A stretch of 64,000 nt of DNA from Isurus oxyrinchus (GCA_026770705.1 JANJGN010000007.1:109306001-109370000); one strand, 5' to 3'; shown: positions 1-64,000, numbered from the stretch's first letter. Notes: a model not told the origin generated them from the sequence alone. Program-made: numbers and translations.

Positions 1-2446
1 CTCCACTACCACAACTGTTTTTGTTTGATGGGAAACGTTTGTCATGTGATGGCTAGTTTGATGATCCATTTGACAGCCTCCGAAATACCAGATGGTGAAC
101 AGACCTCAGTGGGCTGGCTGATGTGATGCGTTCCATGATCTGTGATGCACAGCCACAATTGCACTTTGTGTCACACCTCCGATTCGACTTTCAGAGAAGG
201 TAGCTGTATTATCCATGCCCAGTGAAGATGGACTTGAAACCTGAGGGAGATCAATAGCAGGGACATCTTAATGGCAATCTACATGTGGTCTCGCTATGTG
301 GGCAAGTTTATTGAGAACTTGCCAGCTAATATCATCAAGAAGATAAATGAAAGTGGCCTTCCAGTTTTTTAAAGCATGAACGCATCACTATGTGCTTCAC
401 TCATGCACTGTAACGTTAGCAGAAGAGCTGTCGGGACAATGGAAAGCTTTTATAACTGTCTTCTTACTAATGTTCCCGTGGTATTGCAATGGAAGCTTCA
501 GCTTCACGTGAGGGAAAATATTAGAAATTTCCCTGCCCCAAACTTATTCCTGTAGCACTTACTTTAAGACTTTAACAGTATACTGCTGAAGTATAGTATA
601 AAATTAATCCCTCTGCCTGAGAAATACAGGTAAGAATATACCATACTTGCTTCATCCAACAACCTCAATAACTCTGAACCAAAATCTTGGAAGTTGCATT
701 AGAGTCAGAAGAAAAATTAAATGCTAAAAGGGCTCTCAAAACTGAATCAGCATTTCTAATTAACTTGAAACACTTGAGCTATGGGTCAAAGGCACATGGA
801 GCATCTGCTGTTTGTGATTTGAACATGTTGACTGAAAATGAATTTACAGCTGCAATGACTGACAAACTTGGGATTTGGTTTCCATTTTTGCACTCTTCAG
901 AGAAATGCTCACATAAAGCAATTCTTGTTTCATAATCTGAATGAATATAAATAATAAATTCTCACTATATTCTGAGTAGAGAGACTTCATCGCAAATGGG
1001 TGAAACTAAGACCAAGACTCAGTGTAGGATAAAATCTAAAGCTGGTGAGAGTAATAGGGGAAAAATCTGATTCAGGAAGTCGTAGTTGTCAATGTCAAGC
1101 ATGGCTTTCAAATCCGTGTAGATATTTAGAGGATGTGAACACTGTCCTGGGTAGGGAGCTTCACAATTAGTGATTGAGACAGTTCCATGAATTTGCATTT
1201 CAACAAAGTGAGGTTACAGGAAGGAGGAACAGTGTGTATTTTGAACTTAGACGAAACAAGATAGGAAATTCAATTGATAAGTGGCCATTGTAGTATCTTC
1301 AAAATAAAGATAGGTGGGAAAAGGTAGAGAGAAGTTGGAGACAAGAAGGGAGGGAAGGATGCACAAAAAGATAAGATTGGTCATAAGAGAGCCTCTTTCG
1401 ATATAGCAGGGTTTAAATCTTTGAACTAATTGAAAACAAATGTTCAGTCTTAAAGTAGATAGCAATCTTCTTGGACGCAACTTTTACTGGTGAAATATGT
1501 AGCTTCAGTGGGTAATGTAAAAAAATAATTCAGTGGATAAGGGCTAAATATTGGAAAAATATAAGAGGTTAGACTTGCCGAATAATTTGCAAGCAACATA
1601 AAAAAACTGTTTCTGAACAGTTGGCAAAATCAAAACTTTTTATCGCACTGAATGCTCTGTTGTAAACTAATTTGCATAATTAATAACAAGAAAATACTTA
1701 GAGTCAAACATGACTAAAAAGGACAGCAATGGGTGGGAGTGAAAAATTATATGTAACTCAGAGTTAAATGGATTGGAACAATTAAAGGCAGTGTCACAAT
1801 AGGCAACAAAAATTCAGAAAGTCTTGAGATTGTTCAAAAGCATTTCAGGCACTTAGCAATATTTGCCAAGGCTGTAGGGAAAGGGGATTTAAAAACAGAC
1901 TTCAAAACAAAAAGGAAAGGGAAGCGGAGGTCTATGTATGAGTCTGAAGAATAATGGTGGGAAAACAAACACCGAACCATGCAAGAACTTAAGAAATAGG
2001 AGGAGTAGGCCATTTGGCCCCTCAAGCCTGCCCAGCCATTCAGTAAGATCATGGTCGATCTGACCGTGGCTTTAACTCCGCTTTCCTGACTGCCCACAAT
2101 AATCTTTGGTTGCCTTGTAGATCAAAAATCTGTCCAACTGAGCCTTAAATACATTCAATGACCCAGTCTCCACTGCCTTCTAGAATACTGAATTCCAAAA
2201 ATTAACCTCTGACAATGATGATTCCACCTCATCTCAACCTTAAGTGGGAGATCTATTGCTTTTAAAATTGTTCCCCCGGTTCTAGACTCCACAAACGAGA
2301 TAAAATATCCTCTCACCATCTATGACCACCTTTCATTATTCTAAACTCCAATGACTGAAGGCCCAAACTGCTCAAAATCTCCTCATAAGCTACACCTTCA
2401 TCCCCCTCATTCCAGGTATAAAACTAGTATACTTTCTCTGAACTGT

Positions 2447-3150
2447 ATAACAAAAACAAAAATAACTGGAAAACTCAGCAGATCTGACAGAATGTGCAGA
2501 GAAGAATGCAGTTAACATTTCAAGTCCATCTTCAAAATCGTCAAGTCATCTTCCGAGTAATGCACTTTGCAGCCTTCCGGGCTTAATGCTGAGTTCAGCA
2601 ACTTCAGATCATGAACTCTCTCTTCCATCCCCACCACCTTTCCGAACCTCTTTCCCAATAATTTATACTTTTTTAACATACATATTTATATTGAATATTT
2701 TTCTTTTCCCACCTATTTCTATTATTTTTAAATGTATTTCCATTCATTGTTTTACATCCACCTTTTAGCACATTTAGATCCATTCCACCTACCCCAGCCC
2801 CGCTAGTGCTATCTGCCACTTGCTCCTCCTGCTTTGTACTCATAATATCACCATTAGTACATTCCATAGCTAATATCACCACCATCAACACCCCTTTGTC
2901 TTTTTGTCTATGACACCATTGACAATCATTGACAGCTATCATTTGGTGCTCTATCCATCTCTACTTGTCCCACCCCCTCAACCAGCTTATATTTCATCTC
3001 ATTTCTATTTTTCATTAGTTCTGATGAAGAGTCATACGGACTCGAAACGTTAACTGTGTTCCTCTCCGCAGATGCTGTAAGACCTGCTGAGTTTTTCCAG
3101 CTATTTTTGTTTTTGTTTCAGGTTTCCAGCATCTGCAATATTTTGATTTT
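2447..3150 (+). mobile_element. Short Penelope-like element (GIY-YIG C-terminal remnant, inverted termini) nested in CR1
   Basis: A 14-bp TSD tttctctgaactgt lies at 2433-2446 and 3151-3164. The ends are inverted (aaaactcagcag / ctgctgagtttttc). There is an IFR..TLQPSGLNAEFSNFR-type remnant and a hammerhead motif. Confidence 0.75.
3017..3055 (+). ncRNA. Minimal type I hammerhead ribozyme motif in a Penelope terminal repeat
   Basis: agtt-CTGATGA-A-GAGTC-atacg-GACTC-GAAAC-GTT-aact: conserved core, 5-bp stem II, palindromic stem III and stem I agtt/aact. Confidence 0.7.
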
Positions 3151-3949
3151 TTTCTCTGAACTGTCTCCACTGCACATATAGCCTTCCTTAAGTAGGAAAA
3201 CCAAAAATGTACATAATACTGTAGGTAATTGTCTCATCAATGCCCTGTTCAGTCGCAGCACCTCCAGCTCCCTTGCATTGAAGGTGAGCTTTCCATTCGC
3301 CTTTCTAATTACTGGCTAACTATTTTTGCTTATGGACAAGGACATTCAGATCCCTCTGTACAGCAAAATTCTGCAGCTTGTCTCCATTTAAATAATATTC
3401 TACTGTCTGGTGGTTGTGTAACTTGAGGTGATGCTACATGAGATATTGAGTTAGTTTCCCTCTGTACCACTCTTTGATAGCACTTTTCCATAGAGTAGCA
3501 ATTTGGCAAGTTTGACCAATGCTAAGTATTGATCAGCCTGCTAGTCACCATCAACATCCTCGAAGTTACCACTGAACAGAAACTGAAGTGGACGAGCCAT
3601 ATACATACTGTGCTTACAACAGCAGGTCAGAGACTGGGAATTCTATGGCGAGTAACTTACCTCCTGTCTCCCCATAGCCTGTCCATCATCTACAAGACAA
3701 AAATAAGGAGCATGATGTAATAACCTTCACTTGCCTGGATAAGTTAGCTCCAACAACACACAAGAAACTCAGCAACATCCAGGACGAAGCAATCCGCTTG
3801 ATTGGCACCTCATCCACCACATTCAACATTCATTCACCCGACCAGCGACACACAGTGGAAGCAGTGTGTACCAGCTACAAGATGCACTGCAGAGACTCAC
3901 CAACGATCGTTCCACAGCACCTTCCAAACATGTGACCTCTACGAAGTCA

Positions 3950-5280
3950 TGGTTGGTCTATTATTTGGAATCTATTATAAGGAAATTTTAGCAATCTGCT
4001 CAGCAAAGTATAAAATGTATAGTGTAGTTAGAGCAAGTCAACATAGTTTTACGAAAGGGAAATCCTATTTAACAAATGTATCAGCGTTGTTAATGTCGTA
4101 ACTAGTAGGGTAAAGGAAGGTGTATCATAGATGTCGCATACTTGGGTCTCCAAAAGGCATTTAATAAGGTCCCACACAGAAAGTTAACGGACAAGGGTTC
4201 ATGTGGTTTGGAGCAATATGTGGCAATGGATAAATGATTGGTTAATGGACAGGAACCAAAGGATGGGCGTAAATGGGCCTTTTTCAAGTTGGCACACTAA
4301 CTCATGGAGCACTGCAAAGATCCGTGCTGGGGCCTCAGCTATTTACAATCTTCACTCTCTTCATCTGAGTCAGTAATATTGCGTCTAAGTTCACTGATAA
4401 TACAAAGCTAGGTAAGAAGGTAATCAAATGGAGAGGACACAGAGTGGCTGAAAATAGAGAAAGAAAGGTTAAATGAATGGGCAGCAAGGTGATTCATGGA
4501 GTATAATGTGGAGGGGTTTGGTCGTAAGAATAGGAAAGAAGGATATTTTCTGAAAGATGGAACTTGTAAATGTTGATGTTCAGCGAGGCATGTGTTTCTA
4601 CCAGAAATGCAGAAAATTAGCATGCAGGTGCAGCAAGCATTCAAGAAGGCAAATGTTGGCCTTCATTGAAGAGTATTTCGTGTATTGGAATAAAGAAGTA
4701 TTGATAGAATTGTAAGGACTTTGGCGAGACCACATCTGGAATACTGTGTGCAGTTTTTAATCTCCATATTTGAGGAAGGATAGAGTTGCTTTGGACGTGC
4801 TGCAGAAACAGTTCAGTAGATTAGCCCCTGGGATGAAGAGTTGTCTTTTGATAAGGGACTGAAAAATTCAGGTTATATTCCCTGGCGTTTACAAGAATGG
4901 AAGACAGCTCATTCATTCGTACTAGAAATTGAAAGGGCCTTGATAGGGCAGATGGTGAGAGATTTTTTTTCCCACTGGTCAGGAAAGCTGAAGCACGAGC
5001 GGCACAGAGGCAGGACAAGAGGCTGATCATTTAGGATTGAGAGGAGGAGAAATTATTTCACTCGAATGGTTGTGAATCTTTGGAATTCTCTACCCCAGAG
5101 GGCTGTTGATGATCCAACATTGAATACATTTAAGGCTGGGATGGACAAGTCTTTGGTCTCTCAGGAAATCCAGTGATTGGGGCAGCAGGCAGGAAGTTAA
5201 GTTGAAGCCTAAGATCAGCCATGATCACATTGAATGGCAGTGTAGGCTCAGTGGGCTGTATGGTATACTCCTGCTCCTCT
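3950..5280 (+). mobile_element. CR1 LINE RT/3' fragment
   Basis: SQHSFTKGKSYLTN, YLGLQKAFNKVPH- and RPHLEYCVQF-like sequence, followed by a CR1 3' UTR. Confidence 0.8.
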
Positions 5281-5491
5281 TTCTTTTTCTTAATTGGTGG
5301 CCTGTGGGTTGCTAGCTTCTCACCCTCTCACGCTCACTTTCAAAATCGAGACAGAATCCTGAAGCATTGGCAGATTGACACACCAGCTGTGAGTATCATT
5401 TTCAAAGTGCACCACACCCACTGTTGCTCCAATGGGCGATTCAACATCCCATCCTCTGAATTATATCTCATTTCTCTAGAGATTCGGAGTT

Positions 5492-5559
5492 TTATCTGGC
5501 TGTAAATATGCTACACCAACTATGGAAGTTCTTCGTGCCTAGAACGGAAGTGTTCCTAT
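5492..5559 (-). pseudogene. Gene C: candidate short cytoplasmic terminal exon
   Basis: Acceptor aatttcacag|, reading DRNTSVLGTKNFHSWCSIFTAR* in phase 1. The polypyrimidine tract is weak. Confidence 0.35.
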
Positions 5560-5780
5560 CTGTGAAATTACCATTGTTCACCTCGATGAGCTCAAAAATA
5601 AACTGCATAAAATATCATCTAAGAACTGAAGTAGTGTTTTTCAACCTAATGTTACTTATTGCAGGTTAATAAATTAGTTCACATATACTTTCAATCTGTT
5701 ATAATTTCTGTATTTGTATAATTGATGAATATTAAATCTTGAAGTCCAACCATGAATGTGGTGACGTAGCTCCCCCTTAC

Positions 5781-5900
5781 CTTCAGATATTTTGCAGCAG
5801 CAGATTTTACCACAAAGTACCAGTGCAATAATCAGGAGTAGTAAAGCGATTGTTCCACACAGGTAGATCCACCAAGGAAAAGTAGAATTGGAGCCATTTT
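5781..5900 (-). pseudogene. Gene C: transmembrane exon
   Basis: Bounded by ttttgcatgtgtcttgcag| and G|gtaagg, 120 bp, phase 1-1. Reads ENGSNSTFPWWIYLCGTIALLLLIIALVLCGKICCCKISE. Confidence 0.85.
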
Positions 5901-6387
5901 CTGCAAGACACATGCAAAACAAAAAAATAGTCATTCACTTTCGGAAGGAAAGCAATGGTACAGTGTGTTAGCAGGTGCTTAATTCACCTGTCAGACCCCA
6001 GCTCTTTCTCATGGCTCTATATGGGCGATATTGTGAATTTACGCTTCCTGCACAAATACACAATACCAGATTTCACACACAATATTTCAATTACTGCTCT
6101 TGGGCCATAAAAGATTTGAATCATGGCTGTCAAACCGATAAACGTCCATTTTGTGACGTGTAATAAAAGTAAGCTGTTAAAACTGCGTAAAATCATATCA
6201 CTGAGCTCAGCAGATGCAGCTGATACACTATGCCAGTCTCAACCAGCTCCATTGAGTTCACAATTACTGAAAAATCATCAGCACTGCACTTACTGCTTTT
6301 CTGGCATTACCATTAAAACATTTCCTACCAAATGCTTTGAAACGACATTGTACAATGCATTCACAATTAAATAGGTTTTGTTCCTAC

Positions 6388-6683
6388 CTGCAAAGGGAAC
6401 AGTGTATTTGATCCAAGTTGGAACCTTGAGGTTCGAGTGACATACCTCACAGATATAAACAGTCCCACTCTGAACAGGTTGTAGCTCTTCCAAATAACTG
6501 GAAGTTTAATATATTTCCTTAGCATCCTTCTCTCTGGATGTCTCTACTCCAACTGTAGCTTTTTGACCATCTTTACACCAAACAGTGGTGAAATCAGCAG
6601 GATAGAACTTAGATGTTTTACACAAACACGTTAGAGAGCCATTGCAGAAAACATTGGCAAACTCGTCAGAGGAAGTGGAGAAG
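6388..6683 (-). pseudogene. Gene C: Ig C1 exon with 1-bp deletion and stop
   Basis: Bounded by ttttttctatag| and CAG|gtagg. Reads ASPLPL...(frameshift)NGSLTCLCKTSKFYPADFTTVWCKDG...EIY*TSSYLEELQPVQSGTVYICEVCHSNL. It is 296 bp against 297 bp for the paralogous gene A exon. Confidence 0.9.
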
Positions 6684-6919
6684 CTATAGAAAAAATAAAA
6701 ACAAACACGTTTCTTAATTTCCAAGGTGGATACCATATACTGGTATATTCCTCCTGGGCATCATTTCACAATATTGCAGTTGTGCTTTACCTTTGAATAT
6801 CAACTACCCCAATGTTCATAGGAACTACATTCTAGTTGTGATTCATTCTGCCAGGATCATTAAGCTTGGGCCTAATTCAGGCTTGGTCCATATAAAAGAG
6901 AAAATTGTTCACTTAAGAG

Positions 6920-7660
6920 GATAGTTGACAGTGAGTGCCCTTGACATCAAGGCAGCATTTTACCAAGTGTGGCACCAAGAACGCCTGGCTAAACTGAAGT
7001 TTAAGGAAATGAAGGGGGAATCTCTCCACTGGTTGGAGTCATAGCCAATACAAAGGAAGATTGTTGTGGTTGTTGGAGGCTAATCGTCTCAGTCCCATGT
7101 CATTGCCATAGAAGTTGCTCCGGGTTGTGTTCTCGACTCAATCATCTTCAGCTACTTAATCAATGTCTTTCTCTCCTTTATATGGTGAGATGTGAGGATA
7201 CTCCGTGATGATTACACAATGTTCAGTACTATTTGCAATTCTTCACATGCAAAAGCAATCCGTGTCCATCTGCAGGAAAGCCTAGAAAAAAATTAGCCTT
7301 GGGTTGATAAATGACAAACAGCATTGGCATCATCCAAGTGCCAGTCAATAACCATCTCCAACAAGAATAAATTTAACCATCTCCCCATGACATTCAATGG
7401 GATTATCAATGCTGAATCTCCCAATATCAACACCCGTTCGTGATCATTTTTGGGAACCTCAACTCGTTCAGCCATATACATTTTAAACTGTGGCTACTAG
7501 AGCAGGTCAGAGGCTGAGAATTCTGCAGCGAATAACTCACCTTCTGACTCTCCAAATCCCGTTGACTCTCCGCAGAGCAAGAGCCTGGTGATGGAATTGT
7601 CTCCGCCTGCCGTATGAGTGCGGCCCCAACAACACTCACGATGTTCATTTCATCCAGGAC
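6920..7660 (+). mobile_element. LINE RT fragment (second CR1/L2-group family)
   Basis: ALDIKAAF.QVWHQ and AGQRLRIL motifs shared with 3545-3940, 21292-24130 and 48410-50720. Confidence 0.7.
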
Positions 7661-8049
7661 AAACCATTCTTTCAGTTCATTTGATGTACAGGGTCAACTA
7701 GCAATTACTTTGGTATAATTTAACGGTACAGGAAGATTGTGCAGCAAAACGCACTGCAGGCTGGTTGTGCATGAGTGCTGCATGAATCCTTGATCAGCTC
7801 CGATTCGTTCTTCTATATGTTCCTTTATATGCTGGCTCACCTGTTTCACACCTACTTTCCCCTTTGCCTTCTCCGAGCTCATCTTGTTCCCTCCTCATTC
7901 CCATTAAACTGCTAACCATGCAATTTTATTTCTGCCAAAAGAGTGCCATCTTTCTCAGAACGCCGGATTTTCATTCCTCCAATCAGGTTCCTGCCCCGTC
8001 ACAGTCCTGTCAAGTTCACTGGTGACATATAATGCGGCAGAAGTTAACT

Positions 8050-9175
8050 TGGGCCTTTTAGACATATCTGTGGTCCTTTTCATGGTGACCACACTTTCGT
8101 CCTCGACTGCCAATCCACTGTGGTCCAGAAGGGTGGGACTACATTAGTCTGGTTCCATGCCTATCTATGCAGTCATTGTCAGAGAGTTACCTGCAATGGC
8201 TTTTCCTCTTGCAAATATACCATTTCTTTTGGAGTTTCTAAAGATTCAGTCATTGGTTATCTCGCATTTCTCATCCACATGCTGCCACTGGAGGACACCG
8301 TCAAAACACAGGAAGTTTCCACACAGTTGGTGACATCCAATTCTACCTGATCATCACCATTCTCGATATTTCCACTGTGTATTTATCGTCAGACTATTTG
8401 GCATTATATACTGGATAAGCACAGGTTCCGCTAACTAAATATTGGGAAAAGATGAAAACATTGACTTTGGGCACTGCTACCAAACCTTTCCCCAAGCCCT
8501 CTACTCTATCCCACTATTTTGCAAACGTCAGGGGTTCAGTCAGATTGTTCGCAACATTAATGTTATATTTAACCCTGAGATAATCATCCATCATCCTACC
8601 CATGATGGCTTAATTCCACCTCCGTAACTTCACCTCACTCTCCCCTGCCTCGGTCCATCTGCTAAAGAAACCCCCACGTTTACTTTAGACTTTTCTATTC
8701 CAATGCACTCCAGTACAGCCTTACACACTCAAACCTTTCAAACCTTGTGGTCATCCTAATCTCTGCTGGTCCTGTCATAATTTGCTTTGATTTTGGAAAT
8801 TTCCAATTGATTTTCAAATTCGTTCATTGTCTCTCTCCTCTACTTCTGTAACTTCCCGCAGCTAGCAAAGCTCTGAAATACCTGTACTCCACTAATCGTG
8901 GTCTCTTTATCACCCCCGGTTTCAATCAATCCATGACTGGCAGGCATAGGTGAGCTGCCATGATGCTAAGCTTTGGAGTCGCCTCCCTGAACTGCACCTC
9001 TCTCAAACATCTTCTCCCTTTATAAAAATCGATAAAAAACGATTCTCTGATTCAAACATTTGATCATTTGTCCTAATATCACTTCATGTAAGTCGGTGTG
9101 GGACTCTGCTTGATAATCATCCCATTAAGCGCCTTGAGTCACTTTAGTACAATAAAGATGCTATATAAATACACT
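8050..9175 (+). mobile_element. L2 LINE fragment
   Basis: Decayed RT sequence (gactacattagtctggttccatgcctatctat) and an L2-type tail (aagcgccttgag...aaagatgctatataaat). Confidence 0.65.
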
Positions 9176-9544
9176 GTCATTAATTTTGCTTTTGTTGTAG
9201 ACTCACAATTATGGACAAATGTCTCCACATTAAATTATTGTTAAATTTAAAGGATAATGTTGTAAAAATCCTACCACCGTGAATCAACACAAAATTGCTC
9301 TAAGATGAATACTGATTTACTTTAAATATACATGCAAGAATCTCACGATGACCCAAACTATCATGGTGCAATACTTAAATCTGTGTTTTAACTTAGTCGT
9401 CAATGTTCTTTCATCCGTGATTAGTGTGTACGTGTAATTATGCATGTTATCTGATTATGTTGCAATTATTCAAAACACAAATATCCCAACTGGTTGCCTA
9501 AACCATATGTAATGTCGGAAATAATGAATTTCAATATATTCGAC

Positions 9545-10140
9545 GTTGAATGACATTGCAGATATCTCAGAGAGACGATTTTACAGAGGTATGGAGCTGC
9601 AAAGCCATAGAGAAACTTGAAGACATGGGCGTGGATTTTGAAATTGACGTTTTGATCAATTGGAAGCAAGGGTAGGTCAGCAGGCATAGGGATAATGTGT
9701 GAATGAGACTTAGTGCTAGGAAATAGTGTTGGATGGCCTCAATTCTACTGAAGAGGGATGTGGGAGGCCAGCTGGAAATGTTTGGAACAGTCAAGTATAA
9801 AGTAGCAAAAGCATTGATGCTGGTTTCAGCAGCAGATAAACTGATTCAGGGCAAAGCTGGGCGATGTTGCAGAGGTGGAATAGAGCACTCCTAGTGATAG
9901 CGCTGTTATGTGATCGGAATGTCATCAGGGGTCAAATATTGCACCAACATAACGTAAGCCTGGTTCAGCCTCAAACAGTAGCCCTGGAGGGGGATGGAGC
10001 TCGTTGCTAAGGAATTGAATTTCAACTGGGGACAAAAGCCTATGGCTTAAATCTTCCCAATTTGTATTGGAGAACATTTCTGTTCATCCAGTGCTGGATG
10101 TCTGAGACACAGACTGATAATTTAGAGACAATGGGCCAAT
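9545..10140 (-). mobile_element. L2 LINE fragment
   Basis: LPLLPIDQNVNFKIHAHVFKFLYGFAAPYLC, typical of the L2 ORF2 C-terminus. Confidence 0.65.
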
Positions 10141-11321
10141 CGAGCTAGATGTGGCCACAATATTTATATGTCTGGTACATTTCAGTTTCTGGTCATTAAC
10201 AACTCTTAGGTTGTTACTGTCGGGGGATTCCACGATCATAATTCCTTTGAATGTCAAAACGAGATTACTAGATTATCTTCTTGGAGATTGTAAATGCCTG
10301 GCACTTGTATGGTGCGAATGTTACTTGCTACTTTTCAGGTAAGCCTGATGGTTGTCCAGGTATTACTGTATGTGGGTACCAACTATTTGAGTATTTGATG
10401 AGTTGCAACTGTTAGCAAGCTCTGTACAACCATCAACGGACATCCTCAACTTTGACCTTACTTTGGAGGGAGCAGCTGAAGATGGTTGGGCTGAGAACAT
10501 TACGATGAAGAGCTCCTGCAGTAACGTCCTGCGGCTGAGATGATTGGCTAGTTACCCAGCCAGTGGTAAAATTGGATCAGGTCCCAGTTCCAGCCCAAGC
10601 GACGGGTTTTCAAGATCAGTGACAAAAATCAACCCTGCGCTTTTGAGGTGTGCTGAGGCCTTGAAAAAAAATTTAAAGGAGCTTTTAAGGTCGTCAAATG
10701 TCATTTGAATAAATAAATTTTAAGGAGCTAATGATGATGTTGTTAGTATTTTCTTCGTATTATTAATGGATAAAGTTATTGTGAAAACACTTCAACATTT
10801 CAAGTATTCCTAAACTGGTCTCTAGGAATATATGATTATAAAGCCATTAACTGTTATTGCATTCTGGAATACGATGCCAAAATGTGCACAGCATCATATG
10901 AGTGCTAACATTATAATTACATATAATGCGGATCTGATATTGGAGTGCCAACGTGGATGAAATTGCTTTCCGATCCAAACTTCCATCTGAGCAGGTTCAG
11001 AAAATAATTAGAAAGGGAAATGGAATTACATTGTATGAAAATTGGGAAGCCTTGCCAGGATTGTGCAGGGTGTTGGTGAGATTACACCTTGTGTGTTGTG
11101 TAGAGTTCTGGATTCCATACCTGCATTCGTGGCAGTTGAAGAAACGTTCTCTAGGTTAATTACTGGGATGAAAAATTTGCCTTATGGGGAATGGGTGAGC
11201 AGTTTGGGCCTATGCTCATTGAAGTTTAGAAGAATGAAAGGTGATATTATTGAAACATAAACGATTCTGAGGAGTCATGGCAAAGAAAGACAGAGGATAT
11301 TTCCCTTCGTGGCAGAATAAC

Positions 11322-13830
11322 GAACATAGAAACATAGAAATAGAAAATAGGAACATGAGTAGCATATTTGGCCCAGCGTGTCTGTTCCCCCATTCAAAAT
11401 GATAATAGATGATCCTCTCCCTCAGCGCCATACTCCCGCTTTCTCCCCTACCCCTCAGTACCTTTCGAGTTTAGATACCTATGTATTCCCTTTTGAAATG
11501 TATTCAGTCACGTGGCTTCCACAGCCTTCTGTGGTAGAGAATTCCACAGGTTCAACATCCTCTGGGTGATGACATTTTTCCTCATTTCGGCCCTAAATGG
11601 ACTACCCTGAGACTGTGTACACTTGTCCCAGGAACGCTGAAACTGTGACGCCTTGTTCTAAGGGCCAGCACGCCCATCCCCACTCTCAGCCAGGAGAGCC
11701 ATCCACCCTGGCATTCAATCTGTCCAGTCCTATCAGACTTTTATATGCTTCAATTAGATCCCTCCAAACTCCAATGGATGCAGGCCTAATCGACACAATC
11801 TCTCCTCATTTAACAGCCCTACCAGCCCAGGGATCAGCCTGGAGAAGATTAGCTGCACACCCTCCGTGGCAAGCATGTCCTTCCTGAGATAAGGAGACCA
11901 CAACTGCGCACAAAGCTCCAGGTGTGGTCACACAAAGGCTCTGTGCAGCCTCATTGAGGCATCCTTGCTCCTGTGCTCAAGTCTTCTCGAAATGAAGGCC
12001 AACACATAATTTGCCTCCTTAACTGCTTGCTGCACCTGCGTGCTTGCTTTCAGTGACCGGTGTACAAAGTCATCCAGGTCCCTTTGCACATAAGCATTTT
12101 CTAATCTTTCACGCTTTGAATAAATCTCTGCCATTCTGTTTTTCCTACATACTCTTTATTTTCACACTTATCCATGTATTTTCCCTCTCACTCAACTTGT
12201 CTGAACCGCCTTGAAGCCTCTTAAAATCTTCCACACATGTCAATTTCCAATTACTTCTGTGTCGCTTGCAAACTTGGAAATATTACATTTAGTTTCCTCA
12301 TCCAAATCATTGATATAAGTTGTGAATAGCTGGGCCCAAGCACTCATCCCAATGATTACACTAACTGCCACTCTGAAAATACCAATTTATTTCTCCTCCC
12401 AGTTTCCTGCCTGTCAACCAATTCTCAAACGATGTCAGCCTATTACCCAAAATCACGTGTTTTAATTTTGCACATTAATCCCTTCTGTGGCACTTCATCA
12501 AAAGCTTTCTGAAAATCTAAATACACTACATTCACTGGTTCTCCCTTATCTATTCTACAAGGTGCGCCCTCAAAAAGCTCCAGTAGGTTTGTCATACCTG
12601 ATTTTCCTTTCATAAATGCATGTTGACTTTGTATAATCCTCGTGACATTTTCTAACTGCCCTGTTATCACAGCCGTTAAAATAGACTCCAGCATTTTCAG
12701 TACTACTGATAGTCGGCTAACTAGACTGTGATTCCCTGTTTTCTGTGCCCCCCCACCCTCTGTTTTTTTTTTAATAATGGTGTTGCACATGCCACTCTCC
12801 AATCTGCCGAAGCTATTCCAGGATTTCCAGAATTTTGAAAGATGACAGCAAACGCTCCCAATATTTCTATAGCCACTTCCTTTAGTACCCTGGCATGTAG
12901 ATTAACAGGCCCTGGGGATTTATTGTCTTGCAATCCCATCAATTTCTCCACCACTATGTTTTTACAAATATTAATTTCCTTCAATTGCTCCATCCCACTA
13001 GGCCTTCAGTTTCCATACATTTCTGGGAGGTAGTTGTGCCTTCTTCCGTGAAGAAATCAATAAAGTAGCTGTTTAATGGCTCTGCAGTTTCCTTGTTCTC
13101 GGTTATAATCTCTCCAGTTTTGGACATTTGTCTTTCCTAATCTTATTTCTTTTTACATATTTGGAGAAGCATTTACAGTCCACGCGGCTTAGTATTTTTT
13201 TCTAGCAACTTTATATGACTCCTTTTGTGTCGAATACTATCCTTCATTTATATTGTTATCCATCTTCGGGCTGTTATTCCTGTTATGTTGTTTTGCGCTA
13301 GAAGCGAATGTATAATTGTTGGAATGGAGGCATTCCTTCCTTAAATTATAGCCATTGCCTATCCACCATCACGCCTTTTCATTAAGTCTACTAACCTATC
13401 ATAATCAAATCACCCCTCATACCTTCGTAGCTTCAATTGTTTATATATAGGTTCTTAGTTTCGGATTGGCCTACTTTACTTTTCATCCTAATGAAGAATT
13501 CCAACATGTTATCGTCGCTCTTCCCGAAAGAACTCCGCACTACAAGATTATTAATTAACCCCTTTTCATTGCACAATACCAAAGCTAGGGTAGGCTGTTC
13601 TCTAGTTGGTCCCTCGCTGCATTGGTCTAAAAGAAAATCTCGTACACACTCTGCCACAATATTATTTCTAATTTGGTTTGCCAAATCTATATGTAGATTA
13701 AAGTCACCCAGGATCACTGCAACACCCTTGTGATGTGCATCTCTAATTTGCTGTTTAATGCCGCCCCCTACTTTACCGCTACTGTTTAGAGGCATATTGA
13801 CAACCCTCACGAATGTTTTCTGCCCTGTGG
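11322..13830 (-). mobile_element. 5'-truncated CR1 LINE nested inside another CR1 (plus-strand halves at about 10960-11320 and 13836-14110)
   Basis: Endonuclease (ILGDFNL, LVLCNEKGLI) and RT (SQHAFMKGKS, VYLDFQKAFDEVP) remnants and a catagaaa tail. A probable imperfect TSD gtggca(g/c)aataa lies at both ends. Confidence 0.85.
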
Positions 13831-14929
13831 TGGCACAATAAGGGTAATCCCATTTGAAAAGGAGATGAGATGGAATTTCTTATTTCAGAGGTTCATTAAT
13901 CTTTGGAAATTTCTATCCCAGGGAGCAGTGCCGGCTGGGTCATTGAATATGTTTAGTGCTGAGTTAGTCAGATTTTTGATTTAGAAAGAGCTGCAGGGTT
14001 TGAGGATGCAGAGAGCAGAATGGAGATCAGGTCTGTTTTGTAATTAGAGAACGAGGCTCATGGGACAGAATGGCATTTGCCTGCTATTATTTCTTATGTT
14101 TTCATGTTCGTATGACCGCAGCACTTCAAGAAGCCTCAGTTAATGTTATGGTTTGCGTGGGCATTCACTGTTCTTCTCCCTTTCCCTCGACAGTTGTGGA
14201 AAATCAAAATCATTACAAACAAAGTTGCGACTTTGGTTCGTTGTTTTTTTTATAATCATATCGTGTTCCAGAGATGAATATTATCATCTGAACTGTTGAA
14301 CTAGAAAATGCACAACTGAAATAAGAAAACACACCACCACAATCCACTAGCAAGGTGTGACACAGTGCATAACCAGGGCATTCGACCTTTCGTGCCTTTG
14401 CCAGCTCAATGGTAGAATGGTAGAAACACCACCGCACTTTTCCCTTAGGCCTGTCCCATACATGTTTTCCTTCAATTAGGAATCCAACAGGAGTTCCTGC
14501 GCAGCATTGTTCTTGCCCCTTAACCAGAAGCACTGGGTTTAATTCCCAATTTAGGACTTGATCGCCAGGGAAGGTGCACTCATAACCCGGCAAAACAGTT
14601 TGAGTATCAACTTGTAAATTTTTACAACTTATGGCAATGGAAGATGGTAAGATTGGAAACAATTCTTGTTCTGCAATGTGAAGAGAAGAAATTGGAGCCA
14701 CTACCATCACTATCTATCGCTCGATGTTGCTACAGCAACCCGGGCTCCCTCGGATACGAGTTGGTTGTATGGCTGTTGTGGATCAGATTGGTGCCAACAC
14801 TGAGGGGTTTGATCCTTGTTCGGGGTGGACTGCTTTGGGACCATGCCTCCTTTTTCTACCTATGGTGAAATTCGTGGCGTTTTGAGTCTGACCTGCCTTC
14901 AGGCAGAGGAATCAAGAAGAAGAATATTT

Positions 14930-15430
14930 TATATTGTTGAATCTGCCTGCACCATTCTTTCAGGTAATACATTTCAAATCACAACGTTCCGCACCTGAAT
15001 TTTAGTTTTATGCCAATCACTTTAAATCTGTATTTTCTGGTTACGGACTCTTCATCTCCTTGGAAACAATTTATCCTTGTTTCCTCTAGCAAAACTATTC
15101 AGGTTTTTGAAAACCACTATGTAACCTCTCCTTAACCTTCGCTTCTTGAAAGAGAATTTCCACATCTTCTCCAGTCTCTCTGCATAACTGATGACCCTCA
15201 TCCCTGGTACCATTATAGTAAATCCCTCTAGCACCTTTTCAAGGCCTTGATATCCTTCATGAAACATTGTTCCCAGAATTGAACTATACCTGATGGCTGT
15301 ACAGTGTTTTATAAACCTTTGTCCGAATTACTCGTTTTTCATCCATCTCTTAGTGAAGCCAATGGTTACTTGATCAACTTCTGAACAACTTCCTCACATT
15401 GTTCTGCCACCTTCAAAGATTTGTGCACAT
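14930..15430 (-). mobile_element. CR1 LINE fragment
   Basis: LEKVLEGFTIMVPGMRVISYAERLEK...KRRLR. Confidence 0.75.
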
Positions 15431-16484
15431 CGAGCTAAAATCTCCCTGAGATAAAACCTAAAATTTCGACAGCCCCTTCAATATCTACAGGGTATGTTCC
15501 AATACGCCAATCTGCCTTATCAGCGTCCAAATCCTGATTTATTTTTCCATCAGAGGGTGAAAAATCCTAATCTTGGTGCAATTTGCGGGAGAATGTTTGG
15601 AGTGGCCCACTTTCAATTATTAGAAAGCGATTCTACGGATGCTTAACTATATTTACCCTGGTAAAAGCTCTTTAAAATTTTACGTTTAAGCCCCCAACCC
15701 CGTACATAATGGTTAATCTAATTTTCTAGTCTAGTTCTGATTGAATTGTATAGAATCCATAGATCAAAACGGGAATCACGTTACTGTCACATAACACGTA
15801 AATTAGGAAATCGTCAAAACAGGATGCAATTAAGAACCAAGCAGATTAGGGAATTATGTAAGGAATACAAACTGCAGAGAATGCTTTGCACCCTTATCAT
15901 CAGTATCGTTTTTGTTATAAGTTATGCATTTGGCGCTTCCTACAGTAGATACTGCGACTGCATATTCTTTTACTTCTACAGGGATGCATTATTGCTTATA
16001 ACATAATCACACTAGTTCTACAATACGGCCTTTAGTGTAAACGGGGAAATGGAGGGCGATAATGCATAGCCAAAGTTAGACAATACTGAAGTTGACCGGT
16101 AACGATTATCTCGATTGCATTCTATGGCGTCGTGGTTTAATACCTGTGGAAGTTTGCTTCGTACGAGTCTGTATTTTGATTACGAAACCTGCTTTCTGTT
16201 ATAGTGTCAAATTAGAGTGTTTGAAAGTCTATTATGCTCGAAAACTATTTCCTGAATCTACTGCCCTATGATCAGCATCGCGCTAATGCAGTTGTATTAA
16301 ATAATATGAAATCACCATTACTTTACGAAATTCATGCAGTGTGGCTAACGATCACTTTATCCCTTGCTCAGAATGTAGATGAGGTTTATATTTCTTGGGG
16401 AAATAATTTACACAGGTACATTTTAGTCCACGACTCAACTGCCTTGACAAACAGAACAGCTGAGACTTTTTCTGGAGAAATACA

Positions 16485-16566
16485 ATGGAATTTAGGTAAT
16501 TCCTTCCAATGTTTCCCCCTTTTCTGTTTCACCTCTGCGTCGGATCTAATGCAATTAATCAAATTT
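16485..16566 (+). pseudogene. Gene D: candidate leader exon
   Basis: Reads MEFR*FLPMFPPFLFHLCVGSNAINQI and ends in a phase-1 donor T|gtaagt, about 640 bp upstream of a V remnant. Confidence 0.4.
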
Positions 16567-17209
16567 GTAAGTATTCATCGGCAAGTGTATATAATAATTT
16601 GATCACAGCAACCCTACATCATGAACTAGTAACGACATTCAGAGGGGCAGACATCACCTCCTCCTATATACTCTGCTGCACATACATGCAGTGAAATTTA
16701 ATTTATCTGGTGTTAGTCCTCTATCTTATACATTTGCCTGTAGAAATGTGATTCAACGTACCACAGAACATCAAGTCTAGCAATTAACAGCACAATTATT
16801 CAACGATAACTTTAATATCTTAATATCTGACAATTAACTTCACTGGGCCACAACATGAACAATGAAAAATGTAGGATCTCATTCTTTCAGGTTTCAATTG
16901 TAGAAGATTTAAGAATAAAATCTGATCTGCATGAAATTCGCCCACTCTAATAAATTCATTAGGCCAATTTATGAAAGAGCTCCAGTAAGTTTTTTATAGG
17001 ACTACCAAAGGTCTAGGAGACGAGAGCGGCCGAGTGATACAAGTGCCCCTAACTACTTGTTAAGACCTGTTTCAGTCAAGATCTAAAAAGAATATAAAGC
17101 ACCAAGATAGCTCAAGGACACGTCTAATACAATAAAGCCAGCAATGTATGTGCATTCTTGCAGCCACTGCACAACCTACAGTCAGGCTGGCACAAACAAT
17201 TGCTTTCAG

Positions 17210-17425
17210 GTCATTTCATTTCAAGTCATTTCATTCTTCCTCCATAGATGAGTAAGCATTTACATTAAGAAGGTAAGAGATCATATTATATTGTGAAATC
17301 CTCTGTCCAAGGACAACTCACGTGTAGAACTACGTTGGTGAAAGCAGAATAAGAATGAATACCTGAAGGCAGCCGCCTATCACAGAAAAAATATTTGGCC
17401 TGAGGAGGACATTTCTTCAGTTGTG
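17210..17425 (+). pseudogene. Gene D: 5' half of a degenerate V exon, cut off by a CR1 insertion
   Basis: After tgctttcag|, frameshifted pieces EIILYCE / PLSKDNSRVELRW*KQNKNEYLKAAAYHRK / IFGLRRTFLQLW match the C...WWK...EYL...RK pattern of the gene A and B V domains. CR1 endonuclease sequence starts immediately afterwards. Confidence 0.65.
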
Positions 17426-17620
17426 GAAATAGAAACGAATAATTACGATCTGATTGCCATTAGAGAGACATGGCCGCAGATGACATAGATTAGGACCTGA
17501 ATATTGAAGGGGGTGTGACATTTAGGAAGGACATGAAGTAAGGGACAGATGGAGGGGTGGTTCTGTTAATTAATGAATGGATGAGCACATTAGGGAGGGA
17601 TGATCAGATTTGATGGCTCG
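17426..17620 (+). mobile_element. CR1 endonuclease fragment interrupting the gene D V exon
   Basis: EIETNNYDLIAIRETW...FRKD..GGV APE endonuclease N-terminal motifs. Confidence 0.7.
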
Positions 17621-20600
17621 ACGAAGTTTTATGGGAAAAAGCTGCCTCCCAATCAAATTTTGCAATTTTGGAGATTAATTTCCCAGCCTACACTGGATGC
17701 ACAGGCATCCCAATATCATTACTCAGTGCTCTTGCATCTTGTTTGTAATTTGGCTGCAAATGTACTCATCGATCGCCATTCCCTTATTTGCTATCCAATA
17801 ATATTCAATCATAATAGAACCTCAATTTTCCTTTAAATTTTGTCTATGATCCCGATATTGCATACAGCCCGTTTAGTTCTGTAAGATCATCTGTTATCAG
17901 TACTGAAACATACCCATTTCATCTACTCCCTCCGATTTCCTGAATATGTTGTGGCCTGGAATGTTACGTGCCACTTCTACAGTTCCGTCAGAGCTGGGTT
18001 ATTATTATTTTTTGATCATCCCAAGTGGCTGGTGCTTCTTCCGGCTCACCCAAGTGAAATTCCAGAGGGTTGCACCAAGTTTTTTGAATGGGGAAATGGA
18101 AATAGTGCTCACATTGAAGGAACTAATTTGGAAATCTGTTCATATGAAACAGGATTCAAGACTAAATGCGCTTATTGAAAGTAATTAGTTAATTGTCTCA
18201 AATCATGTTTATAAGATTAGTATGCTCACCTCCCCAAGTACATGACAGTATTTGGCAAACAAGTGGCGTAGCCATCCAAGTTCATGTCTCTCTGCGCAAA
18301 GGGAAGCCTTGCAGAATCTCGCTGTTCTCTTCCACAATCGCAGACTGCAATGTAATTGTAATGGAAAAAATAGCAACCCAGCGTTTGTTCCCATTCCATG
18401 CCAACCATATGCAAAAGCATTGATCCCTTAAAGATAAGTTGAAAGAGTTCATGGAAGTCATTGCAAAAAATGAAAACCACACGTTCTTCCATCTCATCGC
18501 TTTCACCTTGCATATTATACAAATATGTCCTTCCCGTCATACTGCGCCCTGGATCCCTGTCTTCCTTTATCGTCCCTTTCTTATTCCCGCATGATCTCTC
18601 TAAGCTCACCTAATGTACATTCTTCAATCTCATTCTTCATTGCCTTTATTGAACCGTATTTGCTTACCACACAACTGGCTTTTCTGGCCACAAATTGGCT
18701 AAAATCTGTCGCGGACACAATGCACGTGCTTCCGTTGCGCCTGTGAACAGTATGCTTTGTTTGGGGCAAAAAGGATTGGTTTTCTTGCTCTTGGAGTTTG
18801 TGTTCCAAAGAAATTACTTAGCAGCAAGCTTTCGTGGTTTAATATGAAGCAATATTGTCTAATAACACACATTTACTCCGAATTAACACATCGCCACATA
18901 CTCGGTTTTAGACACGCACAGACACACAAAAAGATTTGTTAAGATAAAAATAAATCACGTCTACAGATTAGTTACAACCGGCCCTGATTTACGATTCCCA
19001 GCCTCTCATGTGACAAGCATGTAATTTCATGAATGGTTTCGATAAAAATAAGTTGAATCGAGGATCTTGTGAAGCCTAGGGTTCACAACAGGTTGCGAAT
19101 CTTCCTGTAGTTGAATATCAAAGACGGTGTTTCTCAGGCGAACTTTGAAACTGGATCATGCTAAGCACTTTGGCTCTGTGATGTCTTGCGGCTGGTTTCA
19201 GTGTATTGTTCTCAGGCTGCCTGACAACTAAGGTTGTAAAGGATCCGCAATGTCCTACTGTCATAAAGGTGTTGTCTCTGATATCGTGCATTACAGTATG
19301 AATGACTATGGCAGCAGGCTTGGACATGATCAACCAATGCACTATTGTCCAATACTTTCCTTTGTCATCCCATTAGACTACGTCTATTTGTCAATCAATT
19401 TAACCTCGTTGATAGGAAACCTTTTAGAAATCTTAACAGGCAATTACATTGCTATTATTAGACATTTGCAATCATATGCATTAATTCTGGGACGCTAGGA
19501 CGGATTATTTAAAGGGAAAGTTTTTAAATAACTTGATTTAGGACAAATAATCCAAGTGATGCATTGAAGTGTACGCATACAATATAAGGCTTCACATCAA
19601 AAAGAGAAATGATACCTATTTTGCCTGCAGACGTTGATCCCGATGTTGTGAATGAATTGAACTGATTTTTAAGCTGAATTGAAGATAATTAATTTGAAGA
19701 ATATGTGATTTTGCAGCATGCTTCACTTCGTGAATTAAGATGTTCTTCTGTTATATCAACAAATGGAAAATAAAGAAGTGATTCTATCAAATGAATCCAT
19801 GGCAAGCATATGGCCCAGAACATATCAGCATGAAAATTCTGAAGGAATGTGCCTATGAATTGGCAGTTCCTTTCGCTTTGGTCTTTCAGAAATCATTCGA
19901 CTTGCATACTGTTCCTCGCTGTTGGAAATCAGCTTTCATCTTTCCGGTTGCCAGGAAGTCGCAGCAGGTTGTGTTGAATAATTACTGAACAGTTGATTTT
20001 ACATTGATCGTCATGAAGTGTTTCGAGCACATTGTGTCAAAGCGACTTTCAGATCCTCTGGTTCCACATATTCATCAGTTACAGTTTGCCTACCAACCTC
20101 ATAACTAAGTGCACGATACCGTTCGGGGCTTGGTCCATTTGATCTAACTGCATACGGATCGATTAGGTATCGATTCCCGCTGCTGCTTCTATTAATTTCT
20201 CTTCACATTTAATACCATGCAAAATTTCCAGTTTATTGAAAAATTGAAAAACATTGATGTTGATCCTATTCTTTGCCATTGGATTCGTGATTTCCTTTTC
20301 ACCAAGACCAAGGATGTTAATTCCTGGGATTTACTCGGAGCCCATGTTCATGAACGCCGGATCTCCTCAGGACTGTGTATTTCAAATTTGCTTTTCATCC
20401 TCTACACGAATGATTGTCGATTGGAATACAAAGATATCCTGATAACACGGTACACGTTGGCTGCATAAGAATCAATGAATGCAACTATAGGATCTTTGTT
20501 GTAAAGCTTGTACAATCATGTGACAACGATTCCCTTTAGCAGAACGAAGAAAAGGCGAAAGGACAAGTAAGAGGTTTCAGGGAAAAGCCAGTTGATGTTA

Positions 20601-20650
20601 TTGTTCCCAGGAAGATTCATGATGTGTACACTGGACAGTTACTACCTAGT

Positions 20651-20855
20651 TAAAAACAAAGAAAACTGCGGATGCTGTAAATCCAAAACAAAAACAGAAT
20701 TACCTGGAAAAACTCAGCAGGTCTGGCAGCATCGGCGGAGAAGAAAAGAGACAGAACAGTTCTGTCGAAGGGTCATGAGGACTCGAAACGTCAACTCTTT
20801 TCTTCTCCGCCGATGCTGCCAGACCTGCTGAGTTTTTCCAGGTAATTCTGTTTTT
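20651..20855. mobile_element. Young palindromic non-autonomous Penelope-derived element
   Basis: A 13-bp TSD gttactacctagt lies at 20638-20650 and 20856-20868. Perfect inverted arms of about 61 bp (20690-20750 and 20795-20855) surround a hammerhead motif. Confidence 0.8.
20758..20796 (+). ncRNA. Minimal hammerhead ribozyme motif (CUGUCGA variant, GUC cleavage triplet)
   Basis: agtt-CTGTCGA-A-GGGTC-atgag-GACTC-GAAAC-GTC-aact. Confidence 0.6.
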
Positions 20856-21291
20856 GTTACTACCTAGTACCTGGCTTTCAAAGTAGATAAAAAGGTTAAT
20901 TGAAGGGAACAGTTTGCAGATGTAGTAACGAAGGGACATAAGCGATTATACTAACTCAGAAAATTGAAATATTTTCCAGTGGATCCCACAATTCTAAAAC
21001 TCTTCGATACAGCTGCATTTGAGATTGCTATCTTCTTTTGATGTCTCTCTTGGTACTGTCATCTTAGGAAAATAGAATCGTTAAGGGTATAGAGATATTT
21101 GAATCAAGCTGGGAGAGTATTTCAGGAGCAGATCTTTATTGGCATGATATGCTCCAGAACAATTTTGAAGAAGCAAGAATGTAATGAACAATGCGAATCG
21201 CCCCTGGTTTCAGTATTACTGTTGGGTGCATTCAGGGAAAATGTTACATACCCTTAGATTAAGAACAGATCGGTTCTTGAACTTCTGTTAA

Positions 21292-24130
21292 ACCTCATTC
21301 ACAGAATGTGGGCTTCGCTGGCTGGGTCAGCATTGATTGCCCAGCCCTAGCTGCCTTTAAGCAGTTTGTGGTGAGCTGCCTTCTTGAATTGCTGCAGTCC
21401 ATGTAGTGTAGGCACACCCACGGTGCTGTAAGGAAGGGAGTTCCAGGATTTTGTCCCAATGACAGTGAAGGAATGGCGACATATTTCCAAGTCAAGGAAG
21501 TGAGTAACTTTCCAAGTGAGTGACTTTCCATGGAACTTCCATGTGGTGGCATTACCGTCCATCTGCTGCCCTTGTTCTTCGATATGGTAGTGGTCGTGTG
21601 TTGGAAGGTGCTGTCAAAGGAGCCTTGATGAATTCCTGCAGTGCATCTTGTAGATGGTATACACTACTGCTACTGTGCGTGAGTGGTGGAGGGAGTGAAT
21701 GTTTGTGGATGTGGTGCGAATCAGGCAGACTGCTTTGTCCTGGATGGTGTTAAGCTTCCTGAGTGTTCTGGGAGCTGCACTCATCCAGGTGAGTGGCGAT
21801 TATTCCATCACGCTCCTGACTCGTACCTTTTTGATGGTGGGCAGGTTTTCGTGAGTCAGGAGGTTAGTTAGTCATCGCAGGATTCCTAGCCTCTGACCTG
21901 CTCTTGCAGCCAGAGTATTTATATGCCTATTCCAGTTCCGATCCTGGTCAATGGTAATCACTAGATTGTTGAAAGTGGGGTGTGGGGGGGGGGGGGCGGT
22001 GGGTGCGGGGCGTTCAGTGATATTAATACCGTTGAAAATCAAGGGGCGATGGTTGGATTCCCTCTTGTTGGAAATGATCATTGCCTCACGCTTGTGTGGT
22101 ACAAATGTTACTTGCCACTTAGCCCAAGCCTGGATTGTCAAGGGCTTGCTGCATTTGGACATGGATTTCTTCAGTATCAGGAGAGTCATGAATGGTCCTG
22201 CATGTTGTGCAATCATCAGCGCACATCCCCACTCCTGACCTTATGATGGAAGTAAGGTCATTCATGAAGCAGCTAAGGATGGTTGGGCCGAGGACACTAT
22301 CCTCAGGTACTCCTGCACTGATATCCTAGAGCTCAGATGACTGACGCCCAACAACGGCAAACATCTTCATTTGTGCTAGGCATGACTGCAACCAGTGAAG
22401 GGTTTTCACACTGACTCCCATTGACTCCAGTTTTCCCAGGGCTCCTTGATGCCAAACCCTGTCAAATGCTGCCTTCTTATCAAAGGGCAGTCACTCTCAT
22501 CTCAGCGCGGGTGTTCAGCTCCTTTGTCCATGTCTGAATCATGGTTGCAATGAGATCAGGAGCTCAGTGGCCCTGGCAGAACCTAAACTGGGCGTGAGTG
22601 AGCAGGTTATTTCTTATCAATTGCAGTTTGATTGCACTGTTGATTAATCCTTCCATTACTTTACAGATGATGGAGAGAAGACTGATGGAGTGGCAAGTGC
22701 CCAGTTTCTGCATAGCCGGGTGGATGCCAGTGTTGTAGCTGTACTGGGTCAGCTTGGCTCGGGGCGTGGCATGTTCGGGAACAGAAGTCTTTCGTACTAT
22801 TACCGGAGTATTGTTCGGGCCCATATACTTTGCAAGATACAGCGTGTTCAGTAGTTGATATCACGTGGAGTGAATCGAATTGGCTGAGGACTGGCTTCTA
22901 TCATGCTGGCGACGCCCGGAGGAGGCCAAGGTAGTTCATAAACTCGGCCATTCTGGGATGAATATCTAGCAAATTATTCAGCCTTTTTTTTGCGCTGTTG
23001 TTCTGGGCTCCTGTATCAATAAGGAGGGGGATATTTGTGGAGCCTTTTCCTCCAGAGAGTTGTTTAATTGTCCACCACCATTCACGACTGGATGTGACAT
23101 GATTGCAGATCTTGGATCTCATTCGTTGAATGTGGGCTCACTTAGCCCTTTCTATCAGTTGCTGCTAATGCTGTGTGGCACACAAGTAGTTTTGTCTTAT
23201 AGCTTCACCAGGCTCTGACCTCATTTTTAGGTAAGACTAGTGCTGCTCATGGCACGCCCTCTTTCATTCTTCATTGAGCCAGGGTTGACCTCTTGGCTTA
23301 ATGGTAATGGTAAATTGGGGGATTTGCCCGGCCATCATGATACAGATTGTGTTCGTGTGCAATTCTGCTGCTACTGCTGGCCCATACCGCCTCATGGATG
23401 TCCAGTCTTGAGTTGCTAGATCTGTAGGAACTCTATCCCATTTAGCACGGAGATAGTGCCTCGCAACATAATGGAGGGCATCCTCAACGTGAAGGTGAGG
23501 CTTCATCTCCACACCAACTACGCTGTGGTCATTCCTACCGATACAGTAATGGACAGATTCATCTGTGTCAGGCAAGCTGCTGAGGATGTAAAGTATGTTT
23601 TTTTCACTTTTTTTGTTCCCTCACCACCTGCCACAAGCCCAGTCTAGCACTATGCCATTTAGGATTCGTCCAGTTTGGTCAGTCGTGGTGCCATTCTTGG
23701 TGGTGAACATTGAAGTCCCCCACCCCGAGTACATTCTGCGCCCTTACCACCCTCAGTGCTTCCTCCAAGTGGTGTTCATCATGGAGGAGCACTGATTTAT
23801 CAGCTGAGGGGGCTGGAATGTGATTATCAGCAGGAGGTTTCCTTGCTCATGTTTGACCTGATGCCAGGAGACATCATGGGTCCAGAGTCGATGCTAAGAA
23901 CCCCCAGGGACAAATACCTCCGCCACCTCTGCTGGATCTGTCCTGCCAGTGGGACAGGACATACTTAGGATGATGATGGTAGTCCCTGGGTCAATATCTG
24001 TCAGGTATTATTCTGTGTGGGTGATTATGTCAGGCTGTTGCTTGAGTAGTCTGAGAGACAGCTCTCCCAGTTTTGACACTAGCCCCAAGCTGTTAGTAAG
24101 GAGGACGTTGCAAGGCCGACAAGGCTGGGT
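21292..24130 (-). mobile_element. LINE (second CR1/L2-group family) with EN+RT remnants
   Basis: ISLLSIICKVMEGLIN...AQFRFCQGH, QAWAKWQVTFVPHK and AGQRLGILR, plus a 3' tail ttcaagaaggcagctcacc. Confidence 0.75.
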
Positions 24131-24791
24131 GATTACTTTTTTGTGATTTTGTAGTGGTTTGTTACAACTGAGTGGCTTCTGGGCCATTTCATCCGCATTT
24201 AAGAGTCACAGTCACATGTAGCTAGACCAGTTAAGGACAACGTATTTCCTCTCCTAAAGGACATTAGTGAAGCAGCTGGGTTTTTCCAACAATCGACAAT
24301 GGTTTTATGGTCATCATCAGACTTTTAATTCATTTTTCTTATTGAATTCAAACTCCACCATCTGTCGTGTCCTGCTCTGGACCCCAGAGCATTTACCCGG
24401 GGACTCTGGATTACTAGTCTAGAGACAATACTCGGTCAACTCCCCCACTTCTTCGTGCCCTTGCCAAAAAAGAGGTGTCAAAGACAGAATTTACATGTCT
24501 TTTTACTGCCTCTGATCAGTACATTTTATGCAGATGGAGTTCTCCGTGTTCTTATTCTTGGAGTGTGCATTCCAATTAAATAATACAGCTGCAAGTTTTT
24601 GTAACTTGAAATATGAAGAAGATTATTTATTCTCACATGTTTACATTAAATTAAATTCAAAGTCATATTAACTCTATCTTACTCAGGCACCCATACACAT
24701 AATAATTGGATACAAATAAACGTCATGCACTTTTGCAGGTTGAGGCTATCTCACTATTTGATTTAATGTCATCAATCTCCCTCCTGGCAGG

Positions 24792-27700
24792 CATACAAAC
24801 ATACAAGCATACGAAATAGGAGGAAAAGTGCACCATTCTGCCCCTCGAGACCACTCCACCATTCAATTAGATCCGGCTGAGCTGTTTACATTTCGAGTTC
24901 CACATTCCCATCTGTCCCCGATAACCTCTGTTTCCTTTGCCTATCATGAAGGTATCTACCTCTGCCTTAAAAATATTCAATGACCCATGTTTCAGTGCCA
25001 CCTAAGGCACAGAGTTCCAAACTTGCACAACGCTCTTAGAGAGAACAAATTCTCCTCATCTCTGTTCTAAATAGGTGACCCCTAATTTTAAAACAGTGAC
25101 CCCTAGTCTGGACTCACCGACAAGAAGAAACATCCTATCCACGCCCACCTGGCCAAGGCCATTCTAACCTTAAATACTTCAATAAAGTCACTCTCACTAT
25201 TCTAAACTCCAGTTGAAACAAGCCCAGGCTGTTCGACCAACGCACATTCCAAGTATCAATCTAGCCAACCTCCTCTGAACCGGCTCCAACGCATTTCCAT
25301 CCTTCCTTAAATAAGGAGTCTAAAACTGCACACAGTATTCGACATGTGGTCTCTCCAATGTTCTGTGTAACTGAAGTATAAAACTCTTATTTTTATGTCC
25401 AATTCCACTCGTAATAAAGGATAACATTCAGGTAACCTTGCTGAATGTGTGCTTTAACCTGCATACTGACTTTTTATGACCCATGCACTGGAACTCATAG
25501 GCCCATCTGCACCTCGGAATTCTGCAGTATTTGTCCACTTAAGTAATACTCTCTTTTGTTTTTTATTTTCCCTGCCAAAGTGATCAACTTCACCTTTTTC
25601 CATATTATAATCTGTCTGCCAGATTTTTGCCCACTCACTCGACATATCTATACCTGTCTGCAATCCCCTCTTGTCTACTTCACAATATATTTTCCCACCT
25701 ATCTTTGTCTTGCCTACAGAGTTAACTACCATGCCTTTGCTCCCCCATTTAAGCCATCGATATAAATTGTAAAAGGTTGAGGCCCCAACGCAGGACCCTG
25801 TGGGACTCCACTATTCACATCCTGCAAATCAGACTAAGACCCATTTATGCATGCTCTCTGTTGGCCTCCAGCCAGCCAATATTCGATTCATACTAATATA
25901 TTACTTCCAACACCATGAGCTTTTATTTTCTGTCACAAGCTTTGATATGGCACCTTATTTTACGTCTTCTGGAAATCCAAGTGCAGTGCATCTAAAGGTT
26001 CCCCTTTATCCACAGCACATGTTACTCCTTCAAAAGCTGTATTATATTTGTTAAACATGATTTCCCTTTCATAAAACCATGCTGACTTTTCCTGATTTCC
26101 TTGAGTTTCTCAAAGTGCTAAGCTATAAACTTTTTAATAATCGGCTCTAACACCTTCCCCACGACAAACGTCAAGCTAACTGTCTGACAGTTTCCCATTT
26201 ACTGCCTCCCTCCCTTCTTGAATTTCCAGTCAGATGCAACCTTTTCAGAATTGGGGAATTTTGGACAATTAACACCACTGTATCTACTATCTCATTAGTT
26301 GCCTCTTTCACAACCCTTGGATAAAGACCATCAGGGCCCAAAGGCTTATCAGCTGGCAGCTCCATCAGTTTGCTGAGTGCCACTGAGTAATTTCACTAAG
26401 TTCCTTTCCCCTACCACCTCCTTATTTACAGCTATTAATGGAATGTTTTATGTATTCTCTGCAGTGATGAGATAAGTAAAAAATATATGTCTTTATTTCT
26501 GAAGAAGAGTCAAATGAACTCGAAAGGTTAACTCTGTCTTCCTCTCCACAGATGCTATCAGGCCTGCTGAGATTTTCCAGCATTATTTGCTTTTGAAGCA
26601 AAATTTATGTTCACTTCATCTGCAATTTCCAGATTATCTATTAATTCCCCTTCCTCAATTTCTAGAGCACCAACAATCACATTAAAAAACTCTTTATCTT
26701 TGTAAATACCTGAATTTACCTATCCGTCTTTACATTCATAGAGTCATAGATTCATAGAGGTCAGCAGCACTATAAAAGGCCCTTTGGCCCATCGAGTCTG
26801 CGCCGGGCAAACAAGTACCTATCTATTCTAATCCCACTTTACAGAATTAGGCCCATAGTCTTGCATGCCATGGTATCGCAAGAGCACATCCAAGTGCTTC
26901 TTAAATGTTCTGAGGGTTGCTGTCTCTACCACCCTTTCAGGCAGTGAGTTCCAGATTCCCACCACCCTCTGAGTGAAAGAATTCTTCCTCACATCCCCTC
27001 TAACCCTCCTGCCCCTTACTTTAAATCTATGCATCCTTGTTATTCATCCCTCCACCAAGGGGAAAAATTCCATCCTGTCTACACTATCTATGCCCCGCAT
27101 TATTTTATACACCTCAACCATGTCGCCCCTCAATCTCTTCTGCTCCAGGGAAAATAACCCCTGTCTATCCTATCTCTCCTCATAACTAAAACTCTCCAGC
27201 CCAGGTGACATCCTGGTAAATCTCTTCTGCGCTTTCTCTAGTGTTATTGCATCCTCCCTATAATGCGGATTCCAGAATTGCATGCAATATGCTAGCTGTG
27301 GCCTAAACAGTGTTGTATACAGTTCCAGCATAACCTCCCTGTTCTTCTGTTCTATGCCTCAACTAATAAAGGCAAGTATGCCATATGCCTTCTTAACCTT
27401 CTTATCTACCTGTCCTGCTACCTGAAGTGATGGTGGACATGTACCCAAGATCCTTCTGACCCTTTGTACTTCCCACAGTCCTATCATTCATCATGTATTC
27501 CTGTGCCTTGTTTTTCCTGCCCACGTGCATCACCTCACACTTATCTGGATTAAATTCCATTTGCCACTGATCAGCCCATCTGACCAGCACGTCTATATCC
27601 CCCTGTATACGAAGGCTATTCTCCTCACTATTTACCACCAGCAATTTTCCTGCCACATGCGAACTTATTGCTCAATCCTCCTACATTCAAGTCTAAGTCG

Positions 27701-30700
27701 TGTACATATACCACAAACAGCAAGGGGCCCAACACTGATCCCCGTGGAACCCCACAGAACACAGGCATCCAGTCACAAAAACACCCCTTGGCCATCACAC
27801 TCTGCTAAATGCCACCCAGCCAATTCAGGATCCAATTTGCCAAATTACCTTGGAATGCATGCGCTCTTACCTTCGTTATCATCTCCCATGTGGGACCTGA
27901 TCAAAGGCCTCGCTGAAGTCCAAGTTGACGCCATCAAATGCATTGCTCTCATCAGCACACCTGGTCACCTCTTTGAAACAATTAACTCCCCTTAACAAAA
28001 CCATACTGACCAACCATGATTAACCTCTGCCTGCCCAAGTACAGATTAATTCTATCATTCAAAGTTGCTCCCAATAATTTCCCCACCACTCAGGGACTGG
28101 CCTGTCGTTCCCTCGTTTATCCCTCCCTCCCTTCTTGAATAGTGGCACCACATTGGCTGTCCTCCAATCCTCTGGCACCTCTCTTGCGGCCAGAGAGTTG
28201 TTGAAAATTATTGCCAGCACCCCTGCTATCTGCTCCCTTGCCTAGGATAAATTTCGTCCAGGCCTGGATACCACTTAGAACCTCGTCCCTTTCTGTGCTA
28301 ATTTCTTTAATTATATCAGGTGCCTTCTGCCTGATTTCCAAACCCACGCCTTCCCTCTCAATTGTCAACACTGACACAAAGTAATCATTTAGAACCCTAA
28401 CTACGTCTTCTGGCTCCACATACAATTTACCACTATGGTCCTTTAATAGCGCTATGTTTTCCCTCACTGTCCTCTTGCACTTCATGAACGTGTAAAATAA
28501 CATTTTAAATAAAATGCCATTATTTTACTTGCCAATGCTTTCTTCATGCTCCCTTTTTGGTCTCCTAATTTCCTTTTTAAGTTACCCCTTACACATTCTA
28601 TAGTCCTCTAGAGCTTCCGCTGTTTTGAGCTCTCTGTATCTGCCATAAGTCTCCCTTTTTCTCTTTATCCAATCCTGTATATCCCTGTACATCCAGCTTT
28701 CCCTGGATTTGTTGGTCCCATCCTTTGTCCTTACATGACCTTGTTGGCCATATACACATCCTATGTCCTTCTTGAAGGAATCTCACTGTTCTGACGCAGA
28801 TTTACCTAAAAGTAGCTGCACCTAGTCCACTCTGGCCAAATCATATCTGATCTTATTAAAATTGGCCTTCCCCCAATTTAGAACTCTGATTTATGGCCCA
28901 TCCTTGTCCTTTTCCACGACAACCTTGATCTAACGGAGTGTTCACAGAATCACAGAATGAAAGAATGACAGAAACACAGTGCAGAAGAGGACCTTCAGCC
29001 CATCTAGTCTGCACCGACATGTGAGAAACACCTGACCCACTTACCTAATCCCATTTACCAGCACTTGGCCCATAACCTTGAATGTTATGATGTGCCAAGT
29101 GCTCATCCAGATACTTTTTAAAGGATGTGAGGCAACCCGCCTCCACCACCCTCCCAGGCAGTGTATTCCAGACCATCACCACCCTCTGGGTAAAAATTTT
29201 TTTCCTCACATCCCCCCTAAGCCTCCTGCCCCTCATCTTGAAATTATGCCCCCTTGTGACTGACCCTTCATCTAAGGGGTACAGCTGTTCCCTATCCAAC
29301 CTGTCCGTGCCCCTTGTAATCTTGTACACCTCGATCAGGTCGCCCCTCAGCCTTCTCTGCTCCAACAAAAACAACTCAAGTCTATCCAACCTCTCTTCAT
29401 AACTTAAATGTTTCATCCCAGACAACATCATGGTGAATCTCCTCTGAACCCCCTCCAGTGCAATCACATCCTTGCTATAATGTGGCGACCAGAACCGCAC
29501 ACAGTACTCCAGCTGTGGCTTCACCAATGTTCTATACAACTCCAACATGACCTCTCTACTTTTGTAATGTATGCCTCGATTGGTAAGGGCAAGTGTCCCA
29601 TATGCTTTTTTCACCACCCCACTAACATGCTCCTCTTCCTTCAGAGATCTATGGACACACATGCCAAGTTCCCTTTGTTCCTCAGAACTTACGAGTGTCA
29701 TGTTGTTCATTCAATACATCCTTGCCAAATCCTTCCAAAGTGTATCACCTCACACTTTTCAGGGTTAAATTCCATCTGCCCATCTGACCATCCCGTCTAT
29801 ATCTTCCAGTAGTTCAAGTCACTCAACCTCACTGTTCGCCACCTGTCAATCTTTGTGTCATCCGCAAACTTACTAATCCTACCCCCACATGGTCATCTAT
29901 GTTGTTTATATAAATGACAAATAATAGGGGACAGACCCCTGTGGTACGCCACTGGACACTGGCTTCCAGTCACTAAAGCAAGTTATGATCACTATCTGCA
30001 AAATGCTCCCCTACTGATACCTCTACCACTTGACCGGCTTCATTCCCTAAAATTAAATCCAGGTCTGCCCCTTGTCTTGTAGGACCTTCTACGTACTGCA
30101 TTAAAATGCTCTCCTGGATGCATTTTAAAAATTACGCTCCCTCTATACCTATCATACTAGGACTAACCCAGTTAATGTTGGGGAAGCTATTTTCCTAGCT
30201 GTCTTCCTCTCATACGCTAATTTATTTCTCCTGATTAACCTTTTAATCATTCTTTGCCGTTACTTATATTCTGCCTAACCATCTGACCTGCCATTAATCT
30301 TTGCGCAGTTATATGCTTTTTCGTTAAGTTTGATGCTTTCCCTAACTTCCTTAGTTAACCACATACATTTCTTCTTGATAGCAGTGTTATACTTATTCTG
30401 AGTATTCAGAAAAATCCCCTTAAATATCTGCCATTGCTTGTTCATTAATTTATCCCTCAGCCTATTTTCGCAGTTTACTTCAGCTAGCTCAGCATTCATC
30501 CCCACATATATGCCCTTATTTAAGTTTCAAATGCTAGTCTTAGATCTACTCTTCTCCCTTTCAGACTGGATGTAAAATTAGATCATAGTATGGTCACTGC
30601 TGTTTAGGGATACCTTTACCCTGTGTTCATTGATTACTCCTGCCACATTACACACTACCAACTCTAATATAACCTACGGTCTAGTGGGTTCCAGAACGTC

Positions 30701-30930
30701 CTGCTCTCAGTAACTGTTTCGAAAATATATGAACTCCTCATCGTGGTAACAACTGCCAATCTGATTTTCCAGTTCATATGTAGATTAAAGTCCCCCGTGT
30801 TTACTGCTGTCCCTTTGCCACCAACTCACAATATTTGTGCTTGTGTACTTTGTCTCACAATGCATTTACTGTTCGGGGATCTGTAGACCACTCAAAGGAG
30901 TGATATCTTTCCCCTATTCTTCCTTATTTC
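24792..30930 (-). mobile_element. Nested CR1 stack: older CR1 (about 24792-26700 plus 29980-30930) with two younger CR1 insertions (about 26737-28940 and 28945-29975)
   Basis: Three CR1 3' tails (catacgaa, catagagt and cacagaat repeats). ORF 29045-29710 reads LYRTLVKPQLEYCVRFWSP...RRLRGDLIEVYK...FTQRVV. Endonuclease remnants lie at 30275-30900. Confidence 0.85.
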
Positions 30931-31984
30931 CAGATGTGCGGCCTTTGGAATGGATTCGATCATTTAACATTGGAGGGAGGCTTTTCAAAAACGAAGGATT
31001 CACTGCAGTTTCTGCGGTTTCTGATGATCGAATCATAAGGAGGTTGGTTATGCAATCGGGCTGCCTCTTGTTCAGTGGCTTGCTTCCGAGTCTGGTTCAT
31101 GAGCTGGCTGATGTGATGTTTCTGATGGTTTTTGTGAGAATGCCTGCAGAAGCTATTAGCGGATGTTTGAAAGAAGGCAAAAACCTGGCTGCCTCAGCAT
31201 GTAAGTTTCCAAAATTTCAATTCATTTTCCAAATAAGGTGGTGCTGATTATATTGATTGCACATCCTGAGTTTTGTTTTAACACCTCGTTTTTTTGGTTT
31301 GGATTGAGAAAATCATCATGACACAAAGGAATGGTGATGACAGCCATTCGCTTCCATTGCGACCAATTTAGATCTTGCCTTTTGTTCAGTAGGAAACATG
31401 GAGAAAGGCAGTCTGGTATGCCCACAGTTTTTTGCATTGGCCCATCCTTAAACAAAGAAATGTATGAATTCCTTGCATGGCTGTGGCTTTCCATATTTCA
31501 TGAGGTATTCGACTGAGACGGAGTACAGCCTGTGGCCCAAATGGCGAAAGTTACATGATTTGTGCCAACCACCTTAACTACTGGTTTGTTCCAAGTATTT
31601 TTTTAAATGTCTGAAATGCCATACTATGACATGCCAGTGCTGGGCATGACACGTGAGTTTGATAAATGAATGAAGAGATGCACTCATGATGGGATTCACT
31701 GAATGATAATTTTAATGCATTGGGATAGTTTTTAGTATATTTTCATTAAAGCTAGCTCTCGGTGGTTGCGTAATTTTGCCTAATAATCTATGTTTTATTA
31801 TCTTTCTTTCATATGCATTTTCTTAATAACGAGAAATGCACCAGAAAAAAAAATTCCAAATGGGCAATAAAGTGACATCGAAATTAAAACTGAAATGGAA
31901 AGAATGTTTGATGAAGTGGTCGAAAACTTTCATGAGAGCGCTGTGCGTCATATGGTGTGCGTGCGCTTTCAGATGGCAAAGCCG

Positions 31985-32350
31985 ATAAAATAAAAGCGAC
32001 AATTGTCTGAGTGACAGAAAGTAGAGAGTAGTGGTGGAAGGTTTTGCTTTGGACTGGAGGAAATGAGTTTCGTCAGACGTCATTGCCAAATCGATTGCTT
32101 TTTTCCATCGCATTAATGACCTTAAATTGCGAGTGTAGGGCATAATTTCAAAATTTACCGATGGCACGAATCTTGGAATTTATGTGAACTGTAAGCAAGA
32201 TAGTGGTAAACTTCAGTCGGGCTTCGAAAGGTTGGTAGAATGCGTGGGCAGTCGGCAGATAAAGCATCAGTGTAAAGAAGCGTGATATAATTCATTTTGG
32301 GCGGAGGAACAGGAAGAAGCAACATAAAATAAAGGATCCAATTCAAAACG
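31985..32350 (+). mobile_element. CR1 RT fragment
   Basis: Decayed WLSDRK.RVVV and ISKFTDGT.LG motifs. Confidence 0.55.
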
Positions 32351-32428
32351 GAAACAAACCGAAAACCAGTCTTAACAGTTGTAAACTCGCAAATAATGTG
32401 GAGTCATCAATTGAATCCGTGGCTCAGA

Positions 32429-32483
32429 ATGTCCGTGAGGATATTTTATCTTTGCCTGACTCTCCGTGGGATTATTCATACAG
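32429..32483 (+). pseudogene. Gene B exon 1: leader
   Basis: ATG opens MSVRIFYLCLTLRGIIHT. The exon is 55 bp with a phase-1 donor CAG|gtacg and parallels the gene A leader. Confidence 0.8.
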
Positions 32484-32650
32484 GTACGTCTTTACTCATT
32501 GACCCAGATAATTTAATTTATAAAATGTTTGCGGAGTACCTTCACATTGATTTAATGAATCGCATTTCCCTATCTAGTTAACTGCTTCTCTCTTCATTCT
32601 TTATTTGTCATCTGATACAATTATCTTCCACTTGACCATATTTCTCACAG

Positions 32651-32981
32651 CCTCGGACGGCACTTCATTCAGTGTCTCTCAAACGCCCAGAGAAGTGACT
32701 GTAATTTATGGGGGTGGGGGGGGGGGGGGGTGGGGTGGCGGAATATTACCCCCTGCTGCACATTTCCCCTCAGCACCATTCTTCACTACAGTAAATTGGT
32801 GGAAGGAGCCTGGGAATGAATACCTTCACACAAGCGCCGATCGCAGAAGTGGAAAAGGAAACTAGAGCTTTCTTTCACTTACTGGCCGTGACTTTCCAAG
32901 ACTCTGAAATTTATCACAGTGTACGGATCCGTCAAGGAATGGATCAAATAAATTAAACCGGATCGCATCTAATTGTGTATG
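32651..32981 (+). pseudogene. Gene B exon 2: degenerate VJ-type Ig V domain
   Basis: Bounded by tttctcacag| and G|gtaagc. Pieces in shifted frames: ASDGTSFSVSQTPREVTVIYGG / RNITPCCTFP / VNWWKEPGNEYL / AFFHLLAVTFQDSEIYHS...IN*TGSHLIVY. It has a poly-G expansion, frameshifts, loss of the F-strand Cys and an in-frame stop. Confidence 0.85.
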
Positions 32982-33875
32982 GTAAGCGTGGAACATCGGA
33001 GGACCAGGTAATCGTAAAGATATGGAACATAACATACAGGGATTATTTGTGACTGCTTATGTCGTCGATTTTGGCAGTATAATCATGACTATTCATACTG
33101 TGCACGATAACTTAAATTCCATATTCCTGCTTTCTGGAAAGAATTGCTGATTAGCCATTTAATGTCACACGCAGAGTACTGCCACATTTATACATTTTAA
33201 CCAATTAGACAATACGTTTATACAAGTTTATATAACAGATACTTACTGCGGAATTTTCGAGGATATACATACCTGAAGACAGTTTATATTATGCACGGCT
33301 CTTAGACTGTATTTGATGCCCTGGTCACTTCCGTCGCTGTCTCAGCGATGAACATTCCTGAAATTAATTCGCACATTATGTAAGAATCACGGAATTGAAA
33401 ATCAGTGTGCAGCCAACTCTGATGGACTGATTCACTAAGGAACCTGCAGCTTGAAGATCGGCACGCTATAAAATCACTGACCTGGAATAAATAAAAAAAT
33501 TACAGGTCTTTGCGAAACCTCTGGTGGTTCAGCCGCGTTTTATCTATTTCTTCCATTGCAATGCTTCGGCTGCGAAATCTGCCTGATACCAAGTAAGCCC
33601 TCATTTTATAATCAAAAATGAGCAGTTTGATTGCCACGGCCTATTGGTGCTTAACAAACACAAGCGACTCCAATCGCACATTTGTCTCCTCCACATCCCC
33701 ACGTACACCCTGCACTCCCACACCCCATCCCATCACCAACGTTAATTTATTTAATTCCTTGGACTATGCAACCCAAACATAGATATTGTTGCAATTTGTC
33801 TGCCGAGGATCTCAAATATTTACTTTCTCTCGATGCTGCTCATTAACTCGGCTTAGTTCATTGTTCGTTTTGCAG

Positions 33876-34211
33876 TCGTTCCAGTCCCGTTCAATGTTGT
33901 CACCCGGTTCCCTGATGGAAATTCATCTGTTTCTTTGATTCTGCTGTGTAAAACAGATGCATTTTATCCGGCGATTTTGAACCTCATTTGGTATAAAAAT
34001 GGCGCCGAAACTACCTTAGGAATACACACAATGAAAGTACAGAAGTACAGAACAGTGACAGGTTGTATGAAAGTTTCTGTTTAAATACAGCCTCTCCTGA
34101 ACGATACTAAGTATATCTGTTTGGTATCACATGTCTCCCTCGAGACTCCCGTTGTCGTCGCCCGTACTATTTCTAAATTCATTCAAGTTACGAGGTCAAC
34201 AGTTCAAAAAG
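33876..34211 (+). pseudogene. Gene B exon 3: Ig C1 domain with in-frame stop
   Basis: Acceptor ttttgcag|, then VVPVPFNVV...LILLCKTDAFYPAILNLIWYKNG...YICLVSHVSLETP. There is an 8-bp duplication (aagtacag x2) and a TAA at 34082-34084. Donor G|gtgagt. Confidence 0.88.
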
Positions 34212-34989
34212 GTGAGTTAGCGACATTTAAGTTGGCAAATGGATATAACATATAAGCGTATTAATAATCATGAAGCTAGTCCACAGTAATCTCATGGTAA
34301 GTATCAACGAAATCATTATATTAATGTATAATATCCATTGGACCTGTGTGCTGGAAAACCGGCCTTCAAATTCCTTTATTTATCACATAATACTTACAAA
34401 CACGAGTGATCTGTTATATCTCTTATCCTCCTCGCAATATTAAGAATTGTTCAGTTTCATTTTCTTCCATCTTAAAATCATTTTATTCTTTGCTAGTGCC
34501 TGCTATCCTTGCACCGACACAATAGCCAAGGAGATGCAACCATATTGTTTTCATTGAGGGATTCTTCCATAGCAACTGCCGATCCTGACCCTGTTTTGAT
34601 TTCCTCCAGTGCAGAATTCTGAGGTTAATCCCTTTGACATCTTTTAACCTTTGCCCCTCCACGCCACGTTTAAACCTCATTTAAACTTTGCCCGCAGCTT
34701 GGCTCGGGTGCAGCCGATACATTGCATCTTGTTAATATCCTTTACCCCCGAAACAATAATCAATGAACTCTAGTCTTTAGATCGCCTTTGTCATTCACTT
34801 TGATAAACAGTTTAGTTAATTGAAAGGGGAATTCCCAACCGATTGCTACAATCCAAAATTTTCTGCGGCAGCGACAAAGCACTTGTCAAAAATGCCCCTA
34901 ATTTAACGAAACTATAAATGTTAATAAATAAGAAACGTCAATAACAAGAACAAGTCTTTTGGGCACTTTTTCTGCCTCTCCTAAAACAG

Positions 34990-36005
34990 TGTTCACAAGG
35001 ACCAGTGCTGGTGCATTAACTTTTTATAATTCATTCGAATGACTTGGAAGAGGGGTCCGAAGACACGGTTGCTCAGTTTGCTGATGACACATAGATAGGC
35101 AACAAAGTAAGTTGTGAAGAGAATATATGGAGGCTACAAAGGGATGTGGACAGGCTAAGTGAGTGAGAAAAGACCTGTAAATGGAGCATGATGTGGGAAA
35201 ATGTGAAATTGTCCATTTTGGCAGGAAGAATGAGAAAGAAGCATAGTATTTAATTGGTGAGACATTGCAGAGATCCGAGATGCAGAGGGAATTGGGTGTC
35301 CTAGTGCATGAATCTCAATAGCTTGGTATGTAGGTACAGCATGCAATCAGGGAAGGTAAAATAATGTTATCGTTTTATGCGAGGCGAATTGAATACGATA
35401 GCGGAGAGTTTATGCTACAGTTGTACAGGACAATCGTGAGACCACATCTGGAATACCGTGTACAGTGTTGATGTCCTTATTTAAGGAAGGATGTAAATGC
35501 GTTGGAAGCAATTCGGGGAATGTTTACTAGACTAGTATCTGGAATTTGTATGAGGAAAGGTTGCACACACTAGGCTTGTATCCACTTGAGTTTTGAAGAG
35601 TAAGAGGCGACTTGATTGAAACATATAAGGCCCCGAGAGGTCTTGACGGGGTGAATATGGATAGCATATTTCCCCTTGTGGGAGAATCGAAAATTAGCAG
35701 TGACTGTTTAAAAATAAGAGATCTCTCATTTAACACAGAGACGAAGATAGTTTTGCTATCTCTTAAGATTGTGGGTCTTTGGAACTCTCCTCCTCAAAAA
35801 TTGGTGGAAGCAGAGTCTTTGAACATTTTAAGGCAGAGTTAGATAGATTATTCATAACCAAGGGGTGAATAGTTATCCTGGATAGTTGGGAATATGGAGC
35901 TGAGGTTCGAATCAGATCAGCCATGATCTCATTGAGTGGCGGAGCAGGTTGCAGGATCCAAGTGGCCTACTCCTGCTCCTATTTTCGTACGTTCGTATGT
36001 ATGCT
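34990..36005 (+). mobile_element. CR1 LINE 3' fragment
   Basis: QFADDT, RPHLEY and RGDLIETYK motifs and a CR1 3' end (ggcctactcctgctcctatttt cgtatgt). Confidence 0.8.
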
Positions 36006-36007
36006 TG

Positions 36008-38005
36008 TTTAGCTGAAACAAGCGCAATATGCGTACAAGTTCTTTCTGTCTGCAAAGAACAGAACCCGGTGTATTGTTTGTGTTTTGTGATCGATAAACT
36101 GATAGTTTGTTTAGCGTTAATTTCGAATGTATCATCTATGTAATGAAGACGTTACTTCAAATATTTGGTGTAAAATAAAATTTGTGTTTGAACTTTAGTA
36201 TTGCTGATAAAAGAGATGTCTAAGCTCATCAGGAGAATACTGGCAAGAATACCAATATAAAGGGGGGAAAAACAATATATACTCTATGAAAGAGAGTGCT
36301 GATTGGTTGGCAAGTTTCGTTTCCATGGAGAATGCACCACTGATGGTGAATGTCAGTTAACTGCCAAGCATTGTTTGAAATTTAAACAAGGCTGCTTTAC
36401 TCTGATTGGTCACGGCTTTGTCCCTGAGGAATGAGTCAGCACTGCTGATTATTTTGTTTAACTGAAACAGACGCAATGCGCGTACATGTTCTTTCTGTCT
36501 GCAAAGAACAGGGCCCTGGGTATTAATATATGTAGCTCCCAGTACACGCAAATGCGCCACATTGGTTGTCTTAAATTGGTTGTCGCGGTAGTTGTAAGCA
36601 CAGTGATGATCATTAAGCAAATGTTGCCCAATCGCCGAATCACACGACTCATGTTGCATACTGTGTGTTGTGTTTTGCCAGCACGGCCTGGCTGTGTATT
36701 GCCTTCACCTTAACCGTTGTGATCTGCGGCTGGGACATACTGTTTGATACAACCCACCAGTCTTTCGAACATACAGCCTATATAGCTACCATCACACTAG
36801 CACTTAAATTCCTATACCACATTACTCATTTGTGCGATAGGCAGAACTTCCTTTTGGCTTGATGGTGGGACCCTGTCATTAACGAATACCACCCGTGTGG
36901 CGACTGCATAGTCGCAGCGTGTGACAGCTGGCTTCAAATATTTCAGCATCAAGTTTGCATAGTCAGCAAATGGTCCGGGCCCTATTGACAAGGTTTCTGA
37001 TAAGACCAAGCTTATAACTTGTGGAGCTATAAGAATCCCAACGCTTATATTGACCAGTGAAGGTAGGTTTACGGTATATAGTGGTAGAGAACACCCTAGC
37101 AGATTTCTCAACTCGTACGACAAGGTTCACGTGACTGTTCCATTTCTTAGGTGAATTTCAACGCAGGATGCATTCCATTAAAACGTGTAAGAAAATTGTT
37201 ACAAGCAGCTGCCGATTGAAGTATCGCAAATGTATCAGCCACATATCGGAAATATGCGAGGGGTACCAGGTTAGATGTAATTCCATCGAAGACACGTTTC
37301 TCAAGGAACCCATAAAGATGTTTGCGAGAGCTGGGCCAAGAAGGGGTCCCTTGGCAGCACCAGCTATTTGGGCATGCAAGGTGTTTTTAAAACTGAACTC
37401 GACTGCGCGAGTTGCTGAATTCATAAGTTCAGTGAACATTGATTCACTCAATGATGGCTGGCCTAGATCACCATGATATAGTGCTGCAGCGCAAACACCT
37501 ATGGGTACATTAAGTAGGACATTGGTGAAATGGCTATTAATGTCAAATGAGTACATGGACACAGTATTGCTATCGATATGCAAGTCCTGTATGACCTTCA
37601 CAAATGTGTATGTGGAAAACTTAGTCAAAGCTGGTTGTAACAATTCACCCAAACATTTGGCCAATTACAGTTGTACAGAACTGGTCATAGATAAGAAGGG
37701 GCATCATCTTTGTGTGTTTTGGGCAGCCCATACATAAATGAACATAGATGACTATGAGGGCGAAACTTGCCATATATATCACGTGGTAGTCCAGCAAGCG
37801 TTCTTTTTTTTTTGCGAGCAAAGCTGTCCGATCATGTTAAGCGGCAGGTCCAATGAATGTGAATTGTGACCTGTCATTAAGAATGGCGTGCATTTAGTTG
37901 ACATAGTCGCGCTTGTTGAGGATGGCTATTCTAGTTACGTTTACTGATGTCTATGTCCAGGCTGGTCTTAAGGCCTCGTAACGCTGCAAGACATGCGTGT
38001 TGCAA
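36008..38005 (-). mobile_element. Penelope-like retroelement (RT + GIY-YIG endonuclease), decayed, in the gene B C1-TM intron
   Basis: RT motifs SFDINSHFTNV and QIAGAAKGPLLGPALANIFMG (37158-37664). GIY-YIG C-terminus SAIGQHLL...LRVLGATYINTQGPVLCRQKEHV (36357-36659). A partial tandem repeat of the 3' end lies at about 36010-36070. Confidence 0.85.
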
Positions 38006-38195
38006 GCTTAGACATATCTTTTTTCAGCAATGTTAAAGTTCTGTTCTACGAAACGACTATTTATCCAATCTTTCTTACTGCCGTTCCATACTACGGTATT
38101 ATTGAAAGAACCGTCATAGTTTAAGCAGTAAAGTATCTTGACATCTATTTTTATGCAACGCCAGCCAAAACTTAATGTTCCTCTTAATATTGCAA

Positions 38196-38309
38196 GTAAT
38201 ATCCATAATCCAGTTGTCTGCTGGGCTCCAAGTTGTGCAATAGCTGGACTGGCGTTTCTCGTGCTACTGATTGTCATTGGAACGCGCCGCCGACTTCAGA
38301 ATAATGATG
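38196..38309 (+). pseudogene. Gene B exon 4: transmembrane exon
   Basis: NIHNPVVCWAPSCAIAGLAFLVLLIVIGTRRRLQNND: an uncharged hydrophobic helix followed by an RRR stop-transfer, with donor G|gtaaga. The exon is 114 bp and phase 1-1 only if the acceptor has mutated (ttgcaa instead of ttgcag). Confidence 0.75.
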
Positions 38310-38998
38310 GTAAGATTTATTTTTAACATTAGCGTTTAATGCAAATCTCAGTGTTAGTGACCGTCATCGGGTAACATGGAGGGCGGTGGGAGTGGGAGCA
38401 GCAGAATTCAATCAGAAGTTACATTTGAAAACACTGATTTTTTTTGCGGGAAGCCCCGAAGGATCTCAACGCATTTTATAACGCCGAAATACACACGGTT
38501 CGGAATTAACATGGAGACAAATTTTGCGGCAAGAACATTCCAACAGAAATTTCCTCATTGCAGCGTGACAAATGATTTGGAACCTGACAGGCAATCATTT
38601 TCCAACCTATTCCGTTATCGATACGCACCTAGTTGAATTTGGTCATTTGAAGCTTCCGCCCGGGGATGGTTGCGCACATAGGAACGTGAGGAATAAGAGC
38701 AGAGGTCGTCCCTTCGAGCTTTTTGCCTGTTCCGCCCCGCAATAAATTCATTGTTGATCTTCTAACTCAAATGTATTTTTTTTCACAACCTTGATCCCAT
38801 AGGTGTCCAAAAATATTTCCTTATTTTCCGAAAAAAACTTTTTTAAAAATTTCTGTTGATCGCTACAAGTGCCGTGATTTTAACACGGCGCATTCAAAAT
38901 TGATTTTTTTTTCAACACTAGGCAGGCCTTCGCAATCTCTGGCACGGAAATTGAGTAAATATTTCAATCTATCAACGTCAAATCTCACTCATTTCCAA

Positions 38999-39042
38999 GT
39001 AAAGTAGAATGTGTAACGGGGCCGAGCCGCCAGGAGGAGTTG
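38999..39042 (+). pseudogene. Gene B candidate short cytoplasmic exon
   Basis: Reads (G)KVECVTGPSRQEEL and ends in a strong donor TTG|gtaagt. It converts phase 1 to phase 0, as the next exon requires. The 5' boundary is uncertain (38999 or 39005). Confidence 0.5.
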
Positions 39043-39570
39043 GTAAGTTCATTCAATCAACCCAACAGGTGATTGAAGTGTCTAGAATGATTGACATAAT
39101 GAAAGGAACAGATCGCAATCGCGTCAGAACAGTGTACATCGATTTCTTGAAGAGTATTTATCGGTGTCAGTGATTTCTTCAAACCGAGGTCAGAAATAAA
39201 CTTGGCACCGATTACATTGCTGTAAAGAGTACTAATTGGATAAGACGAAAACTGCTTATTTCGGTGAAAATGTACCCATGTAATAACAGTTTATAGATTA
39301 GTTCATTCTTTAGGTTTGAAATTAAAGTTGTCTAAAGCTGCCGTTCATTTACACAATTCTGCAAGGTTATGTTGTAGGATGAATATTAAGTAGTTTAAAT
39401 GTTAGTTATAGTGGTCACCGTGAATTAATATTTGTATTCAGATAAATATATAAGAAATATGGGTTCCGCAATTGATGTCGAGCCTAGGGTAATCAGTTTA
39501 ATGCTTGATTGCCGGTACTAAAACTGATGAAGGGAAATTTGACCAAACATTTTCCTTCTGGCCATTGCAG

Positions 39571-40026
39571 GGAGCAGCCGCTGAGACCGTATATTATGCT
39601 GCTTTAGATTTCAGCAGAGCTGGGGGAAATGCAGGACATAAATGTGAAGAGGGGAGAAGCGTGTAGGTTCAGGTAGGACTCAGTACCAAATGCACAATCA
39701 TAGATGATTAGGGTGACATTCATGAAATAAAGGAAGGCATTTTCTTCTGTTGACTTTGATCGCGTGATGTTTCGAAGGTTATTTGTTGTGTCCTTTTGAT
39801 GGCAATTTTGAGCAACAGTGAACAAATATTGCAAAAAGACAAATTAATATGCCCAAATATTGGCTTAACAGGTCCATCAAAGAGCAGTCGATCACAAGCT
39901 CCAGCATTGACTGGCTCAGTAAAAGCGGGATATAAAACAATAACGAAAAGAAGTACAGAGCACACTAAGCTGAAGACTGAAAAACAAAGAAGTAAAAGAG
40001 GTTATTTACGCAGAAGCAAGAAATAA
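39571..40026 (+). pseudogene. Gene B cytoplasmic tail region with ITIM and degenerate Tyr motifs
   Basis: Acceptor ttccttctggccattgcag|, then GAAAETVYYAALDF (ITIM V-x-Y-x-x-L) and RSV*VQV (TAG where a Tyr would fit). Downstream KLICPNI, STEHTKL and EVIYAEA resemble decayed Tyr motifs. The internal exon structure is unresolved. Confidence 0.6.
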
Positions 40027-41034
40027 ATCAGCAGCAGGCATTTAGATGAAGGACACACTTTTCTCATATGTATTGATCGCATTCCCCTGCCAGAACAATT
40101 TCAGGATATGTGTACGATGTGATACCCGAGCGATAACTCATTACATGATATATCAGATATGGTACTTACTACATGCTGGTCAATTATTCGATGAATTTTC
40201 TTGGAGCTGCTGCTGAGAAAAAAGTGACTTTCTTGAATTACTTTACCATTATATCTTTATTGTACAACTGTTTCGATTACAATGCTATGATAACAGCCTT
40301 GCTCCATTCAATTGTCATCATACGTAAATTGAATAACAATAGATTGTTCGATCACATATGATCACAACGATTCCACACCACCGCGCCTCTTCCACTACCC
40401 CCACCCCACCACCACCCCTCCCCCACCCCCTCCGCTACCCCGCACCCGCCGCATCTCCGCATCTCCATTATTTTGCTGGATTAAGCCTGCGTGGTAATTT
40501 ATGTATCACGTTAACGCTTTGTGACAAGTAAGGGAAGTGACGCTCCTCGTGTGGAACAGGTGAAGCTCCAGTCTACGTTCTCCCCCATTAGCTTTCTGCA
40601 AGTACCTTTTAATTGGCCCGCAAAACATGTCTGTAACGCAGCCACTTGAAATCAAGTAATCTTAAAGAACAGAATGAAGTCATGCCATTGTGCAAGTCCA
40701 GACACTGGGTTAGTGATGGATCTAGTTAGTTCCACAAATATATAAGCAACATGCTACGGATACTGGAAATCTGCAATAAAAACAGAAAAAGTAGAAATAT
40801 TCAGCAGTTCTGGCAACATCTGTTGGGAGAAAAACAGAACCAGTTTACATTTCATCAGAATTGTCCATTAGGTGTTGGCAACCCCACTGAGTATTTCCAA
40901 AATGTTTTTTTTTTATTTCAGTTAGTTCCATTCTCGGGTTCTTTCCCTAAAACCCGGCAATCTTCTCCTTTTCAAGTGCTTGCCCAATTCCATTTTGAGC
41001 ATTCCTGCGAATACTTCCTCAAAGAATCAATGCT

Positions 41035-41918
41035 GTTGCTATTCAGGAGTAGGTACACTTGCAGCCTGCTACTTTCAAAAGAGTTAAATTTAGGACTAGA
41101 GGAGTTGGTGCTTCGAGCAGAGCGACTGAACCACATCTTTATTTAGTTCGAATAAACAATATGCGCTGGTTAATATTTAGCAGCACATTCGTGTAGATAG
41201 GGCTGCATTGTATTTTTTTTATAGAACTATGTAATCGATATGTGTTCCGTGTCCTTTATTCTGTGTGCTGTTTCTGCAAGAATTCTATACGGGAAATGAA
41301 GCAAAATTAGATTTTTTTTAAATCGTGCTGATTTGAATTAATAAAGTCACATTTCTACAAGAATATTTATCCCGTGTGCAGGGGCCCCGCAAAATACGAA
41401 TAAATATGCAACTTCTTTTTGATTACTATGTTTATATTTACTTAGTGTAAGATTTTCTCATCTACTGACAATGCGTTGATTCAAAATGTCTTGTGCATAA
41501 TCACATACAGTGGATCCTTCAAGTGAAAAGCAAACACCTCGGCGCTTCATAACTGTCATATATTCCTTCAGTGCAGTCTCACATGCTATTGTCTTCCATT
41601 CCCTTTTGTGATAGCGATGTGGTGTAGATTGTTTTGATAATTGTTTCACGCTGGTGAATTTCTGTACAGGAAATAAAAAGATCAATGTGTGGGCGTTCTA
41701 TTAGTTCTCATGAAGTGCAAACGATTAGCTGGGTTTTGCAATCTTCTGGTTCTAGCTACACGAATGTGCTGCTAAAAATTATCCAGCACGTATTGTTTAT
41801 TCGAACTAAGTAAAGATGTGGTGCAGTCGCTCTGCTCGAAGCACCAACGTCTCTAGTCCTAAATATAACTCTGTTGAATGTAGCAGACTGCAAATTTACT
41901 TACTCCTGAATAGCAACT
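41035..41918. repeat. Diverged inverted repeat pair (about 41035-41200 and 41753-41918)
   Basis: gttgctattcaggagta...ttggtgcttcgagcagagcgactg...ttagttcgaataaacaata...ttagcagcacattcgtgtag is present in both orientations. Confidence 0.85.
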
Positions 41919-42504
41919 GTAACTTCACATCGCTTGCTTCATTGTAATTATAACAACAGCTACTGTTGTTCCACAGATACCCTGCTTCACATTTGGCATT
42001 GAAGTGTTCCTACCATACTCATGCTAAACTACATGCTCTTCGCCTTAAGGTGTTTGTCCCATTTTTATTCATTCACATTTCATAATTTTGCTTTGTGTTT
42101 TCCTAAATATAGTTCTGTTCTATTGTATTATTCAACTGTACACAATTTTCAGTAGAGTTAAGTTAGTTAAATCTCTGCCTACCAGCAGAAATTTCTCATG
42201 CCCTACGATGTTGTAACATTGATCACATTGATTCATAAATTAAGATCTGGATATTGTCCAAATGTAAAGACAGTTCAGAAATTGAAGCACATTTTATAAA
42301 ATTAATCGATAAGTCTTTCATTTGGTGAGGAGTATTACTTAGCATTCTTTGCCTCACATCGTTTCTTTCATAACCGAACAGGAATTTGGAGGTGATGTGG
42401 GCGCAGATATTGCCAAGAATTTCGAAAGAATCGTCCTACCGCCCTGTTCCAGTCACATCGAGGCATTGAGCAGAGGCAAAAAAAGATAATATCCCGGCGC
42501 TTTC

Positions 42505-44107
42505 ACCGAATCACAGGATGCAGAAGAGGCCAGTCGGCCATTCCAGTCTACTTTGACACGTGAGAAACACCTGACCTACCTACCTAATCCCAATTACCAG
42601 CACGTGGCTCATAGCCCTGAATGTTATGATGTGCTAAGTGCTCATCCAAGTACTTTTAAAAGGATGTGAGGCAACCCGCCTCCACCATCCACCTAGGCAG
42701 TGTATTACAGACCGTCACCACACTCTGAGTAAAGAAAGTTTTTCCTCACATCCCCGCTAAACCTAATGCCCCTCACCTTGAATTTATGTCCCCTTGTGAC
42801 TGACCCTTCAACTGAGGGGAACAGCTGTTCCCTATCCACTCTGTCAATTCCCCTCATAACCTTGTATACCTCGATCAGGTTGCCCCTCAGCCTTCTCTAC
42901 TCCAACGAAAACAAACTAAGCCTATCCAACCTCTCTTCATAATTTAAATGTTTCATCCCAGACAACAGCCTGGTGAATCTCCTCTGCACCCCCTCCAGTG
43001 CAATCACATCCTTCCTATAATGCGGTGACCAGAACTGCACACAGTACTCCAGCTGTGGCCTCACCAAGGTTCTATACAACTCCAACATGACCTCCCTACT
43101 TTTGTCATCTATGCCTCGATTGATAAAGGCAAGTGTCACATATGCCTTTTTCACCACCCCACTAACATGCTCCTCCGCCTTCAGAGATCTATGGACACAC
43201 GCCCAGCTCCCTTTGTTCCTCAGAACTTCCTATTGTCATGCCGTTCATTGAATATTTCTTTGTCAAATTATTCCTTCCAAAGTGTATCACCTCGCAGTTT
43301 TCAGGGTTAAATTTCATCTGTCACTTAGTGACCCATTTGCCATACTGTCTATATCTCCTTGTAGCCCAAGACACTCAACGTCACTGTTGACCACCCGGCC
43401 AATCTTTGAATCATCCGCAAATTTACTAATCCTACCCCCCTCATAGCCATCTATGTTGTTTATATAAATTACAAATAACAGGGGACCGAGCACAGATCCC
43501 CGTGGTACGTCACTGGACACTGGCTTCCAGTGACTAAATCAGCCTTCTGTCATCACCCTCTGCCTCCTACAACTAAGGCAATTTTGAGTCCATCTTATCA
43601 AATTACCCTGTATCCCATGCACATCTGCCTTCTTTACAAATCTCCCATGTGGGACCTTGTCAAGCACTTTGCTGAAATCCGTATAAACTACATCAACTAC
43701 AATATCCTCATCTACACACCAGGTCACCTCCACGAAATAATCAATCAAATTTGTTCGGAATGACCTCGCTCTGACAAAGCCATGCTGACTATCCCAGATC
43801 AAACCTTGCATCTCCAAGTGGAGATAGATTCTCTCCTTCAGAAGTTTTTTTCCAATAGTTTCCCTACAACTGACGTGAGACTCAGTGGCCTGTAGTTCAC
43901 TGGCTTATCTCTACCACCGTTCTTAAATAGGGTAACCACGTTAGCTGTTCTGCAGTCCTCTGGCACATGCCACATGGCCAGAGAGGAATTAAAAATTCGG
44001 GTCACAGCCCATGCGATCTCCTCCCTTGCCTTCCTCAGCAGTCTGGGACACAAATCATCCAGACCTGCATATTTGTCCATTTTTAAGCCTGCCAGCACCT
44101 CCAATAC
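42505..44107 (-). mobile_element. CR1 LINE (same subfamily as 28945-29975)
   Basis: NYRPLSLTSVVGKLLE, SQHGFVRARS, VPRGSVLGPLLF, KFADDSK and LYRTLVRPQLEYCVQFWSP. Confidence 0.9.
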
Positions 44108-47100
44108 CTTTATGTCAAAACACCGCTCTCAGCCAGTATGCAAGCGGCATATCGTTATCACAAAAGGGAATGGCAGATGATAACAGTTGTGGTGATATTT
44201 CCCGTTACCATTTTGAGGGAATATATGACAGTTAAGAAGCATCGAGGTGTTTGCTTTCCCTTTGAAGGACACACTGCATATGATTATATATAAGAGAGCT
44301 CTCCTGTCGTATACATCGAAGAAAATATGCCTATCGAGATAAACATTGTAAATGCATCATGATTGTGGATACTTATTGACAATCTGTCAAACTTCGAATG
44401 TCACTGGGGAGGTTACCTCGACTCTCCGTCTGTTTTAGTATTTTTGTATTTTGTTGCTGCGCTAATGTAATGTTGCAAATAAATGGTTTCATTCTGCGTT
44501 ATAACATCATCAAAGTAAATTTCTGAATTCTATTCGATAATCCACCGAGCGGGCTCACGCAAGATGAGTTGTTTTCTTAATTGCGTGATTTCTATGTAAA
44601 CCAACACTAACCCACGTTATTTTGTCATCACCACTTTTCCAATCAAAAAGGAGTTTACATCGTCGATTCTCGCAGATTATATTTGCAAGACTTGGGTCAG
44701 GAAAAAATAAGCTTTCGGTTACGTAAAGAATATGCCTTCCACCTTTAGAATTGCGATCTCTGATCCCACGCAAGTAATTTTCTTACTGAAATCGGTTTTG
44801 CCGCATAACCCAGACGACAGGAAAAAAGAGTTGTAACTAATTTATTGCGGTATTCCACTTTATATTGATAACATTCGATATAGCGTTGTTGGCCTTTACA
44901 TCTTTAACAGTCAACTGACAATTTGGAAAGTACACTTGTAGCCAGGACCCGTCTGCTTCTGTGGAACTCACACGTGTTGATGAGTACAAAACAAAGACTT
45001 CAAGCGTTCCCACAGAACTGCATTTTTTACATTATTTCTCACTCAATTAGAACGATATCGAATGCCAATGCCGTGAGGCTGGTCAGGGTATGATTTGGAA
45101 TCACATGGCTGGTAAACGGTAAACGGTTATGACTATGAGATCTGGTACAATCACTCACTACGAATCGTTCTGGGTTCAAAAACCTGAAGAGAGATTTACT
45201 TTTCATTGACTCAACAATTTCAGCTCGCCAATGTGTTTTTATGGCAACAGTAATAGCTTTAACAACGAGTTGCACGGTTAAACAGAAATTGTTGTTATTA
45301 TTATTGAAAGCTTTTGTGGGTTTAGTTTAAAAAATAGACGCAAACCAACGCTTTGGTTGCACAACTGCCTTTTATTTGCTCTGTCCATCCTATAAAGGAA
45401 TGTACAGCTCTACGTTCTAACAGCTCTCTGTTAAATCCCTGAAGAAGTCTGCGGACTCAAAATGTTGATTTCGTTTTTCTCTCCACAGATGCTGCCAGAC
45501 CTGCTGGGTTTTCCCAGCATTATTTGTTTTTTTCTCTGTTAGAGTAGATATGCCAGGAAACGACACAGTCTGCAAATTATCTAATGCATTTCATTTATCG
45601 TTATTTTTTCCAAGGCGTGACTTTCACTGACACGGCTGGCATTTATGATGTCACGATTCAGCTATAGGTCAATGACTTTAAAAAACGCATCCCCAAATGA
45701 CCCCAACAGAAAGAATCCGACGGACAACAATTCACTTTTAAAGACTTCGACTGTAGCAATCAAACCAAAATCGACATAATTTTGCGTTTAGCTAACAGGT
45801 GAGTCATTATTCAACCACGAGATACATTTCACTTGAATCTAATGCTCCAAACATCATTTGCACAACTATGACATTGAGAAGAGCCCAAAGTTCCTCCAGG
45901 CTTCCCAGTAGAGTTCCACCGCTCCTCACCACGCCGGCTAACATCTTCCAAGGTCTTCACCAACAGCTCCACTCCCTCCGAGTTTCTAAAATACACAATT
46001 TTCATCGGAATTGCCCTTCCCTAATTGCCCTGAGGATGTTGCCATAAACGGACAACATGAACTGTTATAGTCAGTGTGATTTTAGGTAACGTGTTGCAGG
46101 ATTCTGATCCGTGACCATAAAAGGACGATAAAATATTTTCTAGTCAGGGTACTGTGTGACTTGGAGGGGAACATGGAGTTGGTGGTGCCCGTCCACACGT
46201 GCCCTTGCTCCCATAGGTCGCAGCTCTGGGAGGTGTTGCGGAATTTGCTTTGATGATTTGTCGCACTTCATTTTGAAGCGGGTATGCACTGCAGCCACGT
46301 TGCGCCAGCACTGAAGGGAGTGGATGCTTAATGTGGTGAATCGGATGCCGAATAAGCAGGTTTATTTTCTTCCTGGATGTTGCTGAGCTTGTCATCAATT
46401 GTAAGAACGTGATTAAAATCGGTAAGATTGTATAATCCCACTGTTATTCAAAATAAATAAAGAACGCCATTTCTTCTCACTTTCTCCCCATGAAATTCCA
46501 CAATGAAAGAGAATCTTGTTATGAAATGCAGCAGATGTAGCAGTGTGTGTTATTTTAAACGATCTTATTCTTTGCATTCAGAGATGTGTTCTTAACGCGA
46601 ACGTGCACAGCATGCGTTTTCATTCTATATTTGTGTGAGTTAAGATTTTGAAATAACTTGAAAGGTTTTCAGTGTGGTTTATATTTGGTTGCAACTAGTA
46701 TGTCCTGAACAGTTGCAATGCTGCATTTTGACGATCACGCGGGCTAGAAATATCGGTCTTAACTTGCTGTCATGAAGCCTGAATGCTAATTTCAATTGAA
46801 ACATGAACACACAATTTACTCGACGTCATCATTTTTGAATGCTCTGACCCGCTTGTAATGCGAATAAAGTGATATCTTCAATTTAAGCAACACAGTTAAA
46901 AGCTATAAGCGCTTGGAAATCCTTTAAATGCTTTTGAAGCATGTTCTACATTGTAATGTACGGCCGCGTGGCCGTCAATTTGCACACTTTGATGCCATAT
47001 AAACAGCAATAGGATAATGATCAGATAATTAATGAAAGTGCTAGGAGAACACCGGGGCAATTTCAATTCACATCTTCGAGGAATGCCATGAGCCAATTTG

Positions 47101-47769
47101 TCATTTAATGAATTTATGTATCTCTAGTTTCTCTCCTATCTTCCCTCATGCCCTTGTGCTCATTGTATCTATATGAGACCCAATTCCCTTTCCGTCCACC
47201 CTATTCCCACGAAAATGCTTATCACGCAAACAGTTATCTCTCTTCATATATTGTCCTTCTCATTTAAATCTGCCGTCATCACCCTGTGAGCAACCCGTTT
47301 TTTGGAAAAAGTTGAAAGACATTGAATATTGGACATTCTACCTGCTGTGTTATTTTTAAAAACTTGCAAGGTAAATTAGGGCTATGAATATGCCATTTGT
47401 CAATGAGCCACAGGTCAAGGTACATGTCCAACGGGGAGTGTTGTAAGGGAAGAGATGATTTGTATATCTAACTTAACAAAGAACTTCTGTCCTCGGGTTA
47501 TAGACTCTTGCTGATTGGTTAAAAACACGTTGCCTAAGATAAGTATTCTTTGAACATCTCCGTCTTTTATATTCTCAGATAGAGTCTGTGGGTGTGCCTG
47601 AGAAGCAGACTGCAAGGCAAGTGCTCGCTTTTTCCCTCGCTCTGCCCAGCCTTTGTGTGAATCTTTCGTCAGCAACGTCTCATCATGGTAACTCATCTGT
47701 GTTTTGAGAGTTTGTAAAGTTGTGATCAGTCAGAGTCATCACCGATAGTTTCAACCAAAATATGCCTGC

Positions 47770-48370
47770 GCCGGCTCTCCAAAAGAGCATTATGATCTGG
47801 TACCATTCTCCAGCCTTTTCCCCCTACCTCTGCACATTGTTCTATTCAAATAATCATTGATTGCCTCGATTGTACCTACCTCCACCATACATACAGGCAG
47901 TGCATTCCAGACCAGAACCACTTATTGTGTCAAAAGGTTTTTCACATCACATTTGCTTCTTTTGCAGATCACTTCAAATCTGTACGCTTTCGTTCTTGAT
48001 TCTTTTAAGAGTGGGAACAGTTTCTCCCTATCTACTCTGCGCAGCGTCCACATGATTTTGGAAACTTCTATCAAATCTCCACATAGCCTTCTTGTTACCA
48101 AGGAAAATGTTCCTAACTTCTCCAATCTATCCTCATAGCTGAAGTTCCTCATCCCTGGGACCATTCTCGTCAACCTCTTCTGCACTCTGGCCAAGTTGTT
48201 CACATCCTTCCTATAATATCCTGCTCAGAACTGTACACAATATTCCAGCTGAGGTCTAAGGAGGGTCTTATGTAAATTTAGCACAACCACCCTGCTCTCG
48301 TACTCTGCTTCTATTAATAATGCCAAGAATATTATGTCCTTTACTAACTGTTCTCTCTATCTGTTCTGTG
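47770..48370 (-). mobile_element. CR1 LINE 3' fragment
   Basis: RVQKRLTRMVPGMRNFSYEDRLEKLG...GDLIEVSK. Confidence 0.8.
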
Positions 48371-48409
48371 CAAAAATCTACCCGTCACCTGATTGCTATA
48401 TTCTACAAT

Positions 48410-50720
48410 AGGGAAAATGTTGTTAAGGTCTTGCTGCATGCAGACCCGGGCGTTTCAATAACTGAGAATTTGCAAATGGTACCAAACACTATGTAGTCAT
48501 CAGTGAACATTCCTAATTATGACCTTATGGCTGTGGGAATGTGATTGATTAAGCAGTTGAAGATGGCTGCCCGTTGGTCTCTACCCTGAGGAACTAGTGA
48601 GGTGCTGTACTGAGACTTACATGATTGGGCTCCAACAAGCACATCATTTGTTCCAGATATGATTCCAACCAGCCGAGACTTTCCATATGAATTCCATTGA
48701 CTTCAATTTTCCAAGAGATTTTTGATGTCACACTTGGACAAGTTCTACTTTGGCGTCAGGGGCAGTCGGTCTCACTGAACCTCGGGAATTCAGCACTTTT
48801 GCCCATGTTTGCACCTTGGATGAAATGAGACCTGGGGCCTAGTGTCCCTGGTGGAACCCAAGCTGAGCATCCGTGAGCAGATGATTGCTGATTGAGTGCT
48901 CCATTTGCAAGATGCGCTGCAGCAACTCACCACGACTTGCTGGACATAACCTAACAAACCAAACCCCATTACTATCTAGAAGGACAAGGACAGCAGATGC
49001 ATGGGAACACCACCAACTGCTCGTTCCCCGCCAAGCCACACATCAACCTGACTTGGTACTATATCACCCTTCCTTCCCTGTCGGTAGTTCTAAATACTTG
49101 AACTCCTTCCCTAATAGCAAATGAACTGCTGCGCTTCAAGAAGGTGGCTCATCACCACCCTCTCCAGGGCAACTAGTGATGGGAATTAAATGCTGGCCCT
49201 GCCAGTGACGCTCTCATCCCTTGACCGAACAATTAAAAACACTCCCTGCCACACCTTTCAACAATTATTCTAATGTTTGTGAGTAGATTGATGGGATGGT
49301 TATGCAATTGACCAGTTTTTTTTTTTGTGGACAGTATATATCTGGGTAATTTTCTACATTGTGAGATATATACCAGTGCTCTAGCTTGCTAGAACAGTTT
49401 GGCTTCTAGTGCAGCTAGTTCTCACTACTACAGCTGAGAATTTGGCAGGGCTATGCTGCAACCAATGCATGCTGTTATTTCTCGATATCACGTGGAGTGA
49501 ATCTAATTAGCTGATAAATGATATCTGTGGTGTTTGGGGTCTGAGGGAGCGGCCGAATTGTATCATCCCCTCGGTACTTCATTTCGAAGATAGCTGCAAA
49601 TGCTTAGGTATTTGTCGTGGAGGTGGGGATTGATGGGGATATTTGAGCAGCCTCCTTCTCCGGTTAGTTGCTTACTTGCCCATCAACATTCACGGATGTA
49701 TATAGCAAGAATGCAGAGCTTTGATTGTGGGATCCCTTATCTCATTCGATAACAAATTGTCTCCACTCTTTAAACGCATGTAGTACTACGTTGTAGCTTC
49801 GCCAAGTTAGCACGTGGTGTCGATATAAACTTGGTGCTGCTCCTGGCCTGCACTCCTACATTCCTCCTTGCACCATAATCGGTCGACTGACTTAATGGCA
49901 ATGATAGAGGCAGGGGCATGCCGGGCAATAATGTTACAGGTTGTGGATAAAAAAACTCTGCTGCCTCTGATGGTCTGCAGCACCTCATGGATATTCCATT
50001 TTTATGTAGTAAATCTGTTCTGAAGCCATCCTACTTAGCACGGCTGGTAGTGCCACACAACACAATGGAAGATGTCCTCAGTGTAAGGTTATGACATAAT
50101 CTCTACAAGAACTGTGTGGTGGTAACTCCTATCAATTCTGTAATAGCCAAGTGCACCTGTGACTGCCGGATTGGTGAGGACGAGATCAAGTAGAGTTTCC
50201 TTCTTGGTGGCTCCCTCATCACCTTCTGCGGACGTGGTCTAGCAGATTTGGCCATCAGTACTTGGCTAGTTCTTTCAAATGGAGAGCTAACGAGCCATTC
50301 TCGATGATGGACATTGAAATCTCCTAACAAGAACACATTCTTTGCTCTGTACCCTCAACTCCCCTTCCAGACAGTTTTCAAAAGCAGAAATCAATGACTG
50401 ATCAGTTAAGAGGCGACAGTAGCTTACAATCAGAAGGTGCTTTCCTTAGCCACGTTTGACCAGGTGTCATTACGCTTCATGTGGCAAAGAACCAATGCTG
50501 AGGACTTCTAGCAACATTCTTTGTTGACCATAAATTACTCTGACGCTAGTTCTGGTGGGTCTGTCCTGCTGGTGGGTCAGGGCATGCCCAAGAATAGTAA
50601 TGGAAGGAGCTGGGACATTGACTGTTAGGTATGATTCAGTGATGATGATTATGTAAGGCTCTTTCAGCACTCCCAAATTTGATATAAGTCCATAGGTGTT
50701 AGTGAGAAGGACTTTGAAGA
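48410..50720 (-). mobile_element. LINE (second CR1/L2-group family) with an internal oppositely oriented 3' fragment
   Basis: PYIIIITESYL, LLGDFNVHHREWL and LLTDAQLGFHQGH, plus a plus-strand 3' tail copy at about 48900-49240. Confidence 0.7.
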
Positions 50721-53700
50721 TCCACTGGGTGGGGCAGCCCCTTTTTAATATTAAGATAAAAGCAAAATACTGTGAATGCTGGAAATCTGAAGCAAAAACA
50801 GAAAATTCTGGGAAAACTCAGCAAGTGTAGCAGTATCTGTGGAGGGAGAAACAGACTTAATGTTTCGAGTCCTTTTGCCGCTTCTTCAGAGGGTGAGTTT
50901 TTCCTGCATTTTCTGTTTCTGTTCCTTTTTTTAATATTTGATGGAACTGAGTGGCTAGCTAGCCATCTCAGAGAGTAGTTGCGAGTGAATCATATTGCTG
51001 TGTGGTTAGAGTCACATGCAGACCATACCGTGTAAGGATGGCGGATCTCTTTCCCTAAAATACGCTGATGAACCAAATGGGTTTATAAGCCGGAATCTCC
51101 ATTCTTGGTCACTCGCCTTTGACTTTCACCGGTATGCATCCTGGATGGATAAAATGTGTCCATTTGGATGTCTCCCCAACATATGTACGGGCAAACATCA
51201 ACACACACAAATACACGCATGCTTGTGCCACCTTCCTTGGCAGGGCAGCAGAAGTCGTGTAATGTTCCACACTGGGGATAATCACTTCGAGGAAATAGGG
51301 CAATTCAGTGTCTTAGTTGTTATTCCTGACTCCAATTGTAGTTATCTTATTTAAGCTACACTTGAACAGGTAAGTTTATCTAGCTAATCCACTTTTTCCA
51401 GTTTCAGTGCGGGAAATTGTGCGTTTGTCTCAACGGTATCTGTCTGCATCATGATGAGATCACTCCCTGCTTCAGTCCTATTTAACTTAGCGCCGATCCT
51501 CTCACTGCTGGTTTAGGCCTCATATTCTCAACGGCCATTTGCTTTTAAAATTAATTGAAATATTTAACATTTAGTTTTAATTAATTTCGAAGATTTCTCA
51601 ATTTGAAATTGGATATTTGATTTTGCAACTGTGGATAACATTTTACAATGCGAAATGGTGCCCGACCATTTGCGCATAATTGCGAAGGAAAGTAATGCAT
51701 TTGCGTTGATTTTGCGCCTTAATCGCCTACACGGATCAACTTACAGCATTTCACAGAAAAAAAGTAGTTAATTTGGAATTGAATTATTGTTCATAATTTA
51801 GCAAATATGTTGTCAATTAGAGCAGGATGCTCTAAAGGCAGAAAATCATGTTGATAAATTTCTCGATGATTTACTCGCTTTCAATATCTTAGTGTTTGGG
51901 ACCAGGTGATCGAAATATCTCCTTGTTCTTATTTGAAATAGTACAGTGAGATATTTTGCAGCCAGGTAAGCCTCCAGATGTTAGTTTAAGGTTTCTCCTG
52001 GAGAGGAGAAAATGGAAAATGCAGCATTCTATTTGTTTTCACATAATAATTGTGAATAGAGATAGAAATACAACCAACATGGCCTGTTGTTAAGGAGCTC
52101 GTAAACCAACTTAGATTTAAATCCTATGAACAGGAATTTCCCTCTCAGTCACTGCCAATGACGTTGGTAAAAATACAAATGACATTTGCACTTACTCAAA
52201 ATGTGATACGTATAAATATCAGCAATTGAATTTATTGAAAAGTATTGCCAGTTGATAACATTCATACAACACGATATGAACCAGCCCCCAAAAATTCAAA
52301 CGAGGACTCAGCTACAGCCATCTCTCCATTCTTATTATTGCATTTACATAGACTGCATCAAGCTCAATTTATATACGTTAGCCAACTAACAATGATATTT
52401 GTATATTGTAATATTACAGGAATATTGTGTAGCGAAATACAACGTAAACTGGCTATAAGCGAATGCTGCATGAATCCTTGATCCATCTCGATTGTGGCTC
52501 CTTCCTCTCGCTCCTTGCTTTCCTGTGTTTCTTTTTTCGAACTTTCCTTGGTATCGGAACAACAGTTCTTCATTCCCAAAGGCTAAGGTATTCCGCTCTT
52601 GCAATTATGAACAACAGAGGCGGAGATTCTCAGCCGTTCTTTGCCAGGCTATTCAAAACAAAATCCAGGAGCATTTTTAAACGATGCACTTTATTTTTTT
52701 CTCTCTTTTACATCCACAGGCAGTTCCCATTTAATCATCAAAATCCCAAGAACTGCAAATACACTCAGCATTGCACCTATATTTCTAGACTCAAAATATG
52801 CACACTCGTCCGGATCAAAGTCAAATTATTATTAAGTTAAAGGAACTGTCTCCAAATATATCCATGCATTGTGATTCGACAATAATTATTAAAATATCCT
52901 TGCAATAAATGCAACCAGGTCTGATATAAAGTTAATTTTAAAAAATATGCCATCCTCCCCAGTGTCACAAAACATCAGCTTCGTAAATTTGCAATTTTGT
53001 TTTCATTTTCGTTCGATGCTGCACTTTGATTCATGATTGTTGTGTGCATGTAATTGTGTGTCTTATCCCTTTCCTATAAAAGTTATGTAAGATAAAAATA
53101 AACTGCTGACTACCTAAGCGGGAATTGGATTTTCACTCATTCAATGTAGAGTGACACTGAAATAAAAATAGAGTTCTTTCTATATATATATATATATATT
53201 CGAATTGAAAAATTTCAAACCGTCTACGCTCACTTCGTGATCAATGCTCTCCTGCACACATAAAAAAGCACGCCTTAATTCTAAATAAAAGCACATGGGA
53301 ACCATAGGTACCGCACGGAACCATACCAGTTATACAATATCACGTTAGATTTCCTCTGTGTTGCACTAGATGGTTCCAGTTCAGCAGCAGTTAAAGAGCT
53401 AAACCTACCCTGAGTTTTCAGGGAGAGGAAGAGAGCAATTAGCATTATATTCTGCTCGCCATCCTTATCGAGGGATCTTTGATGAAATTGCTAATCTAAT
53501 GAGGGCAAATTCGAGCTCAACCACGTGTTGCTTGTCGCCACTTCTCTGTAGCCCACATCTTAACATATAACACGGAAGTAAGATATGGCGGGCTAGGAAG
53601 GTTGTGTGCATCAACAAAGAGGATGACCTGATATCGGTAACCACACGGAAATAGCTCACCTTGAGAGCATATACACTAAATTGAACATCCCTTCCAGATC

Positions 53701-55301
53701 ACATTAATTTTCGCTGGCTTTAATGAAATAATGGAAGACGGCACTCGGAAAGTAGCGCATGTGTTATGAATTCTTCAACCATTACATAAAAATCTTGGAA
53801 AATTTAAGAAGGGTTTTGCATTGATACAAAACTTTTCACGGCCACTGGAAGTGCTAAGAATACACAGAAAATTGCACAGTATATTCCCAACAATAAATTA
53901 TCCTGAGATAACTGAAAAATGAATCGATTTCAGTGAAGTAAATTGAGGGGTAACTGTTGGTCAGGACGCCGGAGAGATCTCCAATGTTTGGTTAAGAAAG
54001 TGCGTCACGGGGTCTTTTACGGCACCGTAGAGCGCAGAGGGACTCATTTTAAAGTTTTGAAAAATAAATCAAGCTTCCGGCAGTGCTGCTCTGAAATATT
54101 AGCCTAGATTTTCTGCTCAAGTCTCTTAGTGAGAAGCTGAAGCCAGGACCTTTTTAATGAGAGGAGTTACCGCCAAGCCAGCGCACAAAATTGATCTTAA
54201 GTGTTGATTATTTGACTTATCCTGCAAGAAATTGAATATGAAAACTGATATGTTACTAAATAAAAACAAAAAAATGTTGCAAATGTTCAGCAGATCAGGT
54301 CCCTGTGGACAGGGAAACATTTAAAGTTTAGTGTCTCTGACTTTTCATCACCATTAATATGAAAATCGTGGTGTTTTAAGTGTCGGTCTTCTTTGTTGTC
54401 AGTTATTTAGTAACAAATTTTAGCACTACTAATCGTAAATCCGAAATTACGTAAGAAATAACTGATAAAAGCACATTTCTGATTTCCAGCCTACCAATGC
54501 TGCCTGTCTATATACATTGAATATGATTTACCGATTTAAAATGGCGTCCTCTCATCTTCAATTGAAAGTAGGTTACATGGTCCACAATTATGCCCACCAA
54601 TCCAAGAATTATCAAAAAACCCAGGACAAGCCGTGAAATGGCAATGTTGCGGAAACTCTGATCTACAATGCAGGATTGAAGCAAACAGATGAAATTGATG
54701 TATATAAGTATTATCGAACGTAAACAATAATAGAGGCTTACACAAATGAGAGGCGTTGATGAAGTTGCTAGTTTAAACTTGAGGGCGGATTTTAAATTGC
54801 CGATAATTAACTAGGGAACGGTAATAGCCTCAAAACATGCTCGGTAAACTGGCAACATTCCAGCGTACACCACGATGCATTTCACCTTCCCAGACAGTCT
54901 GTTGCCTTGTTCCGGCGCCAATTTTCCCGGTTCTGAGCTTCTCCTCAAATTCAATTAGTGGTTCTATCATGAACATGGGACACTGATGTCCATTTCATCA
55001 TCGAATTTGTATGCCCTGCTCTTTCTGGTAGTTTTATGAGCAATAGAGATAATGATGCCCTAAACAAATAACTTCCAAAATAGTTTTGAAAAGGTAGGAA
55101 AAACAGAAGTGGCCCTCTGGACCCCATAATAATAATTTTGCACGCTGCAGCCAGTTCACCCAGCACCATCGCTACGCAATCAAAACTGGTGTAGCTTGCT
55201 GCCGATCCAGCTGTGTTCTGTCCGCAATGCTAACTTCATCGGGACAACGCATATGCTTTGGAATTCCTGATTTTCACTCAGGCAGACTGGGCCGCCTCCC
55301 C

Positions 55302-55390
55302 TCATGGCAGATTCGTTGTCACCAACAAAAGGGCCAAGTGCCAAATTCTCTGTATATGCCTATAATTCCCACCATTCTTCAAGTTTGCAC
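55302..55390 (-). CDS. Gene A candidate terminal exon (short hydrophobic C-terminus, possible GPI-anchor signal)
   Basis: Acceptor ...ttagcactctag| lies 630 bp past the C1 donor. In phase 1 it reads GANLKNGGNYRHIQRIWHLALLLVTTNLP*. No full-length TM exon was found downstream. The four exons total 747 nt (248 aa). Confidence 0.55.
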
Positions 55391-56019
55391 CTAGAGTGCT
55401 AATAACCATAATAAAGTATTCTTTATTGGAGTAAAGGGTTCAGTACGACAATTACCGCCAGAGTAGATGTAGAAACAATTCTTCATAACTCAGAAATTTG
55501 AAAAACAAAAACTTAAAAAGTGAAGGAATTCAGTTAACGAAGTAAATTCAGGTAATAGAAGGTTTTCGGTTAGTAGAAGGTATTTGTAAAAGTGAAATGT
55601 ATGGATAAAAGAGGAATAGATGAATAATGCTCAGAAGAAACTGGATCATGGATGAAACGCTCTTGGCAGATGATGGATAAAGCTCCACATAGCTTCTGGC
55701 CCAATTAATAGTGACTCTGTGAGAATCCACCCATTTTGTATGTAACTTCATTTCATTTGACGAGGAATGAGCTTTCTGTTTTGGAGTAGTTCATACATCA
55801 ACCACCCATTTCAGATCTTTTCAGGGAGATTATCTCCCCCACCACCCATACAAACCGTCTTGATTATTTTATTTTATTCCCATAAAAGTGTCATTGAGAG
55901 TAAATACAATGCACATCCACCCTGTAAACTCGAGTTTGAGCAGCAGTTCAGCTCCAGGTCTAATAAGCAAATACAGGTTGGAGCACATACCCACTTGTTG
56001 TAAATGCTTGCAATCTTAC

Positions 56020-56316
56020 CTTGGTTGATGGTGTAGCTGACACTGGCAGGCACCTCGAGAGAGACGTGATACACCAGACAGGTATAAACGACTCTCTTCC
56101 AGACAGGCTGTGCTTCTTCCAAAGAACTGGTGACCTCAAAGAGCCCATCCACGCTCTCGTTTTTCACAGTTTCTATTCCAGTCAGAATTTGCACACCATC
56201 TCTTTGCCAGAAAACTGTTAAATCCTTCGGGTAAAAGGCAGCAGTTTTACACTGGAGTTTCAGAGAAGTGGCTGAAATCCCTTCAACAGGAATGATTTTT
56301 AGGGGGCTTGGAGGAA
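56020..56316 (-). CDS. Gene A exon 3: Ig C1-set domain
   Basis: Acceptor ttctttttctccgtcaaag| and donor G|gtaaga, 297 bp, phase 1-1, open frame. Motifs L-x-C-x-x-x-x-F-Y-P-x-x-L-x-V-x-W (LQCKTAAFYPKDLTVFW), DGLFEVTSSL and YTCLVYHVSL are C1-set hallmarks. Confidence 0.93.
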
Positions 56317-58358
56317 CTTTGACGGAGAAAAAGAACATAGTTTTTTCAATTTAAAGGAATACATTCTTATATGTATGTCCTAGTTATGCTATTTAATCCC
56401 TACTGTGGCAAAAGTTACCTGATCTATCGTTTTGTAAACGTTGTGTAAAAACTGATTGTGAAAATTATTTAACGGCGCACAACAAAATCTTCGGATCTAT
56501 TGCAAATGATAAAAAACGAGGATGAATCTCCCAAGGCTGAAAACATCCAGGGAAGTACGCGTTACTGCTCTGAATGGAAACATCAAGACCTGCCGCGGGA
56601 TTTTTGTTTGCAGCTGTGGCCCAGAATAAAATTCCTCTCTAAATACAGACAGCGCAAAACACTCCGGACGGAACAGTGGAATTGTCTGACGTTCTTCCAG
56701 TGATTACCTATCCCCGTAGTTATCATTTAATATCTTGTGCATCTATTTCAAAGTTAATCGATTTTTAGAATATTTCATATATTGCAAAGTATATTTTGTT
56801 TTGACTGTGATTATTGAGAAGACGATGTTAAATTGAAGTATCTCCATGTCAATATGGACTCCAGCTTTGATAATTTAAAACGTACAGATTAGAATTTGTG
56901 CAATATAATCAATTACTTAACTATTCAGTGTTTCTGTCGGAACCTTCAGATTGTACCGTTTTCACCTAAGGAGCTTTCTCCAGAGGGAGAACCGTGGATT
57001 GGAATATTCGTCACGTCATGCCAGGATAACGTTGGCAAACATGTCTCGCGGTGGCGATAACCGCATACGTTCAAATGGGGGAAACCGAATTGTATATCTA
57101 AATTAGAATGCCTGTCTTACATTTTTTCAGATTTTTGCCCTTCGCCGGGTCCATTAGGACTGTTGCTCTTTTTTGCTTGAAAATGAAAAAGTTTATATCA
57201 TTTATGCATTTACCATTTGCTAATCTTAACCTGTGTTCGCTGGATCTACTGTCACATCTCTTCTGGAAGCATGGGCCATTTATTAGGTTTGCCTTGTTTT
57301 ATCAGTTTATTACGAACACTATCCTTAACATTTTTCATTAAACGTTTATTTAATCGAACAGTGCCAATATCAAATGATGAAATTAAGGATATTTTTAACT
57401 TCAAAATTATGCCTATACTCCCGGTCGCAGTGTTGACTGTCGAGAAAATACCCAGAATGCCTCCATTGCTTTACCATGGATCTGTTTTATAGACAATGCT
57501 TTAGATTTTCCAAGGAGGCGACTGAGGGTACTTCTCCCTGCTCTCTTGTCCTAAGTTCCCTGTGAGGTTTTGGGGAGTGTAAATGGAAATCATGAATGAC
57601 AAATGTCGGGGACCAGGAATTTACAGGAACGTTCGGTGATAGCCCGTCTGGAATTGTGGGTTTGGGCATATGAAAAAAGTCCAATTGGCCGACGGCAGAG
57701 GCTCTCAAAACGGGAATTGATATCTTCACTGTATTTCATGTGCTGGGGCTTTGGTTGAAAACCAGAATTGAGGGCAAGATCAACACCTGCCCTCTAAAAT
57801 GGATTGTAGGATTATTTAGTGAAGAGTTTGGCGGAAGGTTAGTTGGTTTGTGAAATATGCGTGGCTATAGCAGGAGGTTACCTTTCTGAGTTTGTAATGA
57901 AGATAACCTGTGGGGATGGATTAGATGAACTTAATGTCATATCAAAGACTTCACCGAGGAGGTATTAAATTTTTCCCATTGTTGCATTTTTGGCACTATT
58001 GTTTCGGTGAGTAGAAACCTGATCATCTTATCCCGTTGATTAATATCAAATTAAGGTTTAAGCAATTATTTTTCGTTTCAGCATCTTGGTTCAGTAACAA
58101 TTGTAATGGCACTGAAAACACTCATTGGAAGAAAAACACTTTGGAATATCACAAGGACAAGGGGTGGGTGAAATGAGAGTTGTGCAGAAACGCAAAACGG
58201 ACGGAAGAGAATCAATGGCCGTTGATAAATGGAAAGAAAATCCGCAGCAGTGTAAGACGAATCCGCTATCACCAGATTTTTATCTAGTGATAAAAGTTCG
58301 AATTACGTATTTCACACACAGCTGAAAAGCGCCCTCTCCTCAGTACAATTGCACTTAC

Positions 58359-58664
58359 CGCACACAATGAGCTGGGAGCCACTTCCAACTCCAATAGAGT
58401 TTTGCTGATGTTTTACTTTACAGTAATACATCCCGGAATCGGCAACACTCGCATTCAGAACTTCAAATGAACTACTTCCCTTTTTTACATTGACTCGCTT
58501 CCGACTGTCCCGTTCCAGAAACGATTTCTCGTCGCGTTTCCACCAATGAACTTCAGGAGTGTCTTCAAATATGGGAAATGTGCAGAACATAGAAACATTG
58601 TCTCCCCTGGCAGCCTTCAAGAGTTTAGGGAACTGATCCACTTTGCTCGAAGTTACTTTGGAGG
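58359..58664 (-). CDS. Gene A exon 2: Ig V-set domain with germline-joined J-like G strand
   Basis: Acceptor ttttttgacag| and donor G|gtaagt, 306 bp, phase 1-1, open frame. Translation ASKVTSSKVDQFPKLLKAARGDNVSMFC...VHWWK...DSGMYYC...GVGSGSQLIVC has the B-strand Cys, C-strand Trp, D-x-G-x-Y-Y-C and a G-x-G-S-x-L-x-V J-like motif. Confidence 0.93.
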
Positions 58665-58867
58665 CTGTCAAAAAATTTTAAAAAGGGGTCCGTGATAACA
58701 GTTTCATACCTCAGGGAAAGAAATAAATATCTAGGAGAAGTAAAATACAAGAACAATTAAAAAGCACCAACAATAGGATTGGAGAAGTAGCACTTCTAAT
58801 TTGCAATGCATAAACGTTCTGGAATATTCCAAAATATAATTTAAGGTATTCAAACAACTCATGTTAC

Positions 58868-58922
58868 CTGACCACACCATGCCCAGGAGAACCAAGTACC
58901 GAACTGTAGTTCTCACCAACAT
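58868..58922 (-). CDS. Gene A exon 1: signal peptide of a VJ-C1 Ig-superfamily protein
   Basis: ATG at 58922 opens MLVRTTVRYLVLLGMVWS. The exon is 55 bp and ends in a phase-1 donor CAG|gtaac. It has the same length as, and a similar sequence to, the gene B leader. Confidence 0.85.
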
Positions 58923-59799
58923 TTAGTGCAATAAAGAAAGTTAGCTTGCTACTTGCAGAAAATGAGAACAACAGCCTGGATGGTTTGGTTAAGAACTTAA
59001 TTTCATAGATAAATATATGGAAGGTGTGGCCATGACACGAGCTGTCACATGACTGGAGTTGCATATTGTCTCCGGTAATGGTGTTAGTCTGTGGAACGCG
59101 ATGTCTCCTCCTTACCCTCCGTTGAGAAGTTTCCACCCGAACAGCAATGCATTTTCAGCCTCCCCCGTGGCACTATGTTCCAATAACCTTCTTTGTCAAC
59201 GCCTATCTTTGATCCTTTTCTCGATCCTGAAAATAACTACTCAGACCGCAGGAGCGAGCAATTTTCCAACATCTGATCTAAGGAATTCGCCTTCATAGAG
59301 GACCATAGGCAGTGAAGATGAGCAAATATTTAGCCCTGGGCGCACTGAGCGCAACGCCATCCTGATCACAACCAGCCTCCTCACATCCGGGATTCTAGCA
59401 AAATTCTCGGTAATAGCAATTATGATTAATACTCCTGTTCATCTATCTTTCTCCAGGCCAGAGCGGTTAAGGCAAAGTTTCACTTAAGTCAGGATTAAAA
59501 ATTAGGACCTATACCCATATGGTTCAATGTTATAGCTAAAAGTGCAGCAGACTTGGAGTGCAATGAAGGATATTCACGAAAATACTTGGTAATACCTGTA
59601 GGTGGAACTGAGAGGGGAACAAACTAAGGCGACCCTCATTCAGCTGGTTGCAAGGAAAAAAAGAAATTTCAACGAAAGTAAGAGCGGATATTCAGCTTCA
59701 GGAATGTTCCAGTTTCCAAACCTGCTTTGTGTCGAATTAGTTGGTCTGAATCAAAAGCCTAACATCATTCTGGCGTCTTACTCCTAACTACAATGCATT

Positions 59800-60270
59800 T
59801 GACCTTGACGAACCATTCATCCAGGACGGGGTAAGCCTGTAACTTAATTCCACTCCAACTGTCAGGAGCCTCTGATCTTTTGCCAATCGCCTTAAATCCC
59901 TGTCCTCTGGTTACCGACCCTTCCACAACTGGGTTCAGTTTCACCTTATTTAATCTATTAAGAATGTTCATAATTTGGAATCCAATTTCTTCTTAACCTT
60001 TTGGACTCTAACTATCATAATTTCACCTTCTCGCGTCTTTCCTCATAATTGATGTCACGCAATTCCGGTAAATCTCTTCTGCGTCCTCTGTAGGTCTTGG
60101 CATATTTTCTAAAGCATGGTGAGCAGAGTTGAACATTACGCTCCAGCTGAGGCCTACCTAGTTCATATAAAGGTTGATTATAACATCCTTGCCTTTAATT
60201 CTGTATCTCCATTAATAAAGCCAAGGATCACCATTACGTTTTTCACTCACTTCTCGTTCATCCTGTCATT
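59800..60270 (-). mobile_element. CR1 LINE fragment
   Basis: PVVEGSVTRGQGFK and RPQLE-like remnants. Confidence 0.6.
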
Positions 60271-61389
60271 TTCAAAAAATTATATATAACCCCACGATCA
60301 TTACATTCATTGACATTTCCGCCCGTATAAGAATCAGTAAAGTACCGACATTCGCTCAGTTTTTCCTCCCCCTCTCTCTTTGGTTAGGCGAGAATGTGTG
60401 CCTTTGAATAGGCTCTGTAATGAATATAAAAGTAAGTGACCTAACGTCTGAAATTACTGGGGATAAAGTGCTGAAATTTAAATTATTTAATTGCACTCAA
60501 GGCCATGATTTAATAACATACAAATACAAATTCGCTGTAGCAATGAACTATACAAGGCACATAAAACAGTTAATTGCTTCGTCTGGTACTGAAAGGCCAA
60601 AATTCTGGCCGCTGTTTGATTGCTAAAGTATGTTTTTTTCACATCAGCTGTGCGCCCTCATTGTACCCCAGCAATTGACTAACTGTTCTCCCCTCTATAG
60701 GAATCCTTTATTTCCGCATGAAATTACAAGGAAAAGCCTCAAAGGAGTTCACGAGGGCCGAGACTGGAGCAGAGGTGGAACACCACAACTTTGGTCGCAT
60801 GACATTTCCGGTTGTTTGTGATGATGTTCGTGTCGGCAACTGAAATTCTGAGAGGGAGAACTAAGTTCCATGACATTTCCCCTCTGAAAAATCTGAAAAT
60901 TTAGATAATGAAAATCAAATCATCAATGTTGGAGACATGAAACTAAATAAAAAATACTTGAATTGCATTTAGGGTTTACATGATTTGAGAAAACGTCTTG
61001 AGTTGCATTAGAATTGACAGCTCTATTTCGATGTATTACTGGATATTCGATCATGTGACATCGCTCATGTGATGTGTAGTCACACAGGGCCAAGAGTCGG
61101 CTATTTAGCTCTTCCAGCGTGCTTTGCCATTCAATGAGATGATGACTGATCTGCAGCCTCATAACTTACATTTAGTTACGAGACACGTGCTTACCGCTCG
61201 CAAATGTTACAAAAGCAACTTACTGTGGATGCTAGACATCTGAACTAAAGACAGAAAATGCTAGAAATTAGCAGCAGGCCATAGCAAGAGAGTTACTCTT
61301 TCAGGTCTGCGACTTTTCACCGGAACGGGTTAAGTTAAAAATATAATGGGTCTTGAGCACGGGGAAATAGGTACGAAAGTATATTAAAA

Positions 61390-62280
61390 GGACAAGAGGA
61401 GATTGCAGATGGATGTAGATAGGTTGAGTGAGTGGGCAAAGATCTGGCAAATGGAGTTTAATGTGGGGAAAATGTGAAGTTGTTCACTTTGCCATGAAGA
61501 ACAATAAAGCATAGTATTACTTAAATGGAGAACGTCTGCATGATTCTAAGGTGCAGACGGATCTAGGTGTCCTAGTACATGAGTTATCAAAAGTTAGTAT
61601 GCAGGTTCAAAAAGGAATTAAGAAGGCTAATGAAATGTTATAATTTATTACGAGAGGGATTGAACATAAAAGTAAGGACCTTATGCTTCAGTTGTACAGG
61701 ACATTGTTAAGACCACACCTTGAGTACTGTGTGCAGTTTTGGTCTCTTTATTTAAGGAAGAATGTAATTGCATTGGAGAGAGAAAGGAGGCTTACTAGAT
61801 TGTTACCTGGAATGAGTGGGTTGTCTTGTGAAGAAAGATTGGGCAGACTAGGCTTTTTACCACAGGAGTTTAGAAAAGTAGGGGTGATTTGGTTGAAGTA
61901 TAAAATATTCTGAACGGCCTTGACAAGGTTGGTGCTGGAAGGATGTTTCCACTTGTGGATGAGTCTAGAACTTGGGGACACTTTTTTTAAAATTAGGGGT
62001 CGCCCCTTTAGGACAGAGGTAATGAGCTTTTTTTCTCTCTCTCAGAAGGTTGAGCAAGTTTGGAATTTTCTGCCTCAGAACATGGTGGAGGCGTGGCCAT
62101 TGAATATTTTTTTAAGGCAGAGATGGAAATATTCTTATTAGGCAAGAAAATCACAGGTTATCGGCGTAAGATAGTAATGAGTAAATCGAAACGTAAGAAG
62201 ATCAGCCATGATATTATTGATCGGTGGAGTAGGCTCGAGGGGCCGAATGGTCTACTCCTGTTCCTATTTCTTATGTTCTT
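61390..62280 (+). mobile_element. CR1 LINE 3' fragment
   Basis: WAKIWQMEFNVGK, LYRTLLRPHLEYCVQFWS and a CR1 3' end (ctactcctgttcctatttcttatgttctt). Confidence 0.85.
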
Positions 62281-62479
62281 AAGGGGATGCTGAGAACACA
62301 ACAAAAGTTCTGTAATAGGTTGGGAGATAGGGCAGATTAAGAAACAGAAAAGTTATTCTTGCAGGACCAAAGAGAGTGGTAAGGAGGTAAGAAAATATAT
62401 ATAGAAACAGGAGGTATGCTGTGGTATACTGCTGTTGAAAAGCAGGAACAAGAAGGAAACCGAAACACGCGAGAAAGGA

Positions 62480-62830
62480 AAGTCGACTGGTGGAACACAT
62501 TACTGTCTGAAATCCTTAAGCTCAATGTTGAGTCCAGAAAGCTGTAAAGCATCTAATCGAAAGATGAATCATTGCTCCTCAATCTTAGTTTGAGCTTCAT
62601 TGGAACTACGCAGAAAGCCGAGGACAGAGAGGTTAGCGTGAGATCAAGGTCGTGAATTTAGGTAAGTTCGTGTTCAAGCTGGCAAATGTTATTGCAGTTA
62701 CAATATAAAGCGAAGTACTGCGGATGCTGGAAACCCCTGAAATATAAACAAATAATGCTGGAAATATTCCGCAGACAAGGACCATCAGTGGAGAGAAATA
62801 GTTAAAGATTTCGGTCTGGGTGGCTTTTCT
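62480..62830 (-). mobile_element. Penelope-like fragment
   Basis: GIY-YIG-end remnant (catctttcgattagatgctttacagctttctggactcaacattgag) plus the gatgctggaaa terminal repeat. Confidence 0.6.
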
Positions 62831-63249
62831 TCTACATTCAGTTGAGTTTCTTGATATTACCCAGCCAAAAATAAAAGAGTTGCCGTTTTGTTCTTCATTA
62901 AAATGAATAACGAATTTGATACATTAAAGGACTCTAAATCAGAAACATTTCAATGATAAATAATGTTGAATTACAAACTGGCTCTGTGATTCTTCTAAAC
63001 TAGAATTCTAAGGAAGGATGTAAATGCATTGGAGAGAGAAAGGAGGCTTACTAGATTGTTACCTGGAATGAGTGGGTTGTCGTGTGAGGAAACACTGAGC
63101 AGTCTGGGCTTGTTTCCACTAATACCCTGCCATGTGTGCTTTGCCCGAAGGCAGATCCTTGCCTCGTTGTCTGCTGATCCTTAACCCTGAGTACTTGTTC
63201 TTGTCTGTTTTTGGTAGTGCTGGTTTTTTGTTGCCTTCCACCGTCAGGG

Positions 63250-63365
63250 GCAGGGAGAGAAGACTGGCCCCCAAGTTTACCTCAGCCAAACCGGTTCCTA
63301 AATCCTGCTGTTATCGTTATTCTGAAATATAGGCTAGCCATCTAGTCAACTGAGCTAACAAGCCC
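63250..63365 (-). mobile_element. Decayed tRNA-derived SINE head
   Basis: The minus strand begins ggcttgttagctcagttgactag (A-box-like), followed by a decayed B-box region. Confidence 0.4.
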
Positions 63366-64000
63366 CATTATCCAAAGCAGTAACTACCAGCAATTCAAAT
63401 TCTAACTAAGGTTTTAGTACATGATAGTATATGATTCATTCCAACGCCTATAAAGTTACAAGAATAACTATAAGAAAAAGTCATTTAATATACTGACATT
63501 CACAGCCCACCACTGAGGCCAAGCTTCAGGGGACTGAGGCTCAGTCTACAGTAAACAGCGCCAGGGAACTTGCCCACTTTTCTCAGGACAACGGATTTTC
63601 AGGACATTTTCTTGGGTGCCGAAGAAGCGGTGTTTCAGAATACCGGGTCGGCCAGCAGGGCCCTGACAACACGTATTAGCTGGAATCTTCTGCAACACGT
63701 TTGCTGCGCATGCATGGACCGCGGAAACATGACTGTTTCTCTCAGGTCGCCAGGTTCAGCGGCCGAGGGATCCATTCCCATTTCAGTGGTTCCTGTCGAA
63801 AGCGGGGGGATTGGGAACCCTAACTCACTGTCTCGCCTTTATTCTAGTGCGAAACTCATCCGCCAGAGCCTGGAGTGCCTTTGTAGGATTGGACAAAACT
63901 TAAAAAGTGAGACTGACACAAAAGCAGTCAGTCCGATGCTTTTACTCTGCTCGTCAGTTTTAGAAAATAAATACTAAGACATTTTTAGAATGTAAACTAG

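What the first reader, a model, noticed from the sequence alone, without database searches (positions are those of the whole stretch)
5492..58922. Cluster of non-rearranging VJ-C1 receptors with three different membrane/signalling ends
Seen in sequence: at least three, probably four, paralogous Ig-superfamily genes in mixed orientation. Genes A and B share a 55-bp leader and a single V exon with a germline J-like G strand. A, B and C share a C1 exon with C-K-T-x-x-F-Y-P. The 3' ends differ: A has a short hydrophobic tail, B an uncharged TM plus ITIM, and C an uncharged TM plus CCC and no Tyr motif. Established knowledge: V(J)+C1 without RSS is rare outside Ig/TCR and occurs in SIRP, B7-H6 and tapasin-type families, and it is the proposed form of the pre-RAG antigen-receptor ancestor. 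Inference: this is a birth-and-death, paired-receptor-like family in a cartilaginous fish that may be annotated only as 'SIRP-like' or not at all.
Basis: partly seen in the sequence, partly recalled or inferred. Interest (0 to 1): 0.8.

Follow-up and report, generated by a model that had tools for sequence, protein, structure and literature searches.

The report
Shark V-C1 receptor gene plus dead copies
This stretch of shark DNA holds one intact gene and the decayed remains of at least two others from a large, unnamed family of antibody-like cell-surface receptors found in sharks, rays and chimaeras.

Summary
The Ig exons are real. There are three C1 exons with C-K-T-x-x-F-Y-P, two 55-bp leaders, one intact V exon ending in a built-in J-like strand, one wrecked V exon and one V fragment.

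Only gene A (minus strand, 58922-52583) is intact. It is a transmembrane exon at 54.6 kb (Arg, 16 hydrophobic residues, Asp) plus a small last exon at 52.6 kb. Both are conserved in catshark and sevengill shark proteins, and the last exon also in a horn shark protein. This is the activating-type, short-tailed form.

Gene B is an inhibitory-type gene with an ITIM. It is a pseudogene, with frameshifts and stops in V, C1 and tail. Gene C (Cys-rich membrane end) is a V-less remnant with a stop in C1.

The three belong to three old subfamilies of one chondrichthyan family. Public annotations call it SIRP-alpha-like, B7-H6-like, lambda-like or tapasin-like.

In my C1 tree the family stands apart from the SIRP-like outgroups. 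I found no paper on it in the held library.

This scan has already found the family several times elsewhere in this genome. No RNA evidence, synteny or structure could be obtained.

The parts
58868..58922 (-). Gene A exon 1: 55-bp split leader (ATG at 58922-58920, GT donor)
   Evidence: Read directly.
58359..58664 (-). Gene A exon 2: intact V/I-type domain with a germline J-like G strand (G-S-G-S-Q-L-I-V); 306 nt, phase 1/1
   Evidence: Pfam I-set 38.9 and V-set 35.9 bits. Family V HMM 119.9 bits. 77-79% identical to horn shark proteins.
56020..56316 (-). Gene A exon 3: intact C1-set domain (C-K-T-A-A-F-Y-P ... Y-T-C-L-V-Y-H); 297 nt, phase 1/1
   Evidence: Pfam C1-set 36.8 bits. Family C1 HMM 129.6 bits.
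54532..54662 (-). Gene A exon 4: stalk, transmembrane segment R-x16-D and start of the short tail; AG acceptor, GTAAAT donor
   Evidence: 76% identical over 38 aa to catshark P0005 (E 4e-16). Module found by script.
52583..52648 (-). Gene A exon 5: last coding exon (G-K-E-R-L-R-I-S-A-S ... stop TAG 52585-52583)
   Evidence: Weak but consistent matches to the C-terminal ends of P0005, P0008 and P0010 (55-71% identity, E 0.003-0.03). Sequence read.
55302..55392 (-).
   Evidence: No family match here. A 16-nt deletion at 55365 in DNA contigs of runs X1 and X2.
32429..32483 (+). Pseudogene B: 55-bp leader
   Evidence: Read directly.
32651..32981 (+). Pseudogene B: wrecked V exon. Matches lie in three frames, with two stops, a poly-G run, both Cys lost and a length of 331 nt.
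33876..34211 (+). Pseudogene B: C1 exon with in-frame TAA at 34082-34084
   Evidence: 83.0 bits. Sister to Mustelus P0039 in the tree (support 100/66).
38186..38314 (+). Pseudogene B: uncharged transmembrane exon
   Evidence: 60% identical to sevengill shark P0137 (E 5e-11).
39571..40024 (+). Pseudogene B: cytoplasmic remnants. One ITIM survives (V-Y-Y-A-A-L). A stop replaces the next tyrosine motif, Tyr is replaced by His in a later one, and the last motif is in another frame.
6388..6683 (-). Remnant C: C1 exon with in-frame TAA at 6506-6508; 296 nt, not a multiple of 3
   Evidence: 89.3 bits. Sister to Hemiscyllium P0058 (100/95*).
5764..5880 (-). Remnant C: transmembrane exon followed by C-C-C
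   Evidence: 55% identity over a 40-column alignment to P0058, E 1.7e-7.
17300..17431 (+). Solitary V-exon fragment with a stop in the W-W-K motif
   Evidence: 17.1 bits, matching HMM positions 28-71 only.

Best explanation
The window is a piece of a large multigene cluster of a cartilaginous-fish family of type I membrane receptors. Each has one V/I-type domain with a built-in J-like strand and one C1 domain. No rearrangement is involved.

The family behaves as paired receptors. Similar outer parts are joined either to an uncharged membrane segment with a long multi-tyrosine (ITIM-type) tail, or to a conserved membrane module with Arg near the outer face and Asp 17 positions later, followed by a short tail.

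Gene A is an intact five-exon member of the second type. The exon lengths sum to 855 nt, which is 284 codons plus a stop. I infer that its Arg recruits an ITAM-bearing adaptor of the FcR-gamma, CD3-zeta or DAP12 kind, so that binding of a ligand activates the cell.

Gene B was an inhibitory member and is now a pseudogene. Gene C is a dead remnant of a third type with a Cys-rich membrane end and no tyrosines.

Shown here: the exons, the defects, the homologies and the family's spread. Inferred only: adaptor pairing, signalling direction, the cell type that expresses it and the ligand.
For: GENE A INTACT. All splice sites and frames were read. The exon lengths 55+306+297+131+66 sum to 855 nt. 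The TM exon is 76% identical to catshark P0005. The last exon matches the ends of P0005, P0008 and P0010.

All 12 indels listed for the DNA contigs of other individuals lie outside the four exons that the laid stretch covered. The 5 listed coding differences are 2 synonymous and 3 missense, with no stop.

FAMILY. In one search, 28 of 28 hits are chondrichthyan. In one search, the first 35 of 42 profile hits (E <= 7e-69) are chondrichthyan, and the next hit is a teleost protein at 2e-25. In one search, 63 representative clusters have E <= 1e-30.

PAIRED TYPES. The R/Q-x16-D/E module occurs in 17 of 116 family proteins, always with 55 or fewer residues after it. These proteins fall in several C1 clades. 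Long tails with 2-5 tyrosine motifs go with uncharged TM segments. Horn shark proteins with gene A's type of outer part carry long tyrosine tails (P0009, P0011, P0012, P0014).

PSEUDOGENES.

OLD SUBFAMILIES. In the C1 tree, A sits in a 12-row clade of sharks and rays (97/99*), C is sister to P0058 (100/95*) and B is sister to P0039 (100/66).
Against: There is no RNA evidence. The runs that hold the locus are DNA, and the one guessed-RNA run I laid gave nothing. The five-exon model therefore rests on homology with predicted proteins of other species.

The Arg lies at the edge of the membrane segment rather than in its middle, and it is paired with an Asp. This is not the classic single Lys or Arg of DAP12 partners. 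2 of the 17 module copies have Gln instead of Arg.

A membrane-proximal V-T-Y-F-Q-L follows the Asp and formally fits an ITIM or YxxL pattern. My scripted split of membrane charge against tyrosine motifs was noisy (27, 24, 23 and 14 in the four cells).

B's placement in the tree is not starred. No adaptor gene, ligand or expressing cell was examined.
Confidence: 0.7

Rival explanations
1. The family is simply the cartilaginous-fish SIRP family: true co-orthologues of SIRP-alpha/beta that have one C1 domain instead of two. The window would then be an ordinary SIRP cluster.
For: Automatic names: 8 of 28 hits are 'tyrosine-protein phosphatase non-receptor type substrate 1-like' and 2 are 'SIRP beta-1(-like)'. 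The family profile hits solved SIRP-alpha (2wng, 115 bits) and SIRP-gamma (101 bits) among the best 60 chains. Of the 6 bony-vertebrate proteins I looked up among the hits of the library-wide search, the lungfish and frog ones carry SIRP-like automatic names and the skink one has a V domain that looked SIRP-like to me from recall. C1 domains of the family, of these SIRP-like proteins and of a caecilian type group together (100/97*) apart from Ig heavy-chain C domains. Long tails carry several tyrosine motifs.
Against: The architecture is V-C1, not V-C1-C1. Only 3 family proteins showed two C1 matches. The family (49 rows) is one side of a 95/86* branch that excludes the lungfish and skink SIRP-like C1 domains. 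The family V HMM scores SIRP-like V domains at only 20-25 bits, against 39-48 bits for another bony-vertebrate type. A lambda light chain matches the profile about as well in a single stretch (74.5 bits). The charged membrane module (Arg...Asp at the edges) differs from what I recall of SIRP-beta, a mid-membrane Lys.
Confidence: 0.25
2. Gene A is a short-tailed, non-activating member. It could be a decoy, or a receptor that signals through its own membrane-proximal Y-x-x-L. The Arg and Asp would only mark the ends of the membrane helix.
For: Arg and Asp sit at the two ends of a 16-residue hydrophobic core. 2 of 17 module copies have Gln for Arg. V-T-Y-F-Q-L follows the Asp, and related motifs occur in P0005 and P0001.
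Against: The exact spacing (16 residues) and both charged ends are kept across several subfamilies and across distant sharks, which suggests a binding role. The tyrosine is not kept in the sevengill shark protein P0010. It also lies 3 residues from the membrane, which from general knowledge is too close for SH2 docking.
Confidence: 0.15
3. Gene A is also not functional: it is unexpressed, or broken outside the parts I could check. The whole window would then be a graveyard.
For: No RNA run held the V exon. Two of three neighbouring copies are dead.
Against: All five exons are open with consensus splice sites. Identity to other species' proteins reaches 66-79% in the V and C1 exons. Variants in other individuals introduce no stop or frameshift in the exons covered.
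Confidence: 0.12
4. These are germline-joined immunoglobulin light-chain genes, or B7-H6-type ligands, as some automatic names say.
For: Names: 'immunoglobulin lambda-1 light chain-like' (3 of 28) and 'natural cytotoxicity triggering receptor 3 ligand 1-like' (6 of 28). A lambda chain is the best single-stretch PDB match.
Against: Conserved transmembrane and signalling exons are present. Only 53 residues lie between the V-domain cysteines, and I-set scores above V-set. Family members score above 250 bits against the profile, while the lambda chain scores 74.5. No B7-H6 chain was among the 60 PDB matches shown. The frog protein that looked B7-like to me falls outside the family.
Confidence: 0.03

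Closest known systems
SIRP family (SIRP-alpha, -beta, -gamma), paired myeloid receptors
   Same: N-terminal V-type domain with a J-like strand encoded in one exon and followed by a C1-set domain. Inhibitory members have several tyrosine motifs, and short-tailed members have a charged membrane segment. It is the only non-Ig V-C1 receptor family among the best solved-structure matches of the family profile and the commonest automatic name.
   Different: One C1 domain instead of two. Separate clade in the C1 tree (95/86*). Low V-domain scores against SIRP-like V domains. The charged module is Arg...Asp at the helix ends. The resemblance of the tyrosine tails to SIRP-alpha's is recalled only and was not tested.
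UrIg / UrIg2 (non-rearranging shark VJ-C genes; PMC12227049, section 7 read)
   Same: Shark genes with a split leader, a single VJ exon without RSS and C1-type domains. The UrIg2 structure 9dmx is the top PDB match of gene A's C1 exon and second for the family profile.
   Different: [quoted passage not shown] Here there is one C1 and a large multigene family with ITIM or charged-membrane ends. The high PDB scores are sums over three C domains.
Immunoglobulin lambda light chain
   Same: V(J)-C1 layout. It is the best single-stretch sequence match in the PDB (74.5 bits over V+C).
   Different: No RSS. Membrane and signalling exons are present. The V domain is short, with 53 residues between its cysteines.
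Unnamed bony-vertebrate V(J)-C1-TM(Lys) proteins (caecilian P0164, mudminnow P0194, unnamed P0161)
   Same: They are the best non-chondrichthyan V-domain scores against the family HMM (38.7-47.5 bits). They have V(J)-C1, a charged membrane segment and a short tail.
   Different: They fall outside the family in the C1 tree and are unresolved in the V tree. They have a mid-membrane Lys. Whether they are the 'PRARP' genes of Fu et al. 2019 is only my guess, because that paper was not held.

Membership tests
SIRP (signal-regulatory proteins) | Three-domain ectodomain V-C1-C1 (feature recalled) | tested here: not met
   Gene A has one C1 exon, and the six-frame HMM scan found no other near it. Only P0006, P0016 and P0035 showed two C1 matches among family proteins.
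SIRP (signal-regulatory proteins) | Domains group inside the SIRP clade in trees | tested here: not met
   C1 tree: 49 family rows lie on one side of a 95/86* branch, with lungfish and skink SIRP-like C1 domains on the other. Caveat: the lungfish outgroup's SIRP name is automatic, the skink outgroup is an unnamed hypothetical protein that I took for SIRP-like from its V domain (recall), and outgroups are few.
SIRP (signal-regulatory proteins) | Inhibitory member with a multi-tyrosine tail, and a short-tailed member with a charged membrane residue | tested here: met
   Met at family level. In this window the short-tailed form is intact and the inhibitory form is a pseudogene.
SIRP (signal-regulatory proteins) | CD47 binding; synteny with the SIRP region | not testable with these tools
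Ig C1-set domain | Passes the Pfam C1-set model | tested here: met
   PF07654 scores 36.8 bits against a cut-off of 21.
V-set domain with germline J | V-set fold including the C'' strand, and a G-x-G-x-x-L-x-V G strand in the same exon | tested here: inconclusive
   The J-like motif is present in the V exon before the donor, and V-set scores 35.9 bits against a cut-off of 26. But I-set scores higher (38.9), the top PDB matches are I-set domains, and only 53 residues separate the cysteines.
Rearranging Ig/TCR genes | Recombination signal sequences flanking V | tested here: not met
   No heptamer-spacer-nonamer site in the window (nonamer allowed up to 2 mismatches). V and J-like parts are contiguous.
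UrIg / UrIg2 | VJ followed by several C1-type domains | tested here: not met
   A single C1 exon. The feature is taken from section 7 of PMC12227049.
B7-H6 (NCR3LG1) | Closest relatives are B7-family V-C1 ligands | tested here: inconclusive
   No B7-H6 chain among the 60 PDB matches shown. The frog protein that looked B7-like to me falls outside the family. No curated B7-H6 sequence was available, and the 2012 B7H6 paper was not held.
PRARP (Fu et al. 2019) | Unknown to me in detail (recalled only) | not testable with these tools
   The paper was not held and no named PRARP sequence was obtained.
Paired activating/inhibitory Ig-like receptors (a functional kind) | Near-identical ectodomains joined to opposite signalling ends within a species | tested here: met
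   P0067 (Arg...Asp module; species not looked up) lies next to the sevengill shark protein P0137 (4 tyrosine motifs) in one 99* C1 clade. Horn shark and catshark proteins of gene A's type carry both kinds of end.

The most novel reading that the evidence does not exclude
The V(J)-C1 chains with the conserved Arg-x16-Asp membrane module would not be SIRP-like singletons. They would pair through their C1 domains, as TCR and Ig chains do, and dock to CD3- or FcR-gamma-type ITAM adaptors. That would make them a living, non-rearranging receptor complex built like a T-cell receptor, close to the form that the RAG transposon invaded. Gene A has a Cys at the V-C1 junction that could help pairing. The unnamed bony-vertebrate V(J)-C1-TM(Lys) proteins would be its surviving relatives outside cartilaginous fish.
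Probability: 0.08. Interest if true: 0.8.

Novelty: new variant of a known kind. Interest (0 to 1): 0.4.

Why it matters
Paired activating and inhibitory Ig-like receptors are known mainly from mammals (SIRP, KIR, LILR) and bony fish (NITR). A large family of this kind built from an antigen-receptor-like V(J)-C1 unit, shared by sharks, rays and chimaeras, would date the design to the base of jawed vertebrates. It would also give a non-rearranging comparison for Ig, TCR and UrIg.

For this window the value is narrower:
- It corrects the model of gene A and shows the conserved Arg...Asp membrane exon.
- It shows that two of the three 'receptors' are dead.
- It shows that one cluster mixes three anciently separated subfamilies.

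The proteins are already in public databases under misleading automatic names, and this scan has met the family repeatedly. The window is a useful example rather than a discovery.

Tried and rejected
RNA evidence. The look-up of sequencing runs with the V exon found 6 holders of unknown kind from two studies, and no holder on record as RNA. Read laying on 53100-59050 showed that X1-X3 are DNA contigs covering introns and exons alike at 95-99% identity. The one guessed-RNA run I laid (X10) gave nothing. Splicing and expression therefore stay unshown.

The 8 MHC-related notes of this scan that were listed all lie on other pieces of the assembly. That is a lead only and says little.

The protein atlas gave no usable hit for an inhibitory tail.

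An inhibitory-type TM exon for gene A. A relaxed tblastn with horn shark and catshark tails found none between 52 and 56 kb.

A V exon for gene C. None was found with gene A's V, with all family proteins, with P0058 under relaxed settings, or with the V HMM.

Named outgroups. The word-indexed search with the family profile returned no SIRP, IgL, TCR, tapasin or B7-H6 of bony vertebrates. Outgroups had to be taken from the unnamed library hits and named afterwards. The trees therefore lack curated IgL, TCR, UrIg, NKp30, tapasin and B7-H6 rows.

Rows left out of trees. In one search, domains covering under 80% of the HMM were dropped, which removed gene C's C1, and so were isoforms P0002-P0004. 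In some searches I used 46 chosen family proteins of about 116, plus domain thresholds. B's V exon and the 17.3-kb fragment were never put in a tree.

My first scripted test of 'basic membrane residue versus tyrosine motifs' was too crude and gave no clean split. A first regex for the module found nothing because of a spacing error and was corrected.

Pfam on ten retroelement-like ORFs gave one weak reverse-transcriptase match below cut-off.

Literature. Searches found no paper on this family in the held library. Four relevant papers were not held: Fu 2019, Flajnik 2023 in J Immunol, Flajnik 2012 and Ohta & Flajnik 2015. Most subscription journals are not searched. I did not ask for supplements. 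Those of PMC12227049 and PMC10751288 may list other VJ-C1 genes.

Full report
WHAT IS IN THE WINDOW. The window has no N and about 40% G+C. A six-frame motif scan, tblastn with gene A's own exons, tblastn with 103 database relatives and a six-frame scan with family HMMs all find the same Ig-type pieces and no others.

- C1-type exons: 56316-56020 (-), 33876-34211 (+) and 6683-6388 (-). They score 129.6, 83.0 and 89.3 bits.
- V-type sequence: 58664-58359 (-, 119.9 bits), 32651-32981 (+, three pieces in three frames) and 17300-17431 (+, a partial match).
- All three C1 exons carry C-K-T-x-x-F-Y-P. These are 3 of the 6 matches to the looser pattern.

GENE A (minus strand) is intact.

- The leader is 55 bp with a GT donor.
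- The V exon is 306 nt in phase 1/1. It holds both cysteines, D-S-G-M-Y-Y-C and G-S-G-S-Q-L-I-V, and then a GTAAGT donor.
- The C1 exon is 297 nt.

That exon matches nothing in the family. DNA contigs of two other samples lack 16 nt inside it.

The real continuation came from the one database hit to the C1 exon, catshark XP_038662025 (P0001, 66% identical). Its membrane segment matches an exon at 54662-54532, and that exon is 76% identical to P0005 over 38 residues, E 4e-16. A last exon at 52648-52583 matches the C-terminal ends of catshark, horn shark and sevengill shark proteins at 55-71% identity. Those matches are individually weak, E 0.003-0.03.

The five exon lengths sum to 855 nt, which is 284 codons plus a stop.

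All 12 listed indels in other individuals' DNA fall outside the four exons that were covered. The 5 listed coding differences are 2 synonymous and 3 missense. The tool left 92 further differences and 3 indels unlisted.

GENE B (plus strand) is a pseudogene.

- Its leader is fine.
- Its V exon is 331 nt and contains a run of G where the first cysteine should be.
- The V exon matches relatives in three different frames, has two stops, and has Ser where the second cysteine should be.
- Its C1 exon has TAA at 34082-34084.
- Its membrane exon (38186-38314) and first cytoplasmic motif (V-Y-Y-A-A-L) are recognisable.
- The next motif holds a stop in place of Tyr, a later one has His for Tyr, and the last lies in another frame.

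GENE C (minus strand) is a remnant.

- It has a C1 exon of 296 nt with TAA at 6506-6508.
- It has a membrane exon followed by C-C-C. This is homologous to the epaulette shark and bamboo shark protein P0058, whose tail has no tyrosine.
- No V exon was found.

The fragment at 17.3 kb is on the other strand and has a stop.

THE FAMILY. P0001 finds 28 proteins at E <= 0.001, and all 28 are from sharks, rays or the elephant shark. Their automatic names are:

| Automatic name | Count of 28 |
|---|---|
| SIRP-alpha-like | 8 |
| B7-H6-like | 6 |
| lambda-light-chain-like | 3 |
| tapasin-related-like | 2 |
| SIRP-beta-like | 2 |
| TCR-beta-like | 1 |
| unnamed | 6 |

A profile of 45 members finds 35 chondrichthyan proteins at E <= 7e-69. 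There is then a gap to a teleost protein at 2e-25.

A search of every protein in a 1.84-billion library gives 1600 hits at E <= 0.001 and 63 at E <= 1e-30. I looked up 10 family-range hits. Nine carry names, and all 9 are chondrichthyan.

I then looked up 10 lower or long-branched hits. Three are chondrichthyan family members and one is shark IgNAR. Six are from bony vertebrates, and the lungfish and frog ones are auto-named SIRP-like.

WHERE A, B AND C SIT. In a careful C1 tree (65 rows, 102 columns):

- The family's 49 rows are one side of a starred branch (95/86*).
- Gene A lies in a 12-row clade of sharks and rays (97/99*).
- C is sister to P0058 (100/95*).
- B is sister to a smooth-hound protein (100/66, not starred).

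The three are therefore old paralogues, not local duplicates. In the V tree (54 rows) gene A lies in the matching 11-row clade (95/96*), but family monophyly is weak (72/87).

TWO KINDS OF END. 17 of 116 family proteins carry a membrane module of Arg (Gln in 2), exactly 16 uncharged residues, then Asp or Glu. At most 55 residues follow it. These proteins fall in several C1 clades, and gene A has the module.

Other members have uncharged segments and tails of 70-150 residues with 2-5 tyrosine motifs. Horn shark proteins with gene A's type of outer part have such tails. This is the pattern of paired receptors.

The idea that the Arg recruits an ITAM adaptor is inference from how mammalian activating receptors work. 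That knowledge is recalled and was not tested here.

COMPARISON WITH KNOWN FAMILIES. Pfam calls the second domain C1-set. It scores the first domain slightly higher as I-set than as V-set. The first domain has only 53 residues between its cysteines. It is therefore a short V/I-type domain with a J-like last strand.

There is no RSS in the window.

The family profile's best solved matches are a lambda light chain (74.5 bits in one stretch), UrIg2, SIRP-alpha and SIRP-gamma. Totals there are inflated for chains with several C domains.

For nurse shark UrIg2 the paper reports nine C1-type domains (PMC12227049, section 7 read), so this is not UrIg.

SIRP has two C1 domains (recalled), and its C1 domains fall outside the family in my tree. 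I therefore do not file the family as SIRP, though it works like one and may be its distant sister.

The best-scoring V domains outside cartilaginous fish belong to unnamed V(J)-C1 proteins with a membrane Lys, from a caecilian, a mudminnow and an unnamed assembly. I could not identify them.

LITERATURE. Seven searches and passages of five papers show no description of this family. Four relevant papers were not held. Supplements were not seen.

EARLIER NOTES OF THIS SCAN. The same family was reported at least eight times elsewhere in this genome, several times on the same piece of the assembly. The conclusions were the same: SIRP-like, inconsistent names, no paper. One note on this window called gene A a 248-aa, possibly GPI-anchored protein, and my results contradict that.

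VERDICT. The window holds one live activating-type receptor gene and the remains of two or three dead relatives. They belong to a real, unnamed and apparently unstudied cartilaginous-fish family.

Noticed in passing
window 32706-32737: A run of about 30 G with a few T sits inside pseudogene B's V exon, where relatives have the strand with the first cysteine. I could not tell whether it is a real insertion or an assembly or sequencing artefact.
   Followed up: no
window 32915: A perfect CACAGTG heptamer lies in pseudogene B's V exon at the codons where relatives have Tyr-His-Cys. No nonamer follows. About 8 such heptamers (either orientation) are expected by chance in 64 kb (my own arithmetic), so this is probably chance.
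   Followed up: partly
P0018 (horn shark): Its C1 domain groups with gene A's subfamily, but its V domain groups with gene C's subfamily (P0058, P0069). This suggests exon shuffling or gene conversion between subfamilies.
   Followed up: no
P0006 (whitespotted bamboo shark), P0016 (elephant shark), P0035: A few family proteins show two C1 domains, near-identical in P0006 and P0035. These could be recent exon duplications giving a SIRP-like V-C1-C1 layout, or annotation artefacts.
   Followed up: no
P0164 (caecilian), P0194 (mudminnow), P0161 (unnamed assembly): These bony-vertebrate V(J)-C1 proteins have a Lys in the membrane segment and a short tail. They give the best non-chondrichthyan V-domain scores against the shark family HMM, and I could not name them.
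   Followed up: partly
window 53100-59050, runs X1-X3: Public DNA runs filed under the same organism differ from the window by roughly 1-5% all along the stretch. That points to another individual, haplotype or close species. One difference (58388) changes Val to Asp in the J-like strand, giving the G-D-G-S-G-S seen in other species.
   Followed up: partly
window 12443-13810, 28117-29710, 43539-43817, 47922-48203 (minus strand): These ORF fragments look like decayed retroelement proteins lying between the receptor genes. Only 1 of 10 gave a Pfam match (reverse transcriptase, 24.9 bits, below cut-off).
   Followed up: partly
window 58361-58363: Gene A has a Cys as the last full codon of its V exon, where most relatives have Tyr or His. 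A bamboo shark protein (P0006) and the unlooked-up protein P0130 also have a Cys at that place. It could make an interchain bond.
   Followed up: no
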